From positions 491 to 64,490 of the forward strand of contig JARRKQ010000001.1 of the NCBI GenBank assembly GCA_037387885.1: a DNA stretch of 64,000 nucleotides. The letters run 5' to 3'. Positions within the stretch are counted from its first letter, which is position 1. Every line of letters starts with the position of its first letter. The notes below the pieces were generated by a model that saw nothing but the letters and a program-made list of their open reading frames with translations, ran no database searches and was not told where the DNA came from. The DNA comes from Alphaproteobacteria bacterium. GTDB taxonomy: Bacteria; Pseudomonadota; Alphaproteobacteria; JAPULJ01. The position numbers and the translations under genes are program-made. Of the stretch, positions 1 through 64,000 are shown in pieces.

Positions 1-1941
1 CGAAAGGCAGTTCGACTGCTCGACACAGTCGCCGCAGCCCTCGCAGACGTCCTGGTTGATGAAGATGCGCTTGTCGGGATCGGGGAAGGTGCCGCGCTTC
101 CTGCGGCGGCGCTTTTCGGCGGCGCAGGTCTGGTCGTAGATGAGCGCGGAGACGCCCGGCCAGTCGCGCAATTCGCGCTGCACCTCGTCGAGGTCGCGGC
201 GGTGATGGAAGGTGACGCCCGGCGCGAAGTTGGAGCCGATCGGATACTTGTCGGGCTCGTCGGAGACGACGGCGATGCGATCAACGCCCTCATCGGCGAC
301 CTGGCGCGAGATCATCGGCACGGAAAGCGGGCCGTCGACCGGCTGTCCGCCGGTCATGGCGACGGCGTCGTTGAAGAGGATCTTGTAGGTGATGTTGACG
401 CCGGCCGCCTTGGCCGCGCGGATCGCCATCAGGCCGGAATGGTAGTAGGTGCCGTCGCCGAGCGACTGGAAGACATGGTTGGTCGTGGTGTGCGGCGCCT
501 GGCCGATCCAGGTCGCACCCTCGCCGCCCATATGGGTCCAGCCGTAAACGTCGCGGTCCATCCAGACGGCCATGAAGTGGCAGCCGACGCCGCCGACCGC
601 GCGGCTGCCCTCGGGCACGCGCGTTGAGGTGTTGTGCGGACAGCCGGAGCAGAAATAGGGCGTACGGGCGACGATCGCCTCCGAGCCCTTGTGTCCGCCG
701 ATGCTGTCGAGGAACGCCATGCGTTCCTTGAGCGCGCTGTCGTCGCCGTGCATCGCCAGCAGGCGTTTGCCGATGGCGCGGGCAAGCTGCTCGGGTGTGT
801 GCGTGCCGTAAGGCGGCAGCAGCTCGGCGCCCGTCTCGTCGGTCTTGCCGATGATGCGCGGGGATTTCTCGCGGCTGTTGTAGAGCAGCTCCTTCATCTG
901 GGTTTCGATGAAGGCGCGCTTCTCCTCGATGACGAAGACCTCCTCGAGCCCCTTCGCCAGGGTCTGCGCGATGTTGGGCTCGAGCGGCCAGATCATGCCG
1001 AGCTTGAGGAGCCGGATGCCGAGGGCCTCGGCGCGCTTCTCGTCGATCCCGAGAATGCGGAGCGCGCGGCGCACGTCGAGATAGCTCTTGCCGGCGGCGA
1101 CGATGCCCAGGCGCGCCTTGGGCGCGTCGAGCACGATCCTGTTGAGCCCGTTGGCGCGGGCATAGGCCTTGGCGGCCTCGAGCTTGTATTTGTACTGACG
1201 CGTCTCGGCCGGGATGGCCATCTCGCCGACGCGGGTGCTCATGCCGCCCTCGGGGATTTCCAGATCGCGGGGGCGGATGATCTTCGGCTCGTCGGGGTCG
1301 AGGGTGAGCGTGCCCGAGGCCTCGACCGTGTCGGCCTCGGTCTTGTAGCCGACCCAGAGGCCGGAGGTGCGCGAGAGCCCGAAGCCGAGCAGGCCCATTT
1401 CGATGAATTCGGTCATGCCCGCCGGATAGATCACCGGCATCAGCGCATCCATGAAGCTGAACTCGCTGGGCAGCGCGAAGGCCGAGGAGGTGGCGCCGTG
1501 GTCGTCGCCGACGATGGCGAGCACGCCGCCCTTCTCGAAGGCGCCGGCCTGGTTGCCGTGCTTGATCGCGTCCATCGAGCGGGCGAGGCCGGGGCCCTTG
1601 CCATACCAGATACCGAAGACGCCGTCATACTTCGCGCCGGGGAAGAGGTTGACCTCCTGCGTGCCCCAGATCGAGGTGGCAGCGAGGTCTTCGTTCACCC
1701 CTGGCAGGAAGGTGATGTTGTGCTGCTTCAGCAGCGCTTTCACGCGCCAGAGCTCCATGTCGTAGCGCCCGACGGGTGAGCCGCGATAGCCGGAGATGAA
1801 GCCGGCGGTGTTCAAGCCCGCCGCGGCGTCGCGTTTGTGCTGTTCGATTGGCAGGCGGACGAGCGCCTGCAGGCCGGACATGAAAACCTGACCGCGTTCG
1901 GCCAGATACTTGTCGTCGAGGGTGACAACATTCGACGTCAT
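1..1941 (-). CDS. Indolepyruvate/2-oxoacid:ferredoxin oxidoreductase family protein (fused IorA/IorB type). N-terminal ~646 codons; the C-terminus runs off the window edge
   Basis: Minus-strand translation from ATG at 1939-1941, with GGAGG 6 nt upstream, reads MTSNVVTLDDKYLAERGQVFMSGLQALVRLPIEQHKRDAAAGLNTAGFISGYRGSP. That is the canonical IOR-family N-terminus. Near position 1 it reads ...DQTCAAEKRRRRKRGTFPDPDKRIFINQDVCEGCGDCVEQSNC, a ferredoxin-like Cys cluster. The gene is absent from the ORF track only because it is open at the window edge. The plus-strand ORFs 202..627 and 634..1779 are antisense artefacts. Confidence 0.8.
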   Translation of the reverse strand, partial: MTSNVVTLDDKYLAERGQVFMSGLQALVRLPIEQHKRDAAAGLNTAGFISGYRGSPVGRYDMELWRVKALLKQHNITFLPGVNEDLAATSIWGTQEVNLFPGAKYDGVFGIWYGKGPGLARSMDAIKHGNQAGAFEKGGVLAIVGDDHGATSSAFALPSEFSFMDALMPVIYPAGMTEFIEMGLLGFGLSRTSGLWVGYKTEADTVEASGTLTLDPDEPKIIRPRDLEIPEGGMSTRVGEMAIPAETRQYKYKLEAAKAYARANGLNRIVLDAPKARLGIVAAGKSYLDVRRALRILGIDEKRAEALGIRLLKLGMIWPLEPNIAQTLAKGLEEVFVIEEKRAFIETQMKELLYNSREKSPRIIGKTDETGAELLPPYGTHTPEQLARAIGKRLLAMHGDDSALKERMAFLDSIGGHKGSEAIVARTPYFCSGCPHNTSTRVPEGSRAVGGVGCHFMAVWMDRDVYGWTHMGGEGATWIGQAPHTTTNHVFQSLGDGTYYHSGLMAIRAAKAAGVNITYKILFNDAVAMTGGQPVDGPLSVPMISRQVADEGVDRIAVVSDEPDKYPIGSNFAPGVTFHHRRDLDEVQRELRDWPGVSALIYDQTCAAEKRRRRKRGTFPDPDKRIFINQDVCEGCGDCVEQSNCLS

Positions 1942-2031
1942 ACGTTACCTCCGAGGGTCTTGCGGCCTCGTCGCAAGAGGCCTGGCCGGAAGCGCGCGAC
2001 GCACTCGGTCAAGCGGCGGACCGTCCGGCCG

Positions 2032-3225
2032 TCATGCTGATATCCCGGTCTCGCGAAGGTGCTTGCACTCGGCCTCCGAGAAACCGGCTTCCATTAGGAT
2101 CTTGTCCGTATGCTCGCCGTATTTGGGCGGAAAGGCAATGTCGCGTTTTGCATAGGGCATATCCACCGCCATGGGTTGCATGCGGATTTCCTTGCCGTCC
2201 GGCAGATGCGTGCGGGTGAGCTTCGATGCAATCGCCGGCATCTCGCGCGCCTGCGGCACGGTGTTGATGCGTGCGTTGGGAATGCCCGCGGCGGCGAATT
2301 CGGCCTCGACCTCGTCGGTCGTGCCGGTCGATGTCGCGTCGCCCAGCTCCTTGTAGATCGCGTGGCGGTCGGCATAGCGCTCGTCGTTGGTGGTGCGGTT
2401 GTCGCGCGCAAGGCCGGCAAAGCGCGGGATCGCGGTCAGGCGCCGCCACTGGGTGTTCGAGCCCATCGCCATGTAGATGAAGCCGTCGCTGGTCGGATAG
2501 ACATTGGTCGGGATGAACTTGCGGTGCGCGTTGCCCCAGCGCGAATACTCTTCGGGATCGGCGTCGAAGTCGATGAGCGGCAGGGTGGTGATGAGCCACG
2601 AGGCGGCGGCCTGCGTCATCGAGACGTCGATACGCTTGCCCTCGCCGGTCTCGGCCTGCTCCGCGAGGCCGAGCATCACGTTGGCGTAGACCTCGTCGCC
2701 GGCTTTGAGGTCGATGATCGGGATGCCCGAGAGCGTCGGCGGGCCGTCCGGAAACCCGGTGGTCTCCATGAAGCCGGTCTGCGCCTGGATCGCCGGATCG
2801 TAGCCGGGGGTCTTGGGATAGTCCGGGCCCATCGCCGAGATGCCGGCCCAGATGAGCTTCGGGTTGATCGCCGACAAGGTCTCGTAGTCGATGCCGAAGG
2901 GCTCGTAGCGGCCGGGCAGGGTGTTGCAGCAGAAGACATCGACCTCGAGCTCGCGCACGATCTTGTGCAGCGCTTCGCGGCCCTCTTCCGATTTGAGGTT
3001 GAGCGCGATCGCCTCTTTGCCGCAGTTGGGCGCGACGAAATAGGAGTGGCGGTCGTCGTCGAGGACCTTCGAGCCGATGTACCGGTTGGGGTCGCCCGGA
3101 TGCGCATCGCCGTCGAGCGGCGTCGACTCGAGCCGGATCACCCGCCAGCCAAGCTGCACGAAGCGCAGCGTCGCGTACGTCATGGAGAGCGCCTGCTCCA
3201 TGGAGAGGACGGTGCGGGGCTTCAT
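2032..3225 (-). CDS. Family III CoA-transferase (CaiB/BaiF type)
   Basis: 397-aa ORF. The block [70 protein letters not shown]...[54 protein letters not shown] matches the conserved core of family III CoA-transferases. The ATG is at 3223-3225. Confidence 0.85.
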
Positions 3226-3329
3226 GGGCGGACCTTAACCTGGATAAACATGAGACCCTCGTCCTTCGACAAGCTCAGGATGAGGCCCTCATGCCGAGCC
3301 TGTCGAAGCATGTGGGCCGGGATGACTTG

Positions 3330-5654
3330 TTACTCCGCCGCCTGGCGCATCCGCTGCTCGCGCTCGAAAAGGCCGCGGGCGAGCTTCTCGGGCGAGACAG
3401 GCGGGTGGTCGATGCGCACGCCGGTGGCGTTGTAGACGGCGTTGCCGACGGCCGGCGCGATCACGATGGTCGGAAGCTCGGCGATGCCCTTGGCGCCGGC
3501 GGGGCCTTCGGAGTCCATGGTCTCGATGAAGGTCATGTCGATGCGTGGCATCTCGGGCGCGGTGAAGAGGTGATAGTCGCGGAAGAACGGGTTCTTCACG
3601 ATGCCCTTCTCGATCTTCAGATCTTCGGAGAGGGCGTAGCCGAGACCCATGGCGATGCCGCCCTCGATCTGGCCCTCGAGGCCGGTGAGGTTGATGACGC
3701 GGCCGACATCCTGGACCGACCACACGGTCTCGACCTTCACTTCGCCGGTGAAGGTGTCGACGATCACCTCGGCGACGTGGACGGCGTTGGAGTACGCGGC
3801 CGACATGTCGCCCACATGGTTCTCGTCCTCCGATTCGGTCGGCGGCTCGTAGTAGTCGGACTGGATGACGAGCTGCGCGGCCTCGCCGGCGAAGTGCATC
3901 TGGCGGAGCAGCCGGTCGAGCGGCATCACCGCGACGCCGTCTTCTGCCTGCACGACATGGCCGCCGCGGAGATCGAGCGCGTCGGCGGAGACGTTCGACT
4001 GCTTGGCCGCCGCATCGAGGATCTGCGCCTTGGCCTTCTGGGCGGCGCGCTGGGCCGACTTGCCGGCGATATAGGTGGTGCGGCTGGCATGCACGCCGAC
4101 ATCCCAGGGCCCGGTCGCGGTGTCGTTGGCGACGATGGTGACGTCGCGCATCGGAATGCCGAGCTCCTCGGCCATGATCTGCGCGATCACCGTGTCGATG
4201 CCCTGGCCGATCTCGCTCGCGCCGGTGATCACGGTGATGCGGGCGTAGTCGTCCATCTTGATGATGGTGCCGCAGCCGTCGGATTTGTGGATCTTGGCGC
4301 CGCCGGCATTGTGCAGCGAGGCGGCGATACCGATGCCGCGCTTGTAGCGCTCGGGGCTGTCCCAGCCGTCCTTGTACTTGGCCCACTTCGCCAGGAAATC
4401 GGATTTCTCCGCCGCGGTGTTGAGGCAGCCGACGAGGTCGATGCAGCCGAGGTTCGAGCCCTGCGGCGTGATCTCGTCGGGCTCATTGGCGTTCTTCAGG
4501 CGGAACTCGATCGGGTTGAAGCCGCCGATCTCCGCCATCTTGTCCATATGCGTCTCGATCGCCCAGGTCGCCTGGACGTTGCCGTAGCCGCGGAAGGAGC
4601 CGGCGAAGGGGTTGTTCGTGTAGACCGCCTTGGCGCTGTAGTGGATGTGCGGCACCTTGTAGTGCGAGGTGATGGTCCGCATCGTGACGTAAGGCGTGGT
4701 CGCGCCCCACGAGGTGTAGCCGCCGTTATTGAGCAGCGTGTCGACCTCGCGAAACGTAAGCGTGCCGTCCTTCTTCATACCCGCCTTGATCTTGAACTCG
4801 ACCGGCTGGCGGGTCGGCGAGGCGATAAACTCCTCCTCGCGGCTGAAGATGACCTTGACCGGGCGGCGGGTTGCCTTGGCGAGCAGCACGCAGATCGGCT
4901 CGTAGGGATAGACGTCGAGCTTGGAGCCGAAGGCCCCGCCGACGGGCGGCTGGACGATGCGCACGTCGCCCGGATGCATGCCGAGCGAGGGGGCGATGTC
5001 CATCTTCATGATGAAGGGATACTGCGACTGCGAGTAGAGCGTGACGCGGCCGTCGGGGTCGATGTCGGCGACGGCGCAGGACACGCCCATGTTGCAGTGG
5101 GTGACGTAGTGGACGTTGTAGTCGCCCTCGACGATGAAGTCGCTCTCGGCCTTGCCCTGCTCGATATCGCCGTGGTCGAAGTGCTGCGCCATGGCGATGT
5201 TGTCGGGCCGCTCCTCGTGGATCACCGGGGCGCCGTCCTTGAGCGCGTCCTCGCATTCGAAGACGGTCGGCAGATCCTCGTATTCGACCGTAATGAGTCG
5301 CAGCGCCTCGTCGCAGGCTTCCTCGCTCTCGGCGGCGACGGCGGCGATCTCGTCGCGGATGCAGCGCACCCGGTCCTTCTTGAGCGGCGGGTTGTCCTTC
5401 AGGACGCCGATGCCGAAATCAGGCGTGTCCGCGCCGGTCAGCACGGCGTGCACGCCGGGGACCGCTTTGGCCTTTTCGGTGTCGATCCGCAGGATCTTGG
5501 CGTGCACCCGATCGGTGCGCAGGATCTTGCCGTAGAGCATGCGCGGCAGGACCATGTCGTTCACGTAGCGCGTGCGGCCGGTCGTCTTGTCGGGCGCGTC
5601 CATCTTGCGCACGCGCTTGCCGATGATGGTGTCCTTCTCGATGATCTTGGTCAT
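3330..5654 (-). CDS. Xanthine dehydrogenase / aldehyde oxidase family molybdopterin-binding large subunit
   Basis: 774-aa ORF (MTKIIEKDTIIGKRVRKMDAPDKTTGRTRYVNDMVLPRMLYGKILRTDRVHAKI...). It is the same architecture as CoxL/XdhB-type Mo-hydroxylase large subunits. Genes for the 2Fe-2S and FAD subunits lie immediately upstream in the same operon. Confidence 0.85.
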   Translation of the reverse strand: MTKIIEKDTIIGKRVRKMDAPDKTTGRTRYVNDMVLPRMLYGKILRTDRVHAKILRIDTEKAKAVPGVHAVLTGADTPDFGIGVLKDNPPLKKDRVRCIRDEIAAVAAESEEACDEALRLITVEYEDLPTVFECEDALKDGAPVIHEERPDNIAMAQHFDHGDIEQGKAESDFIVEGDYNVHYVTHCNMGVSCAVADIDPDGRVTLYSQSQYPFIMKMDIAPSLGMHPGDVRIVQPPVGGAFGSKLDVYPYEPICVLLAKATRRPVKVIFSREEEFIASPTRQPVEFKIKAGMKKDGTLTFREVDTLLNNGGYTSWGATTPYVTMRTITSHYKVPHIHYSAKAVYTNNPFAGSFRGYGNVQATWAIETHMDKMAEIGGFNPIEFRLKNANEPDEITPQGSNLGCIDLVGCLNTAAEKSDFLAKWAKYKDGWDSPERYKRGIGIAASLHNAGGAKIHKSDGCGTIIKMDDYARITVITGASEIGQGIDTVIAQIMAEELGIPMRDVTIVANDTATGPWDVGVHASRTTYIAGKSAQRAAQKAKAQILDAAAKQSNVSADALDLRGGHVVQAEDGVAVMPLDRLLRQMHFAGEAAQLVIQSDYYEPPTESEDENHVGDMSAAYSNAVHVAEVIVDTFTGEVKVETVWSVQDVGRVINLTGLEGQIEGGIAMGLGYALSEDLKIEKGIVKNPFFRDYHLFTAPEMPRIDMTFIETMDSEGPAGAKGIAELPTIVIAPAVGNAVYNATGVRIDHPPVSPEKLARGLFEREQRMRQAAE

Positions 5655-5688
5655 GGAGCGGGTTCCCTAGCGCATGAGGTCGATTGAT

Positions 5689-6165
5689 TCAGGCGGTGGC
5701 CGTTCGCCCGGCGGCGATGACGGCGTCGATGATCTTCTTGTAGCCGGTGCAGCGGCAGACATTGCCTTCGAGGCCGCGCCGGATCTCGTCTTCCGACATG
5801 TTCGGATTGCGGTCGAGCAGATAGCGGATCTGCATGATCATGCCGGGCGTGCAAAAGCCGCACTGCACCGCGCCATGCTCGATGAAGGCGTCCTGCACGG
5901 GATCGATGCCGGCGTCGGTCCACAGGCCTTCGACCGTGAGCACCTCGCGGCCCTCGAGATCGACCGCGGGCATGAGGCAGGAATTGAGCGACTGGCCGTC
6001 CACGATCACGGTGCAGGCGCCGCATTCGCCCTCGCCGCAGGCGAGCTTGGCGCCGGCGAGGTCGAGGCGCTCGCGCAGGATCGTCAGCGCCGAGGCGCCG
6101 ACCGGAACGCCGACGCGGGTCGTCCGGCCGTTCAGTGTGAAAGTAACGTCAACCTGAAGCGGCAT
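5689..6165 (-). CDS. (2Fe-2S)-binding small subunit of the molybdenum hydroxylase
   Basis: It carries the two cluster motifs CGEGECGACTV and CGFCTPGMIMQ...CRCTGY. The likely start is MPLQVDVTFTLNG at 6165, and the long upstream extension in the ORF track is probably not translated. It overlaps the stop of the FAD subunit gene by 17 nt. Confidence 0.85.
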   Translation of the reverse strand: MPLQVDVTFTLNGRTTRVGVPVGASALTILRERLDLAGAKLACGEGECGACTVIVDGQSLNSCLMPAVDLEGREVLTVEGLWTDAGIDPVQDAFIEHGAVQCGFCTPGMIMQIRYLLDRNPNMSEDEIRRGLEGNVCRCTGYKKIIDAVIAAGRTATA

Positions 6166-7039
6166 GTCCGAGCTCCTGCATGAGATAGGCGCGTGCGAGG
6201 CGGCGGCGGTACCAGGCCGAGCCGCGATGGTCGTCGATCGGCGCGATCTCGGCGTCGAGCGCCTCGGCGGCGGTGTCAATTAAGGCATCATCGATGCTCT
6301 TGCCCTCCAGCGCGGCCTCGGTCTTGCGGGCGCGGATCGGCGTGGGCGCCACGGCCCCCAGCGCGAGCCGCACGTCGCGCAACGTTCCACCCTCGACATA
6401 GGCAGCGAAACCGAGCGAAACCAGGGCGATTTCGAGCGCCGGCCGCGGGCCGGTCTTGGCGAAGCCGCCATAAAAATTCTTGCCGGGAACCGCGAATTCG
6501 ACGCCGGTGATGAGCTCCTCCGGTGCGATCACGGTCTTGCCAGGGCCGGCGAAGACCTCGTTTATCGGCACGGTGCGCGTCTTGACCTTGCCGGCCTTCA
6601 TGGAGGCGAGCGAGACCTCGGCATCGAGGCAGAGCAGGGGGATCACGAAGTCGGCCGCGGGCGAGGCGTTGGCGATATTGCCGCCGACGGTCGCCGCATT
6701 GCGAATTTGTACGCTTGCGAACTTATCGGCCGCAGCTCGAAGCAGCGGGACTTTCTTGGCCAAATCCTTGTGCTCGAGCACCTGCGTCATGGTGACGAGC
6801 GCGCCGAGACGGATGCGGCCCGCCTTCACCTCGATGCCCGCAAGCTCGGGGACGTTCTTAATGTTGACGAGGCGCTTGCCGACCGCGCGGCCCGGCTCGT
6901 CCTTCTGGACCCAGAGGTCGGTGCCGCCGGCAACGCAGGTCGCGGCGCCATCCGCCAACGCGTCGAGCGCTTCGTCGAGCGAGCGGGGCGCAGCGTATTC
7001 CTCGATCGCCGGCGGTTGTTGGAGCTGGGGAAGGGTCAT
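6149..7039 (-). CDS. FAD-binding subunit of the molybdenum hydroxylase (CoxM/XdhA-like)
   Basis: 296 aa with a FAD-binding PCMH-type domain (AGGTDLWVQ...TVGGNIANASPAAD). At this length it lacks the Cys-rich insertion seen in 4-hydroxybenzoyl-CoA reductase HcrB. Confidence 0.85.
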   Translation of the reverse strand: MTLPQLQQPPAIEEYAAPRSLDEALDALADGAATCVAGGTDLWVQKDEPGRAVGKRLVNIKNVPELAGIEVKAGRIRLGALVTMTQVLEHKDLAKKVPLLRAAADKFASVQIRNAATVGGNIANASPAADFVIPLLCLDAEVSLASMKAGKVKTRTVPINEVFAGPGKTVIAPEELITGVEFAVPGKNFYGGFAKTGPRPALEIALVSLGFAAYVEGGTLRDVRLALGAVAPTPIRARKTEAALEGKSIDDALIDTAAEALDAEIAPIDDHRGSAWYRRRLARAYLMQELGHAASG

Positions 7040-7066
7040 TGCGGTCCTTTGTCTCTTTACGCGTGC

Positions 7067-8692
7067 CTAGAACCGCATCGGTTCCTGATAGCGGCCGAAC
7101 GCTTCCGTCAGCACGGCGGTGATCTCGCCGACCGAGGCGTAAGCCTTCACCGCATCCATGATCGCGGGCATCGTGTTGGCGTCGCCCTCGGCGGCGGCCT
7201 TAAGGTCGGCCAGCGCCTTGTCGACGGCGGCCTGGTCGCGGGTGGCCTTGACGTCGTTGAGGCGGCCGATCTGCCGGTCGGTGTCTTCCTTCTTGTAAGG
7301 ATGCATCTCGACCTCGGGCTCGTCCTCCTCGATCTCGTAGCAGTTGACGCCGACCTTGCGGTATTCGCCGGTCTCGAGGTCCTTCTGGTGCTCGTAAGCC
7401 TGCTTGGAGACGTGGGCCTGGATCTCGCCGTCGGCGATCATCTTGACGATGCCGCCCTTGTCGTCGAGCTCCTTCATGATGCGGACCATCTCGGCTTCCA
7501 TCTGGTTCGTCAGCGTCTCGACGTAGTAGGAGCCGGCGAGGGGGTCGACCGTATCGGTCATCCCCATCTCCTCGATCAGGAGCTGCATGGTGCGCAGCGA
7601 GATGCGCTGCGCCTTTTCCGACGGGATCGTGTACGCCTCGTCGTAGCAGCAGAGCGCGATGGTCTGCGCGCCGGAGAGCACGCAGCCGAGCGCATAGTAG
7701 GCGCCGCGCATGATGTTGTTCTCCGGCTGCTCGATGGTGAGGCCCGCGCCGCCGCCGCCGGCGATCATGCGCAGCCACATCGATTTGGGGTTCTTGGCGC
7801 CGTACTTGTTCTTGACGATCTTGGCCCAGAGGCGGCGGCCCGCGCGGAACTTGCAGACCTGCTCGAAGAACTGGCCGAAGATGTTGTAGTTGAACGACAT
7901 CCGGTAGGCGAACTCGTCGATGTCGAGCCCGCGCTTCAGCACCTCGTCGAAGTATGCGCTGGCGATGGCGAAGCCGTAGGCCATCTCTTCCGTCGGCGTC
8001 GCGCCCGATTCGCGGATGTGATAGCCGCAGACCGAGACGGGCGAGTAGAGCGGCGCGTGCTTGGCGCAATACTCCATCGTGTCGGCGACGAGGCGCACCG
8101 AGGGCTCGACCGGATAGATCCATGTGCCGCGGCCGACGAACTCTTTCAGAATGTCGTTCTGGCAGGTGCCGCGGAGCTTCGAAAGATCGAAGCCGCGTTT
8201 CTCGGCCATCGCCAGATACATCGCGATCATGATCGCGGCGGTGCCGTTGATGGTGAGCGAGACGGTGATGTTCTCGATGTCGATACCGTCGAAGGCGATC
8301 TCGACGTCTTTCAGCGTGTCGATCGCCATGCCGACGCGGCCGACCTCGCCGCCGGCCATCGGATCGTCGCTGTCATAGCCGCACTGGGTCGGCAGGTCGA
8401 AGGCGACGTTGAGGCCTGTATTGCCGGTCTCGATCAGATATTTGAAGCGCTTGTTCGTGTCCTCGGCGTTGCCAAAGCCCGTGTACTGGCGCATCGTCCA
8501 TGGCCGCTTGCGGTACATCATGTCGTGGATGCCGCGCGTGAACGGGTATTCGCCCGGCTTGCCGATTCCGTCGGGCGCCCCTTCATCGGGCAAGCGGGTC
8601 GCCTCCACGTCCTCTTCGGTATAGATCGGCTTGATCTCGATGCCCGACTCGTTGCGGCGGGTATCGGCGTCCGGTTTACGCTGCACGTTCAA
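7067..8692 (-). CDS. Methylmalonyl-CoA-mutase-family acyl-CoA mutase, large catalytic subunit (split form, no fused B12 domain)
   Basis: 541 aa. Conserved blocks PFTRGIHDMMYRKRPWTMRQYTGFGNAED and GLNVAFDLPTQCGYDSDD, then TCQNDILKEFVGRGTWIYPVEPSVR and GYHIRESGA. The substrate-contact positions are Tyr (RQYTGF) and Arg (FVGRGTW), as in methylmalonyl-CoA mutase, not the Phe/Gln pair of isobutyryl-CoA mutase. The start is a TTG at 8690-8692 with AAGGAG 7 nt upstream. Confidence 0.85.
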   Translation of the reverse strand: MNVQRKPDADTRRNESGIEIKPIYTEEDVEATRLPDEGAPDGIGKPGEYPFTRGIHDMMYRKRPWTMRQYTGFGNAEDTNKRFKYLIETGNTGLNVAFDLPTQCGYDSDDPMAGGEVGRVGMAIDTLKDVEIAFDGIDIENITVSLTINGTAAIMIAMYLAMAEKRGFDLSKLRGTCQNDILKEFVGRGTWIYPVEPSVRLVADTMEYCAKHAPLYSPVSVCGYHIRESGATPTEEMAYGFAIASAYFDEVLKRGLDIDEFAYRMSFNYNIFGQFFEQVCKFRAGRRLWAKIVKNKYGAKNPKSMWLRMIAGGGGAGLTIEQPENNIMRGAYYALGCVLSGAQTIALCCYDEAYTIPSEKAQRISLRTMQLLIEEMGMTDTVDPLAGSYYVETLTNQMEAEMVRIMKELDDKGGIVKMIADGEIQAHVSKQAYEHQKDLETGEYRKVGVNCYEIEEDEPEVEMHPYKKEDTDRQIGRLNDVKATRDQAAVDKALADLKAAAEGDANTMPAIMDAVKAYASVGEITAVLTEAFGRYQEPMRF

Positions 8693-9083
8693 GGGTCTTC
8701 TCCTTGATGAAATCGACGATTTCGTTGAGCTTCGAGCCGGTGTTGAACACCGCGTCGAGCCCGATCTTGCGCAAGGCCTCGTGGTCCTCGCGGGGCACGT
8801 TGCCGCCGATCACCCAGAGGCGGTCGTCGAGCCCGTATTCCTTCAGCAGTTCGGCAATGCGCTCGCAGATCGGAATATGCGAGCCGGAGAGGATGGAGAG
8901 CGCGATCACGTCGACATCCTCGTCGCGGGCGGCGTTGGCGATCATCTCCGGGCTCTGGCGTAGGCCCGTATAGATGACCTCGAAGCCGGCATCGACCAGC
9001 GCGCGCACCACGATCTTGGCCCCGACGTCATGGCCGTCGAGGCCGGGCTTGGCGACCAGGATGCGGACTTTCTTGTCAGCCAT
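8676..9083 (-). CDS. Cobalamin-binding small subunit of the split acyl-CoA mutase
   Basis: 135 aa (MADKKVRILVAKPGLDGHDVGAKIVVRALVDAGFEVIYTGLRQSPEMIANAA...). It has a DxHxxG-type B12-binding motif (GLDGHDVG). Its 3' end overlaps the start of the large subunit gene by 17 nt. Confidence 0.85.
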   Translation of the reverse strand: MADKKVRILVAKPGLDGHDVGAKIVVRALVDAGFEVIYTGLRQSPEMIANAARDEDVDVIALSILSGSHIPICERIAELLKEYGLDDRLWVIGGNVPREDHEALRKIGLDAVFNTGSKLNEIVDFIKEKTLERAA

Positions 9084-9101
9084 CGTGCTGCGCTCCGATA
9101 T

Positions 9102-10802
9102 CTATTCCGCCGCCTGCGACGCCGGCTCGTAGCCGTAGACTTCGCGGGCGGTGTCTTCTGAAATGATGCCGTTCTTGACCTCTTCGGCGAGCTTGGTGCG
9201 GTCGCGCTTCTTGGGATCGCCGTAGCCGCCTCCGCCGCCGGCCTGCTGGAAATAGACCGTGCCCTTCGGCAGTCCGGTAATGAGGTCCTTGTTGAGCGGC
9301 ACCACGTCGTTGCCGTCGGGGGTGGTGAGCTTGATCGTGTTGAGCGTGCCGTCGCCGCCGCCGAAGAGCCCGAAGGCGGGCTCGTAGTCGCCGTCGCCGA
9401 AGGTCACGAGCTGGGTGTTGTCGGAGCCGAATTCGTAGACCGTCTCGATGCCGATTCCGCCGCGCCACTGTCCGGCGCCGGCCGAGTCGGTCAGATATTC
9501 GTGCTTGATCAAGCGGTGCGGCGACTGCTGTTCGAACATCTCGTAGTCCTGGTCGAGCACGCCGCCCGAGGCGTCGATCATACCGATATGGTCGTAGCCG
9601 TCGGTGCCATTCATGGCGCCGGCGCCGCCCTTCATGCCCATGAAGAAGATGTCGACGTAGTCGTCGTCCTTCTCCTCGTCGAAGCCGGTGGTGAGCGACG
9701 AGAGCAGATTGTTCCAGCCGGCCGTCACGCGGTCGGGAATGGCCGGCGCGAGTGCGCGCTGGATCGCGTCTGCGTTGGGCGGGCAGAGGTGGTTGCCGAA
9801 GGTGGTCGCCGCCGGATAGCCGGCGTTCAGGATCGTGCCTTCGGGAATGATGATCTCCAGCGGCGCCAGCATACCCTCGTTATGCGGAATGTCGGGATTG
9901 ACCATCTGGAGCAGCGTCAGCGCCGTGGCGCTCGCGCTCGAGGTATAGGTGCCGTTGACGAAGCCGTTGGTGCGCGCATCGGTCTTGGAATAGTCGAAGG
10001 TGATCGCCTTGTCCTTGACCTCGATGTCGACGCGGATGGTGTATTTGGAGCCCTTGTTCTTGCCGTCGTAATAGACGTAGCCCTCGCCCGAGTAATTCCC
10101 GTTCGGGATCGAGCCGATCTCGGCTTCCATCATCTTCTGCGTGGCATCGAAAAGCGCCAACTTGTGCCGCTCGAAGACGTCGAGCCCGTGTTTTTCCAAC
10201 AGCGCCACCATGCGCCGCGCGCCGACATTGGTCGCGCCCATCTGCGAGCGCATGTCTTCCTGGACGATGTCGAAGCGGATATTGGCGAAGATGAGGTCCC
10301 AGACATCCTTGCGGAAGGTGCCGCCGTCATAGACCTTGACCGGCGGGATGCGGATGCCTTCCTGCCAAACCTCTACGGCGTTGGGGTTGTAGCCGCCAGC
10401 GACCGCGCCGCCGATATCGGCCTGGTGGCCCTTGACCGCCGTCCAGGCGACCAACTTGTCCTCAAAGAAGATCGGCCGGAACACGGCAACGTCGTTGTTC
10501 TGGTTGCCCATCGAGAAGACGTCGTTGTGGAAGATGACGTCGCCCGGCTTAAAGTCACCCTCGAAATACTCGATGATGTATTTGCACACCGGCGCCAGCG
10601 AGAAGGCGAGGATCGGCAGGTTCTCGGTCTGCTCCAGCATCCGGCCTTCGCCGTCGTAGAGCCCGGTCACGAAATCCTTGGCCTCGCACAAGATGGGCGA
10701 GCGCGCGGTTTGCTCGACCGACATGCTCATCTCGTCGGTGATCGACTTGAAGGCGCGCGCGAAGACCGACAGCAGGATCGGATCGATATCGGATTTGCTC
10801 AT
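9102..10802 (-). CDS. Hydantoinase B / oxoprolinase family protein (HyuB-like)
   Basis: 566 aa, starting MSKSDIDPILLSVFARAFKSITDEMSMSVEQTARSPILCEAKDFVTGLYD, a typical HyuB N-terminus. It overlaps the hyuA stop by 4 nt (ATGA). Confidence 0.85.
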   Translation of the reverse strand: MSKSDIDPILLSVFARAFKSITDEMSMSVEQTARSPILCEAKDFVTGLYDGEGRMLEQTENLPILAFSLAPVCKYIIEYFEGDFKPGDVIFHNDVFSMGNQNNDVAVFRPIFFEDKLVAWTAVKGHQADIGGAVAGGYNPNAVEVWQEGIRIPPVKVYDGGTFRKDVWDLIFANIRFDIVQEDMRSQMGATNVGARRMVALLEKHGLDVFERHKLALFDATQKMMEAEIGSIPNGNYSGEGYVYYDGKNKGSKYTIRVDIEVKDKAITFDYSKTDARTNGFVNGTYTSSASATALTLLQMVNPDIPHNEGMLAPLEIIIPEGTILNAGYPAATTFGNHLCPPNADAIQRALAPAIPDRVTAGWNNLLSSLTTGFDEEKDDDYVDIFFMGMKGGAGAMNGTDGYDHIGMIDASGGVLDQDYEMFEQQSPHRLIKHEYLTDSAGAGQWRGGIGIETVYEFGSDNTQLVTFGDGDYEPAFGLFGGGDGTLNTIKLTTPDGNDVVPLNKDLITGLPKGTVYFQQAGGGGGYGDPKKRDRTKLAEEVKNGIISEDTAREVYGYEPASQAAE

Positions 10803-12910
10803 GCCACGGCCTCCAGACTGGGTTTGACCAGCTCTTCGCGGCCCTTCTGGTAGACCGCAAACGAGCCGTACTGGTCGCAGACGCAGTCGTAGGACTGGGT
10901 GACCAGGATCGAGGTGTTTTCCTGTTCGATGATCGCGGGCCCCGTGATCCGATAGCCGAACTTGGTGTTGTGGCCATCATAGACCGGGACGGTCGCCGCT
11001 TCGCCGGTTTCGGGCACGATGATCTTGCGCTCGCCCTTGAGCGCGGGCGAGGGGTCAGCCCCGGCATAGCTCTCTTGGGTGTAGGCCGGCTTGTCGGTGC
11101 GGCCGACCGCCTGCAGGCGGACATTGATGATCTCGACCGGCGTGCCCTGCTCCTCCAGCGAATAGCCGTAGAGCCGGTTGTGCTCGGCGTGGAAGAGCGC
11201 CTTGATCGCCTCGCCGTCCTGCGCCTCGACGGCGCTGATCGGTGCCTCGTGCGTGACCTCGTGATACTGTTTGGCGTAGCGCGCATCGAGCTTGAGGATG
11301 TAGTCGCGCCGATCCTTTGAGATGCTCTCGCTGTCGAGCAAAGCGTCGCCCTCCGCGCGCATCTCGGCGATCAGCGCGTTCAAAGTCTGCCAGTCGCCGT
11401 CGTCGATGCGGCGGACATAGCTGCGCACGAAGTCGTGCTTCAAGTCCGACATCAGCATGCCGGCGGCGCAAAAGATCGAGCTTTCGCGCGGTACGATGAG
11501 CAGTGGGATTTCGAGCTCCTCGCCGATCATGCAGGCGTGGTTGGGGCCGGCGCCGCCGGCGACCACCATCGGGAACTCGCGCGGATCGAAGCCGCGCTTG
11601 ATGGTGATCTCGCGCACGCCCTGGGCCATATTGGTGTTGATGACGCGGTACATGCCGAGCGCGGCTTCCTCGACCGACATGCCGAGCGGCTTGGCGATCT
11701 TCTCTTCGATCGCCTTGCGCGCCGCATCGACGTCGAGCTTCAGTTTGCCGCCGGCGAAGTAGCCCGGATCGAGATAGCCCAGCACCAGATCGGCATCGGT
11801 GCAGGCCGGCAGCTCGCCGCCCTGGCCGTAGCAGACCGGGCCCGGATCGGCGCCCGCGCTTTGCGGGCCCATGCGCAAGAGGCCGCCTTCGTCGATCCAG
11901 CCGATCGAGCCGCCGCCGGCGCCGATGGTGACGATGTCGAGCATCGGCAGCGCGATACGGTAGCGGTTGATCTCGCCCTCGTTCGCCGTGATCGGCACGC
12001 CGTCGAGTACCATCGCGGCATCGAAGCTGGTGCCACCCATATCGACGGTGAGGCAGTTCTTCTGGCCGTGCGCCTCGGCGTAGCCGAGCCCGGCGACCGG
12101 ACCCGCCGCCGGGCCGGAGAGCAGCGTCATCGCCGCCGTCGTCTGCGCCGTCTCGGGCAGCACCACGCCGCCATTCGACTGCATGATCAAGAGCACGCCC
12201 TTGAAGCCGGTATCGGCCAAACGCTTCATCAGCGCGTCGATGTAAGCGCGCAGCTTGGGGCCGTTGTACGAATTCAGAACCGTCGTCGAGACGCGGTTAT
12301 AGAAGCGGATCGAGGGCAACAGCTCTGCGGAAACCGTGAGATAGGCGTCCGGCATTTCGCGTGCGACGAGCTCGCCCGCAGCCTTCTCATGCGCGGGATT
12401 GGCGAAGGCGTTCATGAAGCAGATCGCCACCGCCTCGACGCTCTCGGCCTTGAAGGTCTCGATCGCGGCGCGGACATCGTCGAGCTCGAGGCCTTCGATC
12501 TCGCGGCCCTTGCGGTCGAGCCGGCCGCGCACGCCGGCGCGCAGATAGCGCGGCACCAGCGGCGGCACGTTGGTGTAGCGGTTGTTGTACTGCTCCTCGC
12601 GGATGCCGCGGCGCATTTCCAAAGCGTCGCGCACGCCCTCGGTGGTGATGAGGCCGGACTTGGCGCCCGTGCGGGTCAGCGTCGCGTTCGTCGTCACCGT
12701 GGTGCCGTGGACGATCGTGTCGATCGTCGGTGCGAAGGCCTCCAGCGTGCTGCCGGCGGCCTTGGCGATGTCGGTCAGCCCGTTGATCAGGCCGATGGAG
12801 GGATCCTTAGGCGTCGACAGCGTCTTGAAGATCTGCGGTTCCGCGTCGTCCGAGACGACCAGGAAATCCGTGAAGGTGCCGCCAACGTCGATGCCGATCT
12901 TGGTCGTCAC
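10799..12910 (-). CDS. Hydantoinase A / oxoprolinase family protein (HyuA-like)
   Basis: 703 aa. The GTG start reads MTTKIGIDVGGTFTDFLVV, followed by the ASKHA-fold ATPase motifs typical of hydantoinase A. A GGAAGGGA ribosome-binding site lies upstream. No acetone-carboxylase gamma subunit gene follows it. Confidence 0.85.
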   Translation of the reverse strand: MTTKIGIDVGGTFTDFLVVSDDAEPQIFKTLSTPKDPSIGLINGLTDIAKAAGSTLEAFAPTIDTIVHGTTVTTNATLTRTGAKSGLITTEGVRDALEMRRGIREEQYNNRYTNVPPLVPRYLRAGVRGRLDRKGREIEGLELDDVRAAIETFKAESVEAVAICFMNAFANPAHEKAAGELVAREMPDAYLTVSAELLPSIRFYNRVSTTVLNSYNGPKLRAYIDALMKRLADTGFKGVLLIMQSNGGVVLPETAQTTAAMTLLSGPAAGPVAGLGYAEAHGQKNCLTVDMGGTSFDAAMVLDGVPITANEGEINRYRIALPMLDIVTIGAGGGSIGWIDEGGLLRMGPQSAGADPGPVCYGQGGELPACTDADLVLGYLDPGYFAGGKLKLDVDAARKAIEEKIAKPLGMSVEEAALGMYRVINTNMAQGVREITIKRGFDPREFPMVVAGGAGPNHACMIGEELEIPLLIVPRESSIFCAAGMLMSDLKHDFVRSYVRRIDDGDWQTLNALIAEMRAEGDALLDSESISKDRRDYILKLDARYAKQYHEVTHEAPISAVEAQDGEAIKALFHAEHNRLYGYSLEEQGTPVEIINVRLQAVGRTDKPAYTQESYAGADPSPALKGERKIIVPETGEAATVPVYDGHNTKFGYRITGPAIIEQENTSILVTQSYDCVCDQYGSFAVYQKGREELVKPSLEAVA

Positions 12911-12980
12911 GGTGCCATCCCTTCCGGTTTATTGGATCACACAAACACAGCCAGTCTTCGCCAGCTTTCGAGGTGACTAT

Positions 12981-13016
12981 AACACAATATTGTTGGACGT
13001 CCAACAATATTGTGTT
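12981..13016. promoter_or_regulatory. Perfect 36-bp palindrome in the divergent hyuA/ech promoter region; a putative MarR operator
   Basis: AACACAATATTGTTGGACGTCCAACAATATTGTGTT equals its own reverse complement (checked base by base). It is AT-rich in a high-GC context, and it lies between the hyuA start (12910) and the crotonase start (13135). Confidence 0.6.
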
Positions 13017-13134
13017 TGCCGGCATGCCCAAGCCGGCCGCTTGCGGTCGCCCGCGGCGCCCGGTAGCGTCGGGCATCATATGGGAGACAACCGGGCGGCA
13101 AAACCACCGGATTAGAAAGGGAGCGAGGCGAGCC

Positions 13135-13926
13135 ATGGCGGAGAATGCATTGCTGTTCGAGGTGCGCGACGGGGTTGCGCGGATCACGCTGAACCGGCCC
13201 GACGAGGCCAATCCGCTAGCGGTCGAAAGCGCCAAGAAGCTGTTCGACTATGCGATCGAGATCGACCAGGATCCCAGCATCCGCGCCGTGATCTTGACCA
13301 GCACCGGCCGGTTCTTCTCCGCCGGCGGCGACCTCAAGTTCTTCCACGACAATGCCGACCGGGTCGGCCATGTGCTGAAGGAAACGACGAGCTATCTGCA
13401 CGCCGCGCAGTCGCGCTTCGCGCGCATGGCAGCACCAGTCGTAGTCGCGATCAACGGGATTGCGGCGGGCGGCGGGGCGAGCATCGCCTTTTGCGGCGAC
13501 ATCGTTCTGGCGGCGCAGTCGGCGACCTTCACCATGGGCTACACGGCGGCCGGCCTCTCGCCGGACGGTTCCTCATCCTACTACCTGCCGCGGCTGGCGG
13601 GCCTGCGGCGGGCGCAGGAGCTCTTCCTGACCAATCGCCGGTTCACCGCGGACGAGGCGGCCGAATGGGGCCTCATCACCCGCGTCGTGCCGGACGATAA
13701 GCTGATGGAGGAGGCCGACGCTCTGGTCGCGCAGCTGGCCAAGGGGCCGACCCAGGCCTTCGGCTCGGTGAAGGCGCTGTTGGCGGATACGTTCACCAAC
13801 ACGCTGGAAACCCAGCTGGAGATGGAGACCCGCCACATCGCGGCCAACGGGGCGGGGCATGACGGCCGCGAAGGTGTTGCGGCCTTCGTGGCCAAGCGCA
13901 AGCCCGACTTCAAGGGCGTGCAATAG
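13135..13926 (+). CDS. Enoyl-CoA hydratase/isomerase (crotonase) family protein
   Basis: The start reads MAENALLFEVRDGVARITLNRPDEANPL, preceded by a GGGAG ribosome-binding site. The oxyanion-hole region reads FFSAGGDLK ... AINGIAAGGG. The ORF-track start at 12973 is an upstream extension and probably not translated. Confidence 0.85.
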   Translation: MAENALLFEVRDGVARITLNRPDEANPLAVESAKKLFDYAIEIDQDPSIRAVILTSTGRFFSAGGDLKFFHDNADRVGHVLKETTSYLHAAQSRFARMAAPVVVAINGIAAGGGASIAFCGDIVLAAQSATFTMGYTAAGLSPDGSSSYYLPRLAGLRRAQELFLTNRRFTADEAAEWGLITRVVPDDKLMEEADALVAQLAKGPTQAFGSVKALLADTFTNTLETQLEMETRHIAANGAGHDGREGVAAFVAKRKPDFKGVQ

Positions 13927-13990
13927 GCGCAGGGAATTTGGCCGTGGAGACGGCCGCGCGTTTTCCGCGAAAATCCGTGCAACGATACGC

Positions 13991-14010
13991 TTTGTTGGAC
14001 GGCAAACAAA
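13991..14010. promoter_or_regulatory. Operator-like inverted repeat upstream of marR, related to the 36-bp palindrome
   Basis: TTTGTTGGACGGCAAACAAA shares the TTGTTGGACG...AACAA core with the 12981 palindrome. It sits 20 nt upstream of the marR start codon. Confidence 0.4.
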
Positions 14011-14029
14011 TCCCGGCTATGATGCGCCC

Positions 14030-14557
14030 ATGAGCGATATCAGCGATATGAGCGACAGGCCCGATCCGGCCCATTCAGATGCGGCGGCGCAGACCGGCAA
14101 TGGCCAAGACCGCCATGGCGCGATCGATTTCGGCGACCTCGACGACTTCGTGGGCTTTCAGCTGCACCGCGCGCGCAACGTTGCCGCCTCGGTGCTGCAC
14201 AAGCTGATCGCGCCCGAGTTCGTGCCGGGGCATTTCCCCATCCTTTATCTGATCGCACAGAACCCCGACCGTACCCAATCGGCGATCGCCAGGGCCGTGG
14301 GGCTCGACCGCTCGTCGCTGGTGCCGATCCTCAACCGGTTCGAGAAGAGCGGCTGGGTCCAGCGCATTCCCTCGCAGGGCGACAAGCGCGCCCATGCGCT
14401 TCGCCTGACGCCCGCGGGCGAGCGCAAGATGCAGGACCTCCGCGACAAGGTGATGTCGATGGAGGACCGGATCTCCGACGCGCTGGGCGACGACGGCCAG
14501 AAAGCCATGCTCGACTATCTCCGGCGCATCCAGGACGCATTTGATCAAACGCGGTAG
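14030..14557 (+). CDS. MarR family transcriptional regulator
   Basis: MSDISDMSDRPDP...QSAIARAVGLDRSSLVPILNRFEKSGWVQRIPSQGDKRAHALRLTPAGE is a MarR winged-helix fold. The start is placed at the ATG at 14030, and the 13859 start in the ORF track gives an unlikely N-terminal extension. Confidence 0.8.
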   Translation: MSDISDMSDRPDPAHSDAAAQTGNGQDRHGAIDFGDLDDFVGFQLHRARNVAASVLHKLIAPEFVPGHFPILYLIAQNPDRTQSAIARAVGLDRSSLVPILNRFEKSGWVQRIPSQGDKRAHALRLTPAGERKMQDLRDKVMSMEDRISDALGDDGQKAMLDYLRRIQDAFDQTR

Positions 14558-14607
14558 GTGATCAAACGCTGTAGGTGATCAAACGCGGTAGGCGACCAGA
14601 CGCGGGG
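14543..14607. repeat. 17-bp tandem repeat, 3.8 copies (GATCAAACGCGGTAGGT), spanning the marR stop codon
   Basis: The copies read GATCAAACGCGGTAGGT, GATCAAACGCTGTAGGT, GATCAAACGCGGTAGGC and GACCAGACGCGGGG. The marR TAG stop lies inside the first copy. Confidence 0.7.
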
Positions 14608-14676
14608 AGCACAACAGTCCCGTTCGCTTGACCGAGGTCAAGGCGCCGTTGCCGCCGCACCGATCAAATCGTTCCC

Positions 14677-16026
14677 ATGACGCCGGACCTGCTGGATCGC
14701 TATAGCGGCCCCGTGCCGCGCTACACGAGCTATCCGACCGCCCCGCATTTCTCCGCGGAGGTGGGGCCGGATACGTATCGTGCATGGCTCGCCAAGCTGG
14801 ACCGCGATGAGCCGCTGTCGCTTTACGCGCATATCCCGTTTTGCCGCACGCTCTGCTGGTTCTGTGGCTGCCATACGCGGGCGGTCAATCGCTATTCGCC
14901 GGTCGAGGCGTATCTCGAAGCGCTGAGTGCCGAGGTGGCCTTGGTGTCGGAGGCGATCGGCAAGAATGCGCCGGTCGCGCATCTTCATTTCGGCGGCGGC
15001 ACGCCGACCATCCTGAGCTCGGCGGATTTCGCCCGTTTGATGGATCTGTTCCGGGCCCGCTTCCAGCTCCTGCCCGAAGCGGAGATCAGCGTGGAGATCG
15101 ATCCGCGCGGCATGGGCCGGCAGGAGATGCGCGGGCTCGCCGATGCCGGGGTCACGCGGGCGAGCCTGGGCGTGCAGGATCTCGACCCGGCCGTCCAGCA
15201 GGCGGTCAACCGCATCCAGCCGCGCGCGATGACCGAGCAGGTCGTCGACTGGTGCCGGGAGCTCGGGATAGGCGGCGTCAATATCGACCTCATGTATGGC
15301 CTGCCGCACCAGACCGTCGACGGCGTGGCGGCGACGGCGCAAGCGATGGCCGATCTCGTCCCCGACCGGATCGCCATCTTCGGCTACGCCCACGTGCCCT
15401 GGATGAAGCCGAACCAGAGGCTGATCGACGAAACGGCGCTGGCGGGTGCCTGGGAGCGCTGGCGCCAGGCGGAAGCGGCGGCCGAGGTGCTGGTCGCGGC
15501 CGGCTATCGCCCGATCGGGCTCGACCATTTCGCCCGCGACGACGACGCCTTGGCGCAGATGGAGGCGGCCGGCCGGCTGCACCGGAACTTCCAAGGCTAT
15601 ACCGACGATCAGGCGCGTACGCTGATCGGGCTCGGCGCTTCCTCGATCGGCGATCTGGGGCAGGGCTATGTCCAGAACGATCCCGATGTCCGGAACTATA
15701 TGACCACAGTGGCGGACGGCCGGTTCGCCACCGTCAAGGGCGTGGCGCTCGACGCCGAAGACCGCCTGCGCCGGGCCGTGATCGAGCGGCTGATGTGCGA
15801 TTTCGAGGTCGATCTGGGTGCGCTCGCCCGGTCCTATGGGATGACGCCCGATTGCTTCGCGGCCGACAAGGCGGCGCTCCATTCGCTCGCCTCCGATGGG
15901 CTGGTCGAGGTCGCGGGCGACCATGTGCAGGTCGTGGAGGCGGGGCGACCCCTCATTCGGGTGGTCGCGGCGGCCTTCGATGCCTATCTCGGCCGCGGCG
16001 AAGGGCGCCATTCGCGGGCTGTTTGA
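14677..16026 (+). CDS. hemN: Oxygen-independent coproporphyrinogen III oxidase (radical SAM)
   Basis: MTPDLLDRYSGPVPRYTSYPTAPHF...SLYAHIPFCRTLCWFCGCH carries the CxxxCxxC radical-SAM motif, and the HemN-type C-terminal domain follows. Confidence 0.9.
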   Translation: MTPDLLDRYSGPVPRYTSYPTAPHFSAEVGPDTYRAWLAKLDRDEPLSLYAHIPFCRTLCWFCGCHTRAVNRYSPVEAYLEALSAEVALVSEAIGKNAPVAHLHFGGGTPTILSSADFARLMDLFRARFQLLPEAEISVEIDPRGMGRQEMRGLADAGVTRASLGVQDLDPAVQQAVNRIQPRAMTEQVVDWCRELGIGGVNIDLMYGLPHQTVDGVAATAQAMADLVPDRIAIFGYAHVPWMKPNQRLIDETALAGAWERWRQAEAAAEVLVAAGYRPIGLDHFARDDDALAQMEAAGRLHRNFQGYTDDQARTLIGLGASSIGDLGQGYVQNDPDVRNYMTTVADGRFATVKGVALDAEDRLRRAVIERLMCDFEVDLGALARSYGMTPDCFAADKAALHSLASDGLVEVAGDHVQVVEAGRPLIRVVAAAFDAYLGRGEGRHSRAV

Positions 16027-16332
16027 CGCACTTCCGCATACGTGGTCATGCAGCTATTGGTCCATTTTGTCGCAGGCCGGCTTAGGAATGGATATTGGCA
16101 AGGCGGGCCCACGTATTCTATTTTGCAGGGCAGGACGCTGGCGGGAGTGCTCGTACAGCGCGTTTTGGCGCGCTGACCGGAGAATTGACTGGAAATCTGG
16201 CCAGACCTCTGGATACTCACGCCATGTTCAAGCAATCGTAACGGGGTTCGCCCGGGACGATGAACCCTGCAACGGGACAGAATTCATGACAGTCGTGAAA
16301 CCGGACTGTCGTTGAGCGAAAGGAGCCATGGG

Positions 16333-16734
16333 ATGAGGTTTTTGATTTTGCTGTTCGCCTCGCTGGCCATGACGGTGGCCGCCGGTTCGGCCTATTCGGC
16401 AGGCGACGCCAAGCGCGGCGGGAAGCAGTTCAGCCGCTGCAAGGCTTGCCATTCCGTTGAAGCGGGCAAGAACAAGATCGGTCCCTCGCTCCACGGCGTT
16501 GTCGGCCGCAAGGCCGGGACCGCGGCGAAGTACAAATATTCCAAGAGCCTCGCGGCCGCCGGTGCAAAGGGTCTCGTCTGGACCGAGGAGAACCTGATGG
16601 AGTATCTGAAGGGCCCGACGAAGTTCCTGAAGAAGTATCTCGATACCAAGAAGGTCCACAACAAGATGAAGAACCGCTTCAAGAAGAAGTCGCTGCGCGA
16701 GAACATCATCGCCTATCTGGCGACGCAGAAGTAA
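16333..16734 (+). CDS. Class I c-type cytochrome (cytochrome c2/c550-like)
   Basis: A signal peptide (MRFLILLFASLAMTVAAGSAYSA) is followed by the CKACH haem-binding motif and a Lys-rich C-terminus. AAAGGAG lies 8 nt upstream of the ATG at 16333. Confidence 0.85.
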   Translation: MRFLILLFASLAMTVAAGSAYSAGDAKRGGKQFSRCKACHSVEAGKNKIGPSLHGVVGRKAGTAAKYKYSKSLAAAGAKGLVWTEENLMEYLKGPTKFLKKYLDTKKVHNKMKNRFKKKSLRENIIAYLATQK

Positions 16735-16757
16735 CGCGCGCGTCAGGTTCGTGACGA

Positions 16758-16796
16758 AATCGGGCGGGGCCTTCGAGGTCCCGCCCGTTTCGTTTC
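16758..16796. terminator. Bidirectional intrinsic terminator-like hairpin between the convergent cytochrome c gene and the nadX-like gene
   Basis: An imperfect GC stem (GGGCGGGGCC / GTCCCGCCC, loop TTCGAG) within 16760-16787 is followed by a T-rich GTTTCGTTTC. Confidence 0.5.
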
Positions 16797-16841
16797 AGGC
16801 TCGAGTTGGCCGCTCAAATCTCACCGCTTAGATTTCCCTAC

Positions 16842-17681
16842 TCAAATCTCAATGGCGCTCGCCCGGTTGCGGATCGCGCGCAGCACGCTGTAGGCGGTGA
16901 GCGAGGAGGTCTTGGGGTTCTCCGGCAACGGGTTGCCGCGCAGCTCCATGGTCATCGAACCAAAAGCCCCGTCCGCTTCGATCAGATGGATATTGCCGCC
17001 GGCCTCCGGGTCGGCGATCAGCCGAACGGCGGTGTCGGTGAAGCCCACGCCCGCGAGGGCGACCGTGGCGGCGACATTGGCGTTCTTGGGATAGAGCCGC
17101 GCCGCTTCGTCGGCAGGGCCCGTATAGAGCTCGGTCGCTTCCGTGAGCGCGTTAAGATCGGCGACCTCCTCGGCGGGCGAGCCGGCCCAGGCCTGTGGCG
17201 GCTTGCGCGAAGTGTAGCGGACCTGCGTGAGCCCGCCTTCGCGCGCGGCCGCAAGCGCATCGACGCCGCCGATGGCGCCCGGCGCGATCAGCATCCGCCC
17301 GCTCTCCGCCGCGGCGAGGAGACGGTTGTAGAGCACGGGATCGGCAAGCGCGCCGACCGAGACCACCAGCAGATCATGGCCCTGTTCCAGCGCGGCGACA
17401 CCGTGCTCGGCCAGACCCTCATGGCCCGCGACCTCCACGACCAGTCCCGGCGGGGTGGGTAGTTGGTCGATGGCGCTCACCACGCTGACGGCGTCGCCGA
17501 CCTCGTCCTGGATCGCGGCCACGCGCGCCGGGCGCATGACGATGGCGGCGATCTGGGCGTGCTGCTCCTTGGCGAGGCGCGCATGGACATAGCGCCCGAT
17601 CGCGCCGTAGCCGATCAGGGCAATGTCCAGCGGCACGCTCGGGTCCACGCCTGGCTCCACATTGGGGTCGATGTCATCCAT
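16842..17681 (-). CDS. Aspartate dehydrogenase (NadX) family NAD(P)-dependent dehydrogenase
   Basis: LDIALIGYGAIGRYVHARL is a Rossmann motif, and the overall match is to L-aspartate dehydrogenase-like proteins. The start is ambiguous: ATG at 17717, ATG at 17681, or GTG at 17648. The last has a GGAG ribosome-binding site and avoids overlap with the upstream gene. Confidence 0.65.
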   Translation of the reverse strand: MDDIDPNVEPGVDPSVPLDIALIGYGAIGRYVHARLAKEQHAQIAAIVMRPARVAAIQDEVGDAVSVVSAIDQLPTPPGLVVEVAGHEGLAEHGVAALEQGHDLLVVSVGALADPVLYNRLLAAAESGRMLIAPGAIGGVDALAAAREGGLTQVRYTSRKPPQAWAGSPAEEVADLNALTEATELYTGPADEAARLYPKNANVAATVALAGVGFTDTAVRLIADPEAGGNIHLIEADGAFGSMTMELRGNPLPENPKTSSLTAYSVLRAIRNRASAIEI

Positions 17682-19227
17682 CTTTGGGCGTCGGCGGGCC
17701 GGCGAAGCGTTTCGCATACGGGCCGACCGCGGTCATGTCGATCTCGACGACGGCCGGGCCCTCGACCGCGAGCGCGCGGGCGAAGGCATCGGCGAAGCCG
17801 GCGGGATCGGACACGCGCTCGTGGGCCAGGCCCATCGAGCCTGCGAGCTTGGCGAAGTCGGGCGTGACGAGATCGGCGTAGATGCGCCGTCCGCCATACT
17901 GGGCGTCCTGGATGTTGCGGATCACGCCGTAACCGAGGTCGTTCATCAGGATGAGGGCGATGTCGGCCTTCTCCTGGACGGCGGTCGCGAGCTCGCCAAG
18001 GCCGAGCGCGAGCCCGCCATCGCCCACGAGGGCGACGGTCTTGCGCCCGTCATTGCCGAGCGCGGCGCCGATCGCCATGGCGAGGCCCTGGCCGATGCCG
18101 CCGCCCAGCGGGTGCACGCCCTGGCGCGGACCCGAAAGATCGACGTAGCGGTTGCCCCAGGTGCTGTTCGAGACGGTAATGTCGCGCACCCAGGCGGCAC
18201 CCTCGGGCATGGCGGCGCGCAGATCGTCGATGATGCGCGCGTAAGGGCCGAAGCCGTCGCGCAGGTCCTCGACCCCCGCGGTCTTGGCGGCCGCGAGGTC
18301 GTCCGCGAAGGCCGGATCGATCGCGGGGCCGTTGCCGAGCCGCTCGATCAGGCCCTGCAGGGCCAATTTGGCGTCGCCCGCGATGAAGAGATTGTTCGCG
18401 TAGGACAGGCCGTCCTTGGCCGGGTCGGCGTCGATGCGGGCGAGCGGCTGGGGCAGGGCGAGGGTGTTCTTCAGCGTCTCGTTGCCGCGCAGGCGCGTGC
18501 CCACGGCGGCCATGAGATCGACGGTCTTGTAGAAGTCGGCGACCGCCGGCACGGCGTTGAAGGCGCCGAGGCTCATCGGGTGGCCTTCCGCCACGACGCC
18601 GCGGCCGTTGACGCTGGTCACGATGCCGACGCCCATCTCGGCGAGTTGCCGAGCCTCGGTCGCGGCTGCCCTTGCGCCGCCGCCGAACCAGAAGAGCGGA
18701 CGCTTGGCGTCGCGGACCAGCGCTGCGAGGCGGTCGAGCGCGGCACTGTCGGGGACCGGCGGGTCGACGACCGGCGGCGTCATCGTGCCGGGCAGCGTGG
18801 TCTCGGCGCCCTGGACGTCGATCGGGATCTCGACGCTGACCGGTCCCGTGGGCGGGGTAAGGGCGGTCTTCACCGCTTCTTCGAGGACGGCGAGCGTGTC
18901 CTCGGGCCGCGTGATGCGGAAGAATTTCTTCGAGATCGCGTGCAGCATGCCGGGCTGATCCGGCGCTTCGTGGATGTATCCGCGGCCCTGGTCGAGAAAC
19001 CCGGTCTCGATCTGGCCGGTCAGATGCAGCACCGGCGTGCCGGCGGTGAGCGCCTCGACGAGGCTGCCGGCGGCGTTGCCGGCCGCAACGCCCGTAGAGG
19101 TCACGCCGACGCTGAGCCCGCCGGTCACCCGCGCGAAGGCGTCGGCCATGTTGAGCGCGCCCGCCTCGCCGCGCGCCGGTACGAAGCGCACGCGCCCGCG
19201 TGCGGCGATCGCATCGAGGATCGGCAT
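17674..19227 (-). CDS. Thiamine-pyrophosphate-dependent enzyme (acetolactate synthase / benzoylformate decarboxylase family). The annotated ORF lacks its N-terminal ~30 residues
   Basis: A TPP motif (GDGGLALGLGELATAVQEKADIALILMNDLGYGVIRN) and the central and C-terminal domains are present. The in-frame sequence upstream of the first ATG still encodes the conserved N-terminus (VGALVAAYLEACGVSAAFGVISIHN). It is closed by a TAA at 19318-19320 and has no in-frame start. See findings. Confidence 0.75.
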   Translation of the reverse strand: MPILDAIAARGRVRFVPARGEAGALNMADAFARVTGGLSVGVTSTGVAAGNAAGSLVEALTAGTPVLHLTGQIETGFLDQGRGYIHEAPDQPGMLHAISKKFFRITRPEDTLAVLEEAVKTALTPPTGPVSVEIPIDVQGAETTLPGTMTPPVVDPPVPDSAALDRLAALVRDAKRPLFWFGGGARAAATEARQLAEMGVGIVTSVNGRGVVAEGHPMSLGAFNAVPAVADFYKTVDLMAAVGTRLRGNETLKNTLALPQPLARIDADPAKDGLSYANNLFIAGDAKLALQGLIERLGNGPAIDPAFADDLAAAKTAGVEDLRDGFGPYARIIDDLRAAMPEGAAWVRDITVSNSTWGNRYVDLSGPRQGVHPLGGGIGQGLAMAIGAALGNDGRKTVALVGDGGLALGLGELATAVQEKADIALILMNDLGYGVIRNIQDAQYGGRRIYADLVTPDFAKLAGSMGLAHERVSDPAGFADAFARALAVEGPAVVEIDMTAVGPYAKRFAGPPTPKDG

Positions 19228-19410
19228 GTTGTGGATCGAGATGACGCCGAAGGCGGCGCTGACGCCGCAGGCCTCGAGATAGGCCGCGACCAGCGCGCCG
19301 ACCGTTGTACATCGACTTTACACATCCGTTCTGCGATTCGCTGCGCAGCGATCTCCTCGATGCCGCACGCCGCGCGGACGTACCTGTCCACGACGGCGGC
19401 GTTTACGCGG

Positions 19411-20229
19411 TCACCCAGGGGGCACGCGCTTCCAGACCTGCGGCTCGTGCGTCGCTTCGTCGATCTGCTGGACTTCGGAGGTGTATTCGATGACGAAGTC
19501 GTTGGGGTCGCGAAAATAGGAGAAGACGTTGTTGCCCGGCCCGTGCCGGCCGATGCCCCAGGCGACGGGAACTTCGTGCGACTTGAGGCGGCCGATGCCG
19601 CGCATCTGATCGTCGAGCGAGGGCATCTCGAAGGCGATGTGGTTGAGCGAGGCGTGCTCCGCGCGGTTGAAGGCGATCGAGTGGTGATCGGTGTTGCAGC
19701 GGATGAAGACCATCTGGTCCTCCGACCAGTCGCTGACCCGGAAGCCGAGCGCCGACTCGTAGAAGGCGAGGCAGGTCTCGAGCCGCGCCGTATTGAGCAC
19801 GACATGGCTGATCTTGCGGGGGGCGGCCGGGCGGTCTGGCGCGTCGGCATAGGTCTCGACCCCGGCGGAGATGCGAAGCAGCCGGTTGTCGGGATCGACG
19901 ACGGCGAAGCCGGTGCCGCCGCCGGGCGTTTCGTTGGGGCCGATCGGCTGCGCGATCGGCGTGCCGTCCGCGACGAGGCGGTCGTGCATTTCCTGCAGCC
20001 GTGTCTCGTCCGGCACGGCGAGCTTGATCCGGACGATGCCGCGGGTCTCGCGGTCGTGCAGCGAGAGGATGTGGTGCTCGGGCCCACTGCCGCGCAGATA
20101 GACCGCGCCGGGTTCGGTGTGCACGGTCTCCAGGCCCCAGCACTCGGTGTAGAAGGTCTCGCTCTGCGTCAGGTTCAGCCCGCCGAGACCGAGGCCGCGT
20201 AACCGAGTGACACCTACCTGATTGGTCAT
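19411..20229 (-). CDS. Two-domain VOC-family extradiol ring-cleavage dioxygenase (catechol 2,3-dioxygenase-like)
   Basis: 272 aa from MTNQVGVTRLRGLGLGGLNL. There are two VOC modules (HHILSLHDRE ... HHSIAFNRAEHASLNHIAFEM). The 439-aa ORF in the track is an upstream extension with Arg-rich sequence. Confidence 0.8.
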   Translation of the reverse strand: MTNQVGVTRLRGLGLGGLNLTQSETFYTECWGLETVHTEPGAVYLRGSGPEHHILSLHDRETRGIVRIKLAVPDETRLQEMHDRLVADGTPIAQPIGPNETPGGGTGFAVVDPDNRLLRISAGVETYADAPDRPAAPRKISHVVLNTARLETCLAFYESALGFRVSDWSEDQMVFIRCNTDHHSIAFNRAEHASLNHIAFEMPSLDDQMRGIGRLKSHEVPVAWGIGRHGPGNNVFSYFRDPNDFVIEYTSEVQQIDEATHEPQVWKRVPPG

Positions 20230-20243
20230 GTCGCGGGTTTCCC

Positions 20244-21071
20244 TTACGCCGAGCGCCGCTCGCCGCGATGGCCGAGCCATTCGGAGATCGTGCCCGCGGT
20301 CTCGACCACGGCGTCGCGGATCCAGGTTTCCAGATCGTCGCCGCTCAGGGTGGATTCGGGCGTGGTGATGTTGATCGCGGCGATTACCGCGCCCTCGGCA
20401 TCGAAGACCGGGGCAGCGACGCTGGCGATGCCGCGCTCGAAGTTCGAGCGGCTCAGCACGTAACCTTGCGCGCGGTCGCGGGCGAGCTGGGCGATCAGAT
20501 CGTCGAGTGAGGTTGCCGTCACCTCGCTGAAGGCCTCGAGCGGTTGGCCCTTGAAGCGCGCGCGGACGTCGTCGGCGGAAAGCTGCGAGAGCAGCGCGCG
20601 GCCCATCGAGGTCGCGTGCGCCGGCAGGCGCGAGCCGACCTGGACATGGCTGGTCAGCGCCTTCTGCACCGCGTGGCGTGCGACATAGACAATCTCGGTG
20701 CCGTCGAGGATCGCCAGATGCGCCGAGCATTGGGTACGGTCGCGCAAGGCCATCAGATGCGGCTGGGCGACCTCGACGATCTCGATCGACGAGAGGAAGG
20801 CAAAGCCGAGGCCGAGCACGCGCGGGCCGAGGCGGTAGGATTTCGTCGCCTCGTCGCGCACCAGATAGCCGAGCTCGGCGAGCGTGTAGGCGATGCGGAA
20901 GGCCGAGGATCGCGTGAGCCCCACCGCGCGCGCGAGGTCGGCGAGCGAAAGCTGCGGCGTCTCGGCGGTGAAGGCCGAGAGCATGGCAAGCCCGCGCGCC
21001 AGGCCCGGCACCATGTAGCGCTCATCCGCGCCGGCCGCATTCGCGTCCGCGTTGTGAGTGGCATCGGTCAT
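20244..21071 (-). CDS. IclR family transcriptional regulator
   Basis: 275 aa from MTDATHNADA. The HTH reads LSLADLARAVGLTRSSAFRIAYTLAELGYLVRD, and a C-terminal IclR effector domain follows. Its start overlaps the stop of the upstream hydrolase gene (ATGA). Confidence 0.85.
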   Translation of the reverse strand: MTDATHNADANAAGADERYMVPGLARGLAMLSAFTAETPQLSLADLARAVGLTRSSAFRIAYTLAELGYLVRDEATKSYRLGPRVLGLGFAFLSSIEIVEVAQPHLMALRDRTQCSAHLAILDGTEIVYVARHAVQKALTSHVQVGSRLPAHATSMGRALLSQLSADDVRARFKGQPLEAFSEVTATSLDDLIAQLARDRAQGYVLSRSNFERGIASVAAPVFDAEGAVIAAINITTPESTLSGDDLETWIRDAVVETAGTISEWLGHRGERRSA

Positions 21072-21889
21072 GCAGCAGCGCGCTCCTGTTCGGCGAGGAA
21101 ATCGGCAAGCACGGTGTTGAAGCGTTCCGGCGCCTCGACATACGGCAAGTGACCCAGCCCATCGAGCAGCACGAAGCGGCCGTTCACGAGCGCATCGGCG
21201 ATACGGCGGCCGCCCTCGGGCGGGGTGACGATGTCTTCGCCGCCGCTGACGACGAGCGCCGGCGCGTCGCAGCCGTCGAGGTCGGCGAAGATGTTGCCTT
21301 GCGAGAGCGTGCGCGCGGCCTGGGCATAGCCGTCGGGCCGCACCTGGCGCATGACGCCGCGCACGGCTTCGAGCACGTCCTCGCCCGTATTCGGGCCGAC
21401 CAGCTTGGCCGCGCGGGCTTCGGTCATCTTGGCGGGGCCGTCGTTGTAGACGCCGTCGAGGCGCATCTTGAGCGACGTCTCCCGCGTCTCGGGATCGGCC
21501 TCCGCGTGGCCGATGGCGGGATCGGAGAGGAGAAGCGAACGCACCCGGGCGCGGTGGCGGCCCGCGAAGGCGCCGGCGAAGAGCGAGCCCAGTGAATTGC
21601 CCACCAGATGCGCGCTCTCGATATCGAGCGCATCGAGCAGGCGGGCCAGCGCATCGGCATAGGCGGCGGTGCCGGGGCACTCGCCGTCGAGATCGCCCGA
21701 GCCGCCATAGCCCGGCGCATCCCAGGCGATCGCGCGATGGTGCGCGCCGAAATGATCGAGCTGGTTGGTCCAGCCAGCCGATCCCGAGCCGATGCCGTGC
21801 AGGAAAACGATGGGCGCGCCGCTGCCGGCCTCGCGGTAGGCGATGGTGAGGCCGTTGGCGTCGATCTGCTTCAGGGCGTGTTCGCTCAT
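21068..21889 (-). CDS. Alpha/beta-hydrolase, meta-cleavage-product (C-C bond) hydrolase-like
   Basis: The N-terminal region reads IVFLHGIGSGSAGW, and there is a GNSLG nucleophile elbow. It is about 273 aa. Confidence 0.8.
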   Translation of the reverse strand: MSEHALKQIDANGLTIAYREAGSGAPIVFLHGIGSGSAGWTNQLDHFGAHHRAIAWDAPGYGGSGDLDGECPGTAAYADALARLLDALDIESAHLVGNSLGSLFAGAFAGRHRARVRSLLLSDPAIGHAEADPETRETSLKMRLDGVYNDGPAKMTEARAAKLVGPNTGEDVLEAVRGVMRQVRPDGYAQAARTLSQGNIFADLDGCDAPALVVSGGEDIVTPPEGGRRIADALVNGRFVLLDGLGHLPYVEAPERFNTVLADFLAEQERAAA

Positions 21890-21901
21890 GGTCTCAAATC
21901 C

Positions 21902-22663
21902 TCAGTTGAAGACGAAGCCGCCGTTCACCGGCAGAAGCTGGCCGGTGACGAAAGCGGCGCCGTCCGACAGCAGGTAGACGACCGAACCGACCACATCCTC
22001 GGGGTCCTGGGCGCGGTGCATGGCGCGGCCCTCGACGTAATGGTCGTGGCGGTCCTGGGGGACGTATTCGGTGGCCTCGACGCGGGTGAGGCCGGGGGCG
22101 ATCGCGTTGACGGCGATGTTGTCGGGGCCGAGCTCGCGGGCGAGCGCCCGGGTCATGGCGATTACCGCGCCTTTGCTGGAGACGTAATGCAGCAGCTTGG
22201 GCGCGCCCCAGAGCGCGGTGTCGGAGGCGATGTTGACAACGCGCGCACCGTTCACGCCTTTCCTGAGCAGCGGCGCGCAGGCCTTCACCGCGAGCCAGAG
22301 CCCGCGGACATTCACCTGCATGACGCGGTCCCAGGTCTCGATGTCGATCTCCTCGAACGTCTTGCCGCCGATGCCGGTGGCGATGGCGCCGTTATTGACC
22401 AGTCCGTCGATGCGCCCGCAGCGTGTCTCGACCGTTTCGGCCATCGCCGTGACGCTGCCCGGATCGCCGAGGTCGAGCGGCACGAAGAGCGTCTCGTAGC
22501 CGGCATTGCCCAGGGCATGGGCGGTATCGCGGCCCCAGTCCTCGTTGATCTCGGCGATCACGACCATCTCGGCCCCGGCCTCGGCAGAGGCTTCCGCGAA
22601 GGCGCGGCCGAGCCCGCGCCCCGCGCCGGTCACCACGATCACCTTGCCGTCGAGCGCGCCCAT
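21902..22663 (-). CDS. SDR family oxidoreductase
   Basis: TGAGRGLG is the cofactor-binding motif and YVSSK the catalytic YxxxK. 253 aa. Confidence 0.85.
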   Translation of the reverse strand: MGALDGKVIVVTGAGRGLGRAFAEASAEAGAEMVVIAEINEDWGRDTAHALGNAGYETLFVPLDLGDPGSVTAMAETVETRCGRIDGLVNNGAIATGIGGKTFEEIDIETWDRVMQVNVRGLWLAVKACAPLLRKGVNGARVVNIASDTALWGAPKLLHYVSSKGAVIAMTRALARELGPDNIAVNAIAPGLTRVEATEYVPQDRHDHYVEGRAMHRAQDPEDVVGSVVYLLSDGAAFVTGQLLPVNGGFVFN

Positions 22664-22669
22664 GGGCGG

Positions 22670-23068
22670 TCAGGCCTGCTTTTCTAGGTGCCAGTCATGC
22701 TCGGAGATGTCGACGACCACGCCGTTCACGTCCTTGACCTTGGTCTCGACCTCGACCCCGGGCACGTCGGGCAATTCCATGAAGTATGCGCCGCCATTCG
22801 CCTCGATCTTTTTCATCGTCTCGTCGAGGTCGTCGACCACGAAGCCGAAATGATGCACGCCCGCCCAGTCGGGGCCGTTGATCATCGAGGGCTGGCCCTC
22901 GGGGAATTTGAGCAGCGTCAGGTTCATCACGCCGTCGGACAGCATGATCGTGTCGCCAATCTCGCTCTCCGACTCGTAGACGCGGCGCAGATCGAACGCC
23001 GCCTCGTAGAAGGCGGCAGCCTTCTCGAGATCGGGGACTTGCATCGCGATGTGGCGCAGCTTCGCCAT
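22670..23068 (-). CDS. VOC family protein (glyoxalase/bleomycin-resistance/dioxygenase fold)
   Basis: 132 aa. MAKLRHIAMQVPDLEKAAAFYEAAFDL is a typical VOC N-terminus. Confidence 0.75.
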   Translation of the reverse strand: MAKLRHIAMQVPDLEKAAAFYEAAFDLRRVYESESEIGDTIMLSDGVMNLTLLKFPEGQPSMINGPDWAGVHHFGFVVDDLDETMKKIEANGGAYFMELPDVPGVEVETKVKDVNGVVVDISEHDWHLEKQA

Positions 23069-23090
23069 CGATCGGCTCGCTCCTTCGGCC

Positions 23091-23636
23091 TTACTTCTTC
23101 GGCCGCTTGATCTTGGAGAGCGGGTGGTCCGGCGGATAGGTCGGCGTCTGCGGCTTAGAGTTGCCGAGCATCACGCACATCAGCGCTTCTTCCTGGCCGT
23201 CGTTCAGCAGACCGCGATAGAGGCCCGGCGGCACCGAGATCAGGTCGCGCTCCTTCAACACCGTCTCGAAGCGCTCGCCGTCCTGCTCGACGAAGAGGCG
23301 GATGCGGCCGCGCAGCATGAAGAACACCTCCTCCACGTCGTCATGAACGTGGATCGGGCCTTCGCAGCCGGCGGGCAGCACCATGGTCGAGAAGGTGAAG
23401 TGCTCGGCTGGCACGGTGTTCTGGTCGGACGAAATGCCCGTGCCGCCGGTGCCCATGTAGCGCATCTGGGCGCGGCGGTATTTCGGGTCGTAGTCGGCCT
23501 GGAACTTCAGCGCGTCCCAGTCGTAGCGGCGCGTCTCGTAGCGCGCGATGCGGCTCTCGACCCAGTCGCCGAGGCTCATATCGGCCGGTTTGCCGCCGAC
23601 CGTCTGGTCGTCCTTGAGTGCGGTCTGTGCGCTCAT
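23091..23636 (-). CDS. Cupin-domain protein
   Basis: 181 aa. A cupin motif is present (GPIHVHDDVEEVFFMLRGRIRLFVE). Confidence 0.7.
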   Translation of the reverse strand: MSAQTALKDDQTVGGKPADMSLGDWVESRIARYETRRYDWDALKFQADYDPKYRRAQMRYMGTGGTGISSDQNTVPAEHFTFSTMVLPAGCEGPIHVHDDVEEVFFMLRGRIRLFVEQDGERFETVLKERDLISVPPGLYRGLLNDGQEEALMCVMLGNSKPQTPTYPPDHPLSKIKRPKK

Positions 23637-23698
23637 GATCGCTTCGCTCCTTGCTTTGATCGCAATGTGTTGGTCGTCGGTGTTGTCGCTTTCGGCGG

Positions 23699-24751
23699 CT
23701 ATTCGGCCGCCGCTTGCTCGTGCTCCAACGCGGCCAGCGCCTCGAGCTGGGCCTTGGCCTCTTTCTCCAGAATGCGGCGGACGCGGGCCATGCCGGTGTC
23801 GTGCTGGTAGAGGAATTCGCGGGCCCGCGCCTCGGGCGCCATGTTCTCCAGCACCACGCGGTCCTGCTCGAGCACGTCCCAGTGGAGGCCTTCCAGGCGG
23901 TTCCGGTACATGAAGCGCCAGAGGTCGCGCTGCCAGCCGGCGACCTTGCGGTTGCGCCAGAAGAAGACCTGACAGGTGTTCTCATCGATCGGCGTGACGC
24001 AGCCGACGATGCCGAAAAGCCCGCCCGGCCCCGCCGACTTGCGGTAGGGGATGGCAAGGCGGAGGAAGATGGCGCCGGTCTCGCGGAACTCGACCCAGTC
24101 GAAGTTGATGTCGCGCTGGGTCTCCTTCTCGAAGACGAGGCCTTTGTCGATCTTGGAGACCTTCATCTTCGCCTGCTTGTCGCCTTCGGCCATCGAGTGC
24201 GAGAGCGCGTGGAGATAAGCGCCGTGCATCGGGTCCATGACGTTGTCGACCGCGTAGCGGTAATTGCATCGCCAGACCGCGGTGCAGAGCATGGTCGCGT
24301 ATTCTTGCGTGTTCGCCAGCTCCTCGGGCAGGACGAGATCGACCGGCTCGGGGTGCGCCGCGTCGCCGAAATAGGCGAACACCGCGCCTTCGATCTCGCG
24401 CACCGGATAGCTCTTGACCGGCTTGGTGCCTTCCAGCGGGCAGCGATCGACGGCGGGCACGGCCTTGACCTCGCCGTCGCCGCCGACCTCGATGCCGTGA
24501 TACCAGCAGGCCAGGCGGTCGCCCAGGTTCCAGCCAAGCGAGAGCCGCGCGCCGCGATGCGGGCAGCGGTCCTCGATCGCATGGGGCGTGCCGTCGGTGT
24601 CGCGCCAGACTGCGATGTTCTCGCCGAGGCGCGTGATCCCGGCGGGCCGCGTCGTCACCTGGTAGCTCGGTGCGATCGGGTACCAGAGATTGCGCAAGCC
24701 GCTGTTCACGAGCCCGTCGATAGCGCTGCGGTCGATCTTCGATGTCGTCAT
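23699..24751 (-). CDS. Rieske [2Fe-2S] non-haem-iron oxygenase alpha subunit with no partner beta subunit (class IA/III type)
   Basis: Rieske motif CPHRGARLSLG...CWYHG. The catalytic domain follows, with DNVMDPMHGAYLH. The start is MTTSKIDRS at 24751, with GAGG 6 nt upstream. Confidence 0.8.
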   Translation of the reverse strand: MTTSKIDRSAIDGLVNSGLRNLWYPIAPSYQVTTRPAGITRLGENIAVWRDTDGTPHAIEDRCPHRGARLSLGWNLGDRLACWYHGIEVGGDGEVKAVPAVDRCPLEGTKPVKSYPVREIEGAVFAYFGDAAHPEPVDLVLPEELANTQEYATMLCTAVWRCNYRYAVDNVMDPMHGAYLHALSHSMAEGDKQAKMKVSKIDKGLVFEKETQRDINFDWVEFRETGAIFLRLAIPYRKSAGPGGLFGIVGCVTPIDENTCQVFFWRNRKVAGWQRDLWRFMYRNRLEGLHWDVLEQDRVVLENMAPEARAREFLYQHDTGMARVRRILEKEAKAQLEALAALEHEQAAAE

Positions 24752-24788
24752 GGCAAGCCTCGTGTGCCCGTCATATTCGTATTCGGGT

Positions 24789-25745
24789 TCATATCGGTAT
24801 CGCCACATCGCCGAAGTCGCGCTTGGGCAGGTAGCGCAACACGCGGCGCTCGGCCAGGATGACGAGCGCGTAGGCGATGATGCCGATGAGGGTCAGAAGG
24901 ATGATGGCGGCGAAGACCGAGCCGGTATTGCCCTGGCCCTCGCCCTGGACCAGCAGGTAGCCGAGCCCGGTATTGCCGCCGACGAACTCGCCCACCGTGA
25001 CGCCGATGACGGCGAGGGTGGAGCCGATTCGCAGGCCCGAAAAGAGCGAGGGCATCGAGGCCGGGAACTCGATCTTCCAGAAGATCTGCCAGCGGCTCGC
25101 CTTGAAGGAACGGGCGAGGTTGATCAGCGCCGGGTCGACCGTGCGCACGGAGGTCAGCACGTTGATCAGGATCGGGAAGAAGACGATCAGGACGGCGACC
25201 AGGATCTTTGGCGCCATGTTGTAGCCGAACCACAGGATGAAGAGCGGCGCGAAGGCCACCTTGGGCGCGATCTGCAGCGCCAGGAGGTAGGGCGAGGCGA
25301 TGACTTCGGTGGTCGGCGACATGCCGAGCAGATAGCCAATCACAGCACCCAGCAAGCAGCCGAGGCTGAAGCCGACCAGCACCTCGAAGCAGGTGATGCC
25401 GGCGTGATAGAGGAGCTCGCTGTTCTGGTAGAGAAAGACGCCTTCCTGGATCACCAGCGAGAGGCGGGGGATGTTGTAGGGCGCGATGCCGAGCAGCACC
25501 GGACCCCATTCCCAGCCGGCGACGAACAGCACCAGGACGACAAGACTGAGCCAGGTCTCCTTGCGGTTGAAGCGGCTGGCGAGCCCGCGCTTTGCCGCTG
25601 CCGGCGTAGGTGCGGGCGCTGCCACCGGGCGCGGCCCCTGTTCAACTGTCGCGGCCGCGCAGCAGGTCGCCGCAGCGCAGCTCCGCTCCGCATCGGGCCG
25701 CGGAACGGCCGGGGCAAGGGCGCCGGCGTCGCGGGCCGCCATCAC
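24789..25745 (-). CDS. ABC transporter permease, NitT/TauT (nitrate/sulfonate/bicarbonate) family
   Basis: There are multiple transmembrane segments and an EAA-like loop (ARSFKASRWQIFWKIEFPASMP). Its start overlaps the ATPase gene stop (ATGA). Confidence 0.85.
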   Translation of the reverse strand: MMAARDAGALAPAVPRPDAERSCAAATCCAAATVEQGPRPVAAPAPTPAAAKRGLASRFNRKETWLSLVVLVLFVAGWEWGPVLLGIAPYNIPRLSLVIQEGVFLYQNSELLYHAGITCFEVLVGFSLGCLLGAVIGYLLGMSPTTEVIASPYLLALQIAPKVAFAPLFILWFGYNMAPKILVAVLIVFFPILINVLTSVRTVDPALINLARSFKASRWQIFWKIEFPASMPSLFSGLRIGSTLAVIGVTVGEFVGGNTGLGYLLVQGEGQGNTGSVFAAIILLTLIGIIAYALVILAERRVLRYLPKRDFGDVAIPI

Positions 25746-26542
25746 GCCGCCTCGATTTCGTCGCCGATGTGCAGCAAGCCCATCAGCTTGGTGATGTAGT
25801 CGCCCATCTTGGGATGGCCGCGCCGGGCGATCGGCTTCTCGCGCTCGGGCATTTCGACGGCGATCTCCTCGATGATGCGGCCGGGACGTGACGACATCAC
25901 CAGGACGCGGTCAGAGAGCGCCACCGCCTCGATCAGATCGTGGGTGATCAGGAAAGCGGTCTTGCCCTCGTCTTTGAGGGTGCGCGCGAGATCGGTCTGG
26001 AGGACCATCTTGGTCTGCGCATCGAGGGCGGAGAAGGGCTCGTCGAGCAACAGCACGTCGGGGTCCATCGCCATGGTGCGCGCGAGTGCGGCGCGCTGGC
26101 GCATGCCGCCGGAAAGTTGGTGGGGGTAGGCATTGGCGAATTCGCCCAGCTTGTATTTCGCGATCAGATCGAGGGCGACCGTGCGGCGGCTCTCCCTGGC
26201 CACGCCCTGGATCTCCTGGCCGAGTTCGACATTGTCGCGGATCGTCCGCCAGGGCAGCAGCAGGTCCTTCTGCAGCATGAAGGCGACGTGCGAGTTGGGC
26301 CCGTCGACCTCTTCCCCGTCGACCAGCACCGTTCCTTCGTTCGGGCGGTCGAGCCCGGAGCCGAGATTGAGCAGCGTGCTCTTGCCGCAGCCGCTCGGCC
26401 CGATCAGCGAGACCACCTCGCCGTCGGCCAGCGCCAGCGAGACGTCCTCGACCGCCGTGATCACTGGATCGCGGCCGTCACCCGAATTGCGGTTGCCGAA
26501 GCGCTTGGTGACCTGACGGAACTCCAGGCGGGAGGTTGCCAT
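25742..26542 (-). CDS. ABC transporter ATP-binding protein, NitT/TauT family
   Basis: Walker A GPSGCGKST, signature LSGGMRQRAALAR and Walker B LLLDEPFSALD. GGGAGAG lies upstream of the ATG. Confidence 0.9.
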   Translation of the reverse strand: MATSRLEFRQVTKRFGNRNSGDGRDPVITAVEDVSLALADGEVVSLIGPSGCGKSTLLNLGSGLDRPNEGTVLVDGEEVDGPNSHVAFMLQKDLLLPWRTIRDNVELGQEIQGVARESRRTVALDLIAKYKLGEFANAYPHQLSGGMRQRAALARTMAMDPDVLLLDEPFSALDAQTKMVLQTDLARTLKDEGKTAFLITHDLIEAVALSDRVLVMSSRPGRIIEEIAVEMPEREKPIARRGHPKMGDYITKLMGLLHIGDEIEAA

Positions 26543-26560
26543 GGGTGCTCTCCCGTCCGC

Positions 26561-26962
26561 TCAGCCGCCGCTGCCGGCAGGCTCGCCGGCGCCGAGGCGC
26601 TGCATCACGGACTTGAAGGAGGTTTCGGTCCAGGGATTGCCATCGGGATCGGCGGGCCCGGTCTCGTTCAGGCCGGCGATGATGGCATCGAGCTCGTAGA
26701 TTTCCTTGGTGAACAGCGCTTCGAGCGCATCGCCCAGCGCGTTCTCATAGTCGGTCGGCGGGGCGGGCCGGGTCTGCCAGCGGATCAGCGCCGGCGCGTC
26801 GTAGCGCTCGATCGACTGGGCATTGCCCTTGTTGGGACCGTCGGCCTTGCTGTCGAGCTGGCCGGCAGCCGCTTTCGCCTCCATTGCGAACCGCAGGTGG
26901 GGATTGAAGTCGGACACGTTCGCGACCCTCCCGGTGCTTGCCGGCTCGGCGCACCCTGCCAC
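26561..26962 (-). CDS. Hypothetical protein of unknown function in the oxygenase/transporter operon
   Basis: There are no recognisable motifs. Third-codon-position GC is high, consistent with coding. A shorter 107-aa version starting MEAKAAAGQ at 26884 is possible. Confidence 0.45.
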   Translation of the reverse strand: MAGCAEPASTGRVANVSDFNPHLRFAMEAKAAAGQLDSKADGPNKGNAQSIERYDAPALIRWQTRPAPPTDYENALGDALEALFTKEIYELDAIIAGLNETGPADPDGNPWTETSFKSVMQRLGAGEPAGSGG

Positions 26963-26987
26963 CGATGCCGGCCCGTGTGCTTCATGG

Positions 26988-27037
26988 TAGTTTTGTATAT
27001 AAAACTATTGTTCTTATACAAAACACATTAACAGGCC
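26988..27037. repeat. AT-rich ~50-bp element with internal inverted repeats (GTTTTGTATA ... TATACAAAAC); left copy of a pair flanking the Rieske ferredoxin gene
   Basis: The sequence is GTAGTTTTGTATATAAAACTATTGTTCTTATACAAAACACATTAACAGG. It is about 75% identical to the reverse complement of the 27601-27655 element. Spurious ORFs containing YKTIVLI are translations of this motif. Confidence 0.5.
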
Positions 27038-27095
27038 GGTGCGAGAGAATCAAGGGCCGGATTTCGCCGTGCGAACCGGGCGGATCAGGCGAGCT

Positions 27096-27413
27096 TCACG
27101 AAGATAGCTTCACGAAGATATCGTCGCCCTCGACCTTGACCTGATAGACGGTGAGGTCCTCCTCGGCGGGCGGGGCGAGGCACTTGCCGGTCCTGATGTC
27201 GAACTTGGCGGCATGGAGCGGGCACTCGACCTGGCCGTCCTCGACGAACCCCTCGCTCAGCATCACGAAGGCATGCGGGCAGACATTCTCGGTCGCGAAG
27301 AACTCCTCGCCGATCTTGAAGATCGCCACCAGCTTGTCGCCGACTTCTGCCGCCGCGGGCTCGTCCTCGTCGACCTCGCTGGTGCTCGCGACCTTGTGCC
27401 ATTCTTCCGCCAT
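27096..27413 (-). CDS. Rieske-type [2Fe-2S] ferredoxin (oxygenase electron-transfer component)
   Basis: 105 aa from MAEEWHKVASTSEV. CPHAFVMLSEG...CPLHAAKF is the Rieske motif. The 162-aa ORF in the track carries an unlikely N-terminal extension. Confidence 0.8.
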   Translation of the reverse strand: MAEEWHKVASTSEVDEDEPAAAEVGDKLVAIFKIGEEFFATENVCPHAFVMLSEGFVEDGQVECPLHAAKFDIRTGKCLAPPAEEDLTVYQVKVEGDDIFVKLSS

Positions 27414-27600
27414 CGCTCTCCTCGTATCTGGTTGCTGTCCCGCCAGCGTGCCCCGTATCCGGCCCTGATGCTGATGGCAGGACGTCGGATCAGAAGTATA
27501 GGTCTCGCGCCGCTGGGTAAACAGAGGCCGCGCCGGTGACGGCGCCGCGCTTTGGGACCGCTCTCGGTCCCGCGGCTTGGGCATTGATCGGCGGAGCGCT

Positions 27601-27655
27601 GCCTGTTAGTCTGTCTAAAATAAGAACGATCGTTTTGTATATCAAACATTCTTCG
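27601..27655. repeat. AT-rich element in inverted orientation relative to 26988-27037; contains the perfect palindrome AACGATCGTT
   Basis: The sequence is CCTGTTAGTCTGTCTAAAATAAGAACGATCGTTTTGTATATCAAACATTCTTCG. It lies in the divergent promoter region between the ferredoxin gene and the substrate-binding-protein gene. The CCTGTTA end mirrors the TAACAGG end of the other copy. Confidence 0.5.
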
Positions 27656-27818
27656 ACATATCCCGTTTCAGGCCGTTTCGCACTTTGAAGCCAATGGAGT
27701 AGTGTCGGGGCAGGCGTGCGGGTCGCGCCGCGGAACAGCATTGCGCCGACGGCGAAGCTTCAACGTCGGACGCCAGCATGACGGCAGATCAGCCGGACGA
27801 CAAAGGGAGAGTCTCAGC

Positions 27819-28814
27819 ATGCTCAATCGACGGACGACGACGGTGGCGCGCAAAGCGCTCATCGGGATCGCGGGCGCAGCGCTCGCGATGACGCTCGGCG
27901 CCGGCTCGGCCAGCGCGGAGAAAGTGACCTATCTGTTTCCGGCGCCGCCGATCCTGCCGGCGTTCGGGCCGATCCAGATCGCCAAGGGCAAGGGTTACTA
28001 CAAGGCCGAGGGCCTCGAGGTGGTGTTCCAGCGCGGCAAGGGCGGCGTCGACGTCGCCAAGCAGGTCGGCGCCGGCAATGCGCAGCTCGGCGGCGGACTG
28101 GCCGACGGGCCGATCATCGTGCGCGCCCAGGGCGTGCCGGTGCGCTCGGTCGCTTCATTTGGCGGCCGTGGCTTCATGCAGCTCGTGGTGCGCGCCGATA
28201 GCGGCATCAAGTCGCCCAAGGATCTGAAGGGCAAGACCATCTCGGTCATGTCCTACCAGGACACGACCTTCTATGCGTTGCGCGGCATGTTGGCGAGCGA
28301 GGGGCTCACCCTGAAGGACGTGAAGGCGATCGCGGTCGGCCCGCGCAACGTGCCGACGATGGTGATCGAGAAGAAGGCCGTGGCCTGCGCCTGCGTGCCC
28401 GACTGGATCCCGCCCTTCCACCGCGCCAAGGTGAAAATCAACATCATCAAGTCGGAGGACTACTTCCCGCACATGGCGCAAGCCATTCTGGCCTCCGACG
28501 ACATCATCAAGAAGAATCCCAAGATGGTCGCCGCCTTCATCCGCGCCTCGCTGAAGGGCATGAAGGACATCATGGACAACCCCAAGGCGGCGGCCGCCGA
28601 TTTCGCCAAGTTCGTGCCGCTGTGGAAGGGCAAGGAAGGCTATATCACCGGCGTCTTCACCTACTACGCCCAGCTCGTCTATCCGGGGCAGAAGAAGCTC
28701 GGCGAGATCAATGTCGAGCGCCTGACCAAGCTGCAGGACTTCTATGTGAAGCAGGGCATCGTGCGGAAGCGGGTGCCGGTCGCCGATCTCTACACGAACC
28801 AGTTCATCAAGTAG
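27819..28814 (+). CDS. ABC transporter substrate-binding protein, NMT1/THI5-like (NitT/TauT family)
   Basis: A signal peptide (MLNRRTTTVARKALIGIAGAALAMTLGAGSASA) is followed by a periplasmic binding fold. AAAGGGAGAG lies upstream of the ATG at 27819. Confidence 0.85.
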   Translation: MLNRRTTTVARKALIGIAGAALAMTLGAGSASAEKVTYLFPAPPILPAFGPIQIAKGKGYYKAEGLEVVFQRGKGGVDVAKQVGAGNAQLGGGLADGPIIVRAQGVPVRSVASFGGRGFMQLVVRADSGIKSPKDLKGKTISVMSYQDTTFYALRGMLASEGLTLKDVKAIAVGPRNVPTMVIEKKAVACACVPDWIPPFHRAKVKINIIKSEDYFPHMAQAILASDDIIKKNPKMVAAFIRASLKGMKDIMDNPKAAAADFAKFVPLWKGKEGYITGVFTYYAQLVYPGQKKLGEINVERLTKLQDFYVKQGIVRKRVPVADLYTNQFIK

Positions 28815-28837
28815 TGGGCCGACCATCGGTCGAAACG

Positions 28838-28870
28838 AAAACCCCGGCCTTAGCGCCGGGGTTTTTTGTT
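28838..28870 (+). terminator. Rho-independent terminator after the substrate-binding-protein gene
   Basis: AAAACCCCGGCCTTAGCGCCGGGGTTTTTTGTT has a 7-bp GC stem followed by a T6 run. Confidence 0.75.
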
Positions 28871-28941
28871 GGGGCCACTTACGTATCCCTCCTCCTCTGA
28901 AGAGGGGGAGGGGATGAGAGAGGTCCCGAACGAATTTCGCG

Positions 28942-29469
28942 TCAGAACGGCACCGAGATCGTGTCGAGCACGCCCTCGGCGTTGACCAGATCGACGCGCT
29001 TCCAGGCGATGCGCCAGCCGCCGCCGGACCGGCGCAGGCAATGGCGCGCGGTGGCGCCGTAGACGCGCTGCTCGCTGAGGCGGTGCTCGAGCATCACGAA
29101 CTTCGACCGCACCACCGCTTCCTTACCGCCGTCGGCGGTGCTTTCGAGCGTCGTGCCGCTGACCACGCGCACGGTCGCGATCGGCGGCGAGACGGCGTGG
29201 CCCGTCCCGTCGGTGAGGCGGCGCACGCGCGCCTCCATCAGCATCCGGTCGTCGTAGAAGATCGAGATCTCGTTCAGCGGATCGGTCTGCTCGGGCCGGT
29301 GCGGCGCCCAGTAGTAGGCATCGTCCGCGTAGAGCGCGAGCCAGTCCTCGTAGCGGGCTTCGTCGAGCAGGCGCGCTTCCTCCAGCACCAGCGCGGTGAC
29401 CGTCGTCATCGCCTCGGGCGACAGCCGCACCGAGCTGTCTCGCGGCTTGGCTTTGACCTCAGTCGTCAT
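28942..29469 (-). CDS. Aromatic-ring-hydroxylating dioxygenase beta subunit
   Basis: 175 aa with an NTF2-like fold. EARLLDEARYEDWLALYADDAYYWAP is typical of small subunits. It overlaps the stop of the alpha subunit gene. Confidence 0.8.
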   Translation of the reverse strand: MTTEVKAKPRDSSVRLSPEAMTTVTALVLEEARLLDEARYEDWLALYADDAYYWAPHRPEQTDPLNEISIFYDDRMLMEARVRRLTDGTGHAVSPPIATVRVVSGTTLESTADGGKEAVVRSKFVMLEHRLSEQRVYGATARHCLRRSGGGWRIAWKRVDLVNAEGVLDTISVPF

Positions 29470-30824
29470 TCGGCGGCCTCTGCGCTAGCGTTGGTGGCCG
29501 GGCGCATGTAGTCGAGCCAAGCCTTGAACTGGTTGCGGATGTGGATCTCGCTGGTGCCGTGATCGCCGTGGCGGCCGCCGCGCTCGTCGTCCACGTCATG
29601 CCCCTCGCCGCGGCCGAGATGCAGCCACTCCGTACCCTCGCTCTGCAGGCCGTCGCGGATTCGGCGGTAGATCTCCAGATCGTCGGTCAGGATCTGCGAG
29701 GCCGGCGAGTTGATCGCATTGGCGAAGCGCACCGTGTCCTGGAACATCGCCTCGGGCGCGCCTTTGAGGCGGAAGGAATAGATGTGTACCTCGGTCTTGT
29801 CGGGCGCCACCGGCAGGATGACGCGGAGCTGGCGGAAGGACGACATGAAGGTGAGGTTCGGATAGACGATCGTGTTGAAACGGGCGACGCTCAGGATCTC
29901 GCGCGTGCGCTTGGCGCCCTGCGCCGCTTCGAGCGCGTCGCGGTATTCGACGAAGACCGGATCGTCGGAGGCGGCGAGCAGGCGCTCGTCGTCGTGATAG
30001 TCGCCCATGTATGAGTGGCCGCCGTCATAGGCCCAGACGCCGACATTGTCCCAGATCTTGGTGAGCACGCCGTTCTGCGTCATCTGCCGCACGGCGATCT
30101 CGCCGGCACCGTCGGTGGGCGCGTCCATGCGCTGCTTGGCGGCGGTGTCGATCGACGAGGCGTGCACGAAGGCCGGATGCATCAGGTCGTTGACGTTCTC
30201 GATATAGAGCTTCCAGTTGCCGTCGTAGGTGTGCTTGAAAATGCCGCCCGCGACCTCGATCTCGCCGCCCGGCGCGCGGTCGACCATGTCATCGAAGGAC
30301 GTCGTGATGTCGCCCAGCCACTCTTCGAGTGCAGGACCGTCTGCGGCGAGGCTCGCAAAGACGAAGCCGCGATAGATCGCCTGGCGGGCGACGGGCCGTA
30401 ATCCCAGCGAACCGCGCTCCTTCTCGAAGCGCTCGTCATAGCCTTCCTGGCGCGGCACGCCGATCAGCGCGCCGTCCGTCCCGAAGGTCCAGCCGTGATA
30501 GCCGCATTGGAAATGCTTGGCGTTGCCCGTCTCCGCGGCGCAGACCATGGCGCCGCGATGGGTGCAACGGTTGTGCAGCACGCGTACATTTCCGTCGCGG
30601 CCCCGCACCATCAGGACGGGCTGGCGGCCGAGGCGGGTGGCGTAGAAGTCGCCGGGCTTCGCCACCTGGCTTTCGTGGCCGACGAAGAGCCAGGCGCGGC
30701 CGAACAGGCGCTCGAGCTCGAGCTCGAAGATATCCGGGTCGGTATAGACGCTGCGGTGGACGCGGTCGGGCTGGATCAGCGCCGCGAGGTCGGGCGTCGG
30801 CCGGTGGGTGAGGGGACGGTTCAT
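29466..30824 (-). CDS. Rieske aromatic-ring-hydroxylating dioxygenase alpha subunit (alpha/beta type)
   Basis: Rieske motif CTHRGAMVC...CGYHGW. The catalytic domain carries the mononuclear-iron His/Asp region. The start is MNRPLTHRPTP at 30824. Confidence 0.85.
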   Translation of the reverse strand: MNRPLTHRPTPDLAALIQPDRVHRSVYTDPDIFELELERLFGRAWLFVGHESQVAKPGDFYATRLGRQPVLMVRGRDGNVRVLHNRCTHRGAMVCAAETGNAKHFQCGYHGWTFGTDGALIGVPRQEGYDERFEKERGSLGLRPVARQAIYRGFVFASLAADGPALEEWLGDITTSFDDMVDRAPGGEIEVAGGIFKHTYDGNWKLYIENVNDLMHPAFVHASSIDTAAKQRMDAPTDGAGEIAVRQMTQNGVLTKIWDNVGVWAYDGGHSYMGDYHDDERLLAASDDPVFVEYRDALEAAQGAKRTREILSVARFNTIVYPNLTFMSSFRQLRVILPVAPDKTEVHIYSFRLKGAPEAMFQDTVRFANAINSPASQILTDDLEIYRRIRDGLQSEGTEWLHLGRGEGHDVDDERGGRHGDHGTSEIHIRNQFKAWLDYMRPATNASAEAAE

Positions 30825-30914
30825 GGGCAGGCACTCCATCCTGGCTGCGGAACGCCGAAGAACATATATGTTCGAATCTGGCATGCGCCGGGCATGGCGT
30901 AAAGGCGAGCCATA

Positions 30915-32036
30915 TCACGCCGGCATCAGCGATCCGAGATCGCCGGGCCGGATCGCCCAGGCAGGCAGTGCGTCGGCGGGGGCATGTGGGCCGGCCTCCT
31001 TGGCGGGGAAGCCCTCGAGGACGAGATTGTCGCCGAAGCTCGCCCCCTGGCGGACCAGCGCGCCCGCTTTGATCAGGCAATTGGCGCCGACCACCGAATT
31101 GTCGCAGACGATCGCGGCGGGCTCGACGACGGTGCCCGCCCCGATGCGGCAGCCATGGATCATCGCGCCGGGACCGATCACCACCCCGTCGGCGAGCTCC
31201 AGCGTGTTGTCGGGCAGCAGGTGGAGGACCGCGTTCTCCAGAATCTGGACGTCGGCGCCGATGCGCACGGGCCCGTGGCTGTCGCCGACGATGCGCACGC
31301 CCGCGCCGATGATGCTCCGCGCCCCGATCACGACGTCGCCGGTGATCTCGGCGCTATCGAAGAGCACGGCGTCGGAGGCGATCTCGGGGGACTTGTCGTT
31401 GTAGCGATAGATCTGCGCCATGGTCGGTCCTGCGTTTGTCGATTCGCGGTAGGTCTCGGTCGGAACGTCGGGCAGCGAGAGATCGCCGCCCCGCAGCGCA
31501 GTAAGCCGCGCGATATCGGCCTCGTTCGCGGCGCGGATCGTCCGGCCGGGACGGCCGACGACGACGGCGTTGTCGGGCACGGTCATGCCTTCGGGGATCA
31601 GCGTGCCCTCGCCGGTGAAGACGCGGTCGCCGAGCACTGCACCCGGCATGATGACGGTCGCGTTGCCGATCTCGCAGAGGTCGCCGATCCGCGCGCCGAT
31701 CACCCGGGCGAGGTGGCCGAAGACGGTGCGTCGGCCGACCGAGGCCGGCATGTCGGGTCGGCCGACGATCACCCCGGTTTCCAGCAGCGCCGTGCCCGCG
31801 CCGATGGCGACGCCGCCGCCTGCGGCGCGCACCGCCGTGCCCTGGCCCAGATAGGCACCGGGGCCGATCTCGATCGGGCCGATCACTCGGGCGGAGGCCG
31901 CGATGCGCGCGCCGCCGTGGCTCCGCCGTTCGTCGTGGTCGGGTTGCTCGAAGGCCATCGCCCCAAAATCCGCCGTAGCGTCCGCCATTCCGCCCGTGCC
32001 TTTGATAGCACGGCCGTCGTGTGGGGCGGATGACAA
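30915..32036 (-). CDS. Tandem left-handed beta-helix (hexapeptide repeat) protein, two gamma-carbonic-anhydrase/PaaY-like modules
   Basis: Hexapeptide-repeat patterns ([LIV]GxxxxIG) recur in both halves. The second half begins MAQIYRYNDKSPEIASDAVLFDSAEITGDVVIGARSIIGAGVRI. An alternative start is at 31988 (MADATADFG). Confidence 0.65.
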   Translation of the reverse strand: MSSAPHDGRAIKGTGGMADATADFGAMAFEQPDHDERRSHGGARIAASARVIGPIEIGPGAYLGQGTAVRAAGGGVAIGAGTALLETGVIVGRPDMPASVGRRTVFGHLARVIGARIGDLCEIGNATVIMPGAVLGDRVFTGEGTLIPEGMTVPDNAVVVGRPGRTIRAANEADIARLTALRGGDLSLPDVPTETYRESTNAGPTMAQIYRYNDKSPEIASDAVLFDSAEITGDVVIGARSIIGAGVRIVGDSHGPVRIGADVQILENAVLHLLPDNTLELADGVVIGPGAMIHGCRIGAGTVVEPAAIVCDNSVVGANCLIKAGALVRQGASFGDNLVLEGFPAKEAGPHAPADALPAWAIRPGDLGSLMPA

Positions 32037-32103
32037 TCAGATAGTTGACTCAGGCAACTAATTTGATTGAAATGGACGTGCGACCTTGAGTATTGGCGGT
32101 GCA

Positions 32104-33054
32104 ATGACGGAAACACTGCAACCCACCGAGGCCAAGCGGATCGAGGCGGTGCGGCGCTTCAACCGCTTCTACACGCGGCGCATCGGCGTGCTGCGCGAGG
32201 GCCTCCTCGACAGCCCGTTTTCGCTCACGCAGGCGCGGGTGATCTACGAGCTGGCGCACCGGGCGGGTGTGACGGCGCGCGAGCTCGGCGCCGATCTCGG
32301 CCTCGATGCCGGCTATCTGAGCCGGCTGCTGCGCGGCCTTCGCGAACGCGGGCTGGTGGCGGAGACGCGCTCGTCCAGGGACGGGCGGCGCAAGCTGCTG
32401 CACCTGACGCGGGCGGGGGAGGTTGCCTTCGCGACGCTCAATGCCCGCTCGCGCGAGGAGATCGGGGCCATGCTGGGCGCGCTGGCGCCGCGCGACCGCG
32501 CGCGCCTCGTCGCGGCGATGGAAACGATCGAACAAACGCTTAAGGCCAAGCCCGAGACGCGATCGCCCTACATCCTGCGCCCGCACCGGGCCGGCGACAT
32601 CGGCTGGGTGATCCAACGCCATGGCGCGCTCTACGCCCAGGAATACGGCTGGGACGAAACCTTCGATGCCATGGTGGCGCGGGTCGCCGCCGACTTCATC
32701 GACAATTTCGACGAGGCGCGCGAGCGCTGCTGGATCGCGGAGATGGAGGGCGCGATCGTCGGCTCGGTCTTTCTGGTGCGCCAATCGGACGCGGTCGCGA
32801 AGCTGCGCATGCTGCTCGTCGATCCGGCTGCGCGCGGCCACGGGCTCGGCCGGCGGCTGGTCGAGGAATGCATCGCCTTCGCGCGCGCGGTCGGCTACTT
32901 GAAGATTACGCTCTGGACCAACGATATCCTGTACGCCGCCCGGCATATCTACGAGAGCGTCGGCTTCGTGCTGATCGACGAGGAGCCCCATCACAGCTTC
33001 GGCCAGGACCTGGTCGGCCAGACCTGGGAGCTCGATCTGAAGACGAACGCGTGA
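32104..33054 (+). CDS. MarR-type HTH domain fused to a GNAT N-acetyltransferase
   Basis: The N-terminal winged helix reads FSLTQARVIYELAHRAGVTARELGADLGLDAGYLSRLLRGLRERGLV. The C-terminal GNAT motif reads RGHGLGRRLVEECIAFARAVGY. Confidence 0.75.
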   Translation: MTETLQPTEAKRIEAVRRFNRFYTRRIGVLREGLLDSPFSLTQARVIYELAHRAGVTARELGADLGLDAGYLSRLLRGLRERGLVAETRSSRDGRRKLLHLTRAGEVAFATLNARSREEIGAMLGALAPRDRARLVAAMETIEQTLKAKPETRSPYILRPHRAGDIGWVIQRHGALYAQEYGWDETFDAMVARVAADFIDNFDEARERCWIAEMEGAIVGSVFLVRQSDAVAKLRMLLVDPAARGHGLGRRLVEECIAFARAVGYLKITLWTNDILYAARHIYESVGFVLIDEEPHHSFGQDLVGQTWELDLKTNA

Positions 33055-33061
33055 GTGGCGC

Positions 33062-34444
33062 CTAATCCACCGCCACCACGTCGAAGGCGATCGAGACGCG
33101 GCGCTGGGGCGACTTGAACGGCACGGTCGCGTGATAATAGTAACCGGGGAAGAGCACCATCAGCCCTTCATGCGGCTGGATCTCGATGGTCTCGTGCTCG
33201 GCCTTGAGCGGTAGCTCGGCGGGTGGGCGGCCGAGCTGGAACCAGCCGCCCTTGGCGGTCTCGTCGGCGACCACGTCCGGCACTTGCGGGTAGTAGCAGC
33301 CGCCCATATAGCCTTCGAGATGAAGATGCGGGGCGAGATTGCCTTCGCCTTCCAGCACCACGCCCCAGGCGGTGATGCGCCAGCGCTCGGGCCATTGGGC
33401 GAGGAAGGGGTGGTCGGGCGGCACGCTCACGCTTGCCCGGTACTCCTCGACCGCCTCATACATCATGCGCTCGAGCGTCTCCATCGGGCCCTTGTCGCCG
33501 TCGAGCATCTCTTCGGTGATCCACAGGCTGGGATGGTGATAGGTGGGATCGCTCTCGGGCGGGACCTTGAGCGTCGGATGGTTGCGCACATGGCTGACCA
33601 GCGCGGCGTTGAACGCATCGAGGCTCTCATAGCCGGGGATCTCCTCGTAGCGCCGGGTGCGGACGAGGCCGTCGAAATCGAGCCAATAATGCAGCCGCGT
33701 CTTGTCGCCGAGCTCGTTGAGGGCAATGCAGTGGTAGGACATCGCGGCGACGCTGCCGGGGAGCGCCGCGAGCCAATCGGCCGCGGCATCGGCGGCGCCC
33801 GCCGCATCGCCCTCGGCGAGCAACGTGTCGGTCAGATTGTTGTGCGCCTCGTTCCAGTCGGGCCGTGCGGCCAGCGCCGCGCGGAACGCGTGTTCGGCTT
33901 CGTCGAAGCGTTCGAGCTTCTGGAGCGCGAGACCGAGGTTGCGTTGGCTGTCCACGGCGTCCGGGGCGAGGTCGAGCGTGCGCGCATAGGCTTCGGCGGC
34001 CTCGGCGTGCTGGCCGAGCGCCATCAGCGCGTTGCCGAGATTGTGATACGCCGGGGCGAGGTCGGGCTTGATCGCGATCGCGGCGCGGTAGGCCTCGATG
34101 GCCGCCTTGGTATCACCGTGCTGTTGCAGCGCCCGGCCGAGATTGTAATGCGCTTCGAAGAACTGCGGCTCGTTTGTGACGGCGGCGCGGTAGTGCTCGA
34201 CCGCGGTTTCCGCGTCGCCCATGCGCAGAGCGATCATGCCGGCGAAAGCGTGCACGTCGGCGCGCGCGGGCTGCAGCGCCAGGATCTGGCGGCAGACGGT
34301 CAAGGCATCAGCCTGGCGCCCCGATTGAAAGAGCGCGCCCGCCTGTTGCTGCAAGGCGGCAACCTCCGCCGGGGGTGACGCGTCCGTCCGCGGCCGACGG
34401 GGCGCGGATCGTCTTGCACGGCGATTGGATTTGCGGGCACTCAT
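33062..34444 (-). CDS. TPR-repeat protein with a C-terminal 2OG-Fe(II)-oxygenase-like domain
   Basis: There are several TPR units (AEAHYNLGRALQQHGDTKAAIEAY...). The C-terminal region reads PGYYYHATVPFKSPQRRVSIAFD. The start is MSARKSNRR at 34444, and the extension in the ORF track is implausible. Confidence 0.6.
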   Translation of the reverse strand: MSARKSNRRARRSAPRRPRTDASPPAEVAALQQQAGALFQSGRQADALTVCRQILALQPARADVHAFAGMIALRMGDAETAVEHYRAAVTNEPQFFEAHYNLGRALQQHGDTKAAIEAYRAAIAIKPDLAPAYHNLGNALMALGQHAEAAEAYARTLDLAPDAVDSQRNLGLALQKLERFDEAEHAFRAALAARPDWNEAHNNLTDTLLAEGDAAGAADAAADWLAALPGSVAAMSYHCIALNELGDKTRLHYWLDFDGLVRTRRYEEIPGYESLDAFNAALVSHVRNHPTLKVPPESDPTYHHPSLWITEEMLDGDKGPMETLERMMYEAVEEYRASVSVPPDHPFLAQWPERWRITAWGVVLEGEGNLAPHLHLEGYMGGCYYPQVPDVVADETAKGGWFQLGRPPAELPLKAEHETIEIQPHEGLMVLFPGYYYHATVPFKSPQRRVSIAFDVVAVD

Positions 34445-34546
34445 CGGCCGCGACCCTAGCGGAATCAGGGACCGATGCAAACGCCGGCCGATTGAGCGCC
34501 GTTCGATTGAACAGTGGGCCGCCCCCGTGCCAATCTCGGCGCCGCC

Positions 34547-35452
34547 ATGCCGGAGCTGCCCGACATCACCGCCTATATCGAGGCGCTCGACCGCCGCGTC
34601 ACCGGCGCGCCGCTGGAGGGCGTGCGCCTCGCGAGCCCGTTCCTGCTGCGCACGGTCGAGCCGCCGCTCGCCGACTTCACCGGCAAGCGCGTGCGTGGGC
34701 TGCGCCGGATCGGCAAGCGCATCGCCTTCGGCTTCGAGGACGATCTCTGGCTGGTCCTGCATCTGATGATTGCGGGCCGGCTCCACTGGAAGGCGGCGGG
34801 CGCCGCCATTCCCGGCGGCAAGCGGGGCCTGGCGGCGTTTGATTTTCCCGACGGCACGCTGATCCTGACCGAAGCCGGCTCAAAGAAGCGCGCCTCGCTG
34901 CATGCGGTCAAGGGCGAGGCCGGGCTCGCGGCGCACGATCCGGGCGGGATCGAGCTCTTCGAGGCGAGCCTTGAGGATTTCTCCGCGCGGCTCACCCGGT
35001 CGAACCACACGCTCAAACGCGCGCTCACCGATCCGCGCCTCTTCAGCGGCATCGGCAATGCCTATTCGGATGAGATCCTGCTCTACGCCAAGCTCTCGCC
35101 GGTGGCGATGACGCAGAAGCTCGACCCGGACGAGATCGCGCGCCTCTTCGAGGTGACCAAGAAGACCCTCAAGGAGTGGTGCGAGCGCCTACGCGATGAG
35201 ACGGGCGAGGGCTTTCCGGAGAAGGTCACGGCGTTCCGGCCGGAGATGGCGGCGCATGGCAAGTTCGGGCAGCCCTGTCCCGTCTGCGGCGCCAAGATCC
35301 AGCGCATCCGCTACGCGACCAACGAGACCAATTACTGCCCGAGCTGCCAGACCGGCGGGCGATTATTGGCCGACCGCGCGCTCTCGCGGTTCTTGAAGAA
35401 GGACTGGCCGCGCCGGCCCGAGGAGTTCGAGGAGCTGCGCGGCGGAAGATAA
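34547..35452 (+). CDS. Fpg/Nei family DNA glycosylase (formamidopyrimidine-DNA glycosylase-like)
   Basis: [10 protein letters not shown] has the catalytic Pro2/Glu3. The H2TH domain and C-terminal zinc finger [25 protein letters not shown] follow. Confidence 0.85.
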
Positions 35453-35523
35453 GAAAACGGCCGGACCCGCTTGCACGAGCCCGGCCATCCGTCCGGTCGT
35501 TTAGATCTCGACCAGGATCTCGA

Positions 35524-36009
35524 TTAGATGATGCGGATGGTCACGTTGCGCCGGCCGTGGCGCTTGACCAGCGCGAACAGGCGGGCGGCGTTGCCGGGCG
35601 CCAGGCGGACGCAGCCATGCGAGGCCGGCCGGCCGAGGCGGCGCACCGCGCCGGTGCCGTGGATGGCGTGGCCGCGGCTGGTGAAGAAGATCGAGTTCGG
35701 CATCTTCGCCATGTTGTACTTGCGCGAGTAGTGCATCTTCTTCAGCACCAGCGGGCGGAAGGTGCCGCGCGGCGTGGCGTGGCCGCGCTTGCCGGTGGAG
35801 ACGCGAAAGACGTAGCGCTTCACGCCGCCGACGCGGACGACCATGCGCTGGGTGCGCTTGTTGATGGTGATGACGATCTTGCCGCGCGACTTGGCGCCGT
35901 GCCCATAGCGGTTGTGGGCCTGGGCGCTGCCGGCGAGCAGGGTGAACGCGGCGACGGCCGCGGTGATCAGCGCGAGACCGCGCGAAAGCGGAGAGGTGAA
36001 CGTGGACAT
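35524..36009 (-). CDS. L,D-transpeptidase (YkuD domain)
   Basis: A signal peptide (MSTFTSPLSRGLALITAAVAAFTLLAGSAQA) and a catalytic HGCVRL motif are present. GAGGAG lies upstream of the ATG at 36009. Confidence 0.8.
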   Translation of the reverse strand: MSTFTSPLSRGLALITAAVAAFTLLAGSAQAHNRYGHGAKSRGKIVITINKRTQRMVVRVGGVKRYVFRVSTGKRGHATPRGTFRPLVLKKMHYSRKYNMAKMPNSIFFTSRGHAIHGTGAVRRLGRPASHGCVRLAPGNAARLFALVKRHGRRNVTIRII

Positions 36010-36148
36010 GTGAAGGCTCCTCAAAGAATGGGTTTGGGGCGAGATCGCCCTCCGAGTTGCCTCCACACTAGCCATGCGCGATCCGCCGCGCAGTGACGCG
36101 GGTCACAATGGTAAACAAATGGTTAATGGGGTGACGGTCGCCGGTTCG

Positions 36149-37000
<852 letters not shown>

Positions 37001-37169
37001 AGGCGATCCGGCGCTGTGCTGACGGAGACGGCCATCAAAGATGACTTACGTTTAGAAATCACTGATATCCCCCGGCGACAAGGCCGGATCGGAAACGGTG
37101 CCTAAATCCAGGATTCGTAACGGTTTGGTGTTGGCGAAGCCGAGGGTGATGGGTTAGAAGGGGCCGTTC

Positions 37170-38510
37170 ATGAGGGGCCGGCAAGGCCCGCAGAGACGTA
37201 CCGATTTTTCGCCCGTGACATCGCAGCCCCCGATTTCCAATCCCGACACGCCCGCGCGCGCGCCGGTCGATGCTCCGCTTCTGGCGCCGTTCCGCGGCCT
37301 GCGCCCGATCCGATCGGCCGCCGCCGGCATCATCGCGCCGCCCTACGACGTGATGACCACCGACGAGGCGCGGGTCCTGGCCGAAGGCCGCGACTATTGC
37401 TTCCTCAAAGTCTCGCGCCCGGAGATCACGCTGCCGGCCGGCAGCGACCCGCACGGCGTCGACGCCTATGCAGCGGCGCGCGCGGCCTTGCGGCGGATGA
37501 TCGAGGCGGGCGTGTTGATCCGCGACGCGGCGCCGGCCTACTACGTCTACCGGATCGCCGACGGCGAGCATGTGCAGACCGGGCTCGCCGCCGCGGCGCC
37601 CGTCGCGGCCTACGAGACCGGCTTCATCAAGCGACACGAGTTCACCCGGCCCGATCGCGAGCTCGACCGCGCCCATCAGATCGATGCGGTGAACGCGCAA
37701 ACTGGCCCGGTCCTGGCGATCCACCGCCGCGCGCCCGCCTTCGAGGCGCTGCTGGACGCTGCGACCAAGGCCGAACCCGATTGCGACGTCACGGTCGACG
37801 GGGTGCGCCACACGATTTGGGCGGTCACCGATCCCGAAGCCGTCGCGGCGATTTCCGCCGCATCCGAGGCGCTCGACGCGCTCTACATCGCCGACGGCCA
37901 TCACCGCAGCGCCGCCGCCGCCCGGGTCGCGGCGATGCGGCGCGAGGCCAATCCCGATCACCGGGGTGACGAGCCCTACAATGCCTTCCTCGTCATCACC
38001 TTCCCCGACGACCAGGTGCGCGTGCTCGACTACAACCGCGTCGTCTATGACCTCAACGGGCTCACGCCGGATGCATTCTTGAAGCAGGTGGCCGGGCCTT
38101 TCGACGTCGCGCCGAGCGACGGGCCGGCTCGGCCGGCCGGTGCCCATGAATTCGGGCTCTATGTCGCCGGCGGCTGGTATCGCCTGACCATGAAGAATCC
38201 GCCGTCGGACGATACCGACGTGCTCGCGCGGCTCGACGTCACGCTGCTGGCCGAGCACATCCTCGGGCCGATCCTGGGCATCGGCGATCCGCGCGAGGAC
38301 ATGCGGGTCGATTTCGTCGGCGGCGCGCGCGGTCTCGACTGGCTGCAGCATCTGGTCGATGACGGCCCGATGGCGGCGGCCTTCGCGCTCTATCCGACCC
38401 AGGTCGCAACCCTGCTCGAGGTCGCCGATGCCGGCGGGATCATGCCGCCGAAATCGACCTGGTTCGAGCCTAAGCTGGCCGACGGGCTGATCTCCTATCC
38501 GCTCGACTGA
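37170..38510 (+). CDS. DUF1015 domain-containing protein
   Basis: APFRGLRP near the N-terminus and ADGHHRSAAAARVA match the DUF1015 family signature. Confidence 0.75.
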   Translation: MRGRQGPQRRTDFSPVTSQPPISNPDTPARAPVDAPLLAPFRGLRPIRSAAAGIIAPPYDVMTTDEARVLAEGRDYCFLKVSRPEITLPAGSDPHGVDAYAAARAALRRMIEAGVLIRDAAPAYYVYRIADGEHVQTGLAAAAPVAAYETGFIKRHEFTRPDRELDRAHQIDAVNAQTGPVLAIHRRAPAFEALLDAATKAEPDCDVTVDGVRHTIWAVTDPEAVAAISAASEALDALYIADGHHRSAAAARVAAMRREANPDHRGDEPYNAFLVITFPDDQVRVLDYNRVVYDLNGLTPDAFLKQVAGPFDVAPSDGPARPAGAHEFGLYVAGGWYRLTMKNPPSDDTDVLARLDVTLLAEHILGPILGIGDPREDMRVDFVGGARGLDWLQHLVDDGPMAAAFALYPTQVATLLEVADAGGIMPPKSTWFEPKLADGLISYPLD

Positions 38511-38517
38511 GCGCGCC

Positions 38518-39486
38518 TCACGGCCCGGTTTTCAGACAGCCAATCAGGTCCGCGACAAGCCGCCGCATCAAGGTAAAGTATGCCTCCTCGCCCGGCGCGA
38601 TCCGCGCGCCCAGCGGGTCGAGCGTGGCGGCACGGGCGCCGGTGCCTTCGATCACCGTGGCGACGATGCTCGGCCGGAATTGCGGCTCGGCGAAGACGCA
38701 GCGCGCCTTGCGCTTGCGGATCGTCTTGCGGATATCCCTCAGGCGGCGCGCGCCGGGGGTGCGTCCGGGATCGAGCGTAATCGCGCCGACGGCGCCCAGG
38801 CGATAGCGGCGCTCGAAATACTGATAGGCGTCGTGGAAAACGATGAAACGCGCGGTGCGAACGGGCGCAAGTCTGCGGTCGAGGTCGCGGTCGAGGGCGT
38901 CGAGCTTTGCTGACAGCCGCGCCGCGTTCGCGCGATACGCGGCGGCATTGGCATGATCGGCCTTGACGATCGCCGCCGCGATCGCCGCCGTCATCGCCTT
39001 GGCATTCCGCGGATCGAGCCAGAGATGGGCGTCGATCTCGCCATGCGCGTGGGGTCTGCCGTTTTTCGCCGTAGGCCGGGTCTCGTGGCCGTCGTCGTCG
39101 CGAACCCAGGCGCCACCCTCGCGGACCTTGAGGGTCGCAACGCCCTTGGCTTCGATCAGCGCGACCGTCTGCGCCTTGCGGGCCAACGTCTTCAAGGGGC
39201 GCACCAGGAAGCGCTCCATGTCCTCGCCGATCCAAAAGACGATGCGGGCCGAGGCGAGCGCCTTGGCATCGGAGGGACGGAGCGAAAACGCATGGGGCGA
39301 GGCGCCGCCCTTGAGGAGAAGCGTCGGCGTCCCGACCCCGCGCATGACCCCGGCCACGAGCGAATGAACCGGGGGGATCGAGGCGACGACCTTGGGCGCC
39401 TCGGCAGCACAAATGCCGGGCACGCCGCCGATTACGGTAAGGAGGGCGACGATTGCGGTCGCCCCCGCGCGGATTACTCCCGGCAT
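38518..39486 (-). CDS. znuA: Zinc ABC transporter substrate-binding protein
   Basis: A signal peptide, a cluster 9 SBP fold, and a His-rich flexible loop (DDDGHETRPTAKNGRPHAHGEIDAH) typical of ZnuA. It is divergent from zur-znuCB. Confidence 0.85.
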   Translation of the reverse strand: MPGVIRAGATAIVALLTVIGGVPGICAAEAPKVVASIPPVHSLVAGVMRGVGTPTLLLKGGASPHAFSLRPSDAKALASARIVFWIGEDMERFLVRPLKTLARKAQTVALIEAKGVATLKVREGGAWVRDDDGHETRPTAKNGRPHAHGEIDAHLWLDPRNAKAMTAAIAAAIVKADHANAAAYRANAARLSAKLDALDRDLDRRLAPVRTARFIVFHDAYQYFERRYRLGAVGAITLDPGRTPGARRLRDIRKTIRKRKARCVFAEPQFRPSIVATVIEGTGARAATLDPLGARIAPGEEAYFTLMRRLVADLIGCLKTGP

Positions 39487-39539
39487 GTCTGCTGCTCCTC
39501 GCCGCGCCCGTCGCGAAAGGATTGAATCTCGCTCGAAAC

Positions 39540-39582
39540 GCTATATCATAACATTTAATTGATAGTGTTATATCATAACAAT
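39540..39582. promoter_or_regulatory. Putative Zur box pair in the znuA / zur-znuCB divergent promoter
   Basis: There are two copies of TATATCATAACA (TATATCATAACAT at 39543-39555 and TTATATCATAACA at 39568-39580). The second copy forms the imperfect palindrome TGTTATATCATAACA. The region is AT-rich and immediately upstream of both the znuA and zur start codons. Confidence 0.55.
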
Positions 39583-39645
39583 CTTTGTCAACCGCTGTTG
39601 AAACGACGCTGGACGGCCAGACGGCGGAGAAGGGATCGAACAGAA

Positions 39646-40134
39646 ATGGCCAACGCCGATAACGCCTCGACGCGCGACCACAGCCCCCACGATCATGCTC
39701 AGTGCATCGACGACGCCCTCGATGCGGCGGCCGAGATCTGCGCGCGGCGGGGCGCGCGGCTGACGCCCTTGCGGCGGCGGGTGCTGGAGCTCGTCTGGGC
39801 CGGCCACGAGGCGGTCAAGGCTTACGATCTGCTGGCCAAGCTCGATGCCGGGGCGAAGCCGCCGACGGTCTACCGCGCGCTCGATTTCCTGGTGGCGCAC
39901 GGCCTCGTCCATAAGCTCGAAAGCCTGAATGCCTATGTCGGCTGCCCGCGGCCGCAGACGGCGCACGAAGGCCAGTTCCTCATCTGCGACACCTGCGGTC
40001 TGGTCGACGAGATCGATGCGCCGGAGCTCAACAGCCAGCTCGTCGAGCGCGCCGCGATCGCCGGTTTCGCGCCCCAGCGCCAGACCGTGGAGGTTCACGG
40101 GCGCTGCGCGGCCTGCGGCGGCAGTCGGTCATGA
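39646..40134 (+). CDS. zur: Fur-family zinc uptake regulator
   Basis: MANADNASTRDHSPHDH, then the HTH, and C-terminal CxxC ... CxxC (CDTCG ... CAACG). It is co-oriented with znuC and znuB, and its stop overlaps the znuC start (ATGA). Confidence 0.85.
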   Translation: MANADNASTRDHSPHDHAQCIDDALDAAAEICARRGARLTPLRRRVLELVWAGHEAVKAYDLLAKLDAGAKPPTVYRALDFLVAHGLVHKLESLNAYVGCPRPQTAHEGQFLICDTCGLVDEIDAPELNSQLVERAAIAGFAPQRQTVEVHGRCAACGGSRS

Positions 40135-41003
40135 GTGCGGACGGCGGCACCAATGGTGGCGGCGGGGCCGGCCGGCCGCTGATCGCGGGCGTGGATCTGG
40201 GCGTCCACCGCGACGGCAAGACGCTGCTCGAGCACGTGAACGTTGAAGTCGCGGAGAACGAGATCGTCACGCTGATCGGCCCCAACGGCGCCGGCAAGAC
40301 GACGCTGATCCGGGTGCTGCTCGGCGTACTGGCGCCCGATACGGGCACGGTGGAGCGGCGGCCGGGCCTTCACATCGGCTATGTGCCCCAGCGCTTCGAG
40401 GCCGATCCGGTACTGCCGCTCACCGTCTCGCGGTTCCTGTTGCTCGGTACGCCGCGGCCACCGGCCGGCGCGCTCGACCGCATCCTGGACGAGACCGGGA
40501 TTGCGGAATTGCGTCAGGCACCGCTCCACGCGCTCTCGGGCGGCGAGCTGCAACGCGCGCTGCTGGCCCGCGCCCTGCTGCGCGATCCCGACCTCCTGAT
40601 CCTCGACGAGCCGGTGCAGGGTGTCGACTTCTCCGGCCAGCTCGATCTCTACGATCTGATCGGGCGCTTGAAGCGCGAATATGGCTGCGGGGTGCTGATG
40701 GTCTCGCATGATCTCCACATCGTCATGCGCGCGACCGACCGCGTGGTCTGCATCAACCGGCATCTCTGTTGCGCCGGCCAGCCCGAGGCCGTGTCCCGGC
40801 ATCCCGAATATGTCTCGCTCTTCGGGCCGCGCGCGGGCGAGCTCGCGGTCTATACGCACGAGCACGACCACAAGCACGACCTGGCCGGCCATGTGGTGCC
40901 GGCCGAGGGCGGGCACGATCATCATCATCACCATGATCACGCGCATACCCACACCCACGACTCTGCGCACGACAAAGGATCGGGGGGCGCGGGCGATGCT
41001 TGA
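40131..41003 (+). CDS. znuC: Zinc ABC transporter ATP-binding protein with a His-rich C-terminal tail
   Basis: Walker A GPNGAGKTT, signature LSGGELQRALLARAL, Walker B LLILDEP. The tail reads HEHDHKHDLAGHVVPAEGGHDHHHHHDHAHTHTHDSAHD. Confidence 0.9.
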   Translation: MSADGGTNGGGGAGRPLIAGVDLGVHRDGKTLLEHVNVEVAENEIVTLIGPNGAGKTTLIRVLLGVLAPDTGTVERRPGLHIGYVPQRFEADPVLPLTVSRFLLLGTPRPPAGALDRILDETGIAELRQAPLHALSGGELQRALLARALLRDPDLLILDEPVQGVDFSGQLDLYDLIGRLKREYGCGVLMVSHDLHIVMRATDRVVCINRHLCCAGQPEAVSRHPEYVSLFGPRAGELAVYTHEHDHKHDLAGHVVPAEGGHDHHHHHDHAHTHTHDSAHDKGSGGAGDA

Positions 41004-41802
41004 GAGCTTCGTTGTGCGTGCGCTGATCGGCGGCATCGGCATCGCGCTGGTGGCGGGACCGCTCGGCTGCTTCGTCGTCTGGCGGCGGATGGCCTATTTC
41101 GGTTCGTCGATCGCCCATGGCGCGCTGCTCGGCGTGGCCCTGGGGCTGCTCTTCGGGGTCGGGCTGACGCCGGCGGTTCTCGTCGTCTCCGTAGTCCTGG
41201 CCATGCTGCTCGTTGTGTTCCAGCATCAACGTCTGCTGCCGACCGATACGTTGCTCGGCATTCTCGCCCATGCGGCGTTGGCGTTCGGTCTCATCGCCCT
41301 GGCGCTGATGGAGGGCGTGCGGGTCGATCTGATGGCCTATCTCTTCGGCGACGTGCTCTCGATCGGCTGGATCGACATCATCTGGATTTATGGCGGCGGC
41401 GCGTTGGCGCTGACGGCGCTGGTGCTCGTCTGGACGCCTCTTCTGGCGGCGACATTGAACGAGGAGCTGGCGCGCGCTGAAGGCCTGCCGGTCGGCCGCG
41501 CCCGCACGGTCCTGATGCTGCTGATCGCACTTGTCGTGGCGATTGCGATGAAGATCGTGGGCGTGCTGCTGATCGTCTCGCTGCTGATCATTCCGGCCGC
41601 GGCCGCGCGATGCTTCGCCCGCACGCCCGAAGCGATGGCGGCGTTCGCCGCGGGGATCGGCGTGTTGTCGGTGATCGGCGGCATTGCCGCCTCGATGGCC
41701 TGGGACTGGCCCGCCGGCCCCGCGATCGTGGCGGCCGCGACGCTGCTGTTCGTCGTGAGTCTGGGGACCGGCGGCGGGCGACGCGCGCTGGAACGAAGCT
41801 AG
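40996..41802 (+). CDS. znuB: Zinc ABC transporter permease
   Basis: 268 aa from MLESFVVRALIGG, hydrophobic throughout. It overlaps the znuC 3' end by 8 nt. The 364-aa ORF in the track is a 5' extension. Confidence 0.85.
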   Translation: MLESFVVRALIGGIGIALVAGPLGCFVVWRRMAYFGSSIAHGALLGVALGLLFGVGLTPAVLVVSVVLAMLLVVFQHQRLLPTDTLLGILAHAALAFGLIALALMEGVRVDLMAYLFGDVLSIGWIDIIWIYGGGALALTALVLVWTPLLAATLNEELARAEGLPVGRARTVLMLLIALVVAIAMKIVGVLLIVSLLIIPAAAARCFARTPEAMAAFAAGIGVLSVIGGIAASMAWDWPAGPAIVAAATLLFVVSLGTGGGRRALERS

Positions 41803-41815
41803 CTGGAACCGGCGT

Positions 41816-42904
41816 CTACGACGTCTTCTTTTTCTCGATCAGGTCCTTCAGGCGCAGCTGCATGTGGCTCAGGTTGGTTGCGGGCACCTTGTAGGCCCAG
41901 CCCTTGAGCCGCGCCCGCAGCGCGGCGACTTCCTTCTTGGCCGCGTCCGCCGTCTTGATCTCCATCTTCTCGTGCACCTTGCCCTTCGGCGTGATCGCGC
42001 CGGCGGCGTTATAGGCGACGTCGAAGCTGACCCAGAACTCGTCCTTCTTCACCTTGGCGACCCGCGCGGTGACGACGATGCCGTCGTAGGTGCGAATCTC
42101 GGCGGTCGAGACGGTCAGCTTGTCCCAGTCGATCTTGGACGCCTCGCGCACGTCCTCCAGCTCCAGCTTCTCCAGCACCGCGGCGACCGCGCTGATGGTG
42201 CCGTCGGTCTTCGGCACCATGCCCTCGGGCAGCGGGTAGTTGGTCAGCTCCAGCGCCGCGCCGGGCTTGGGTCGCCTGATCGCAACCGTCTCGCCGGCCT
42301 TGCCGCTGACCGCGACGAAGCGGACGCGGGTCTTGCGGATATCGGCCAGGTCCTTGTCGATCCAGTTCGACGGATCGTGATCGATGCTGATGTCGCCGGA
42401 CGCCTTCCAGGCGCGCTTTTCGCCGGGCTTGCGGTAGTAGGCGGTGCCCGGCCCGAAGCGGCCGCGCGCGGTCTTGCCGATGAGCAGCTTGGCCAGCGTC
42501 TTGTTTTTCGCGCCGACGACGGTGACGAGCTGTGCCGCGGAGTCCTTGTGCGAGAGATCGCGCAGATCGAGCCGCTCGTAGAGATCGGGGCGGTTGGTCT
42601 TGGGCTCCAGCACCTTCATGCCGGCGAGGCCGACGAGGATTTCCTTCACCTTGTCGGGATCGGCGGCATAGCCGCCGCGCTCCTTGACGTGCCAGCCGTC
42701 CTTGTCGCGGGTGATGGTAAGCGAGCCCTTCTTGCGCGCGATGGTGATGCCGCGCACGTCGTTGATCGACTTGGCGAGCTCGGGAAGCACGAGCTTGCCG
42801 CTGCCGGCGACCTTGGCGAGCCGGTTGGAGGGCTCGGTCGCGATCGCCGCCGCAACCGCGACCGCGGTGACGCCGGCGAGGATCAGGAAGTTCCGTTTGC
42901 GCAT
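41816..42904 (-). CDS. DUF4340 domain-containing protein (partner of Gldg-type ABC auxiliary proteins)
   Basis: There is an N-terminal transmembrane anchor (MRKRNFLILAGVTAVAVAAAIA). Sequence and gene context, immediately after a Gldg gene, match DUF4340. Confidence 0.7.
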   Translation of the reverse strand: MRKRNFLILAGVTAVAVAAAIATEPSNRLAKVAGSGKLVLPELAKSINDVRGITIARKKGSLTITRDKDGWHVKERGGYAADPDKVKEILVGLAGMKVLEPKTNRPDLYERLDLRDLSHKDSAAQLVTVVGAKNKTLAKLLIGKTARGRFGPGTAYYRKPGEKRAWKASGDISIDHDPSNWIDKDLADIRKTRVRFVAVSGKAGETVAIRRPKPGAALELTNYPLPEGMVPKTDGTISAVAAVLEKLELEDVREASKIDWDKLTVSTAEIRTYDGIVVTARVAKVKKDEFWVSFDVAYNAAGAITPKGKVHEKMEIKTADAAKKEVAALRARLKGWAYKVPATNLSHMQLRLKDLIEKKKTS

Positions 42905-42915
42905 GGCTCCTCTCC

Positions 42916-44991
42916 TCAGCCTTCCGCCATCGCATGGCGTCGCCGGCGCCGCCGCCGCCGCACCAGACCCATGATCGCGGCGAAAATCGCGATCGCCAGC
43001 GGCACGGCGGCGATCGTGTAGAACTGGATGCGCCGCTCCAGCCGGTCGATGTCGCTGCGCATGGCGTGCTGGACAGCGCGCAGCTCGCCGCGCGTCTTGA
43101 TGATCTCGACGCGGAACTGATCGATCGCCTTGATCTGCGCCGCCGACAGGATCGTCTCGCCCGCCTTGTCGGTCTTGCTCTGCAGTTGGGTCAGCTTCTT
43201 GCGGGTCTCGGCCAGCTTCTTGACCAGGCCCTGCTCCTTGGCGCGCAGCCGCACGCTCGCCTTGCGCTGGATTTCCTGGACCAGCGTGAAGGGCCGGGCG
43301 GCCTGGCCGCGGCTGCGCAGACCGATGAGCCCCTTGCCACCGGCCATGTTGTCGACGGCGTTGATGATGAAGGCGCCGTTGTCGGCCGCGGCGACCGGGA
43401 CCTGCCGGCCATAGACCGACTGCCGGGAGATCCAGAACTTGTCGTCCATCAGGTCGGTGTCGGCGATCACGATGACGTTGATCGGCCCGACCGACTTGGT
43501 GAGGTGCTTGGGTTTCGGCTTTTTCTTTTCGGCCGGCTTGGCTTTGGGCTTGGCCTTGGCTTTTGCCTTGTCGTCTTTTTTCTTCTTGTCGCCCTTCTTG
43601 GGCTTCTCCGGTGGGGGGCCCTTGGGGAAGGCGCTCTCGGCGGGCCCGCGCAGGCGTGCGGCCAGCACCAGCACCCGGCCGCCGGCCTTATAGTCGGCGA
43701 CGAGCTTGGGCAGGTTGGGGCGGAAGCGCAGCTTGTTGGCGTCGATCAGCTCCGCCTGCGGCGTGCTGATCAGGAGCGGGGTCATGGTGACCTTGCTCTT
43801 GGTCTTCTCGTCGCGGACGATCGCGCCGGGCGAGGCGACATAGAGCTGGCGCAGCTCGGCCGTGACGATGTCTTCGCGGTTCATGTTGCGCGCGGTGAGC
43901 GCCATCCAGGCGAGATGCTCGACGACCTGTCTGCCGCGTCCGTCGGGGCTTGGGAACTGGACCCGAACCGCGCGCGAGGGGTCGCCGACAACCTTGTTGG
44001 GGAGCACCTTGATGCCCCACGGCTCCATGACCTTCGGCAGGCTCGATCCGGTGTCGAGATTCGGTATGCCGAAGCGGCCGCCGGCCCTGTCCGTCTCGGC
44101 GTGGGGGTCGATGAAGAAGATCGCCTTGCCGCCGCGCATGATGAACTGGTCGATGGCGTAGAGCGTCTGCGGCGAGGGCTTCTTGGGATGGACCACCAGG
44201 AGCACGTCGATGTCTTTGTCGATCGCCTTCGCGGCGCTGCTCACCTGGCGCATGGTGAAGCGCTCGCTGAGCTGGGAGAGCAGGACCCACGGCGTGCCCC
44301 ACATGCCGCGCCGCGCCGCCGGATGCGACAGGCGCAGGTTCGACATCAGGCCCACCACCTTCTTCTTCGGATTGGCGAGGCGCTCGACGAGACGCGTCAC
44401 GTCGTATTCGAGGAAGGATTCGCGGTTGGGATGGAAGAAGGCGATGGTCAACTCGTCGTCGGTGCTGTTGGTGCCGACGAGGCCGAAATAGCCCTTCTCG
44501 TCGGAACGGCTGCTGAGCGGCACGGCCTGAAGGCCGGCGCGGACCGCCTCGTCCTCGGTGGTCGAGAAGGGTTCGGGGTTGAGGATCTCCAGCCGGATCT
44601 TGCCGCCGGAGATACCCTGGTAGCGCTGCAGAAGCTCGCGCACCCGGGTGATGTAGGGAATGAAGGTCGGCGCGGCCTCGCCCAGCTTGCGCGAGTAGTA
44701 GAGCTTGAGCGTGATCGGCTCGTCGATAGAGGTCAGAACGGTCCGCGTGCTGTCGGACAGGGTGAACAGATTGTCCTCGGTGAAATCGAGCGCGGTGCCG
44801 CGCGAGAGCCGCCCCGACAGCGCATTCACCGCGACCAGCAGGACGGCCAGCAGGATCAGGCTCGCGATCGCGATGGTGCGGTGCCCGGCAAGGCCGGTTT
44901 CGGCCTTTGCCGGCGGCGTGCCCGCACCGCCGGTCTGGGGGGCGGACGGTTTTTCAGGTGAGTCCGGGTTGGCGGTCTTGCTGTCGGCCAT
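42916..44991 (-). CDS. Gldg-family ABC-transporter-associated auxiliary protein
   Basis: 691 aa with N- and C-terminal transmembrane segments. There is an internal Lys/Pro-rich low-complexity insert (PEKPKKGDKKKKDDKAKAKAKPKAKPAEKKKPKPK). It follows an ABC-2 permease and ATPase. Confidence 0.75.
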   Translation of the reverse strand: MADSKTANPDSPEKPSAPQTGGAGTPPAKAETGLAGHRTIAIASLILLAVLLVAVNALSGRLSRGTALDFTEDNLFTLSDSTRTVLTSIDEPITLKLYYSRKLGEAAPTFIPYITRVRELLQRYQGISGGKIRLEILNPEPFSTTEDEAVRAGLQAVPLSSRSDEKGYFGLVGTNSTDDELTIAFFHPNRESFLEYDVTRLVERLANPKKKVVGLMSNLRLSHPAARRGMWGTPWVLLSQLSERFTMRQVSSAAKAIDKDIDVLLVVHPKKPSPQTLYAIDQFIMRGGKAIFFIDPHAETDRAGGRFGIPNLDTGSSLPKVMEPWGIKVLPNKVVGDPSRAVRVQFPSPDGRGRQVVEHLAWMALTARNMNREDIVTAELRQLYVASPGAIVRDEKTKSKVTMTPLLISTPQAELIDANKLRFRPNLPKLVADYKAGGRVLVLAARLRGPAESAFPKGPPPEKPKKGDKKKKDDKAKAKAKPKAKPAEKKKPKPKHLTKSVGPINVIVIADTDLMDDKFWISRQSVYGRQVPVAAADNGAFIINAVDNMAGGKGLIGLRSRGQAARPFTLVQEIQRKASVRLRAKEQGLVKKLAETRKKLTQLQSKTDKAGETILSAAQIKAIDQFRVEIIKTRGELRAVQHAMRSDIDRLERRIQFYTIAAVPLAIAIFAAIMGLVRRRRRRRRHAMAEG

Positions 44992-45000
44992 GGTCGCTAG

Positions 45001-45735
45001 CTACTCCGCTTTCTCAAGATCGAGGACGATCGAATTCGCGATCAGGAAAAGCACGATCATCGAGCCGAAGAAGACGAGGTCGCGCACCTCGATGACGCCC
45101 TTGGAGATCGCGTTGAAATGGGTGAGGAAACTGAGCGAGGCGATCGTGTCGGCGATCGTCTGCGGCACCCAGCCTGCAAGGAAGGTGAGGACGAACTGCG
45201 TGCCGCTCAGCGTGAAGATGAGGCAGACCGCGGCGGAGACTACGAAGGCGATCACCTGGTTCTTGGTCCAGGCTGAGAAGCACGCGCCGATGGCGAGATA
45301 GCCGCCCGCCATCAGGAAGCTGCCGACATAGCCCGCGAGAATCGCGCCGTTGTCGGGATTGCCGAGCCGGTTCACGACGAGCCAGATCGGGAAGGTGAGC
45401 GCGAGCGCCACGCCGGCAAAGGCCCAGGCGGCGAGGAACTTGCCGATCACCGCCTGCGGCAGCGAGATCGGCAGGGTGAACAGCAGCTCGATCGTGCCGG
45501 ATTTGCGCTCTTCGGCCCACAGCCGCATCGAGATCGCCGGCACCAGGAAGAGATAAAGCCAGGGGTGAAAGACGAAGAAGGCCTGGAGATCGGCCTGCTC
45601 GCGGCCGAAGAAGTTGCCGACGAAATAAGTGAGCGCGCCGGCGACGGCGAGGAAAACCACGAGGAAGACATAGGCCACGGGCGTCGCGAAATAGCCGCGC
45701 AGCTCGCGCTTGAAAATCGTCCAGATATTGCTCAT
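45001..45735 (-). CDS. ABC-2 family transporter permease
   Basis: A six-TM hydrophobic profile and the typical ABC-2 N-terminus (MSNIWTIFKRELRGYFATPVAYVFL). Confidence 0.8.
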   Translation of the reverse strand: MSNIWTIFKRELRGYFATPVAYVFLVVFLAVAGALTYFVGNFFGREQADLQAFFVFHPWLYLFLVPAISMRLWAEERKSGTIELLFTLPISLPQAVIGKFLAAWAFAGVALALTFPIWLVVNRLGNPDNGAILAGYVGSFLMAGGYLAIGACFSAWTKNQVIAFVVSAAVCLIFTLSGTQFVLTFLAGWVPQTIADTIASLSFLTHFNAISKGVIEVRDLVFFGSMIVLFLIANSIVLDLEKAE

Positions 45736-45753
45736 ACGCGTCTCTGCCTGCTT

Positions 45754-46680
45754 TTACGCTGCCGTTTGCGTGATATCGCGGAACACTTCGTCGAGATGGC
45801 CGCGCTCGGCGTAGACCTCCTGGACCGGCCACTTCTCAGACCGCGCCAGATCGTTCACCGTCGCGATGATCGAGCGGCCGTCCTTGGGATAGACGATGAG
45901 CACGCCGCCGCCGCGCGGCTGCACGTTGGCGACCTCGTCCAATCCCCGCAGCGCTTCGGCGGCCGCCGCTTCGCTGTCCTTGTCGATCTTCAATGTGACG
46001 GCATTGTGATGGCGCGAGCGGGCCTCCATCTCCTCCGGCGTGCCGTCGGCGACGACGCGGCCGGATGCGATGATGATGGCGCGGCTGCAGACGGCCGTGA
46101 CCTCTTCCAGCAGATGCGTGGAGATGATGATCGCCTTCTGCGGCGCCATCTCGCGGATCAGCTTGCGCACCTCGTGCTTCTGGTTGGGGTCGAGACCGTC
46201 GGTCGGCTCGTCGAGCACCAGGACGTCGGGGTCGTCGAGCAGCGCCTGGGCGAGCCCCACCCGGCGCTTGAAGCCCTTCGACAGCGTCTCGATCGGCTGG
46301 TCATAAACCGAGGCGATGTTGGCAAGCTCGATCGTCTTCTCGATGCGCTCGGCGCGCGCCGAACCGCCCAAGCCCCGGATCCCGGCGATGAAACCCAGAT
46401 AGGAGCGCGGCGTCATGTCGGCATAAGCCGGCGCGCCCTCGGGCAGATAACCCAGATGCTGCTTCGCCTCGATGGGGTTCTGCACGATATCGAAACCGCA
46501 GATCGAGGCCGTGCCGGCGGTCGGGGTGAGGAAGCCGCAGAGCGTCTTCATCGTGGTCGACTTGCCGGCGCCGTTGGGCCCCAGAAAGCCCAGCACCTCG
46601 CCCTTGCCGACCTTGAAGCTGACCCCGTCGACCGCCTTGATCGGTCCGAAATATTTCGTCAACGAGTCTGCCTGGATCAT
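45754..46680 (-). CDS. ABC transporter ATP-binding protein (ABC-2 subfamily)
   Basis: Walker A GPNGAGKST, signature LSKGFKRRVGLAQAL, Walker B LVLDEPTDGLD. Confidence 0.9.
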   Translation of the reverse strand: MIQADSLTKYFGPIKAVDGVSFKVGKGEVLGFLGPNGAGKSTTMKTLCGFLTPTAGTASICGFDIVQNPIEAKQHLGYLPEGAPAYADMTPRSYLGFIAGIRGLGGSARAERIEKTIELANIASVYDQPIETLSKGFKRRVGLAQALLDDPDVLVLDEPTDGLDPNQKHEVRKLIREMAPQKAIIISTHLLEEVTAVCSRAIIIASGRVVADGTPEEMEARSRHHNAVTLKIDKDSEAAAAEALRGLDEVANVQPRGGGVLIVYPKDGRSIIATVNDLARSEKWPVQEVYAERGHLDEVFRDITQTAA

Positions 46681-46972
46681 GGCATCCCTTTTTCGCGCGT
46701 TCGCGCCATTGCGTCGTCAGGTTTGTGCGTCGGTAGGTTTGGCCGGCCGCTCGGCCGTCGATATAGGGCAGTCCTGCCGGCCGTCAACCGACACGCGCCC
46801 CGTTGCTTGGGCCGGATTCATATCGGGTCTGACGGTCCCACGCAAATGCTTCCGCGAGCGATTTTCCGGAGGTTTCAGGCGTTAATCATGAATCGGCCGT
46901 GCAGCGCCCGTGACGCCTCACGGCCGGCTGGCCTATGCTGCGCGACCGCGCCGGCAGACCTGGGAGGGGGAG

Positions 46973-47659
46973 ATGACCGTTTCGTATGACGTGATCGTCA
47001 AGGGCAACAATCTGGCCTTCCGCGGCGGCTATTTCGCCCTCGCCAACGTGACACTGGTCTTCACGCCCGACGGGCCGGTGCTGTTCGACACCGGGCATTA
47101 CTGCAACCGGCCCTCTCTGCTCGACGGCCTGACGCGCCACGGTCTCGCGCCGAAGGACGTACGCGCGGTCTTCCTCTCGCACCTCCATTTCGACCACTGC
47201 AACAACATCGACGTCTTCGCCGACGCCAAGGTCAATGTCTCGCAGCGCGAATGGGCGTATGTCGACGCGCCGCACGAAAAGGACATGTTCGTGCCCTGGA
47301 TGGTGCGCGAGCAGCTGAAGACGCATGACGTCGAGTTCCTCGACGGCGAGGGACGGATTGCCGAGGGCGTGCGTTACTTTCCAGCACCCGGTCACACGCC
47401 GGGGTCTTACGCGTTGGACCTCGACACCGCGGCGGGGGAGCGGGTGGTGCTGGCCGGCGATGCCATCAAATACGCCAAGGAGGCGGTGACCAAGCGCTGC
47501 GACATGGCCTTCGATACGATCGAGAGCGGCACTGCCTCGATCGAGCACATCCTCGCGATCGCCGACCGCATCGTGCCGGGGCACTTTCCCGAGCTCATCA
47601 AGCGCGATGGGACCTGGATCTGGGAGGAGGCGGCCGAGCTGCCTCTGCTGGTGCGTTAG
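46973..47659 (+). CDS. MBL-fold metallo-hydrolase
   Basis: The HLHFDH metal-binding motif is present. The start reads MTVSYDVIV, with GGAGGGGGAG upstream. Confidence 0.8.
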   Translation: MTVSYDVIVKGNNLAFRGGYFALANVTLVFTPDGPVLFDTGHYCNRPSLLDGLTRHGLAPKDVRAVFLSHLHFDHCNNIDVFADAKVNVSQREWAYVDAPHEKDMFVPWMVREQLKTHDVEFLDGEGRIAEGVRYFPAPGHTPGSYALDLDTAAGERVVLAGDAIKYAKEAVTKRCDMAFDTIESGTASIEHILAIADRIVPGHFPELIKRDGTWIWEEAAELPLLVR

Positions 47660-47670
47660 GTCGCGTCCGC

Positions 47671-48843
47671 TCAGCGCGGCGCGTAGACGGCGCGTTTTTC
47701 GGTGATGCCCTTGAGGTCGAATTCGCCCAGCAGCTCGAAGTCGCCACCATGGACGGCGGCAAAGGCGGCGGAGGCCAGCACGTTTTCGTCGATCTGACGC
47801 GTCAGCCCTTCGATGCGGGCGGCGAGGTTCACCGCCGGGCCGATCACGGTGAAGTCGAGCCGGTTGACGCTGCCGACATTGCCGTAGAGCACGTCACCGA
47901 AATGGAGCGCCACGCCGCACTCGAACGTCGGCTTGCCGGCGTCCGTCCTCGCCTCGTTGATGGCAGCGAGATCGACCTGCGCCGCGCGGGCGGCGGCGAG
48001 GGCACGGCGGGCGGCGTCGGCCTCGTCGTCATCTTTGGGCACGAAGATCGCCATCACCGCATCGCCGATGAACTTCAGGATCTCGCCACCTTCGGCCTCG
48101 ATCGCGCGCGCGACGGCATCGAAATAGTCGTTCAGGAGGTCGATGAGCTGAGGCCCGGGCAGCGTCTCCGATAGCGGCGTGAAGCCGCGCAGGTCGCAGA
48201 ACCAGATTGCCGCCTTGATCGTCTCCTGCGCGCCGCGCTTGATCGCGCCGTGCAGGACGCGCGTGCCAGCGACCGGCCCGACATAGGTGTCCACGAGCAT
48301 TCTAGCGAGGCGGTGCAGATAGAGCGTCTCCATGATCGGGGCGATGTCGCCCGCGATGCCCTCGAGCACGGCGATCTCGTCCTCGCTGAAGCCGCCCGCG
48401 CGGTTGGTCGCGTAGCTCACCGCCTTGTTCGAGCCGTCAGAAAAGGGGATGGGAATGACGATGTAATCGGTGAGCCCGGCAGCGCGGAGGTCGGGCAGGA
48501 CCGTGAACTCGCCCTCTTGCGGTGGGGCCTCCAGATGGCAGCGCACGCTGCGGCCCTCGTTGTAGACGATGTAGAGCGGGCTGTTGCGGAAGACCGCTTC
48601 GCCGTCGTCGGTCTGGCGGTACTGTCGGATGCTAACGCCCTTATCCTGCTCCCAGAGCGCGGAGAAGCTGTCGACTTGGGGATGCAGGCTTGGCACGCCC
48701 GAGGTGACGCGCACGATCGGCAGGCCCCAGCCGAGCAGGCGTTCGACGAAGGCGGTGACGAATACGTCGGGGTCTGCAATGAACCGCCCCTCCGCGCGCA
48801 GCCAGTCGCGGATCGCTTCGATGGTGGATTGCGGCTCGGGCAT
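47671..48843 (-). CDS. Class III adenylate/guanylate cyclase with an N-terminal sensor domain
   Basis: The C-terminal catalytic domain reads FCDLRGFTPLSE...LKFIGDAVMAIF...FGDVLYGNVGSVNRLDFTVIGPAVNLAARIEG. Confidence 0.8.
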   Translation of the reverse strand: MPEPQSTIEAIRDWLRAEGRFIADPDVFVTAFVERLLGWGLPIVRVTSGVPSLHPQVDSFSALWEQDKGVSIRQYRQTDDGEAVFRNSPLYIVYNEGRSVRCHLEAPPQEGEFTVLPDLRAAGLTDYIVIPIPFSDGSNKAVSYATNRAGGFSEDEIAVLEGIAGDIAPIMETLYLHRLARMLVDTYVGPVAGTRVLHGAIKRGAQETIKAAIWFCDLRGFTPLSETLPGPQLIDLLNDYFDAVARAIEAEGGEILKFIGDAVMAIFVPKDDDEADAARRALAAARAAQVDLAAINEARTDAGKPTFECGVALHFGDVLYGNVGSVNRLDFTVIGPAVNLAARIEGLTRQIDENVLASAAFAAVHGGDFELLGEFDLKGITEKRAVYAPR

Positions 48844-48875
48844 GAGCGGCGGGTTCTTCCAGCATGCGACACGGA

Positions 48876-50276
48876 TCAGTCCCCAAGAACCTGCATCGCC
48901 GCGGCGCGGCCGGCAAGCCGGCCGAGCACGGTGGCCGTCAGGAGCCCGTTGCCCGAGAGGTAACCCGAGACGTGCGGGCCGGACACACCGCAGGCCGCGC
49001 CGCCGCCGGCGAAGAGATTGGGGAGCGCCGTGCCGTCGGGGCGCAGCACGCGGCCGTCGGCGTCGACCACAAGTCCGCCCTGTGTGTGGAGCAGCGCGGC
49101 GGTCACCCGCACCGCGTAGTAAGGCGGGGCGAGCGGGGCCTGCCCCGTGAAGTCGCGGCCGAAGGGGCAGGGGCGTTCGCCCCTCGCGAAGCTTTGCGTT
49201 TCCGCAATGGTACGCGCGAGGGCGTCGGCCGGCAGGCCGGTTGCGTCAGCCAGCGCTTCGGCCGTGTCGCCCGTCTTGACCGCGCCCGCCTCGAAGGCGG
49301 TTCGGTAGTCGTCGAAGGTCATGCCGAGTTCGTGGATGCGCGCGTCGTAGATATCGAAGACGACGCCCTCTGGCTGGTCCTGCACGAAGACGGCCTGCTC
49401 CGAATAGCCTTGATGCTCGTTGGAGAAGCGCTCGCCCAACAGATTCACTTGAAAGCCGCCTTCCATCATCAACGCCCAGGTGATCTGGATGCCGTGCGGA
49501 TGCGCGATCGAGCCGTGGCCCTGATAGCCGCTCATATCGCGCGTGGCCGCGCCCAGCGCGGCGCCCCAGTCGATGCCCTCGCCCAGGTTGCCGGCATGGC
49601 CGAAATAGAGCGCGTTGGCGATCTCCGGGATGTTCTCGGCCACCATCGACGCGTTCCCGCCGAAGCCGTTGCAGGCCAGCAAGAGCACATCGCAGCCGAT
49701 ATCTTCGGCACTGCCGTCGGGCCGCTCGTACCATAGTCCGTGAACGCCCCCCGTCTCGTCCGCGAAGAGCGCGGTCACATGCGCGTCGCACAATATCTCA
49801 ATCCCGGCAGCCTCGGCGGCATTCCGTAGCGCGTCCATCAGCGCTTGGCCGGTCTTGCCGGGCGGGGCGTGCATGCGCAGACGCGAATGCCCCGGATAGA
49901 GGAAGCCCTCGACCAGCTCGAGCGGAATACCGCGGTCCTCGGCGAGCCAGTCGACGGTGGGGCCGGAGGCGCGGGCGATCACCTCGACCATGGCGGGATC
50001 GTTCTTGTCCTTGGCCTTGCGGCGGAGATCGCCAGCGAAGATCTCGGCGCTGTCGTCGATGCCTTTGGCCGCCTGGATGCGCGTGCCGGCGGCGGGGATC
50101 ATGCCCGACGACATGGCGGTCGAGCCCATCGGCAGCGGATCGCGTTCGAGCACCACGACCTCGGCGCCGAGCTCCGAGGCCGCGAGCGCCGCGGTCAGCC
50201 CACAGGCCCCGGCACCGACGATGACGAGCGGGACGGTGAAGGCGAAATCGGCCTGGTCGGGGCTGAGGATGGTCAT
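48876..50276 (-). CDS. FAD-dependent oxidoreductase of the fumarate reductase / succinate dehydrogenase flavoprotein-like fold (FAD_binding_2; TcuA / 3-oxosteroid-dehydrogenase-like)
   Basis: The N-terminal dinucleotide-binding motif is VIVGAGACGLTAALAASELGAEVVVLER. The C-terminal region reads LFAGGGAACGVSGPHVSG. Confidence 0.8.
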   Translation of the reverse strand: MTILSPDQADFAFTVPLVIVGAGACGLTAALAASELGAEVVVLERDPLPMGSTAMSSGMIPAAGTRIQAAKGIDDSAEIFAGDLRRKAKDKNDPAMVEVIARASGPTVDWLAEDRGIPLELVEGFLYPGHSRLRMHAPPGKTGQALMDALRNAAEAAGIEILCDAHVTALFADETGGVHGLWYERPDGSAEDIGCDVLLLACNGFGGNASMVAENIPEIANALYFGHAGNLGEGIDWGAALGAATRDMSGYQGHGSIAHPHGIQITWALMMEGGFQVNLLGERFSNEHQGYSEQAVFVQDQPEGVVFDIYDARIHELGMTFDDYRTAFEAGAVKTGDTAEALADATGLPADALARTIAETQSFARGERPCPFGRDFTGQAPLAPPYYAVRVTAALLHTQGGLVVDADGRVLRPDGTALPNLFAGGGAACGVSGPHVSGYLSGNGLLTATVLGRLAGRAAAMQVLGD

Positions 50277-50299
50277 GGGCGCCGCCGCGACGCGCGTTC

Positions 50300-51223
50300 T
50301 TAGCTCTGCCCCTTGAATGCCGCGAGGATCTCCGCGCCCGTCGCCGACCAGACGCCGTCATGGCTGGTGATATGCGCGAGCGCCGCCTCGAGCGCCCTGA
50401 TGCGGTGCGGCTGGCCCGACATCCAGGGATGGATGGTGACCGCCATGATCCGCCCGCCCTCGCTTTCGCTCTCGCGGTAGAGCACGTCGAACTGGTCGCG
50501 CACCTGGTCGACGAACTGCGCCTCGGAGTGGTGGTAGCCCATCATGATCGTCTGATCGTCGATCTCGTGGGCGTGGGGCATCGAGTGGATGGTGCCGTGC
50601 TTGGTCTTGATAGCGTAGGGCATGTCGTCGTTGATCCAGTCGCAGACGTAATCGATGCCTTCGGCCGCCACGAGGTCGAGCGTATTCTCCGATTCCGACT
50701 TGGCCGGCGAGAGCCATCCTGTCACCGGCTGCCCCGAGGCCTCGCGCAGGACGCTAAGCGCTTCTTGAACCAGAGCTTTTTCGTCGGCTTCGGCGAGCCC
50801 GCCATAGTGGAGCTTGCCCATATCGACGCCGTTCGCGATCACCTCCCAGCCGCGCGCGTTGATCTCGTCAATGAGGAGGGGATAGCGCTGGGCGATCTTG
50901 GAGTTCACCGCGACCGAGGCCTTTATGCCGAGCGTGTCGAGCAGCTTGAAGACGCGGAAGACTCCGACTCGGTTGCCGTAGTCGCGCAGCGTGTAGTGAC
51001 GAAGGTCGGGATAGGGGGTGACCATGCCGCCCGGCGCCTTGAAGGGCTGGGCCGGCTGGTTGAGCGGGAAGAATTCGAGCGCCGGCACGACCCAGAGCGC
51101 GATGCGCGCGCCGTTCGGCCATTCGATCTTCGGGCGCTTCTGGAGGATCGACCACTCATAGCGGTCGTGATCCATGCCGTAGCCGCGCTTGGGGTATTTG
51201 AGATAGTCGTCGGGGAGCGCCAT
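50300..51223 (-). CDS. Polysaccharide deacetylase (CE4) family protein, PuuE/allantoinase-like
   Basis: KIEWPNGARIALWVVPALEFF and the overall NodB-fold pattern. It is a paralogue of the next gene. Confidence 0.75.
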   Translation of the reverse strand: MALPDDYLKYPKRGYGMDHDRYEWSILQKRPKIEWPNGARIALWVVPALEFFPLNQPAQPFKAPGGMVTPYPDLRHYTLRDYGNRVGVFRVFKLLDTLGIKASVAVNSKIAQRYPLLIDEINARGWEVIANGVDMGKLHYGGLAEADEKALVQEALSVLREASGQPVTGWLSPAKSESENTLDLVAAEGIDYVCDWINDDMPYAIKTKHGTIHSMPHAHEIDDQTIMMGYHHSEAQFVDQVRDQFDVLYRESESEGGRIMAVTIHPWMSGQPHRIRALEAALAHITSHDGVWSATGAEILAAFKGQS

Positions 51224-51227
51224 CGGA

Positions 51228-52142
51228 TCAGCCTCCCTGATGTTTGGCGATATCGGCGATCGCCGTGTCGTAGTGGTGTTCGAGATACCACTGGGCGATC
51301 TCGCGGCCCGTCGTCATCCAGACATCGTCGTGCCCGGTGATGTATTCGAGCGCTTCGGCGAAGGGCTGGATGCGGTGGGGCTGGCCGACCGCGTAGGCGT
51401 GGAGCGGGATGCACATGACCGTGCCGCTCTCCCCGCCCTCCGCATACAACTGGTCGAAGTTCGCCTTCAGCATGTCGGCGTAGCGGCGCGGGGCCTGGAA
51501 GTTGAAGTTGTAGACGATGATGTCGTTCATCTCGAGCGAGTAGGGGATCGAGATGAAGCGGCCCTGCTTCACCTTCACCGGTTGGGGCTGGTCGTCGCAG
51601 AAGAGATCGCAGGTGTAGAGCAGGCCGTATTCGGCCAGCAGGTCCATCGTGCGCTCGGTATGGGTGAGCGCCGGAGCGAGCCAGCCCGCGATCATCTGCC
51701 CGGTGTGCGTCTTCACCGTCTCGATCGCGTCCTCGATGATGGCGCGCTCCTGCGCCTCGTCCATGTCGTAGCAGTAGCGCGTGTTGTAGATGCCGTGGGA
51801 GTAGAATTCCCAGTCGCGCTTGACGCATTCCTCGATCAGCTCGGGATGATGCTCGCAGAGCGCCACGTTCAGCGAGACGCTGCCGCGCACGCCGCAGCGG
51901 TCCATCACCTCCATCATCCGCCAATGCCCGGCGCGGTTGCCGTAGTCGCGCTGGGCGTAGGGCAGGATGGCGGGCGTCGGCCGCGGCCAGGGCGTGCGCT
52001 TGGGGTTCGATGGCGGATCGAGCTCGTAGAACTCGATATTGGGCGCAACCCAAAGGGCGACGCGCGCGCCGTTCGGCCATTCGAGCTTCGGCCGGTCCTT
52101 GTAGGGCCAGTAGTCGTAGAGCCCGGGATCGTCTTTCTGCAT
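51228..52142 (-). CDS. Polysaccharide deacetylase (CE4) family protein, PuuE/allantoinase-like (second copy)
   Basis: 304 aa from MQKDDPGLYDYWPYKDRPKLEWPNGARVALWVAPNIEFY. The 446-aa ORF in the track has an Arg-rich N-terminal artefact. Confidence 0.75.
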   Translation of the reverse strand: MQKDDPGLYDYWPYKDRPKLEWPNGARVALWVAPNIEFYELDPPSNPKRTPWPRPTPAILPYAQRDYGNRAGHWRMMEVMDRCGVRGSVSLNVALCEHHPELIEECVKRDWEFYSHGIYNTRYCYDMDEAQERAIIEDAIETVKTHTGQMIAGWLAPALTHTERTMDLLAEYGLLYTCDLFCDDQPQPVKVKQGRFISIPYSLEMNDIIVYNFNFQAPRRYADMLKANFDQLYAEGGESGTVMCIPLHAYAVGQPHRIQPFAEALEYITGHDDVWMTTGREIAQWYLEHHYDTAIADIAKHQGG

Positions 52143-52156
52143 GTTTTCGGGCTCGC

Positions 52157-52831
52157 TCAGTTGGGGGCCTGCCAGTCCTTCAGATAGCCGATCACGTCCG
52201 CCGCCGGCACGACGTCGGCATACTTGACCGCCATGTCGTAGAGGTTGGCGAAATGCGGGCTCTCGTGCTTGTCGGCGACGCATTCCTCCGCGACCACAGT
52301 GCGGTAGCCGTGGCTGAGGCTGTCGACGCAGGTCGCGCGCACGCAGCCGCTGGTCGACCCACCCGTCAGCACCACCGTGTCGCACTGATGCCAGACCAGC
52401 AGCGATTGCAGATTGGTCTCGTGGAACGCCGAGGCCATGCGCTTGTTGATGATGACGTCGCGGACCTTGTCGATGTTGAGGCGGTCGTCGAACTCCGAGC
52501 GCCTGGACCCGACCTTGATGTTCTGCAGCGAGTCGGGCGTGTCGGTGCGCGTGCCCCAGATGCCGCAATCCTCGCCCGATTCCATATAGGCGACATAGGT
52601 CCAGACGACGGGGATCGCCTTCGAACGCGCGAGATCGGAGATCTCGTTCACGTAATCCATCTGCTTGGGGTCGGTCTCGTAGGCGGTCTTGAACTCGCCG
52701 ACGTTCGTATAGGACTTCTGCAGATCGATATTGACGATCGCCGGTTTGCGGCCGAAGCCGAAGCGCGGGCGCGTCGGGTTCGCCTTGATCTCCTCATAGA
52801 GCTGGCGGGCCGTCTTGTCGGATGTCTCCAT
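52157..52831 (-). CDS. Isochorismatase-family cysteine hydrolase (amidohydrolase)
   Basis: The catalytic Cys is in LTGGSTSGCVRATCVDS and the conserved Lys in IINKRMASAF. It is related to CSHase, RutB and maleamate-amidase-type enzymes. Confidence 0.8.
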   Translation of the reverse strand: METSDKTARQLYEEIKANPTRPRFGFGRKPAIVNIDLQKSYTNVGEFKTAYETDPKQMDYVNEISDLARSKAIPVVWTYVAYMESGEDCGIWGTRTDTPDSLQNIKVGSRRSEFDDRLNIDKVRDVIINKRMASAFHETNLQSLLVWHQCDTVVLTGGSTSGCVRATCVDSLSHGYRTVVAEECVADKHESPHFANLYDMAVKYADVVPAADVIGYLKDWQAPN

Positions 52832-52843
52832 ACCGTCTCTCTC

Positions 52844-53737
52844 CTAGTCGTCTTCACTTTCGTATCGCTTGCCCATATCGAGCATGTCTTTGGTGCCGAG
52901 CAAGTCCTGCAGCCCGTCGAAATCGAGCATGCGGTCGCGCCAGGGCGCGGTCGAGCCGTGCTCGGCGAGGCTTCCGAAATAGTCGCGCAGCATATGGCCG
53001 ACCGCGCGCGCGGTGCCGCCCGGAAAGATCACCAGCTTGAAGCCGAGCGCCTGCAGCGCCGCGGCATCGAGGCTCGGCGTCTTGCCGCCCTCGACCATGT
53101 TCGCCATCAGCGGCGCGGCATTGCCGAGGCGCCCGACCATGGTCTGCATCTCGTCCTCGCTGCGCGGCGCTTCGACGAACAGCATGTCGGCGCCGGCCTC
53201 GGCGTAGCGCGCGGCGCGCTCGAGCGCGGGCTCGAAGCCCTCGACGCCGATCGCATCGGTGCGCGCGATGATCAGCGTGTCGGCATCGGCGCGGGCGTCG
53301 AGCGCGGCTTTGATCTTGCCGACCATCTCGTCGGTCGAAACGAGGTCCTTGTTGTCCAGGTGGCCGCAGCGCTTGGGATAGCTCTGATCCTCAATCTGGA
53401 TCGCCGAGGCGCCCATGCGCTCGAAGAGCTTGACCGTGCGGATCACGTTGAGGGCATTGCCGAAACCGGTATCGGCGTCGACGATGAGCGGGATGGCGAT
53501 GCGCTCGCGGATCGCCGAGACCACGCCCGCAACCTCCTCCATGCCGACGAGGCCGATGTCGGGCCGCCCGAAGCGGGCGTAGGCGATCGAGGCGCCGGAG
53601 AGATAGGCGGCGCGGAAGCCCGCCTCCTCTATCAGCAGCGCCGTGAACGCGTCGTAGCAGCCGGGCGCCACGACGATCTCCCGGCCCGTCAGCATGGCAG
53701 GGAGAGTTTCGCCACCAGGCGTGCGGGCGACATTCAT
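52844..53737 (-). CDS. Isocitrate lyase / PEP mutase superfamily lyase (2-methylisocitrate-lyase / 2,3-dimethylmalate-lyase-like)
   Basis: 297 aa from MNVARTPGG. ...IVDADTGFGNALNV...IEDQSYPKRCGHLDNK is the family active-site loop. Its start overlaps the stop of the LeuD-like gene (ATGA). Confidence 0.8.
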   Translation of the reverse strand: MNVARTPGGETLPAMLTGREIVVAPGCYDAFTALLIEEAGFRAAYLSGASIAYARFGRPDIGLVGMEEVAGVVSAIRERIAIPLIVDADTGFGNALNVIRTVKLFERMGASAIQIEDQSYPKRCGHLDNKDLVSTDEMVGKIKAALDARADADTLIIARTDAIGVEGFEPALERAARYAEAGADMLFVEAPRSEDEMQTMVGRLGNAAPLMANMVEGGKTPSLDAAALQALGFKLVIFPGGTARAVGHMLRDYFGSLAEHGSTAPWRDRMLDFDGLQDLLGTKDMLDMGKRYESEDD

Positions 53738-54243
53738 GCCGCCGCCCCTTTGAGCTTCTTCTTCAGATGCGGCAGCAGGCCGCCATCGGCGATCATGGCG
53801 AGGAGATGCGGCGGGATCGGCTCGCAAGAGAGGCGCTCACCGCCCTCGATCGCAAGGGTACCTTCGGCCGGATCGAGGCTGAGCGTGTCGCCCGCCCTGA
53901 TCTTGTCCGCGTCGGCGCAGACGAGCGCCGGCAGGCCGAGATTGATGGCGTTCCTATAGAAGATGCGGGCAAAGGATTTGGCGACCAGCGCCGATATGCC
54001 GAGCTCGAGCAGCGCTTGGCCCGCCTGCTCGCGCGACGAGCCCATGCCGAAATTCTCGCCGGCCACCAAGATGTCGCCGCGCTGGACGTTGCGGGCGAAG
54101 TCGGGATCGACCGATTCCAGGCAATGCTGGGCGAGCTCCGCCATCGAGCCCTTCATGTAGATGCCGGGCGCGAGCACGTCGGTGTCGATATTATCGCCGA
54201 AGACCCAGGCGCGGCCCGTCAGCGAGGTAATTTGCGCGCTCAT
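53734..54243 (-). CDS. Aconitase-family hydro-lyase small subunit (LeuD-like swivel domain)
   Basis: 169 aa. GDNIDTDVLAPGIYMK...VAGENFGMGSSREQA is typical of LeuD-like subunits. Confidence 0.85.
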   Translation of the reverse strand: MSAQITSLTGRAWVFGDNIDTDVLAPGIYMKGSMAELAQHCLESVDPDFARNVQRGDILVAGENFGMGSSREQAGQALLELGISALVAKSFARIFYRNAINLGLPALVCADADKIRAGDTLSLDPAEGTLAIEGGERLSCEPIPPHLLAMIADGGLLPHLKKKLKGAAA

Positions 54244-55520
54244 GCCGCCTTCTCCATCAGGAAGGCGCGCGGGTCGGTGATGTGGCCGGTGACGGCGCTC
54301 GCCGCCACAGTAAAGGGCGAGGCGAGATAGACCCGGCTTTCGGCATGGCCCATGCGGCCCTTGAAGTTGCGCGCGGTCGACGAAATGCAGACTTCGCCCG
54401 CCGCCAACACGCCGGCGCCATATCCGGCGCAGGCGCCGCAGCCGCTCGGCATCAGAATGGCGCCGGCCTCGGTCAGCACCGCAAGCGTGCCGTCGGCCGC
54501 CGCTTCGTTGGTGATGCGCGCCGAGGCGGGGGCGACCAGAAGGCGCACACCCGGCGCGACCTTGCGGCCGCCCAGGATTGCCGCGGCCATGCGCAGGTCG
54601 CCGAGCTTCGCCCCGGTGCAGGCGCCGATATAGGCCTGATCGATCTTCACCGTGTCGTGCGCCTCTGCATCGGCGGCGTTCTCCGGGCTGTGCGGCGCCG
54701 CGACCTGAGGATTGAGCGTGGTCGCATCGAAGCTGTGGATAGCCTCGACCTCGGCATCCGGATCGCTCTTCCAGTCGAGCGCGTCGTCACCGACATCGGC
54801 GCCGGCGGCGCGCAGATAGTCGAGCGTCACGTCGTCGGGCGCGATCAGGCCGACCTTGCCGCCGAGCTCCGCCGCCATGTTGGAGAGCACCATGCGCTCC
54901 GTCATTGGCAGCGCGGTCATGGCGGGACCGGTGTATTCGATCGCCTTGTAGTTCCCGACCCCCATGCCGAGTTCGCCGCAGAGCTTGAGCATCATGTCCT
55001 TCGCCGCGAGGCCCTCGCCCAGCGCTCCGGTCCACTCGATGCGGATGGTCGGCGGCACCTTGACCCAGATCTCGCCCGTCGCCATCACGCCCGCCATCTC
55101 GGTGGCGCCGATGCCGATCATGAAGGCGGCGAAGGCGCCGCCCGTCGTCGAATGCGAATCGCCGCCGGCGACGAACATGCCGGGCTTCAGATGCCCGCGC
55201 TCGGGCAGCACGATGTGGCAGATCCCCTGCATGTCGTAAAAGGCCTCGACGCCCGTGTCGCGCGCCCATTTGCGCGTCAGGTCGAGGATGGCGGCGCTTT
55301 CGGCATCGACTGCGGGGACGTAGTGGTCGGTGATCAGCACGACCTTCGAGGGATCCCAAACGTCCGCACCGATCTCTTCCAGCTTGGACACGAGGCGCCG
55401 CGGCCCGCTCGAATCGTGGACCATGGCGAGATCGACCTTGGCGGTGACGATCTCGCCCGGTGTGACGGACGGAACGCCCGCCGCCTTGGCGCAAAGCTTT
55501 TCCGCCAATGTCATGCTCAT
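54240..55520 (-). CDS. Aconitase-family hydro-lyase large subunit (LeuC-like)
   Basis: 426 aa. AGGDSHSTTGGAFAAFMIGIGATE and the three cluster cysteines (CTGAKL ... SGCGACAGYG) are present. Confidence 0.85.
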   Translation of the reverse strand: MSMTLAEKLCAKAAGVPSVTPGEIVTAKVDLAMVHDSSGPRRLVSKLEEIGADVWDPSKVVLITDHYVPAVDAESAAILDLTRKWARDTGVEAFYDMQGICHIVLPERGHLKPGMFVAGGDSHSTTGGAFAAFMIGIGATEMAGVMATGEIWVKVPPTIRIEWTGALGEGLAAKDMMLKLCGELGMGVGNYKAIEYTGPAMTALPMTERMVLSNMAAELGGKVGLIAPDDVTLDYLRAAGADVGDDALDWKSDPDAEVEAIHSFDATTLNPQVAAPHSPENAADAEAHDTVKIDQAYIGACTGAKLGDLRMAAAILGGRKVAPGVRLLVAPASARITNEAAADGTLAVLTEAGAILMPSGCGACAGYGAGVLAAGEVCISSTARNFKGRMGHAESRVYLASPFTVAASAVTGHITDPRAFLMEKAA

Positions 55521-55527
55521 GGCGACC

Positions 55528-56367
55528 TCACCCTGCCGGCGACCAGATCTTGCGGTCCTCGCCGTCGATCCGGTTGAGCGTCATCTGATACTGGTAGCGG
55601 TCGGGCCGGTAGAGCCCGGTGATATGCTCCACGGCGCGCTGGTCCTGGTCGTGAACCGTGCGCGTAATGCGCAGCAGCGGGGCGCCGACCTGCACCTCCA
55701 GCAACGGCGCGATGCGCGCATCCGCCAGCGCGGCCGTCAGCGTCTGGTGCGCCGAGGAGACGATCACGCCGCAGCGCTCGAGCAGGGCTAGCAGCGGCCG
55801 GTTGGCCAGATCGTCGCGGCTGTAGGAGCGGCCGAGGGCTTCGGGCACATGCGTCGTCAGATGCGAGAAGGGCTCGCCCTCCATGTGCCGCACGCGCACC
55901 GCGCGCTGAACCGTCGTGCCGGCCTCGCAGCCGAGGGCGCGGGCGATCTCCTCCGAGGCGGCGACGTAGTCGAAATCGAGGAGCCGCACCTCGGTCTTGA
56001 TGCCCATCTGCAGGAGATTTTCGAGCAAGCCTTCGACGGAGGCGCGGACGGGCGGCGAGGGCGCCTCGAAGCGCACCACGGTGCCGCGCCCGCGCTCGCG
56101 GCTCACCAGCCCTTCCGCGGCCAGTTCGTTCAGCGCCCGCTTGGCGGTGACCCGGCTGACCCCATATTGCCGCGTCAGCTCGAACTCGCTCGGCAGGATG
56201 GCGCCGTTGGGATAGGCGCCGCTCACGATCTCGTCGCGCAGGATCGTGTAGATCTGGTGGTAGAGCGGCGTCGGCTGGCGCGCATCGACGCCGCCGCGCG
56301 CGGCCGTCGCATTGGGATCGGCGGGTCGCCGGGCGAGCAGGGTATCTGTTCTCGGCTGCGCGGCCAT
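55528..56367 (-). CDS. GntR family transcriptional regulator, HutC subfamily (UTRA effector domain)
   Basis: The HTH reads LPSEFELTRQYGVSRVTAKRALNELAAEGLVSRERGRGTVV. The start is MAAQPRTDTL at 56367, with GGGAGGA upstream. It heads the minus-strand operon 55520-48876. Confidence 0.8.
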   Translation of the reverse strand: MAAQPRTDTLLARRPADPNATAARGGVDARQPTPLYHQIYTILRDEIVSGAYPNGAILPSEFELTRQYGVSRVTAKRALNELAAEGLVSRERGRGTVVRFEAPSPPVRASVEGLLENLLQMGIKTEVRLLDFDYVAASEEIARALGCEAGTTVQRAVRVRHMEGEPFSHLTTHVPEALGRSYSRDDLANRPLLALLERCGVIVSSAHQTLTAALADARIAPLLEVQVGAPLLRITRTVHDQDQRAVEHITGLYRPDRYQYQMTLNRIDGEDRKIWSPAG

Positions 56368-56442
56368 TGCTGAAGCGGATCCTCCCAAGAAAGCGAGCAA
56401 GCGAGAAAACGGCGCTCGGCTCGCCGTCCAAGTGACATGTTC

Positions 56443-56466
56443 AAATGGTATATTGACATATCATTT
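56443..56466. promoter_or_regulatory. 24-bp near-palindromic motif AAATGGTATATTGACATATCATTT in the GntR / qor divergent promoter (copy 1 of 2)
   Basis: The half-sites AAATGGTAT and ATATCATTT are inverted. It is AT-rich. A near-identical copy lies at 62417-62440. Confidence 0.5.
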
Positions 56467-56582
56467 AATGGGCCGCCAGGGCCGATTGGCCTGTCCCGGT
56501 CGCAATGCCTGGCGTTCCGGCCTATAACCGGCAGCCGCTTCGCGGCGGACGCGCCTCACACCACACCTGGAAAACACGGCTC

Positions 56583-57512
56583 ATGAAAGCGCTTCAGATA
56601 ATGGACTACGGCGGGTCTGAGCAGCTCGCCTTGAACGAGGTTCCCGATCCCGAGCCGGGGCCCGGGGACGTCGTCGTCGACATTGCGGCGGCGAGCCTGA
56701 ACCCGATCGACTGGAAGATGCGCGCGGGCCATATCCGCAAATTCTTCGAGTTCGACATGCCGCATGTGCCGGGCCGGGATTTCTCGGGCACCGTCCGCTC
56801 GGTGGGCGACGGCGTCGAGGGGATCGCGCCGGGCGATCCGGTCTTCGGCATTGCCGAGGTCGCCCGTTGGGGCAGTCACGCGGAAGCGCTCGCGGTCAAG
56901 GCCGGGATGGTGGCGGCCAAGCCCGAGGCGCTCAGCCACGAGGCCGCGGCGGCGCTCGGTATTTCGGCGATCACCGTGCTGGCGGCACTGGAGGTCACAG
57001 CTCCCATCGGCGCGGGCGACCGCATCCTCATTCACGCAGGCGCCGGCGGCGTTGGGCATCTCGCGATCCAGTACGCCAAGCACAAGGGCGCGGAGGTGCT
57101 GACCACGGCGCGCGAGGTGAACCACAGCTTCGTGACCGCCCTCGGCGCCGATGAGGCAATCGATTACACGAAGGTCGATTTCGCCGAGGCCGCGCCCAAC
57201 TGCGACGTGGTGTTCGACACGATGGGCGGCGAGGTCCACCGCCGCTCCTTCGATGCGCTGAAGCCGGGCGGGCTCCTCGTCTATCTGAATGCGGAACCCC
57301 TACCGGAAGGGCCGGGCCGTCCTGATGTCACGGTGCTCAACGCGCAAGTGCGCGGCGACCGGGCGGGGCTCGAGCGCATCGTGGCGCTGGTCGGCGAGGG
57401 GACGTTCAAGCCGGCGGTGGAGAAGACCTATGCGCTGGAAGAGTTCGCCGACGCCTATGCCCGCATCGAGACCGGGCATTCGCGCGGCAAGATCGTCTTC
57501 AAGATGGGTTGA
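56583..57512 (+). CDS. Zinc-binding alcohol dehydrogenase family NADPH:quinone oxidoreductase (MDR superfamily)
   Basis: MKALQIMDYGG, the nucleotide-binding motif AGAGGVGHLAIQ, and about 309 aa. Confidence 0.85.
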   Translation: MKALQIMDYGGSEQLALNEVPDPEPGPGDVVVDIAAASLNPIDWKMRAGHIRKFFEFDMPHVPGRDFSGTVRSVGDGVEGIAPGDPVFGIAEVARWGSHAEALAVKAGMVAAKPEALSHEAAAALGISAITVLAALEVTAPIGAGDRILIHAGAGGVGHLAIQYAKHKGAEVLTTAREVNHSFVTALGADEAIDYTKVDFAEAAPNCDVVFDTMGGEVHRRSFDALKPGGLLVYLNAEPLPEGPGRPDVTVLNAQVRGDRAGLERIVALVGEGTFKPAVEKTYALEEFADAYARIETGHSRGKIVFKMG

Positions 57513-57530
57513 ACATATTCACGGCACCAG

Positions 57531-57594
57531 CCCGCTCCCCCTCCCGGCCGCCTAATTAGGATACTCTCGTAGGGCGGCCGGGAGGGGGAGCGGG
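57531..57594. terminator. Long perfect hairpin (22-bp arms, 20-nt AT-rich loop) between the convergent qor and dctM genes
   Basis: CCCGCTCCCCCTCCCGGCCGCC - TAATTAGGATACTCTCGTAG - GGCGGCCGGGAGGGGGAGCGGG. It has no U-tract, so it is classed as a bidirectional terminator or REP-like element by position only. Confidence 0.5.
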
Positions 57595-57624
57595 CCGGAG
57601 CGAGGCGCCAGCCACAAAAGCCCG

Positions 57625-59079
57625 TCAAAATTTAGCCCAGGGCAGCCAGGTGGCGACCTCGGGGACCATGATGATCAGCGCCACCAGCGCCATGGCGCAG
57701 GCCATGAAGGGGATCGCGGCCAGGCAGATCTCGCTGAACTTGGTGCCCGGCGGCGCCACGCCCTGCATGACGAAGAGCAGAAGCCCGAAGGGCGGCGTGG
57801 TAAAACTGATCTCCATCGCCAGCAGCATGATCACGCCGAACCAGATCTGTGTGACCTCGAGCGGCAGGCCGAACTGAAGCTTGGCGATCACGGGGAAGAA
57901 GATCGGTACCGTGAGTAGCATCATCGCCAGCTGGTCCATGAACATGCCGAGCAGCAGCAGGATGCCGATCATCATCAGCAGCATCACGTAGCCCGACACG
58001 TCGAAGCTGGTCACCCATTCGATCAGCTTGACGCTCGCCCCCGAGGCGGCCAGCACGTTGGAGAACAGCGACGAGCCCAGCAGGATCACCAGCGCGATCA
58101 CGGTGACCCGCCCCGCGCCCCACATCGACTTCCACAAGGCTTTGCCGAAAGCGGGCGCGAAGCGCTTGAGCTGCTCCTTGGCCTCGTCGCGCCGCGCCAC
58201 CGCTTCGATGTCGCGGCCGCCGCTGAACAGCAACCGCACCAGCGGGGCGAAGAAGAGATAGATGAGCCCCAGCAGGATCACGCCCACCGAGCCATAGGCC
58301 GCGGCCTCCGACGGGGTGGCAATGCCGCCCATGATCAGCGCGATGACCATGCCGATGATCGAGATCATCGGCATCACGTCGCGGGCGAACATCTTGAGGC
58401 GCACCATGTAGGGCACGTATTCGACGTCGTAAGCCGGCGCCGCGTCGGGATCGATAGTGGCGCGCACGAAGATCAGCACCGCATACATGAGCGCCAGGAT
58501 GATGCCGGGCACGATGCCGGCGATCAGCAGCTTGCCGATGTCGATCTCGGCGATGGTGCCGAGGAGGACCGCCAGCGCCGAGGGCGGGATCAGCATGGCG
58601 AGCCCGCCCGTGCCCAGGATCGGGCCGATCGACATGCTCTTCTTGTAGCCGCGCTTGGTCATCTCCGGGACCATCAGCGTGCCGAGCAGCGCTGTCGAGC
58701 CCATCGACGAGCCCGAGAGCGTGGCGAGCGCCGTGCCGCCGGCGACCGTCACATAGGAGAGCCGCGCCGGCACCCGGCCCATCAGCATCTCCACCGCGTT
58801 GAACATCCGGTTGGCGAGCCCGGTATGGAAGAAGAGCTCGCCCATCAACAGGAACATTGGTATGGGCACGATTGCGAAGATCGCGATGTTCGAAAACGCG
58901 TTGTCCGCAAGCTGAAAGACGCTCGCCTCGAGATTGGCATCGAAGCCGCCGAAGCGCCCATAGATCAGATAGGCGGTGAACGTGCAGACGATCACGAAGG
59001 CGATGCCCACCGGCACGCCGATGAACATCAGGACCAGGATCGATCCCAGGAGCAGCAGCAGGATCCAGTACCACTCCAT
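57625..59079 (-). CDS. dctM: TRAP transporter large permease
   Basis: 484 aa and highly hydrophobic. The DctM-family blocks are present (MGSTALLGTLMVPEM ... GTIAEIDIGKLLIAGIVPG). Confidence 0.9.
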   Translation of the reverse strand: MEWYWILLLLLGSILVLMFIGVPVGIAFVIVCTFTAYLIYGRFGGFDANLEASVFQLADNAFSNIAIFAIVPIPMFLLMGELFFHTGLANRMFNAVEMLMGRVPARLSYVTVAGGTALATLSGSSMGSTALLGTLMVPEMTKRGYKKSMSIGPILGTGGLAMLIPPSALAVLLGTIAEIDIGKLLIAGIVPGIILALMYAVLIFVRATIDPDAAPAYDVEYVPYMVRLKMFARDVMPMISIIGMVIALIMGGIATPSEAAAYGSVGVILLGLIYLFFAPLVRLLFSGGRDIEAVARRDEAKEQLKRFAPAFGKALWKSMWGAGRVTVIALVILLGSSLFSNVLAASGASVKLIEWVTSFDVSGYVMLLMMIGILLLLGMFMDQLAMMLLTVPIFFPVIAKLQFGLPLEVTQIWFGVIMLLAMEISFTTPPFGLLLFVMQGVAPPGTKFSEICLAAIPFMACAMALVALIIMVPEVATWLPWAKF

Positions 59080-59652
59080 CTAGAGCTCGCTCGCCAGGTC
59101 GCGCTTCTGCTCTTCGAGCTCGATGCGGTCGCTCGCCACCCCGGCGATGCCGACATGCATCGGCTCCTCGGTGAAGGCGAAGCGCAAAAACTCCACCCCC
59201 ATCAGGAAGAAGCCGATGGGAAAGGGGATCGTGCTGATCCAGAGCGGGATGTTGAACTGGGCGCGCAGCTCGTCGAACGACATCGTGTCGCCCCAGCGCT
59301 CGGTGAAGAGCCCCCAAGTGTACCAGGTCCAGATGAAGCAGATGAGCGCCGCCGCCGTGACGATGCCGCGCGAGAGGATCTTGCGGGCGCGCTCGGGGAT
59401 CGCGGCGGTCAGCAGCTCGATATAGATGTGCGCGCGCTGGCGCACCAGCCAGGGCGAGCCCAGGAAGAGGATGTAGACGAATCCGTACTCGATGGCGATG
59501 TTGGCAAACGGCGTATAGGACCAGCCGGCGGCGCGGAAAACCGTCACATAGACGATCATCACCATGATCGCGCCGACATAAAGCGCCGCAATGGCCATCA
59601 ACAGCCAAAGCAGACGTCCCCACAGCCGATCAACGGCCTTCAGGACTGACAT
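59080..59652 (-). CDS. dctQ: TRAP transporter small permease
   Basis: Four predicted TM helices. It lies immediately upstream of and abutting dctM. The start is uncertain, at 59652 or 59679. Confidence 0.75.
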   Translation of the reverse strand: MSVLKAVDRLWGRLLWLLMAIAALYVGAIMVMIVYVTVFRAAGWSYTPFANIAIEYGFVYILFLGSPWLVRQRAHIYIELLTAAIPERARKILSRGIVTAAALICFIWTWYTWGLFTERWGDTMSFDELRAQFNIPLWISTIPFPIGFFLMGVEFLRFAFTEEPMHVGIAGVASDRIELEEQKRDLASEL

Positions 59653-59791
59653 TGCCCCCCTTGCTGTCCCCTGTGCCATTGGCGCCCCACACGCCGAATG
59701 ACGCCCTCATTGACGCCGATGGCGCCGAAAAATCGATCCCGGGACCAGCTGCGAGATGGCCCCGGGATCATCGATGAGCCGACCTCAGTGA

Positions 59792-60796
59792 CTACTCGCG
59801 CCAGGTCGCGCGCAGCTTGGCGGCGTTGCCGGCGCCGCGCTTGGTCTTTTTCAGGCGGTTGACCATGCGCTGATAGGCGCTGTCGACAGCCAGCTTCACG
59901 TATGCCTTCGGGTTCGGCACGGTGTAGAACTTCATGCCCTCATCCATCAGCGTCTTGCGCTCGGCGGCCGCCAGGGCCAACAGCTTTTTGCGAGCGGCGG
60001 ACTCCTGCGCGATGACCTGATCCTGGATCAGCTTCTTCGCGGCCGGGCTCAATGAGTTCCATTTCTTCAAGTTCATGATCCAGCCGATGTCGGTGTGGAA
60101 GAACTCCGGCTCGACGGCGTGGCGCAGGAACTTGTCCCATTTGAGGCCCTTGAGGCCGATGGTCGCCCAGGCCGCCGCGTCGACCACGCCCTTCTCAAGC
60201 GCCGGATAGGTGTCTGTGGCGCGGAGCGTGTGGGTGGTGGCCTTCATGGCGCGGAAGAAGGCGCCATAGATCGGGTTATCGCGCAGCTTCACGCCGGTGA
60301 AGTCGATCAGCCCGTCCTTGGTGAATTTCGGCGGGTTCTTCATGTAGATGCGGAAATGCCCGCCCGACGAGGTCCAGCCCAGATACTTCACGCCGAAATA
60401 CTTCTGGTGGATTTCGTCAAGGAGCTTGAAGCCGCCATTGGCGCGGACATGGCTGGGCGAGGAGTTCGAGGTCGCCACGGCTTCCGCTTCCGGCAGGCCG
60501 CGCGCGTAGAAGGCGGCGGGAATGCAGGAAATGTCGACGCGTCCGGCCTTGACCGCCGGCGGCTGCTTGAACATGCCGATCGAGTTGAACGGCAGGACCT
60601 TGATGTGCACCACGCCTTTGCCGGCCGCGTTGATCTTGCCGACCAGCTCCTTGCAGAGCTTGGTGTAGATCAGATAGTCGGGGAACGGGTGAACGAGCGT
60701 GAGCTCGGTCGCGGCGGCGTTCGCCGGCGCCGAGGCCGTTCCGATCACCGCGGCGGCGCTCGCCGCCAGCACAAATGATTTCAATTTAGTTTTCAC
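59792..60796 (-). CDS. TRAP transporter substrate-binding protein
   Basis: A signal peptide (MKTKLKSFVLAASAAAVIGTASAPANA) is followed by a periplasmic SBP fold. It lies upstream of dctQM in the same orientation. Confidence 0.8.
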   Translation of the reverse strand: MKTKLKSFVLAASAAAVIGTASAPANAAATELTLVHPFPDYLIYTKLCKELVGKINAAGKGVVHIKVLPFNSIGMFKQPPAVKAGRVDISCIPAAFYARGLPEAEAVATSNSSPSHVRANGGFKLLDEIHQKYFGVKYLGWTSSGGHFRIYMKNPPKFTKDGLIDFTGVKLRDNPIYGAFFRAMKATTHTLRATDTYPALEKGVVDAAAWATIGLKGLKWDKFLRHAVEPEFFHTDIGWIMNLKKWNSLSPAAKKLIQDQVIAQESAARKKLLALAAAERKTLMDEGMKFYTVPNPKAYVKLAVDSAYQRMVNRLKKTKRGAGNAAKLRATWRE

Positions 60797-60981
60797 AGTC
60801 TGCCTCCTAGCTTGTAGGTCACTCTCTCCAGTCCGATTTTCTTCAAGTCCGATTTCTTAACGTCAGATCGTTTGTCGCCTGCCGCAATCATCCCACGCCG
60901 ATGGCGACACGACAATGTTTTTGCTGGATATCCAACAATCAGGGTAAAGACGGTCGGACGCGTTTTGCGGGCAAAACAGTC

Positions 60982-62073
60982 TCATGCCGCGCGCTCCGCG
61001 GTGATCAGCGTCCAGGGAAAGCGCCAATCCGAATGCTTCGGGTCGAGCGCGCCGTCGGCTTCCTCGAAGGGCGTGACGGCCACGTTCTTGAAGCCCTTGG
61101 CGGCCAGAACCGCCGGCAGATCCATCTTCGCGAAGGGCTCCATGAAGGGCTCGTTGTTGCGCCGGCCATGCCCGTAATGGATGAAGCGGGCGAAGGCGTC
61201 TGGCAGGTGGTGGAAATCGAGATGCACCATGCGGCCGCCCGGCTTCAGCACCCGGCGCGCCTCGTCGAAGGTCGCCTCGATCACCTTGGGCGGCATTTCG
61301 TGCAGCAGCATGGTCGAGGTGACGACGTCGAAGCTTTCGCCGTCGAGCCCTGTATCCGAGGCATCGCGTTGGGCGAAGCGGACATTGCGGCTCTGATGAT
61401 CGGCCGCGCGCCTTGCGGCGAGCTTGAGGCAGGGCGCGGATAGATCGACGCCGACCACGGATGCATTGCGGAAGCGCTCATACAAAGGCTCTGTCGACTT
61501 GCCGAAGCCGCAGCCCATGTCGAGCAGGCGGTCCGGCGCGCCACCGGCTTCGATCGCGTCGGCCAGGCGGTCGTGCAGATCCTTGTGGCGCGCGCCATGC
61601 GTCGGCGTCGTGGTGCGCGCGCCGCGCTCGTAGACATAGCCGGCGATCTCGTCCGACCAGACCCCGCCCGGATGCTGGTGAATGTCGACGGCGGTGTAGT
61701 AGGTGGGCTGCTCGAACCCCGGATCGAGATCGAGCAGGCCCGGCGGCAGATCCGCCGGATCGAGGCTCGCCTCCAAGGCCGCGCGCTGCTGGGCATGATA
61801 GGGCTCAAGCCCGTAGCGGCCGGAATACTTGAAGCGCTGCAGATGCCGCTCGAGCCAGGCATAGGCCTGATAGAGCGTCGTTCCGCCGATCAGATCCGCG
61901 GCGTCGGCCGCGGTCTCCGGCGGTCTTTCGGCCGCCGCCGCGCGTTCATCGTAGTCGCGCCTCAGGGCCGGAAAGATCTCGCGCGTCCAGTAGAGCTTGG
62001 CCGCCAGAATGAAGGCCTGGCCGGCGGCGAAGCTGCGCCCATCGATCTCCGGCGCTGATTGCGACCCCGCCAT
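60982..62073 (-). CDS. Class I SAM-dependent methyltransferase
   Basis: Motif I reads LLDMGCGFGKST, motif II is an acidic loop (VVGVDLS), and motif post-I VLKPGGRMV is also present. Confidence 0.8.
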   Translation of the reverse strand: MAGSQSAPEIDGRSFAAGQAFILAAKLYWTREIFPALRRDYDERAAAAERPPETAADAADLIGGTTLYQAYAWLERHLQRFKYSGRYGLEPYHAQQRAALEASLDPADLPPGLLDLDPGFEQPTYYTAVDIHQHPGGVWSDEIAGYVYERGARTTTPTHGARHKDLHDRLADAIEAGGAPDRLLDMGCGFGKSTEPLYERFRNASVVGVDLSAPCLKLAARRAADHQSRNVRFAQRDASDTGLDGESFDVVTSTMLLHEMPPKVIEATFDEARRVLKPGGRMVHLDFHHLPDAFARFIHYGHGRRNNEPFMEPFAKMDLPAVLAAKGFKNVAVTPFEEADGALDPKHSDWRFPWTLITAERAA

Positions 62074-62433
62074 TCAGCGCGCGCCCTTGGAGACCTGCTC
62101 GCCGAGCAGGTTGCTCATCAGATGTGCGACGAAGGCCTCGCGGTCGGCGGCGTTCGCCGCCAGCTCGTCGGGGCTCGGCTCGGCATCGAGGGCGTCCTGC
62201 GCCACCACGCCAGCTTCGGCAAGGCGTGCTTCGAGCGCCCGCAACCGGTCGCGCAGCACATAGACCTCGCTGGCCAGCGCCATGGTCACGCCGAGAACCC
62301 GGTCGATGGCGGGGTCCTCGAAGAAGGTTTGCTCGGCCCGGGGGCCGGTCTCGTGCTCCGCGCCCATCTCCCTGACCCATTGGACGTCCGGCGTCTTCAA
62401 TTCCGTGCGCCGGATTAAATGGTATACTGACAT
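62074..62433 (-). CDS. Small hypothetical protein (119 aa), translationally coupled to the methyltransferase; its start codon lies inside the 24-bp motif
   Basis: It begins MSVYHLIRRTELKTPDVQWVREMGAEHETGPRAEQTFFEDPAIDRVLGVTMALASEVYVLRDRL.... The composition is coding-like. Its stop abuts the methyltransferase start. The ATG at 62431-62433 is part of AAATGGTATACTGACATATCATTT. Confidence 0.5.
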   Translation of the reverse strand: MSVYHLIRRTELKTPDVQWVREMGAEHETGPRAEQTFFEDPAIDRVLGVTMALASEVYVLRDRLRALEARLAEAGVVAQDALDAEPSPDELAANAADREAFVAHLMSNLLGEQVSKGAR

Positions 62434-62440
62434 ATCATTT
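62417..62440. promoter_or_regulatory. Second copy of the 24-bp motif (AAATGGTATACTGACATATCATTT), in the divergent region between the small-protein/methyltransferase operon and the tautomerase-SnoaL gene
   Basis: 23 of 24 positions match the copy at 56443-56466. Confidence 0.5.
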
Positions 62441-62566
62441 GCGGCCAGACCAGCCCCCAATCTTGGGGCAGGCGCGGCATTCGCCCGTGTTATGATCTTG
62501 CAAACACTGCCGGGGACGCCCGGGGCGGCAAACCGGGACCCAAGTCGAAGACCCAAGGAGAAGATT

Positions 62567-63154
62567 ATGCCGGTTGTGACGATCACCCTGATGGAAGGCT
62601 ATGACGACGATGTCCGCACGGCGCTGTCCGAGCGGCTGACCGATGCGGTGCGCGCGACCATCGCAGCGCCCTTGGACGGCATCACCGTGCAGATCAACGA
62701 GGTCAAGCCCACCGGCTACATGCGCGGCCGCCAGCGCCGGAAACCGGGCGAACCCGTGCCCGACGCCGCGACCGTCGTGCACGACTATCTGAAGGCAATG
62801 GAGGCGCGCGATCTCGACAAGGCGAAATCGATGCTCGCCGATGAATTCATCATGTATTTTCCCGGCACCGGCGAGATGCGCGGCCTCGACGAGCTGATCG
62901 GCTGGGCGAAGGACCGCTATGCCTCGGTCGGCAAGACCTACGAGCGCTTCGACGTCGCGCCGGGCGAGGACGGGGTTGCGGTTTACTGTTACGGCATGTT
63001 GGCCGGCGAATGGCTCGACGGCTCCAAGTTCAGCGACATCCGCTTCATCGACCGCTTCACCGTGCGCGACGGCAAGCTTGTCGATCAGCGCGTTTGGAAC
63101 GATATGGGTGAGACGATGTTGAAAGCGGCCGGCGCGCGCGCGGCGGCGGAATAA
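62567..63154 (+). CDS. Fusion protein: N-terminal 4-oxalocrotonate-tautomerase-like domain (Pro1) plus a C-terminal SnoaL/NTF2-like domain
   Basis: MPVVTITLMEGYDDDVRTALSERLTDAVRATIAAPLDGITVQINEV has the Met-Pro start and the beta-alpha-beta tautomerase unit. The C-terminal ~125 aa (ATVVHDYLKAMEARDLDKAKSMLADEFIMYFPGTGEM...) is SnoaL-like. AAGGAG lies 6 nt upstream of the ATG at 62567. Confidence 0.65.
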   Translation: MPVVTITLMEGYDDDVRTALSERLTDAVRATIAAPLDGITVQINEVKPTGYMRGRQRRKPGEPVPDAATVVHDYLKAMEARDLDKAKSMLADEFIMYFPGTGEMRGLDELIGWAKDRYASVGKTYERFDVAPGEDGVAVYCYGMLAGEWLDGSKFSDIRFIDRFTVRDGKLVDQRVWNDMGETMLKAAGARAAAE

Positions 63155-63177
63155 ATCGGGGACAGGAGAGCACGGGA

Positions 63178-63588
63178 ATGAAGATCAACGGAGCCTGCCA
63201 TTGCGGCGCCATCACCTACGAGGCCGAGGTCGATCCGGAGATGTCGCGGATCTGTCACTGCTCCGATTGCCAGACCATGTCGGGTGCGCCTTACCGGGCC
63301 ATCGTGATCGCCAAGGAGGAGGATTTCAAAATCCTCACCGGCACGCCGAAGATCTACGTCAAGACGGCGGAGAGCGGGAACAAGCGCGACCAGGGTTTCT
63401 GCGGCGACTGCGGCACCGCGCTCTTCGCCACCTCCCATGGCGGCGATGCGCCGAAGATCTACGGTCTCCGCCTCGGCGCCATCAAGCAGCGCGACCAGAT
63501 CCGCCCGACCGGCCAGATATGGACCGCCTCGGCCCAGCCCTGGGTGAACGATCTCCACGATATTCCGGGCTTCGAGAAACAGTCCTAA
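63178..63588 (+). CDS. GFA (glutathione-dependent formaldehyde-activating, CENP-V-like) family protein
   Basis: The zinc-binding cysteines lie in CHCGAITYE...CHCSDCQ...CGDCGTALF. Confidence 0.8.
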   Translation: MKINGACHCGAITYEAEVDPEMSRICHCSDCQTMSGAPYRAIVIAKEEDFKILTGTPKIYVKTAESGNKRDQGFCGDCGTALFATSHGGDAPKIYGLRLGAIKQRDQIRPTGQIWTASAQPWVNDLHDIPGFEKQS

Positions 63589-63594
63589 CGACCG

Positions 63595-64000
63595 CTAATC
63601 CGCTTTCGGCCAGCCGCGCACGCTGACGCGGTTCATGATGCGGGCGTCCTCGGGGCCGGTCGACTCGTCGAGCTTCGGGCCGGTGTGGAGCGTGGCGGCG
63701 TTGTCCCAGATCACGACGTCGTCAACTTCGTAGGAATGCGCGTACTGCACCTCGGGCGCGATGGCGTAACGGCCGATCTCGTCCAGGAAATTGCATGCTT
63801 CGTCCTCGGGCATACCCTCGACGCCGATGCAGGTGCTGGTCGCCCCGTAGAGCGCCTTGCGCCCGGTTGCGGGGTGCTCGCGCACCAGCGGATGATGCAC
63901 GGTGGGAAAGGAGCCGTCGCGCCGGCCCTCGTAGCAATGCGCCACGGTGGCGGAGTCCGCTTGCTTGCGTAACGCCTCCGGTAGCGACTCCAGCGCCGCA
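63595..64000 (-). CDS. TauD/TfdA-family 2-oxoglutarate-dependent dioxygenase, C-terminal part; the N-terminus lies beyond the window
   Basis: The frame is open to position 64000 (...EALRKQADSATVAHCYEGRRDGSFPTVHHPLV...AATLHTGP...RIMNRVSV). The C-terminal His and Arg-containing blocks of TauD-like enzymes are present. Confidence 0.75.
   Translation of the reverse strand, partial: AALESLPEALRKQADSATVAHCYEGRRDGSFPTVHHPLVREHPATGRKALYGATSTCIGVEGMPEDEACNFLDEIGRYAIAPEVQYAHSYEVDDVVIWDNAATLHTGPKLDESTGPEDARIMNRVSVRGWPKAD

Follow-up and report, generated by a model that had tools for sequence, protein, structure and literature searches.

A widespread 13-gene operon for aromatic acid breakdown, with kynurenate as a possible substrate, beside a separate Rieske dioxygenase unit in an alphaproteobacterium

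The region at positions 16842-32036 of the 64-kb stretch of DNA analyzed here (the window) contains two modules, A and B, rather than a single island. Module A is a genuine 13-gene operon for aromatic acid breakdown; it spans 16842-27413 on the minus strand, with 13 same-strand genes spaced by -44 to 178 nt, and is accompanied by a divergent binding protein gene on the plus strand. Module B spans 28942-33054. Gene identities were assigned by Pfam and NCBIfam profile searches, with the Pfam scan covering the whole 64 kb, and every gene that a first-pass annotation had listed was found where it had been placed. The features are as follows.

16842-17717, minus: aspartate dehydrogenase (AspDH)-like enzyme, last gene of module A; likely start 17681
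17674-19317, minus: TPP enzyme (PRK07064 type; NF005470)
19411-20229, minus: two-domain type I extradiol (VOC) dioxygenase (Glyoxalase 78 bits, two stretches)
20244-21071, minus: IclR regulator (IclR_C 151 bits, HTH_IclR 55 bits)
21068-21889, minus: alpha/beta-fold hydrolase (Abhydrolase_1 86.4 bits)
21902-22663, minus: SDR-1 (adh_short_C2 194.8 bits)
22670-23068, minus: single-domain VOC protein, 132 aa (Glyoxalase 58.6 bits)
23091-23636, minus: cupin (Cupin_2 41 bits)
23699-24751 (longest ORF to 24808), minus: alpha-only Rieske oxygenase, 350 aa (Rieske 76.3 bits, VanA_C 63 bits)
24789-25745, minus: NitT/TauT-type ABC permease (BPD_transp_1 103 bits)
25742-26542, minus: NitT/TauT-type ABC ATPase (ABC_tran 111 bits)
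26561-26962, minus: HTH_62 protein, 133 aa (PF20552 92.9 bits)
27096-27413, minus: Rieske [2Fe-2S] ferredoxin, first gene of module A (Rieske 76.5 bits, Rieske_2 66.9 bits)
27617-27645, minus: sigma-70-like promoter match (TTGATA-17-TATTTT)
27819-28814 (longest ORF from 27702), plus: NMT1/SsuA-like periplasmic binding protein (NMT1 139.7 bits)
28942-29469, minus: beta subunit of the module B Rieske dioxygenase (Ring_hydroxyl_B)
29466-30884, minus: alpha subunit of the module B Rieske dioxygenase (Ring_hydroxyl_A and Rieske domains)
30915-32036, minus: tandem LbH protein, first gene of the module B operon (Hexapep 81 bits)
32086-33054, plus: MarR-GNAT fusion (MarR_2 44 bits, Acetyltransf_1 60 bits)

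The promoter-like sequence preceding the ferredoxin gene (one match found, 0.2 expected) is a consensus match only. The IclR gene, around which the other genes had been described, is no divergent hub but an internal gene of the operon with the common orientation, and it shares 4 nt with the end of the hydrolase gene; its product scores 232 bits with a PcaR/PobR subfamily model, below the 285-bit cut-off. The TPP gene has no in-frame ATG, GTG, or TTG upstream of its conserved N-terminus; the first one is at 19227, 30 codons inside the conserved N-terminal domain, and an ATG at ~19311 is out of frame by one base. The region had also been called an island, but in the sense of horizontal transfer this does not hold, as its composition is even, tRNA and mobility genes are absent from it, and synteny with an 84%-identical relative continues on both sides.

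The core of module A was found in >80 genomes, including those of Paraburkholderia, Burkholderia, Cupriavidus, Klebsiella pneumoniae, Acinetobacter baumannii, Novosphingobium, and roseobacters. This core comprises the Rieske ferredoxin, HTH_62 protein, alpha-only oxygenase, SDR, cupin, hydrolase, IclR regulator, extradiol dioxygenase, TPP enzyme, and AspDH, and its gene order is present in 66-82 of 82 genome loci, an arrangement far from chance expectation. Individual genes were counted in 80 (SDR-1), 78 (cupin), 76 (IclR, with identical position and strand), 73 (hydrolase), 72 (ferredoxin), 70 (TPP enzyme), and 66 (AspDH) of the 82 loci; clustering of the ORFs of these loci added a second SDR (SDR-2; 59 loci), an aldehyde dehydrogenase (58), the HTH_62 protein (57), and the VOC dioxygenase (47). 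A ferredoxin reductase is present in 66 loci. The canonical cluster includes a reductase, SDR-2, and an aldehyde dehydrogenase, none of which is encoded in the 64-kb window; several other copies of the cluster with an ABC importer also lack all three. Annotated copies occur in A. baumannii, K. pneumoniae, Novosphingobium, Cupriavidus, and Pseudosulfitobacter; in the first two species the genes are divided into two blocks, one with the order ferredoxin, HTH_62, oxygenase, SDR, (IclR), VOC, and reductase, and the other with the order cupin, hydrolase, SDR-2, AspDH, aldehyde dehydrogenase, and TPP enzyme. Of the 82 genome loci, only that of the closest relative (L003) has the single-domain VOC gene, which is a lineage-specific extra. 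A literature search yielded no paper that gives module A a function.

The alpha-only oxygenase has intact Rieske cluster (C63, H65, C82, H85) and iron (N170, D173, H176, H181) motifs, all invariant, and >2000 homologues of ~350 aa with 65-70% identity. Among solved structures it is most similar to phthalate 4,5-dioxygenase, CarAa, and DdmC, in alignments that cover the Rieske domain only; the catalytic domain has no close characterised relative, so its regiochemistry is not readable from sequence. The ferredoxin, with the AndAb and HcaC ferredoxins as its closest NCBIfam models, is predicted to be the electron carrier serving this oxygenase; it had been regarded as an orphan, but a homologue heads the cluster in the 72 loci counted above. 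The lack of a ferredoxin reductase in the window was borne out both by the Pfam scan and by tblastn with a cluster-type reductase. The 133-aa protein previously listed as unknown belongs to Pfam family HTH_62, with a probable true start near 26917 giving ~118 aa. Its gene immediately precedes the oxygenase gene in the 57 loci with HTH_62, and the annotated clusters of A. baumannii, K. pneumoniae, Novosphingobium, and Cupriavidus show the same arrangement; distant members are still located 2-4 nt upstream of an oxygenase of the same clade, and one fusion is known (P0099). The core of its AF2 model consists of three helices (pLDDT >90), for which a PDB search returned no similar fold. The HTH_62 protein is a conserved partner of this oxygenase clade, being its neighbor almost everywhere.

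SDR-1, usually encoded immediately after the oxygenase, is proposed to be a cis-dihydrodiol dehydrogenase; among enzymes of solved structure, those nearest to it are FabG-like or act as pyridoxal 4-dehydrogenase rather than being of the BphB type. In the extradiol dioxygenase, whose best solved relative (3b59) is a protein of unknown function, the H142, H197, and E248 triad as well as the catalytic H183 and Y238 are invariant in an alignment with 47 VOC proteins of about 320 aa from other clusters. The intact motifs of the oxygenase and the intact residues of this dioxygenase together identify module A as an aromatic catabolic system, in agreement with the first-pass annotation. The cupin is the most conserved enzyme of the cluster (~70% identity) and weakly resembles quercetinase QueD and 3-hydroxyanthranilate dioxygenase; H96, H98, and E102 are invariant, and an equally invariant R141 takes the place of the motif-2 His. 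We propose that it acts as an Fe(II) dioxygenase on the hydroxypyridine/enol ring that is still closed. The hydrolase has invariant S99 (in GNSLG), D219, and H247 and is related to 3-oxoadipate enol-lactonase (PcaD), esterases, and BphD; it had been labeled a meta-cleavage-type hydrolase, but the enol-lactonase and esterases score best, with meta-cleavage-product hydrolases only slightly lower. The TPP enzyme (NF005470, 811.9 bits; cut-off 495) is proposed to be a 2-oxoacid decarboxylase. The AspDH-like enzyme (NF009828, 322 bits; cut-off 177) aligns with the AspDHs of Thermotoga maritima and Archaeoglobus fulgidus and keeps the NIH and ENPKTS motifs; related enzymes of this family have AspDH activity in vitro.

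The substrate of module A is very probably an anion. The ATPase (matching TauB, SaoA, and NtrCD models) and the permease (SsuC, TauC, and SaoP models), whose genes overlap by 4 nt at the permease start, both score below the respective cut-offs, as does the binding protein, which has a signal peptide (SsuA family model, 76.8 bits; cut-off 163.5). The binding protein gene is divergent from module A, as previously noted, and also convergent with module B; in related clusters it is found between the ATPase and permease genes, and this ancestral order (HTH_62, ATPase, binding protein, permease, oxygenase) assigns it to module A. Homologues also adjoin IadDE-like genes in three loci (L096-L098). Across orthologous clusters, uptake systems of the TRAP, TTT, MFS, or ABC type occur, plus porins; this interchange with carboxylate-type systems strengthens the earlier suggestion of an anionic aromatic substrate and favors a carboxylate over a sulfonate.

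Module B forms a unit of its own and is found independently of module A. Its alpha subunit matches PDB entries 7yls/8h2t (369 bits) and 9o71 (372 bits) and is 40% identical to the auxin dioxygenase IadD; the numbering of 7yls agrees with the published IadD residues. This dioxygenase was found in 80 metagenome loci, most of which lack the core cluster, and in 76 of them the alpha and beta genes stay paired. The LbH protein is gamma-carbonic-anhydrase/PaaY-like (gamma-CA model, 143 bits; cut-off 250), and its gene accompanies the dioxygenase in only five of these 80 loci, all from the closest relatives. The divergent MarR-GNAT fusion, which is kept beside the LbH-dioxygenase unit in L091 and L093, is the probable regulator of module B; in L096, a MarR-type gene directly precedes the dioxygenase. 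The IadDE-like dioxygenase of module B probably acts on another aryl- or indolyl-carboxylate.

Gene content, catalytic residues, tight operon structure, and synteny, as observed here, point to module A as a single operon whose products take up an aromatic carboxylate and degrade it completely. From the gene content we infer, with a probability of roughly 40%, that this compound is kynurenate or a very close 4-hydroxyquinoline-2-carboxylate. Kynurenic acid is a product of tryptophan; its classical degradation route, to which no genes have been assigned, proceeds through the 7,8-dihydrodiol and 7,8-dihydroxykynurenate to 5-(3-carboxy-3-oxopropenyl)-4,6-dihydroxypicolinate and then, via the oxopropyl form, to 5-(2-carboxyethyl)-4,6-dihydroxypicolinate. 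The early part of this route needs an NADH-dependent dioxygenase, a dihydrodiol dehydrogenase, and an extradiol dioxygenase; the named later intermediates imply an enone reductase, a 2-oxoacid decarboxylase, and an aldehyde dehydrogenase, matching the canonical SDR-2, the TPP enzyme, and the canonical aldehyde dehydrogenase, respectively. The two blocks of A. baumannii and K. pneumoniae likewise match a division between the upper three enzymes and the lower steps. Kynurenate is converted to glutamate and alanine by pseudomonads, and a 2024 review cites biochemistry from 1961 as the sole source for its breakdown. A. baumannii has the full cluster and can use kynurenic acid as a sole carbon source, but as this species uses many aromatics, the link is a correlation only. 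Single clusters contain a kynureninase gene (L002) or adjoin a cyclase/formamidase-family gene (L088). In the literature searched, kynurenic acid and Rieske appear together in no paper except one unrelated review.

In the kynurenate scheme, the ABC importer, with its displaced NMT1 binding protein, would bring in the acid, and a three-component Rieske dioxygenase (the alpha-only oxygenase with the HTH_62 protein, the ferredoxin, and a reductase encoded elsewhere) would form the cis-dihydrodiol. SDR-1 would re-aromatise the dihydrodiol to a catechol, the ring of which would be opened by the extradiol dioxygenase. On chemical grounds, the cupin may then cut the C4-C5 enol bond of the dihydroxypicolinate, the hydrolase may split the resulting amide into 2-oxoglutarate and iminoaspartate, and AspDH may reduce iminoaspartate to L-aspartate; such products would explain the reported end products, glutamate and alanine. 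The IclR protein would regulate the pathway. It was reasonable to take the TPP enzyme and an amino-acid dehydrogenase as signs of a 2-oxoacid and an amino or imino intermediate, and this earlier idea is consistent with the scheme. On the other hand, SDR-1 is distant from known cis-diol dehydrogenases, and since the window copy is without SDR-2, aldehyde dehydrogenase, and reductase, either two of the mapped steps use genes located elsewhere or the substrate is a related one.

Only somewhat less likely is that the same type of Rieske/extradiol pathway acts on another aromatic or heteroaromatic carboxylate, with the TPP enzyme and AspDH handling a compound-specific 2-oxoacid and amino acid fragment; candidates include xanthurenate, quinaldate, another hydroxyquinoline, a naphthoate-type bicyclic acid, or an indole- or oxindole-derived acid (e.g., isatinate). 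Synteny, catalytic residues, and carboxylate-type transporters fit such compounds equally well, and the variants lacking SDR-2 and aldehyde dehydrogenase (the window, L002, and L089) suggest that the lower steps are variable. The cyclase family represented beside the L088 cluster includes isatin hydrolases, and in the lineage studied here the cluster adjoins an IadDE-like enzyme, IAA degradation by iad loci terminating at anthranilate. However, that module is tied to the core only here (2 of 82 genome loci and the closest metagenome loci), and the kynurenate scheme employs every conserved enzyme class, including a bona fide AspDH-family enzyme. We know of no other documented pathway that does so. 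A non-aromatic role, in which the alpha-only enzyme is a demethylase or hydroxylase (Stc2, GbcA, CntA, or KshA type) in the degradation of an aliphatic or alicyclic amine or acid, is very unlikely, even though the VanA_C domain is common to demethylases, SDR-1 resembles lactol and hydroxy-acid dehydrogenases, the hydrolase resembles lactonases, and a distant HTH_62-oxygenase pair adjoins a RidA gene (L172). A catalytically intact type I extradiol dioxygenase belongs to the core, the phthalate, carbazole, and dicamba oxygenases that score best are enzymes of aromatic rings, KshA and NdmA score lower, and GbcA and sterol-monooxygenase models give marginal matches only; with an IadD-like enzyme in module B, neither oxygenase has KshA or GbcA as its best match.

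The proposal that 16.8-32 kb forms one catabolic island, with both oxygenases, the ferredoxin, the importer, and the LbH protein in a single pathway, appears improbable. The two units lie side by side in the window and in its relatives L003, L004, L083, and L093-L095, the binding protein gene lies between them, and, with one ferredoxin and no reductase in the window, this ferredoxin might supply both oxygenases; moreover, in L096-L098 the binding protein homologues are accompanied by another VanA-type Rieske gene and an SDR in addition to the IadDE-like genes. Nevertheless, the core cluster occurs with the alpha/beta dioxygenase in only two of 82 genome loci and the six closest metagenome loci, and with the LbH gene in one of 82; dioxygenase loci from metagenomes beyond this lineage are without the core; the two transcription units have their own regulators (the in-operon IclR and the divergent MarR-GNAT fusion); and the ancestral gene order places the binding protein with module A. 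Least probable is an aryl- or alkyl-sulfonate taken in by the NitT/TauT importer and desulfonated by the oxygenase, although an aryl-sulfonate had been named as a candidate substrate: the best named matches of the transporter are components of SsuABC, TauABC, and SaoAPX, but far under the curated cut-offs, the 64-kb Pfam scan showed the cluster and its surroundings to lack genes for desulfonation or sulfite handling (a sulfite exporter, a sulfite dehydrogenase, or an Xsc-type enzyme), and most orthologous clusters have TRAP, TTT, or MFS systems with porins instead.

Module A is a widespread operon, found from soil bacteria to Klebsiella and Acinetobacter, that may serve the breakdown of kynurenate or a closely related aromatic carboxylate.

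Reading frames were chosen by third-position GC (the window has ~66% G+C) and then scanned with Pfam and NCBIfam models, and every gene named by the first-pass annotation was found in these scans. Two sets of genes, designated modules A and B, are described here. Module A, in order of transcription, comprises:

27413–27096, minus strand: Rieske ferredoxin, first in transcription order
26962–26561, minus strand: 133-aa open reading frame (Pfam HTH_62), after the ferredoxin
26542–25742, minus strand: ABC ATPase
25745–24789, minus strand: ABC permease
24751–23699, minus strand: alpha-only Rieske oxygenase with a VanA_C domain
23636–23091, minus strand: cupin
23068–22670, minus strand: small VOC protein
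22663–21902, minus strand: SDR (SDR-1)
21889–21068, minus strand: alpha/beta hydrolase
21071–20244, minus strand: IclR regulator
20229–19411, minus strand: two-domain VOC extradiol dioxygenase
19317–17674, minus strand: TPP enzyme
17717/17681–16842, minus strand: AspDH-family enzyme, last gene
27819–28814, plus strand: NMT1-type binding protein, divergent from the operon

Module B comprises:

32036–30915, minus strand: LbH protein, leading the second minus-strand operon
30884–29466, minus strand: Rieske dioxygenase (RHO) alpha subunit
29469–28942, minus strand: RHO beta subunit
32086–33054, plus strand: MarR-GNAT fusion, divergent from the operon

The gaps between the 13 minus-strand genes of module A range from −44 to 178 nt, and these genes thus form a single operon. 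The IclR gene lies inside this operon and on the same strand, rather than being the point around which the genes are arranged, as had been described initially. A σ70-like match is located upstream of module A (27645–27617); an operator search of the promoter region (27400–27710) identified no inverted repeat of at least 10 nt. Scans of all genes and tblastn with cluster-type proteins identified no ferredoxin reductase, aldehyde dehydrogenase, or cluster-type second SDR in the window, bearing out the initial statement that a ferredoxin reductase is missing from it.

More than 2000 homologues of the alpha-only oxygenase were found (~350 aa, mostly 65–70% identical). We fetched 80 genome loci and several metagenome contigs and mapped the window proteins onto them; counts refer to 82 loci, many of which are truncated by contig ends. 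The oxygenase was present in 82/82 loci, followed by the SDR (80/82), the cupin (78/82), the IclR regulator (76/82), the hydrolase (73/82), the ferredoxin (72/82), the TPP enzyme (70/82), and AspDH (66/82); ABC components were found in 9–14 of 82 loci, RHO alpha/beta in 2/82, and LbH and the small VOC protein in 1/82 each. Clustering of all ORFs of the loci revealed further canonical members, i.e., an HTH_62 gene immediately preceding that of the oxygenase (57 loci), another SDR (SDR-2) encoded between IclR and TPP (59 loci), an aldehyde dehydrogenase 3′ of AspDH (58 loci), and a VOC protein of ~320 aa (47 loci); a ferredoxin reductase is found at the 3′ end of the cluster in 66 loci. The ferredoxin had been considered an orphan, a view that its presence in most loci contradicts, and the proposal of a single island with two oxygenases does not agree with the rarity of RHO alpha/beta (2/82) and LbH (1/82) beside the core.

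Annotated genomic copies, carrying generic names only, occur in Acinetobacter baumannii (NZ_CP043459, FZ921_RS18385–18445), Klebsiella pneumoniae (QYQ60_RS24620–24685), Novosphingobium resinovorum, Cupriavidus pauculus, and a marine Pseudosulfitobacter, and the cluster is also found in the Burkholderia cepacia complex and in numerous bacteria from soil and the sea. A. baumannii and K. pneumoniae have the genes split into two blocks, one with the order ferredoxin-HTH62-oxygenase-SDR-(IclR)-VOC-reductase and the other with the order cupin-hydrolase-SDR2-AspDH-aldehyde dehydrogenase-TPP. The first of these blocks is a standard trio of dioxygenase, dihydrodiol dehydrogenase, and ring-cleavage enzyme. 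While a Rieske-initiated meta-cleavage operon is a well-known kind of system, this cluster stands out by its HTH_62 partner and by encoding a cupin, a TPP enzyme, and AspDH. P. aeruginosa PA3504–PA3514 may be orthologous to this cluster. An exact-match look-up of the module A oxygenase gave no record, and a full-text search (including HTH_62/PF20552, aspartate dehydrogenase with Rieske, and kynurenate degradation) found no function assigned to the cluster in the papers covered; one preprint merely names PA3504–PA3514 as an operon.

In the oxygenase, the Rieske motif (C63-P-H65 ... C82-W-Y-H85) is invariant among 74 sequences (Pfam Rieske, 76.3 bits), and the mononuclear iron site residues N170, D173, H176, and H181 (N-x2-D-x2-H-x4-H; VanA_C, 63 bits) are invariant too; D297 and D318 are also invariant and are candidates for the carboxylate ligand. 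No adjoining Ring_hydroxyl_B gene that could encode a beta subunit was identified in the window or in the annotated clusters. A reading of this oxygenase as a non-aromatic demethylase was tried and rejected. The window carries the ferredoxin but, over its whole length, not the reductase that stands at the cluster end in related loci. The plasmid copy of C. pauculus (L176, 23112–24068) has a one-protein reductase of the PDR/VanB type and neither a Rieske ferredoxin nor an FAD reductase; oxygenases of this clade can thus exchange their redox partners.

Among known systems, the carbazole system (CarAa alpha3, CarAc, CarAd, CarB, CarC) resembles module A in combining an alpha-only phthalate-family oxygenase with a Rieske-type ferredoxin and in having an extradiol dioxygenase and an alpha/beta hydrolase act after it. 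Of the solved structures, CarAa gives one of the best matches to the oxygenase (93 bits with the family profile), a likeness confined to the Rieske domain. However, the car system has neither an HTH_62 partner nor a cupin, TPP enzyme, or AspDH, and module A lacks the anthranilate branch; unlike car, module A has an SDR following the oxygenase, which would suggest lateral rather than angular dioxygenation. The two-component phthalate and vanillate oxygenases with a PDR/VanB reductase share the Rieske and VanA_C architecture, but their catalytic domain is only distantly related, and an HTH_62 neighbour, obligatory-looking in the module A clade, is not described for them.

The 133-aa protein, initially listed as unknown, is a member of Pfam HTH_62 (PF20552; 92.9 bits versus a gathering score of 27). 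A profile of the family matches 379 representative clusters among 1.8 billion proteins, nearly all of them stand-alone proteins of 70–136 aa. The pairing of HTH_62 with the oxygenase extends to a distant 73-aa member encoded 2 nt upstream of an oxygenase of the same clade. One locus (L172, 4993–8125) encodes a 214-aa HTH_62 protein 4 nt upstream of a same-clade Rieske/VanA_C oxygenase, with an NMT1 binding protein gene before the pair and a RidA (enamine/imine deaminase) gene after it; all other module A genes are absent, and the HTH_62-oxygenase pair is thus a portable unit. One oxygenase-HTH_62 fusion (P0099) was found on a contig of low coverage (4.7x); its linker resembles a read-through intergenic region, so that the fusion may stem from read-through and is weak evidence. 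The conserved core of HTH_62 (WQTR-x-A-P-x-x-YE ... LN-x-G ... P-x-G-x-x-W) contains no Cys or His, and its predicted fold consists of three helices (pLDDT >90); a fold search of this model against the PDB gave no significant match. Given that an IclR regulator is already encoded in the operon and that translation of the pair looks coupled, we lean towards an accessory role for the HTH_62 protein over that of a small regulator.

Among the other enzymes of module A, the extradiol dioxygenase is a diverged member of the ~320-aa VOC family with two Glyoxalase stretches; all 48 aligned sequences keep H142, H197, and E248, which correspond to the iron-binding His/His/Glu triad of type I enzymes, as well as H183 and Y238, which correspond to their catalytic His and Tyr. 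In the cupin, the motif H-x-H-x3-E is invariant and the His of motif 2 is replaced by Arg. The 132-aa single-domain VOC gene (22670–23068) is inserted between the cupin and SDR genes and was found, among the 82 genome loci, only in the window and its closest relative (L003); weak homologues (47%) lie near IadDE-like genes in a few metagenome loci. The hydrolase had been called meta-cleavage-type; its Ser-Asp-His triad is indeed kept, with S99 (in GNSLG), D219, and H247 invariant, but it is about as close to enol-lactonases and esterases. Its best matches are an esterase (91.6 bits) and a 3-oxoadipate enol-lactonase (84.6 bits; PcaD model, 131 bits), as compared to 73 bits for BphD, with all matches far under curated cut-offs; compared with esterases and lactonases, C-C hydrolases of the BphD/HsaD type are thus not its closest relatives. 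The last enzyme passes the L-aspartate dehydrogenase (NadX/AspDH) subfamily cut-off (NF009828, 322 bits versus 177), and its NIH and ENPKTS motifs line up with those of 1J5P and 2DC1. Unlike NadX, its gene has no nadA or nadC neighbour and is embedded in a catabolic operon, suggesting that it would reduce a pathway-derived imino acid rather than serve NAD biosynthesis.

The TPP gene has an anomalous start (19200–19330, minus strand). A TAA stop (19320–19318) directly precedes the conserved N-terminus (TTVGALVAAYLEACGV...); no ATG, GTG, or TTG occurs until 19227, and an ATG at ~19311 is one base out of frame. The TPP gene of a related locus (L004; 82% identical) has a normal ATG 27 codons upstream. 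This pattern points to a 1-nt sequencing or assembly indel, a real frameshift (pseudogene), or an unusual start.

Uptake systems vary among the related clusters. Some carry the order HTH62-ATPase-SBP-permease-oxygenase, and others carry a TRAP system, TTT binding proteins, MFS transporters, or porins or TonB receptors; the lineage of the window differs in that the gene for the binding protein has left the operon and been inverted. This exchange of uptake systems argues for an organic carboxylate as the substrate. A sulfonate, which had been offered as an example, is disfavoured by the same exchange and by the importer scores (SsuA family, 76.8 versus a cut-off of 163.5; TauA, 48.7 versus 304; SsuC, 110.6 versus 347; TauB, 208 versus 357), with which a sulfonate or taurine importer (SsuABC/TauABC) was rejected. 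A riboswitch or thiamine link of the NMT1 binding protein was rejected, as the window gave no Rfam hit.

The alpha subunit of module B matched PDB 7yls/8h2t with 369 bits and 9o71 with 372 bits. The 7yls numbering (N210, L211, H216, H221) coincides with published residues of IadD, the Variovorax auxin dioxygenase, and we thus take 7yls to be IadD. Module B alpha aligns end to end with IadD (40% identity) and keeps the iron ligands H216, H221, and D377; a beta subunit gene lies downstream and a MarR-domain regulator adjoins, as in the Variovorax iad locus (IadDE with the MarR repressor IadR). However, the conserved indole-3-acetate pocket of IadD is not kept in module B alpha; among its seven non-ligand residues only N210 and R329 are retained, and five differ (L211V, F251N, H311F, K322M, Y362F). 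Unlike the iad locus, module B lacks an IadC-type reductase (across the whole window) and the other iad genes, its regulator is a divergent MarR-GNAT fusion, and an LbH gene leads the operon. Among 80 metagenome loci of the dioxygenase, the alpha-beta pair was found in 76, LbH in five, and MarR-GNAT in two. By its sequence, module B is an IadDE-like unit, resembling the iad family proper rather than being a confirmed member of it, and probably acts on a related aryl- or indolyl-carboxylate.

One metagenome stretch without module A (L096, 3235–8747) and matching stretches of L097 and L098 carry an IadDE-like pair 72–75% identical to that of the window. Next come a VanA-type Rieske oxygenase distinct from that of module A (31% identity) and an SDR, with a convergent NMT1 binding protein 63–65% identical to that of the window; two Rieske oxygenases and this binding protein thus recur in another form. 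In L096, the gene immediately before the dioxygenase is of the MarR type.

A relative with 84% identity shows synteny on both flanks of the window, one with HemN, cytochrome c, and MarR and the other with TPR-2OG oxygenase and Fpg, and no GC shift, tRNA, Rfam element, or mobility gene was found in the window. The locus is chromosomal and stable and was not recently transferred; an origin as a horizontally transferred island was rejected for want of a GC shift, tRNA, or mobility gene. Another block (2032–12910, minus strand) encodes a family III CoA-transferase, a three-subunit molybdenum hydroxylase (XDH/CODH type), a methylmalonyl-CoA-mutase-like large subunit with a B12-binding small subunit, and hydantoinase/oxoprolinase B and A subunits, followed by a PaaG-like enoyl-CoA hydratase and a MarR gene; it looks like another catabolic cluster, possibly for an N-heterocycle. 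The stretch 52157–60796 is another organic-acid utilisation cluster, encoding an isochorismatase-family hydrolase, a PEP-mutase/isocitrate-lyase-family enzyme, small and large aconitase-type (LeuCD-like) subunits, and a GntR/UTRA regulator, with a Zn-dehydrogenase and a TRAP transporter (DctPQM) next. At 33062–35452, the longest ORFs of the TPR and 2OG-Fe(II) oxygenase (minus strand) and the Fpg/Nei glycosylase (plus strand) overlap by ~270 nt; the TPR protein has 443 aa in a relative (L083) versus 574 aa for the window ORF, suggesting that the overlap probably reflects an over-called start. An ordinary zinc uptake set (ZnuA, a Fur-family Zur-like regulator, ZnuC ATPase, and ZnuB permease) is found at 38518–41802.

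The bacterial kynurenate ("quinoline") pathway of tryptophan catabolism, used by strains of Delftia/Comamonas and P. fluorescens, has been known since the early 1960s as enzyme activities alone, and its order of steps and EC activities come from that work and from pathway maps. Kynurenate 7,8-hydroxylase is followed by kynurenate-7,8-dihydrodiol dehydrogenase, 7,8-dihydroxykynurenate 8,8a-dioxygenase, and steps leading to 5-(2-carboxyethyl)-4,6-dihydroxypicolinate. Named intermediates include 7,8-dihydroxykynurenate, 5-(3′-carboxy-3′-oxopropyl)-4,6-dihydroxypicolinate, and 5-(2′-carboxyethyl)-4,6-dihydroxypicolinate; pseudomonads convert kynurenate to glutamate and alanine, and A. baumannii grows on kynurenic acid. 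The literature found assigns no genes to this pathway, and its likeness to module A is one of enzyme classes only. The required classes (NADH/O2 dioxygenase, NAD dehydrogenase, Fe(II) extradiol dioxygenase, enone reduction, 2-oxoacid decarboxylation, and aldehyde oxidation) correspond one for one to genes of the canonical cluster, and the pathway likewise has a carboxylate substrate and amino acids as end products. The upper classes are present in the window as the oxygenase with its ferredoxin, SDR-1, and the VOC dioxygenase, which look catalytically intact (a class match only); as to the lower classes, the TPP enzyme is in the window, and SDR-2 and the aldehyde dehydrogenase are found only in related loci (59 and 58, respectively).

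We therefore propose kynurenate or a very close analogue as the substrate, with a probability of roughly 0.4; that module A is the missing genetic basis of the kynurenate pathway is a more tentative suggestion. The classical steps call for precisely the first of the two blocks and, in addition, an enone reductase, a 2-oxoacid decarboxylase, and an aldehyde dehydrogenase. Beyond these, the cupin would cleave the C4-C5 enol bond of the dihydroxypicolinate, the hydrolase would split the resulting 2-oxoglutaryl amide, and AspDH would reduce the iminoaspartate released; these three steps are absent from the published scheme and are proposed here. 2-Oxoglutarate and aspartate as products would explain the reported glutamate and alanine. 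Growth on kynurenic acid and presence of the cluster coincide in A. baumannii, a correlation within one species that lends circumstantial support. A kynureninase gene lies within one cluster and a formamidase/cyclase-family gene beside another; since each occurs in one locus only, such neighbours were rejected as systematic support. Speaking against kynurenate, neither SDR-2 (reductase-type) nor the aldehyde dehydrogenase is encoded in the window or in certain further copies of the ABC type, and SDR-1 is unlike BphB. Another aromatic or heteroaromatic carboxylate as the substrate is somewhat less probable than kynurenate; the organic carboxylate suggested by the exchanged uptake systems could be of either kind, and the one-for-one class match concerns the kynurenate pathway. 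The initial interpretation is partly supported: the expectation of an aromatic, anionic substrate with 2-oxoacid or amino intermediates holds, and the single island, the orphan ferredoxin, and the sulfonate do not.

If the kynurenate assignment is true, the operon would supply the lower half of the pathway as well, which has not been described so far and in which the cupin, as a dioxygenase, and the alpha/beta hydrolase would turn 5-(2-carboxyethyl)-4,6-dihydroxypicolinate into 2-oxoglutarate and iminoaspartate; the mesophilic "aspartate dehydrogenase" would have its physiological role here as an iminoaspartate reductase, and with the HTH_62 protein, Rieske oxygenases would gain an accessory component that had escaped recognition. 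Assigning the cluster would supply genes for three orphan EC activities, explain why mesophilic bacteria keep AspDH outside NAD biosynthesis, and bring a new small partner protein into the biology of Rieske oxygenases. The cluster is not confined to one metagenome bin (K. pneumoniae, A. baumannii, the B. cepacia complex, Cupriavidus, and others), and the kynurenate hypothesis is concrete and cheaply testable for an old orphan pathway, as mutant libraries already exist for organisms that carry the cluster. Kynurenate is an immunomodulatory and neuroactive tryptophan metabolite of the host; if two major hospital pathogens, as well as bacteria of the rhizosphere, carry an operon that degrades it, this would thus also matter for host-microbe chemistry.

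Follow-up and report, generated by a model that had tools for sequence, protein, structure and literature searches.

Two AT-rich inverted elements beside a Rieske ferredoxin gene are predicted to be outward-facing promoter-operator modules of the IclR type

The window (the whole 64-kb stretch of DNA that was analysed) carries a catabolic and uptake gene cluster, the genes of which were mapped by third-position GC (GC3) and by Pfam/NCBIfam profiles. The genes and the gene-associated features that are relevant here are the following:

20244-21071, minus strand: IclR-family regulator, PcaR/PcaU-like, the candidate binder (PF09339, PF01614)
21068-26542, minus strand: ABC ATPase, permease, VanA-like Rieske oxygenase, cupin, glyoxalase, SDR and alpha/beta hydrolase (GC3 map, Pfam)
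26561-26917, minus strand: HTH_62 protein (PF20552), first gene of the operon (Pfam, 1.2e-26; GTG start)
27096-27413, minus strand: Rieske ferredoxin, between the modules and in neither operator (PF00355, 1.6e-21; AndAb-like, 2.9e-30)
27495-27525, minus strand: the ferredoxin's own promoter-like sequence, CTGTTTACC-N-TATACT, without a box (invariant columns in a 6-genome alignment)
27819-28814, plus strand: NMT1/SsuA-type periplasmic binding protein (PF09084, 1.6e-40; TIGR01728)
32086-33054: MarR-GNAT protein

The HTH_62 gene is preceded by a Shine-Dalgarno sequence (GGGAGG, 26925-26930) and codes for a small, acidic protein (118 aa, pI 4.46), to which a 118-aa gene call on contig L091 corresponds. 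Its domain is named 'recombinase-like helix-turn-helix' in Pfam. The AF2 model of the protein has a confident three-helix C-terminal domain, and comparison of the model to PDB folds gave no match at E <=0.001. A search of the literature on recombinase-like helix-turn-helix proteins and on IclR/Rieske operators returned nothing useful. The binding protein is the partner of the ATPase and permease encoded on the other strand. A ferredoxin identical to that of the window was found on only two contigs, both short and metagenomic. For the oxygenase, NCBIfam and PDB provide only distant matches (phthalate, carbazole, and dicamba oxygenases), from which no substrate can be assigned. The start codon of the IclR gene overlaps the stop codon of the hydrolase gene (ATGA). 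Among its closest PDB entries are 2ia2, 5w1e, and 8eju, and the protein scores 232 bits against TIGR02431, the model of the PcaR/PcaU/PobR subfamily, which is under the cutoff of 284.75.

A repeat search detected an inverted repeat (I1) with arms at 26990-27036 and 27601-27647, which are 47 nt long, 77% complementary, and 564 nt apart. The arms coincide with two dips in GC content (0.317 at 26980-27039 and 0.333 at 27610-27669, compared to 0.663 for the 64-kb window). The first-pass annotation, made from the sequence letters, had described a pair of inverted elements (A and B) which are AT-rich against their background, and both the pair and its composition are thus real. So are the internal inverted repeats which it had pointed out, and both are perfect: GTTTTGTATA/TATACAAAAC in element A (I12, 10 nt) and the palindrome AACGATCGTT in element B (27623-27632). 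The coordinates given for the elements were slightly generous: element A spans 26987/26990-27036 rather than reaching 27037, and similarity in element B stops at about 27647-27650 rather than continuing to 27655.

The core GTTTTGTATAT occurs exactly only in elements A and B within the 64 kb. With up to two mismatches, 6 matches were found in the window (1.1 expected; none of 100 shuffles reached 6), and two of the inexact ones fall within element A. An operator matrix scored 61.7 and 60.1 at the two sites and -0.3 at the next independent position. Further operator sites beyond A and B were absent from the 64-kb window, and nothing exceeded the threshold in shuffles of 1.48 Mb. No covariance model from Rfam matched the region 26500-28000 at E up to 1, and a search of a plasmid collection gave no match.

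When each element is read toward its own gene, A and B become co-linear (A on the minus strand toward the HTH_62 gene, CCTGTTAATGTGTTTTGTATAAGAACAATAGTTTTATATACAAAAC; B on the plus strand toward the binding-protein gene, CCTGTTAGTCTGTCTAAAATAAGAACGATCGTTTTGTATATCAAAC). Their inversion in the genome is explained by their position at the head of two divergently transcribed units. The layout is the same in both: a -35 hexamer TTGATY, a spacer of 17 nt, an extended -10 of the form TGnTAnnnT and, immediately thereafter, two palindromic boxes of the type GTTTY-N6-RAAAC, 19 nt apart start to start. Together the boxes provide four half-sites of alternating orientation (GTTTY-N5-AGAAC-N4-GTTTY-N6-RAAAC). 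On this sequence basis, we interpret the elements as two copies of one outward-facing promoter-operator module, the parts of which are assigned as follows:

27048-27053, minus strand: -35 hexamer of promoter P_A, TTGATT, 17 nt upstream of the -10 (TTGAT invariant in 12/12 aligned sites)
27025-27033, minus strand: extended -10 of P_A, with TG at 27033-27032 and hexamer TAATGT at 27030-27025
27010-27024, minus strand: operator A box 1, GTTTTGTATAAGAAC, 15 nt, predicted at about -6 to +9, with the conserved blocks TGTyT and ATAAGAAC
26990-27005, minus strand: operator A box 2, GTTTTATATACAAAAC, a 16-nt palindrome (7/8 pairs), predicted at about +14 to +29, 19 nt from box 1
27584-27589, plus strand: -35 hexamer of promoter P_B, TTGATC (from the aligned sites)
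27604-27612, plus strand: extended -10 of P_B, with TG at 27604-27605 and hexamer TAGTCT at 27607-27612
27613-27627, plus strand: operator B box 1, GTCTAAAATAAGAAC, with a degenerate left half-site; the C in column 14 is specific to B-type sites in all six genomes
27632-27647, plus strand: operator B box 2, GTTTTGTATATCAAAC, which with the end of box 1 gives AAGAAC-GATC-GTTTT and contains AACGATCGTT

The two boxes would thus span about -6 to +29 relative to the predicted transcript start, which is a repressor-like position. Transcription is predicted to begin at about 27015-27020 from P_A (minus strand) and at about 27618-27622 from P_B (plus strand). The sequences TAACAGG and CCTGTTA had been taken for inward-pointing ends of the elements. 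They are present but are better read as the TGnTA of the extended -10 than as termini, and both -35 hexamers fall outside the coordinates originally assigned to the elements. A generic promoter scan missed both modules because their -10 hexamers match the consensus at fewer than four of six positions. The same scan proposed TTGATA-N17-TATTTT on the minus strand inside element B. Its -10 is not conserved (the -7 T occurs only in the window and in L012), and we regard the match as a side effect of the palindromes, which are AT-rich.

Orthologous loci were collected by way of HTH_62 homologues, which led to contigs L001, L004, L006, and L010 (57-66% HTH_62 sequence identity); a genome scan added L012 (95%). 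In these five metagenomic genomes, both modules are found at the same two positions, and in all five the order is binding protein, ferredoxin, then HTH_62-ABC-oxygenase through to IclR, with the ferredoxin gene always between the modules. The order of the operon genes is retained in L001, L004, L006, and L010.

The 12 sites from the six genomes, each read toward its own gene, align without gaps. Invariant or nearly so are TTGAT, the length of the 17-nt spacer, TGnTA, the -7 T, TGTyT, ATAAGAAC, and GTTTyGTATAnnAAAC. From the -10 onward, the conserved columns follow each other as TGnTA, a T five bases on, TGTyT, ATAAGAAC, four free bases, and GTTTyGTATAnnAAAC. Positions between the conserved blocks, including the sequence of the spacer, vary freely. 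TTGATY-N17-TAnnnT is preceded by TG in 12/12 sites and the -7 T is present in 11/12, so that the sequence flanking the boxes has the features expected of a sigma-70 promoter with an extended -10. Identity is higher between A copies of different genomes (0.76) than between A and B of one genome (0.68), and a single alignment column separates the two types in every one of the six genomes, with T in A and C in B. This indicates that the two copies are old and separately maintained rather than the outcome of a recent insertion.

P_A is predicted to drive the minus-strand operon, which comprises the genes for HTH_62, ABC ATPase, permease, Rieske oxygenase, cupin, glyoxalase, SDR, hydrolase, and IclR, and which probably continues via the genes for an extradiol dioxygenase, a TPP enzyme, and an AspDH-like protein. 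P_B would drive the gene for the NMT1/SsuA-type binding protein on the plus strand; the predicted leader of that gene is long, about 200 nt. The earlier proposal that element A serves the operon with the 'hypothetical', ABC, and oxygenase genes is supported, and the hypothetical gene turns out to be the HTH_62 gene (PF20552). For element B, which had been assigned to both the ferredoxin and the binding-protein promoters, only the latter assignment is supported. The ferredoxin gene has a box-free promoter-like sequence of its own (CTGTTTACC...TAtAaT), which precedes the start codon by about 75 nt and from which the B boxes are about 90-150 nt upstream. The transcript of this gene is predicted to start separately, near 27488. 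With its own sequence of this kind and the boxes so distant, there is no evidence that B controls the gene, and the ferredoxin is probably not among the genes served by element B in the clade of the window.

The modules only appear to bracket the ferredoxin gene functionally: each has the same polarity toward its own gene, and it is the divergence of the two units which makes them inverted. This also bears on the proposal that the elements are remnant ends, that is, terminal inverted repeats of a small mobile cassette or MITE which delivered the ferredoxin. Formally, such a unit of 658 bp does exist, with inverted ends of 47 nt and 77% identity and with a single enclosed gene. However, the arrangement is identical in all five related genomes, at orthologous positions, and the A and B copies have the long separate history described above. 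Conservation is found at promoter and operator positions and not at the ends, a target-site duplication is absent (the flanks are cttcatggta and attcttcgac), no further copy is present in the 64 kb, and none occurs outside cluster promoters in 1.48 Mb of related loci. In other lineages, moreover, single-copy modules bracket nothing (see below). We regard a cassette as extremely improbable, and this interpretation is effectively refuted.

The distribution of the module beyond the clade of the window was analysed with the HTH_62 profile, which detected 79 loci in a set of 185,579 species genomes. Without exception, these loci derive from metagenome-assembled genomes (MAGs) of uncultured Alpha-, Beta-, and Gammaproteobacteria, and the majority share the core cluster according to tblastn. 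A double box was defined as two GTTT-N8-AAAC boxes with <=3 mismatches which are 18-20 nt apart. It is present in 47 distinct loci from MAGs of all three classes, always at the head of the cluster, whereas the shuffled control gave a match for 6/420 loci. Typical sites are TGTTTCATATATGAAACAATGTTTCATATATAAAAC. Of 58 double boxes, 53 have a start-to-start spacing of 19 nt, three of 20 nt, and two of 18 nt. In 35 of the 47 loci (1% expected), box 1 is preceded by TTGA at a distance of 28-30 nt, and this position indicates that the register of promoter and operator is conserved across classes. Another double box lies 1-2 kb upstream in L067, L081, and L084.

Beta lineages have a single copy of the module, placed before the ferredoxin as the first gene of a long operon which includes the binding-protein gene (for example L022, with the module at 6875 and the ferredoxin at 6955). 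In L009, the module is likewise present once, and a ferredoxin is absent. The copy number is one where the binding-protein gene sits inside the operon, and it is two in the clade of the window, where this gene is divergent. The divergent binding-protein gene thus explains why there is a pair of modules, and no cassette is needed. The module follows the promoter and not the ferredoxin or HTH_62.

The first-pass annotation had suggested paired operator sites for one regulator, possibly the IclR protein. This agrees with what we predict, and two kinds of evidence point to IclR: its co-occurrence with the boxes and the fit of the boxes to IclR motifs. A double box is present in 36/46 loci with an IclR gene and in 0/14 complete loci without one (Fisher's test, 1e-7, for loci which are phylogenetically non-independent). 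The 14 loci are those in which the hydrolase and the TPP/AspDH genes are present and no IclR-like sequence is found at E up to 1e-3. They probably represent about four independent losses. Their best box candidates have 5-6 or more mismatches, which is background. The difference is well illustrated by two relatives: L061 has HTH_62, no IclR, and a plain TTGACC-N17-TAGGGT promoter upstream of HTH_62 without boxes, and L080 has both IclR and boxes. Ten loci with IclR have no double box that is recognizable at the search threshold (<=3 mismatches); among them, two lack promoter coverage, L046 and L015 have variants, and L007 has different palindromes. In L009, the motif is present and no IclR gene is found in the fetched stretch, where the cluster breaks off behind the SDR gene. 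Comparison of the IclR recognition helix with the half-site variants GTTTC and GTTCC gave no clean pattern of covariation beyond phylogeny.

IclR-family motifs have been catalogued by Suvorova and Gelfand (2021; PMC8222616), and the comparison made here refers to those sections of the catalogue which give the consensus types and spacings. Group 1 is GTTYCRY-W3-RYGRAAC and group 2 is TGRAACA-N1-2-TGTTYCA. The same sections describe three-box sites with alternating direction, as well as tandem sites with a distance of 18-22 nt centre to centre, which are attributed to tetramer binding. They further hypothesise two alternative dimer registers for IclR proteins. For PcaR, PcaU, and PobR, the half-sites are GTNCG-N5-6-CGNAC, and three 10-bp repeats are reported for PcaU.

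The half-sites of the 47 loci (GTTTT/AAAAC, GTTTT/AGAAC, and GTTTC/GAAAC) conform to the GKTYC/GRAMC pattern given in these sections. The length of the group 1 sites (17-18 nt, GKTYCRY-W3-4-RYGRAMC) is not attained: the boxes have 16 nt (GTTTCAT-AT-ATGAAAC type) and are one base short, and box 1 has 15 nt in the clade of the window. The group 2 pair, TGRAAC-(3-4 nt)-GTTYCA, has its counterpart in AAGAAC-AATA-GTTTTA of element A and AAGAAC-GATC-GTTTTG of element B, and other lineages have TGAAAC-AAT-GTTTCA as the central pair. The tandem distance of 19 nt, found in 53/58 double boxes, is within the published range. With respect to the portion of the catalogue considered, the modules are thus alike in their alternating GTTTY/RAAAC half-sites, the combination of group-1-like and group-2-like pairs, the 19-nt tandem, an IclR gene in the regulated cluster, and sites within 200 nt of gene starts. 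They are unlike the catalogued sites in having 16/15-nt palindromes and four half-sites rather than two or three.

Taken together, the IclR protein is most likely the binder of both modules and is the best candidate that we can name. We consider it likely that A and B are IclR-type promoter-operator modules and that an IclR tetramer represses P_A and P_B together by occlusion. The operon-encoded IclR protein would bind each module as a dimer of dimers and would block binding of RNA polymerase or promoter escape. A substrate or intermediate of the pathway would then release it, so that uptake and catabolism would be induced together. As the IclR gene is part of the operon, the repressor would also regulate its own synthesis.

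The sign of regulation is predicted from one line of evidence, the position of the operator, and the regulator is closest to PcaR/PcaU/PobR, several of which are activators. An alternative with the same sites and the same protein is that IclR activates, or acts dually, as do PcaR, PcaU, and PobR. It is favoured by the TIGR02431 score, which is the best that the protein attains, and by the closest solved relatives, which include a Pca regulon regulator (8eju). PcaR reportedly makes contact with elements of the core promoter when it activates pcaIJ. Members of this group, which is the closest regulator subfamily by sequence, control aromatic catabolism (the beta-ketoadipate pathway) and, like the modules described here, have multi-repeat sites. 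Most of them are activators, though, and their sites coincide with the -35/-10 elements or lie further upstream, whereas the boxes of the modules are downstream of the -10 and over the predicted start, where bound proteins normally block. Furthermore, the promoters look self-sufficient (TTGATY, 17-nt spacer, extended -10). Repeats of the GTNCG-N5-6-CGNAC type, as listed for PcaR, PcaU, and PobR in the cited sections of PMC8222616, are absent from the modules, which have GTTTY-type (GTTTC-type) half-sites instead. Finally, where a lineage has lost IclR, the boxes are gone as well and an ordinary promoter remains, which fits the loss of a repressor-operator pair. We thus consider activation or a dual role unlikely.

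That the boxes are bound by another protein, be it HTH_62, the MarR-GNAT protein (32086-33054), or an unlinked regulator, appears a little less plausible still. HTH_62 has a helix-turn-helix domain and is encoded by the first gene behind element A, and L009 has the motif and HTH_62 and no IclR gene in the fetched stretch. Against this, the 14 complete loci discussed above keep HTH_62 without IclR and boxes, the boxes of the Beta lineages are upstream of the ferredoxin and several genes before HTH_62, and every one of the 23 HTH_62 homologues is a strongly acidic protein (pI 4.05-5.09). L001 has both modules and lacks the MarR-GNAT gene, and the motif matches the consensus types of the IclR family.

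Less ordinary variants are conceivable, to which we assign only a slim chance. HTH_62, which is always encoded in the cluster, may act on the switch (e.g. as an anti-repressor or DNA mimic which titrates the IclR tetramer), or it may be an accessory subunit of the VanA-like oxygenase, in which case its synthesis would be the first output of derepression. Alternatively, the four half-sites may allow two dimer registers, and if both are used, control would be graded rather than on/off.

Repression by an IclR tetramer, as favoured here, is ordinary as a type of gene switch and does not involve a new kind of element; what is new is its setting, an uncharacterised pathway of uncultured bacteria. 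An odd inverted repeat has nevertheless yielded a concrete and testable model of how a cluster of 13 genes for catabolism and uptake would be regulated. The module together with IclR could be used as a reporter or biosensor in a screen for the inducer, which would identify the substrate of the pathway. With four alternating half-sites and a fixed promoter register in three bacterial classes, the module is a clean natural example of an IclR-type site, and this layout bears on how IclR tetramers choose between two dimer arrangements.

Two characterised systems are suited for comparison. TtgV controls an efflux pump, and the half-sites of its operator are dissimilar from one another. The ttgG operator of Pseudomonas putida is bound by TtgV as an IclR-family tetramer, covers about 42 bp, and overlaps the promoter (PDB 2xro; cited in PMC8222616). 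A tetramer, a site of ~35-40 bp over the core promoter, and release by an effector are likewise proposed here. The differences are that TtgV is a distant relative of the IclR protein from the cluster (E 5.7e-12) and that the cluster is catabolic and for uptake while the TtgV target is an efflux pump. The second system is PheR from Sphingobium sp. SHPJ-2 (PMC13273656), which is described as an IclR-family repressor that the substrate releases. PheR and the IclR protein of the window have in common a gene that accompanies an oxygenase cluster, an aromatic one in the case of PheR, and a link between uptake-related functions and catabolism. PheR, which is experimentally characterised, differs in its motif (GCAACG) and in the single promoter that is reported for it.

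The regulator gene of the cluster and the hydrolase gene share nucleotides at their junction:

21068-21071, ATGA overlap of the IclR start codon with the hydrolase stop codon.

The IclR-family regulator is therefore translationally coupled within the operon that it is proposed to control, which implies that it is autoregulated.

Three related Alphaproteobacteria MAGs carry a second double box, that is, a further pair of the palindromic GTTTC-type boxes proposed as IclR sites (L067, position 8968; L081, 7889; L084, 8827). This site adjoins a TTGACA sequence and precedes the cluster promoter by 1-2 kb; no obvious downstream gene was found for it in these loci. The GTTTC double box is absent from L007, a locus from a lower-GC relative in which the ABC system is replaced by a TonB-dependent receptor and an MFS transporter. 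Other palindromes (ATTGTTC...GAACAAT and GTTCAT-N6-ATGAAC-N5-GTTCA) are located upstream of the receptor gene at L007 6090-6230; these may represent a diverged operator for the IclR protein encoded there, a protein with 39% identity.

Behind element A, the proposed promoter-operator module of the minus-strand operon, lies a gene that was formerly considered hypothetical:

26561-26917, minus strand, HTH_62 gene (PF20552).

The small protein is strongly acidic (pI 4.05-5.09 among 23 homologues). Its AF2 model confidently predicts a three-helix C-terminal domain, and a PDB fold search with this model returned no match. The HTH_62 gene is conserved beside the VanA-like oxygenase or its transporter in 79 loci, every one of which belongs to uncultured Proteobacteria, and it is still retained in loci that have lost IclR and the operator.

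Two Rieske oxygenases are encoded around the Rieske ferredoxin gene:

23699-24808, VanA-like Rieske oxygenase.
28942-30884, alpha/beta Rieske oxygenase.

No ferredoxin reductase was found among the genes annotated at 16842-33054. The ferredoxin gene itself is associated with two sequence features:

27495-27525, minus strand, CTGTTTACC-N15/16-TAtAaT upstream of the gene, invariant in six genomes.
27092-27119, 14-nt tandem duplication at the 3' end of the gene (two copies of ATCTTCGTGAAGCT on the coding strand).

The upstream feature is probably a separate ferredoxin promoter, which has a conserved but unusual -35 region and is devoid of an operator box. Through the duplication, which is lacking in the 98%-identical relative L012, the C-terminus of the ferredoxin is changed from ...FVKLA* to ...FVKLSS*.

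The binding-protein gene, which element B would serve on the plus strand, has a predicted leader of about 200 nt (region 27648-27818 in the window; regions 9117-9285 and 585-770 in the orthologous loci L001 and L006, respectively). The leaders of L001 and L006 contain GGGTCGATATAGTG-like units in two to three tandem copies.

Follow-up and report, generated by a model that had tools for sequence, protein, structure and literature searches.

A conserved GntR-controlled operon with a proposed role in the catabolism of a substituted cyclic imide

Introduction

What is the function of a bacterial operon in which an aconitase-family hydratase and a lyase of the isocitrate lyase (ICL) family are encoded together with an isochorismatase-like amidase, two PuuE-like hydrolases and a flavoprotein? 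Such an operon lies in the 64,000 nt that we have analyzed (the window, to which all coordinates refer) of contig JARRKQ010000001.1, from assembly GCA_037387885.1 of an Alphaproteobacteria bacterium. The operon is real, widely conserved among bacteria and uncharacterized; a search of the literature found no paper on this gene cluster. On balance, and judging from sequence comparison, we favour a catabolic regulon under GntR control, whose substrate would be a small cyclic imide of substituted-maleimide type, or else an imide or amic acid close to it.

Gene order and operon structure

The eight genes run on the minus strand. The first encodes a GntR/HutC-type regulator of 279 aa (55528-56367; PF00392 and the UTRA domain PF07702 in Pfam), and its ATG at 56367 is preceded by a Shine-Dalgarno-like GGAGGA. 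There follow the large subunit of an aconitase-family enzyme of the archaeal IPMI/homoaconitase type (54240-55520, 426 aa; PF00330, E=2e-93) and a small subunit of the LeuD/DmdB/HacB type (53734-54243, 169 aa), a C-C lyase of the PEP-mutase/ICL family (52844-53737, 297 aa; PF13714, E=2e-45) and an isochorismatase-family cysteine amidohydrolase (52157-52831, 224 aa; PF00857, E=3e-27). Next come two CE4/PuuE-like paralogues that both match PF01522 (Polysacc_deac_1), CE4A (51228-52142, 304 aa, with its start codon the ATG at 52142) and CE4B (50300-51223, 307 aa), and finally an FAD_binding_2 flavoprotein (48876-50276, 466 aa; PF00890, E=3e-50). This order, with the coordinates and domains, is that of the original prediction, and is confirmed by Pfam and NCBIfam searches. 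Several ATGA overlaps had also been described; only two junctions qualify, LeuC/LeuD and LeuD/ICL, and the remaining intergenic gaps are 7, 12, 14, 4 and 23 nt.

A conserved core with interchangeable modules

The arrangement of the genes is not due to chance, since the isochorismatase-CE4-CE4 order recurs across phyla. In a comparative set of 85 loci from at least six phyla there is an invariant core comprising the isochorismatase-like amidase and the two CE4/PuuE-like genes, with the order kept in 75-85 of the loci and the amidase gene immediately preceding the CE4 genes in 75. The core occurs in Alpha-, Beta- and Gammaproteobacteria, Bacteroidota, SAR324, Rokubacteria, Dehalococcoidia and Acidimicrobiia. 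Recurring beside it are genes for the lyase (32 loci), LeuCD (31), GntR (25) and the flavoprotein (17). The core stands alone in 24 loci, and this counts against a route leading from an imide to pyruvate.

The modules that accompany the core are interchangeable. One version is LeuCD plus an ICL-family lyase; in SAR324 an ICL-type lyase is combined with PrpD, and in Bacteroidota LeuCD is found with a type III CoA-transferase and an HMG-CoA-lyase-like enzyme. Sphingomonas pJE1 carries the ICL-type and the CoA-transferase/HMG-CoA-lyase-like branches together. Chloroflexus possesses a succinyl-CoA:D-citramalate CoA-transferase and an R-citramalyl-CoA lyase, and by analogy the Bacteroidota/Sphingomonas variant could match a route from citraconate via D-citramalate and D-citramalyl-CoA to pyruvate and acetyl-CoA, or its homologue with a longer side chain. 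In contrast, the window uses the CoA-independent ICL-type lyase, without the CoA-transferase variant.

The CE4 pair and the amidase

CE4A resembles the metal-independent CE4 allantoinase PuuE (PDB 3cl6, E=1e-31), with the same fold and the same catalytic positions; E41, H120 and H252, corresponding to Glu, His and His of PuuE, are invariant in 89 sequences. Yet there are clear differences from PuuE. The scores against TIGR03212 are 136.8 for CE4A and 129 for CE4B, where the NCBIfam cut-off is 424.6, and the Trp of the PuuE Glu-His-Trp triad is replaced by Asn in CE4A and Met in CE4B. Moreover, the genes are always paired, and the operon has no purine-catabolism genes beside it. There are more than 4000 homologues of CE4A, the best 120 at 70% identity or above.

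CE4A and CE4B are 38% identical. At the position matching PuuE Glu36, 41 of 84 CE4B orthologues have Glu and 42 have Gln, while the position of the motif-2 His is occupied by His (57), Asn (14, and also the window protein), Ser (6) or Lys (3). We propose that CE4A is the catalytic subunit of a cyclic-imide hydrolase, of which CE4B is probably a non-catalytic or modified partner. Two PuuE-like ring-opening enzymes had been predicted, but because the catalytic residues of CE4B are degenerate the pair probably does not carry out two separate ring openings; a heteromeric CE4 hydrolase would convert the imide ring into a half-amide.

In Blastobacter sp. A17p-4 cyclic imides are catabolized by an imidase and a half-amidase. 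In Aspergillus the CE4/PuuE-type cyclic imidase HxnM acts with the amidase HxnN (PMC9304392), and BpIH, a homologue of PuuE, hydrolyses a glutarimide (PMC11424739). The route that we propose would share with imide catabolism of this kind the passage from imide to half-amide to dicarboxylate and ammonia, and a ring opener of CE4/PuuE fold. It differs in that the imidase would always consist of two paralogues, one with degenerate catalytic residues, that the amidase is an isochorismatase-type cysteine hydrolase and not an amidase-signature enzyme, and that an Fe-S hydratase and then a C-C lyase would act on the product before it reached central metabolism. Behind more distant CE4 pairs (40-48% identity) the amidase comes from a different family: it is an amidase-signature enzyme in Agrobacterium pAt15955 and an asparaginase in Arthrobacter pLDW-10. 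This suggests that the CE4 product needs to be deamidated, following the logic of an imidase plus a half-amidase.

No curated NCBIfam model claims the isochorismatase-like protein. Its best relatives in the PDB are N-carbamoylsarcosine amidase (26st, E=1e-32) and the isochorismatase-family hydrolase 4l07/4l08 (E=1.4e-32), which we take to be the maleamate amidase Ami of P. putida S16; it also matches 3ot4 (E=1.5e-17), presumably the maleamate amidase NicF. We propose that it is a half-amide (amic acid) amidase, which would convert the half-amide into ammonia and a 2,3-disubstituted maleate. The likeness to NicF and Ami of nicotinate and nicotine degradation lies in the proposed use of an isochorismatase-fold amidase for a cis-unsaturated amic acid; however, there is no NicX, NicD or NicC here, and N-carbamoylsarcosine amidase is equally similar.

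Given that equal similarity, and given that a ureide is what PuuE opens, the substrate might be of hydantoin type. The CE4 pair would then be a PuuE-like hydantoinase acting on a cyclic ureide of hydantoin or dihydropyrimidine type and the amidase an N-carbamoyl-amino-acid amidohydrolase, with the amino dicarboxylic acid so formed being deaminated before it reached LeuCD and the lyase. Such a substrate would be in keeping with allantoinase PuuE as the nearest characterized relative of the CE4 proteins, and with genes of the Asp/Glu/hydantoin-racemase family (PF01177) that follow the CE4 pair in seven loci. Yet by eye these genes have Thr/Ser at the positions of the two Cys that we assume to characterize hydantoin racemases, and the distant CE4 pairs are coupled with amidase-signature or asparaginase-type amidases and not with carbamoylases. 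The cluster also has no conserved deaminase or aminotransferase; its conserved downstream partners are hydratases that act on unsaturated acids and a maleate-isomerase-like gene, which in L046 and L061 comes immediately after the CE4 pair. We think a ureide unlikely.

The LeuCD-like hydratase and the ICL-family lyase

The large subunit matches PDB 4nqy (E=3e-108). It scores above the NCBIfam cut-offs with NF001614 (534) and hacA_fam (475), but below them with leuC TIGR00170 (250 versus 560) and LEU2 (407 versus 611). Similarly, the small subunit passes TIGR02087 (183.6, cut-off 108.95) but fails the equivalog models leud (150 versus 246) and HacB2 (169 versus 230). Using the residue roles that we assume for methanogen HacB, its specificity loop is DTDVLAPGIYMKG, and the Lys of the loop is present in 14 of 15 cluster-linked orthologues. 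Specificity is decided by the LeuD-type loop (PMC7308503). We propose that the LeuCD-like enzyme is a substituted-maleate hydratase with an Fe-S centre, adding water to give a 2-hydroxy-2-methyl-3-substituted succinate.

The lyase is 36% identical to E. coli PrpB and keeps the KRCGH motif and all the catalytic Asp, Glu and Arg residues, but its score against TIGR02317 prpB is 294.8, below the NCBIfam cut-off of 354.4. At the PrpB positions whose roles we presume to be relevant, F186, I234 and P236 are kept in the window lyase, while T212 is replaced by Val and R270 by Phe. All 32 cluster-linked lyases have the full catalytic set (KRCGH and the others) together with F186, I/L234 and P236, and none of the 32 retains T212 or R270. 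The Arg270 position is Phe or Leu in these enzymes, the pocket varying among sub-lineages, and this could mean that the leaving acid is hydrophobic and not carboxylated. We propose a 2-methyl-3-substituted-malate lyase, which by a retro-aldol reaction would form pyruvate and a carboxylic acid. The latter would be glutarate in some lineages, possibly including the window; the glutaryl-CoA dehydrogenase genes found with the cluster (see below) argue for this, although only five loci have them.

The fermentation of nicotinate by Eubacterium barkeri employs dimethylmaleate hydratase DmdAB and 2,3-dimethylmalate lyase Dml. There, as we propose here, a 2,3-disubstituted maleate is hydrated by a LeuCD-type enzyme and an ICL-family lyase then yields pyruvate and an acid, and the small subunit in the window passes TIGR02087, the LeuD/DmdB subfamily model. 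In contrast to that system the present cluster has no linked gene for a nicotinate dehydrogenase, enamidase or mutase, its carriers are aerobes or facultative organisms, and the substituted maleate would arise by hydrolysis of an imide or amide. Similarly, the lower methylcitrate cycle (PrpD or AcnD/PrpF, with PrpB) acts on a methyl-substituted tricarboxylic acid with a dehydratase/hydratase and then with a PrpB-type lyase, whose products are pyruvate and a dicarboxylate, and a PrpD-family protein takes the place of LeuCD in some lineages here. It differs in its PrpC, which the cluster lacks, and in the lyase, with its score under the PrpB cut-off and its two changed positions in every member.

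It had been recognized from the outset that LeuCD might simply be the isomerase of leucine biosynthesis and the lyase the PrpB of a methylcitrate cycle, so that both would be chance neighbours of unrelated hydrolases. The LeuCD proteins do pass NCBIfam subfamily models for IPMI-like enzymes, and the lyase scores best with the PrpB model. We nevertheless consider this highly improbable, and contradicted by the data. The cut-offs of the leuC, LEU2 and prpB equivalogs are all failed, so that neither enzyme is canonical; PrpC is absent from the window and from 84 related loci, and PrpD from the window. Orthologous LeuCD and lyase genes accompany the hydrolase core across phyla and also on plasmids, and in the relative L001 (94%) the lyase gene directly follows GntR, with no LeuCD at that place.

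Could the cluster instead serve the salvage of unsubstituted maleamate or maleimide (or N-formylmaleamate)? The core would produce maleate and LeuCD D-malate, to be cleaved by the lyase or the CoA-dependent branch. LeuCD-type maleate hydratases exist, the amidase is similar to 4l07/4l08 and 3ot4, and some loci include the maleate-isomerase-like gene. However, the methyl pocket of the lyase is conserved, replacement by a PrpD-type enzyme indicates substituted substrates, and the cluster has no linked 2,5-dihydroxypyridine dioxygenase, nor any other enzyme that could supply maleamate. Since the linkage to glutaryl-CoA dehydrogenase described below would also be left unexplained, we regard maleamate salvage as decidedly unlikely.

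The flavoprotein

By its sequence the flavoprotein is a member of the soluble fumarate-reductase / urocanate-reductase / KstD superfamily, its best PDB match being 1d4c (E=1e-56). It scores 234 against TIGR01813 (cut-off 285) and 149 against TcuA NF006130 (cut-off 369). With the residue roles that we assume for Fcc3, R402 and R545 both correspond to Tyr, E378 to Trp and R381 to Met, while H365 and H504 are kept; the same set of residues recurs in 17 orthologues. The protein had been predicted to be FrdA-like, but its chemistry is not, since neither the two substrate arginines nor the proton relay is retained. Found in 17 of the 85 loci, it is dispensable and accessory.

The similarity to TcuA (149 bits) raises the question of a glutarimide (2,6-dioxopiperidine), from which the core would generate glutarate or a carboxy-glutarate. 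For example, 2,6-dioxopiperidine-4-carboxylate would give tricarballylate, and a flavoprotein working as TcuA does would oxidize this to cis-aconitate, on which the LeuCD-like hydratase and the lyase would then act. PuuE-family enzymes do hydrolyse glutarimides. Furthermore, glutaryl-CoA dehydrogenase (PDB 3gnc, E=2e-190) is, like the maleate-isomerase-like gene, an occasional neighbour, lying in or beside the cluster in five unrelated genomes with a CoA-transferase whose best model is succinate-glutarate CoA-transferase (up to 544 bits). Its position in L021, immediately before the amidase gene, would equally suit a route from glutarimide to glutarate. In Arthrobacter pLDW-10 the CE4 pair and asparaginase are accompanied by a Mo-hydroxylase, a CoA ligase and an oxidoreductase, a set that we take to resemble an isonicotinate/citrazinate route. 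Against this, the dehydrogenase adjoins LeuCD or the lyase and not the core in four of the five loci, a saturated glutarate offers the hydratase no substrate, and the methyl pocket of the lyase is of PrpB type and does not have the ICL residues. The flavoprotein is far under the TcuA cut-off, has no TcuB, and is absent from 68 of the 85 loci, many of which possess LeuCD and the lyase. A glutarimide is in our view fairly unlikely.

The proposed pathway and its substrate

We infer all the chemical steps of the pathway, and the identity of its substrate. The idea that an imide is opened, deamidated, hydrated and cleaved is backed by the invariant core, the swapping of hydratases and lyases, and the amidases of other families that follow distant CE4 pairs. 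To this extent the original prediction of amidohydrolases feeding a hydratase and a lyase is supported; the FrdA-like chemistry, the two ring-opening steps and the several overlaps fall away. The substrate class is best read as a maleimide-type imide carrying a 3-methyl and a 4-R substituent. Such imide rings may originate as fragments of pigment breakdown, from haem or chlorophyll, and the foremost, still putative, substrate is hematinic acid.

A shared operator and the flanking genes

A predicted 20-bp operator motif is present in two copies in the window, where zero are expected by chance, and both sit at divergent promoters. The first, ATGGTATATTGACATATCAT (56445-56464), lies in the promoter region from which the GntR operon and an oxidoreductase gene diverge, and is kept at the equivalent place in L001 (7478-7497). 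The second, ATGGTATACTGACATATCAT (62419-62438), lies between a transcription unit of a small ORF, methyltransferase and TRAP genes and a tautomerase gene; its counterpart in L001 is at 1672-1691. Because the GntR operon and the TRAP, quinone-oxidoreductase-like, methyltransferase and tautomerase-SnoaL genes share the predicted operator, we regard 48.9-63.2 kb as one regulon.

A TRAP locus near the operon and on the same strand had been pointed out, and the common predicted operator strengthens the connection. It encodes DctM (57625-59079), DctQ (59080-59679) and the solute-binding protein DctP (59792-60796), all on the minus strand and respectively 81, 72 and 70% identical to L001 genes bearing PF06808, PF04290 and PF03480. 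The PDB relatives of DctP are TRAP binding proteins (4mnc, E=4e-34). Homologous TRAP genes lie inside the cluster in Halomonas and Marinobacter (about 51, 35 and 40% identity for DctM, DctQ and DctP). This system would take up the substrate as an organic anion.

Divergent from the GntR operon is a quinone-oxidoreductase-like reductase of the zinc-independent MDR type (56583-57512, plus strand; PF13602, PF08240 and PF00107). The ORF is open from 56505; we place the start at 56583 to match the length of the orthologue in L001, an 82% identical gene at the same place. It scores 171 against TIGR02824 (NCBIfam cut-off 297). The reductase probably belongs to the regulon; that it is an ene-reductase is only a guess. 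On the plus strand beyond the second site, a fusion of a Pro-1 tautomerase (4-OT type) with a SnoaL-like domain (62567-63154; PF01361 and PF12680) has 47% identity to an orthogroup present in 11 loci. In Halomonas and Marinobacter the tautomerase gene is the first of an ICL-amidase-CE4-CE4-FAD operon, and we propose that the fusion protein is an isomerase of the pathway. Together with the flavoprotein these two accessory enzymes would probably convert reduced or double-bond-isomeric forms of the substrate to the maleimide or maleate form.

Upstream of dctP and transcribed in the same direction is a gene for a class I SAM methyltransferase of 363 aa (60982-62073, minus strand). Its best NCBIfam models (CpaM and UbiE/MenG) are all under their cut-offs, and homologues adjoin the CE4 clusters of L001, L007 (two copies), L016 and L041.

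Organization of the operon and its regulon

The ORF table, the translations and scans with Pfam and NCBIfam bear out the eight co-directional genes originally proposed for the minus strand at 48876-56367. In order they encode a GntR/UTRA regulator, the large and small subunits of an aconitase-family hydratase (LeuCD), a PEP-mutase/isocitrate-lyase-family lyase with a KRCGH loop (52844-53737), an isochorismatase-family hydrolase (the amidase, 52157-52831), two CE4 (Polysacc_deac_1) proteins for which the best curated model is the allantoinase PuuE (CE4A, 51228-52142, and CE4B, 50300-51223), and an FAD_binding_2 flavoprotein (48876-50276). Several ATGA overlaps had been claimed; reading of the junctions places them only at LeuC/LeuD and LeuD/lyase, with gaps of 4-23 nt elsewhere, and the true start of CE4A is the ATG at 52142. 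The regulator has the layout of the HutC subfamily, an N-terminal wHTH (PF00392, 72.7 bits) with a C-terminal UTRA domain (PF07702, 122.9 bits), and reached no equivalog (HutC, PhnF and others) in the NCBIfam scan.

The unit is larger than these eight genes. A 20-bp near-palindrome, ATGGTATA(T/C)TGACATATCAT, spotted by eye and then tested by DNA motif search, occurs exactly twice in the 64-kb window, compared with none expected from shuffled sequence. One copy of this putative operator (56445-56464) lies between the GntR operon and a divergent oxidoreductase gene. The other (62419-62438) lies between a unit of small ORF, methyltransferase and dctPQM and a divergent gene encoding a Pro-1 tautomerase fused to a SnoaL domain. 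The TRAP genes (57625-60796) are on the minus strand, the same orientation as the operon, as predicted, and are separated from it by a plus-strand MDR/quinone-oxidoreductase-like gene. In the metagenomic relative L001, where CE4A is 94% identical to that of the window and the synteny is the same, the motif is present at both equivalent places. Thus the shared motif, together with its recurrence in L001, defines a regulon of about 14 kb (48.9-63.2 kb). None of the other 89 loci searched contains the exact motif, so the operator is lineage-specific. An inverted-repeat finder and a promoter/terminator scan of the intergenic regions returned nothing useful.

The DctP, DctQ and DctM orthologues of L001 (70-81% identity) carry PF03480, PF04290 and PF06808, and the DctP of the window matches TRAP binding proteins in the PDB. 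The nearest solved binding protein, 4mnc (E=4e-34), is too distant for its ligand to be transferred. Upstream of dctP, and under the shared operator, 60982-62367 (minus strand) encodes a 363-aa SAM methyltransferase and a 97-aa ORF. Among Caulobacterales and related alphaproteobacteria, homologues of the methyltransferase adjoin the CE4 clusters of L001, L007 (two copies), L016 and L041; a role in carboxyl methylation of a wrong-isomer acid is no more than a guess. At the opposite end of the regulon, a gene for a GAF plus class III adenylate/guanylate cyclase (47671-48843, minus strand) lies 32 nt downstream of the FAD gene, and an MBL-fold lactonase-like protein is encoded at 46910-47659 (plus strand), with AHL lactonase and 4-pyridoxolactonase as its best models, both far below cut-off. 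Neither gene is conserved beside the cluster in the related loci, and the cyclase was therefore excluded as a member of the operon.

A conserved core of one amidase and two CE4 proteins

How widely is this arrangement distributed? More than 4000 homologues of CE4A are present in a database at 90% clustering, and the best 120 of these are all at least 70% identical. Four contigs found by exact protein look-up and 80 genome loci with 10-kb flanks were processed by calling and clustering ORFs and mapping the gene orders. Across 85 loci the genes keep the order isochorismatase-CE4A-CE4B almost without exception. All 85 have the CE4 pair and 75 the amidase, its shortfalls lying partly at contig ends. 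In 24 loci this core has no flanking modules. The loci come from Alpha-, Beta- and Gammaproteobacteria, Bacteroidota, SAR324, Rokubacteria, Dehalococcoidia and Acidimicrobiia. Carriers of the core live in marine, freshwater, soil and plant-associated habitats, with cultured examples in Halomonas, Marinobacter, Microbulbifer and Brevundimonas, and the core is also found on plasmids.

Both CE4 proteins pass the gathering score of PF01522 (32.8 bits each, threshold 23.1), and both fall short of the PuuE equivalog TIGR03212 (136.8 bits for CE4A and 128.9 for CE4B, cut-off 424.6). The CE4 metal triad is not preserved in either, the positions in the window being E/H/N in CE4A and E/N/M in CE4B. It is likewise replaced in the metal-independent PuuE, by Glu-His-Trp, alongside a catalytic His259 (PMC11424739). 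CE4A has E41, H120 and H252 as the equivalents of the catalytic Glu and two His of PuuE, all kept in 89 of 89 sequences, with Asn124 at the position of the Trp. In CE4B, Met occupies the Trp position, half of the orthologues carry Gln instead of the catalytic Glu, and Asn, Ser or Lys often takes the place of the first His. Since these residues are invariant in CE4A and degenerate in CE4B, we infer that the two would form a heteromer with a single catalytic subunit. The putative imidase activity has precedent among proteins of the CE4/PuuE fold: HxnM opens 3-hydroxypiperidine-2,6-dione, after which the amidase HxnN acts (PMC9304392), and BpIH, a PuuE homologue, hydrolyses a glutarimide (PMC11424739).

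More distant CE4 proteins (40-48% identity) are found paired once again, and are then followed by an amidase of another family. This is an amidase-signature enzyme in Agrobacterium pAt15955, and an asparaginase in Arthrobacter crystallopoietes pLDW-10, where a molybdenum hydroxylase, a CoA ligase and an oxidoreductase are also present. As the distant pairs keep an amidase, the CE4 product seems to bear a removable carboxamide, following the logic of imide to half-amide to acid. The alternative conversion of a hydantoin to an N-carbamoyl acid would need a carbamoylase. A hydantoin or ureide substrate would agree with the relation to PuuE, with the racemase-family genes and with the resemblance of the amidase to N-carbamoylsarcosine amidase, but this reading is weakened by the replacement of the amidase by other amidase families and by the lack of a deaminating step.

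The Arthrobacter cluster (L086, 172038-196901) contains, besides the distant CE4 pair, genes for GntR, a thioesterase, an ABC transporter, a three-subunit molybdenum hydroxylase, the asparaginase, an SRPBCC protein, a CoA ligase, a quinone oxidoreductase and XdhC. This set would presumably fit the route from isonicotinate through citrazinate to 2,6-dioxopiperidine-4-carboxylate, described biochemically; our literature search found no paper reporting genes of the isonicotinate-citrazinate route.

The amidase scores 96.2 bits against PF00857 (gathering score 27). Direct reading of its translation shows a Cys within the stretch ...TGGSTSGCVRAT..., which from the motif of the isochorismatase family we take to be the probable catalytic residue. 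The protein is equally close to N-carbamoylsarcosine amidase (1e-32) and to the isochorismatase-family hydrolase 4l07/4l08 (4l07, E=1.4e-32), with 3ot4 a weaker match (E=1.5e-17); we take 4l07/4l08 and 3ot4 to be maleamate amidases (NicF/Ami). In two loci the gene directly after the CE4 pair has a maleate cis-trans isomerase as its best structural relative. Taken with the relatives of the amidase, this points to a cis-unsaturated (maleate-type) acid as the product of the core.

The hydratase, the lyase and their modular neighbours

The only models that LeuC and LeuD pass are at subfamily level (hacA family, archaeal IPMI and LeuD/DmdB), with scores of 475.1 against a cut-off of 385.7 for TIGR01343, 462.1 against 410.2 for TIGR02086 and 183.6 against 109 for TIGR02087. 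Every leucine and homoaconitase equivalog failed; for leucine biosynthesis LeuC reaches 250 of the 560 bits required by TIGR00170 and 407 of 611 for TIGR02083, and LeuD 51 of 116 for TIGR00171 and 150 of 246 for TIGR02084. The substrate-recognition loop of LeuD reads Y-M-K, the Lys being kept in 14 of 15 cluster-linked orthologues. We take this position to be Arg in methanogen homoaconitase and a hydrophobic residue in isopropylmalate isomerase, and the conserved Lys thus suggests a substrate with an extra carboxylate. It is the LeuD-type loop that sets specificity in these enzymes (PMC7308503).

The lyase shares 36% identity with PrpB of E. coli, and its score for the PrpB equivalog TIGR02317 is below threshold (294.8 bits, cut-off 354.4). 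Its catalytic loop (K121, R122, C123, G124, H125) and Mg/substrate ligands (D58, D85, D87, E115, R158, E188, N210) are all present, and are conserved in 31-32 of the 32 cluster-linked lyases. The positions F186, I/L234 and P236, which we take to form the methyl pocket of PrpB, are kept in 32 of 32, and this would imply that one product is pyruvate. All 32 differ from PrpB at T212, replaced by V or A, and at R270, replaced by F or L, residues that presumably bind the succinate moiety in the E. coli enzyme; the neighbouring pocket differs between lyase sub-lineages. No PrpC or PrpD is encoded in the window, and no PrpC in 84 related loci. The original prediction had named leucine biosynthesis by LeuCD, with the lyase as PrpB of a methylcitrate cycle, as the case that would overturn it. 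With the equivalog cut-offs missed and PrpC and PrpD lacking in the window, that housekeeping role is rejected.

Beside the core, LeuCD and the ICL-type lyase make up a module that occurs with or without the flavoprotein, GntR, TRAP and tautomerase-SnoaL genes. In Halomonas and Marinobacter, DctMQP-LeuDC-GntR is divergent from tautomerase-lyase-amidase-CE4-CE4-FAD, and on plasmid p1 of Burkholderia plantarii GntR-LeuC-LeuD-FAD-lyase is divergent from amidase-CE4-CE4-MFS. Bacteroidota have an HMG-CoA-lyase-like gene, LeuCD and a type III CoA-transferase, followed by amidase-CE4-CE4. A PrpD-family dehydratase and the lyase lie beside the core in SAR324, and PrpD with an Asp/Glu/hydantoin-racemase-family gene in Betaproteobacteria. 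Exchange of LeuCD for PrpD, and of the ICL-type lyase for a CoA-transferase and HMG-CoA-lyase-like protein, is as expected for a common task in which an unsaturated, substituted di- or tricarboxylate would be hydrated and then cut beside the new hydroxyl. Plasmid pJE1 of Sphingomonas sp. JE1 (L089) carries both CoA-dependent and CoA-independent branches around amidase-CE4-CE4, each with its own LeuCD: one pair with the CoA-transferase and HMG-CoA lyase, the second with the ICL-type lyase, a zinc dehydrogenase and an acyl-CoA synthetase. The two pairs suggest that the core yields more than one acid. A Rieske/VanA-like oxygenase is found within about 6 kb of the core in L002 (a Chromatiales MAG), L011 and L040, and L002 also has a catalase-peroxidase and a CobN/Mg-chelatase-family gene nearby; these associations may be coincidental.

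The flavoprotein aligns end to end with soluble fumarate reductases, and scores below both the corresponding model TIGR01813 (234 bits, cut-off 285.45) and that of TcuA, NF006130 (149.4 bits, cut-off 369); there is no TcuB-like gene among the annotated genes of the cluster. The equivalents of R402 and R545 of Fcc3 are both Tyr, while Glu378 is replaced by Trp and Arg381 by Met in the window protein, and the Tyr/Tyr/Trp pattern is kept in 15-17 of 17 orthologues. In fumarate reductase we take Arg402 to be the catalytic acid, Arg545 a substrate ligand and Glu378/Arg381 the proton relay. Given these changes, and its absence from most loci that have LeuCD and the lyase, the flavoprotein is an accessory enzyme. 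Our guess is a Tyr-base desaturase or ene-reductase acting beside a carbonyl.

A possible acid product and a candidate substrate

In five unrelated genomes (L016, L021, L022, L041 and L077) the cluster contains or adjoins a bona fide glutaryl-CoA dehydrogenase, which matches solved structures at E=2e-190. In four of these genomes it is next to LeuCD or the lyase, and in four of the five a type III CoA-transferase accompanies it, scoring best (up to 544 bits) against the model for succinate-glutarate CoA-transferase. A single-copy gene would fall within 10 kb by chance in about 0.5% of cases per genome, so that linkage in 5 of 85 is far above chance (about 1e-4 by rough estimate). The glutarate hydroxylase route (GlaH/LhgD) is absent from the window and all loci.

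This linkage could also be read in terms of a glutarimide or tricarballylate pathway, given that the PuuE family is active on glutarimide, that the dehydrogenase and CoA-transferase genes of L021 lie directly upstream of the amidase, that the flavoprotein is similar to TcuA, and that the Arthrobacter cluster exists; yet the flavoprotein is usually missing and the lyase is PrpB-like rather than ICL-like, and the reading is weakened accordingly. A pathway for plain maleamate or maleimide stands as a rival, one that leaves the methyl pocket, PrpD and the link to glutaryl-CoA dehydrogenase without explanation.

A substituted maleimide-type imide that is converted to pyruvate and an acid is the reading we favour, and consider somewhat better than an even bet. 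Lyases of the ICL/PrpB family convert R1-C(OH)(COOH)-CH(R2)-COOH to R1-CO-COOH and R2-CH2-COOH. If glutarate is the second product then R2 would be carboxyethyl, and with the methyl pocket (R1 = CH3) the substrate of the hydratase would be 2-methyl-3-(2-carboxyethyl)maleate. The corresponding imide would be hematinic acid, which is 3-(2-carboxyethyl)-4-methylmaleimide. A CoA-dependent variant of the same logic would give pyruvate and glutaryl-CoA or, with R2 = H, pyruvate and acetyl-CoA, as in the D-citramalate route of Chloroflexus.

Oxidation of haem, bilins and chlorophyll yields hematinic acid along with methyl-, methylethyl- and methylvinyl-maleimide, compounds that have all been documented in leaves and sediments (PMC7318184). 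Our literature search turned up no report that microbes break them down. We propose very tentatively, and regard as unlikely in its full form, that the regulon serves monopyrrolic products of tetrapyrrole oxidation (3-methyl-4-R-maleimides), the version in the window acting on hematinic acid. Every reaction in the scheme is drawn from homology and gene context. Hematinic acid would be imported by the TRAP system and its ring opened by CE4A/B, and the amidase would free NH3 to leave 2-methyl-3-(2-carboxyethyl)maleate. LeuCD, which is homoaconitase-like and carries a Lys in the specificity loop, would hydrate this acid, the PrpB-like lyase would then cleave the product to pyruvate and glutarate, and the glutarate would be consumed via glutaryl-CoA dehydrogenase. 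The Tyr-type flavoprotein and tautomerase-SnoaL could bring a succinimide form (chlorophyll ring D) and an ethylidene form (bilin ring A) to the maleimide form.

Relation to known systems

The system resembles a fusion of two known designs, namely cyclic-imide hydrolysis by an imidase and a half-amidase, and the dimethylmaleate hydratase/dimethylmalate lyase known from nicotinate fermentation, to which the lower methylcitrate cycle is equivalent. By curated thresholds it lies outside the PuuE, PrpB, leucine LeuCD, fumarate reductase and TcuA families, and the defining residues would also place it outside PrpB and fumarate reductase. No equivalog-level model in the NCBIfam scan assigns a function to the core, and we found no description of the amidase-CE4-CE4 cluster in the literature on its enzyme families or on cyclic imides. 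The same holds in that literature for the paired CE4 genes, the isochorismatase-type half-amidase, the modular downstream branches, the Tyr-type flavoprotein and the tautomerase-SnoaL fusion. This is a widespread, well-delimited and experimentally tractable orphan pathway. If the chemistry is true it would provide a new heteromeric cyclic imidase, new specificity classes of LeuCD-type hydratases and PrpB-type lyases, and a bacterial route regaining nitrogen and carbon from small cyclic imides. Were the substrates tetrapyrrole-derived maleimides, the biological fate of globally produced pigment breakdown products would be explained, and no microbial sink for these ubiquitous fragments would have been described before.

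Other genes in the window

A second catabolic cluster on the minus strand (1-12910) resembles a separate pathway for a heterocycle or lactam. It comprises a TPP/indolepyruvate-oxidoreductase-like protein cut by the window edge, a type III CoA-transferase (2032-3225), the large (3330-5654) and 2Fe-2S (5689-6165) subunits of a molybdenum hydroxylase, an acyl-CoA mutase (7067-8692) with its B12-binding subunit (8676-9083), and hydantoinase/oxoprolinase B and A (9102-12910). The hydantoinase A/B genes (9.1-12.9 kb) share only 26-37% identity with their counterparts next to the CE4 clusters of L007, L016 and L081, and were therefore excluded from the system. Aromatic-type catabolic genes occupy 21068-30884, with an alpha/beta hydrolase, an SDR and a VOC/glyoxalase-like protein named from their translations, and a Rieske/VanA-like oxygenase (23699-24808) from the family scan. 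The alpha subunit (29466-30884) of a ring-hydroxylating dioxygenase likewise comes from the family scan, and its beta subunit (28942-29469) was named from the translation. At the end of the window (63178-63945) there is a GFA-family gene on the plus strand and a possible TauD-like fragment on the minus strand, matched by position to the PF04828 (GFA) and PF02668 (TauD) genes at the equivalent end of L001.
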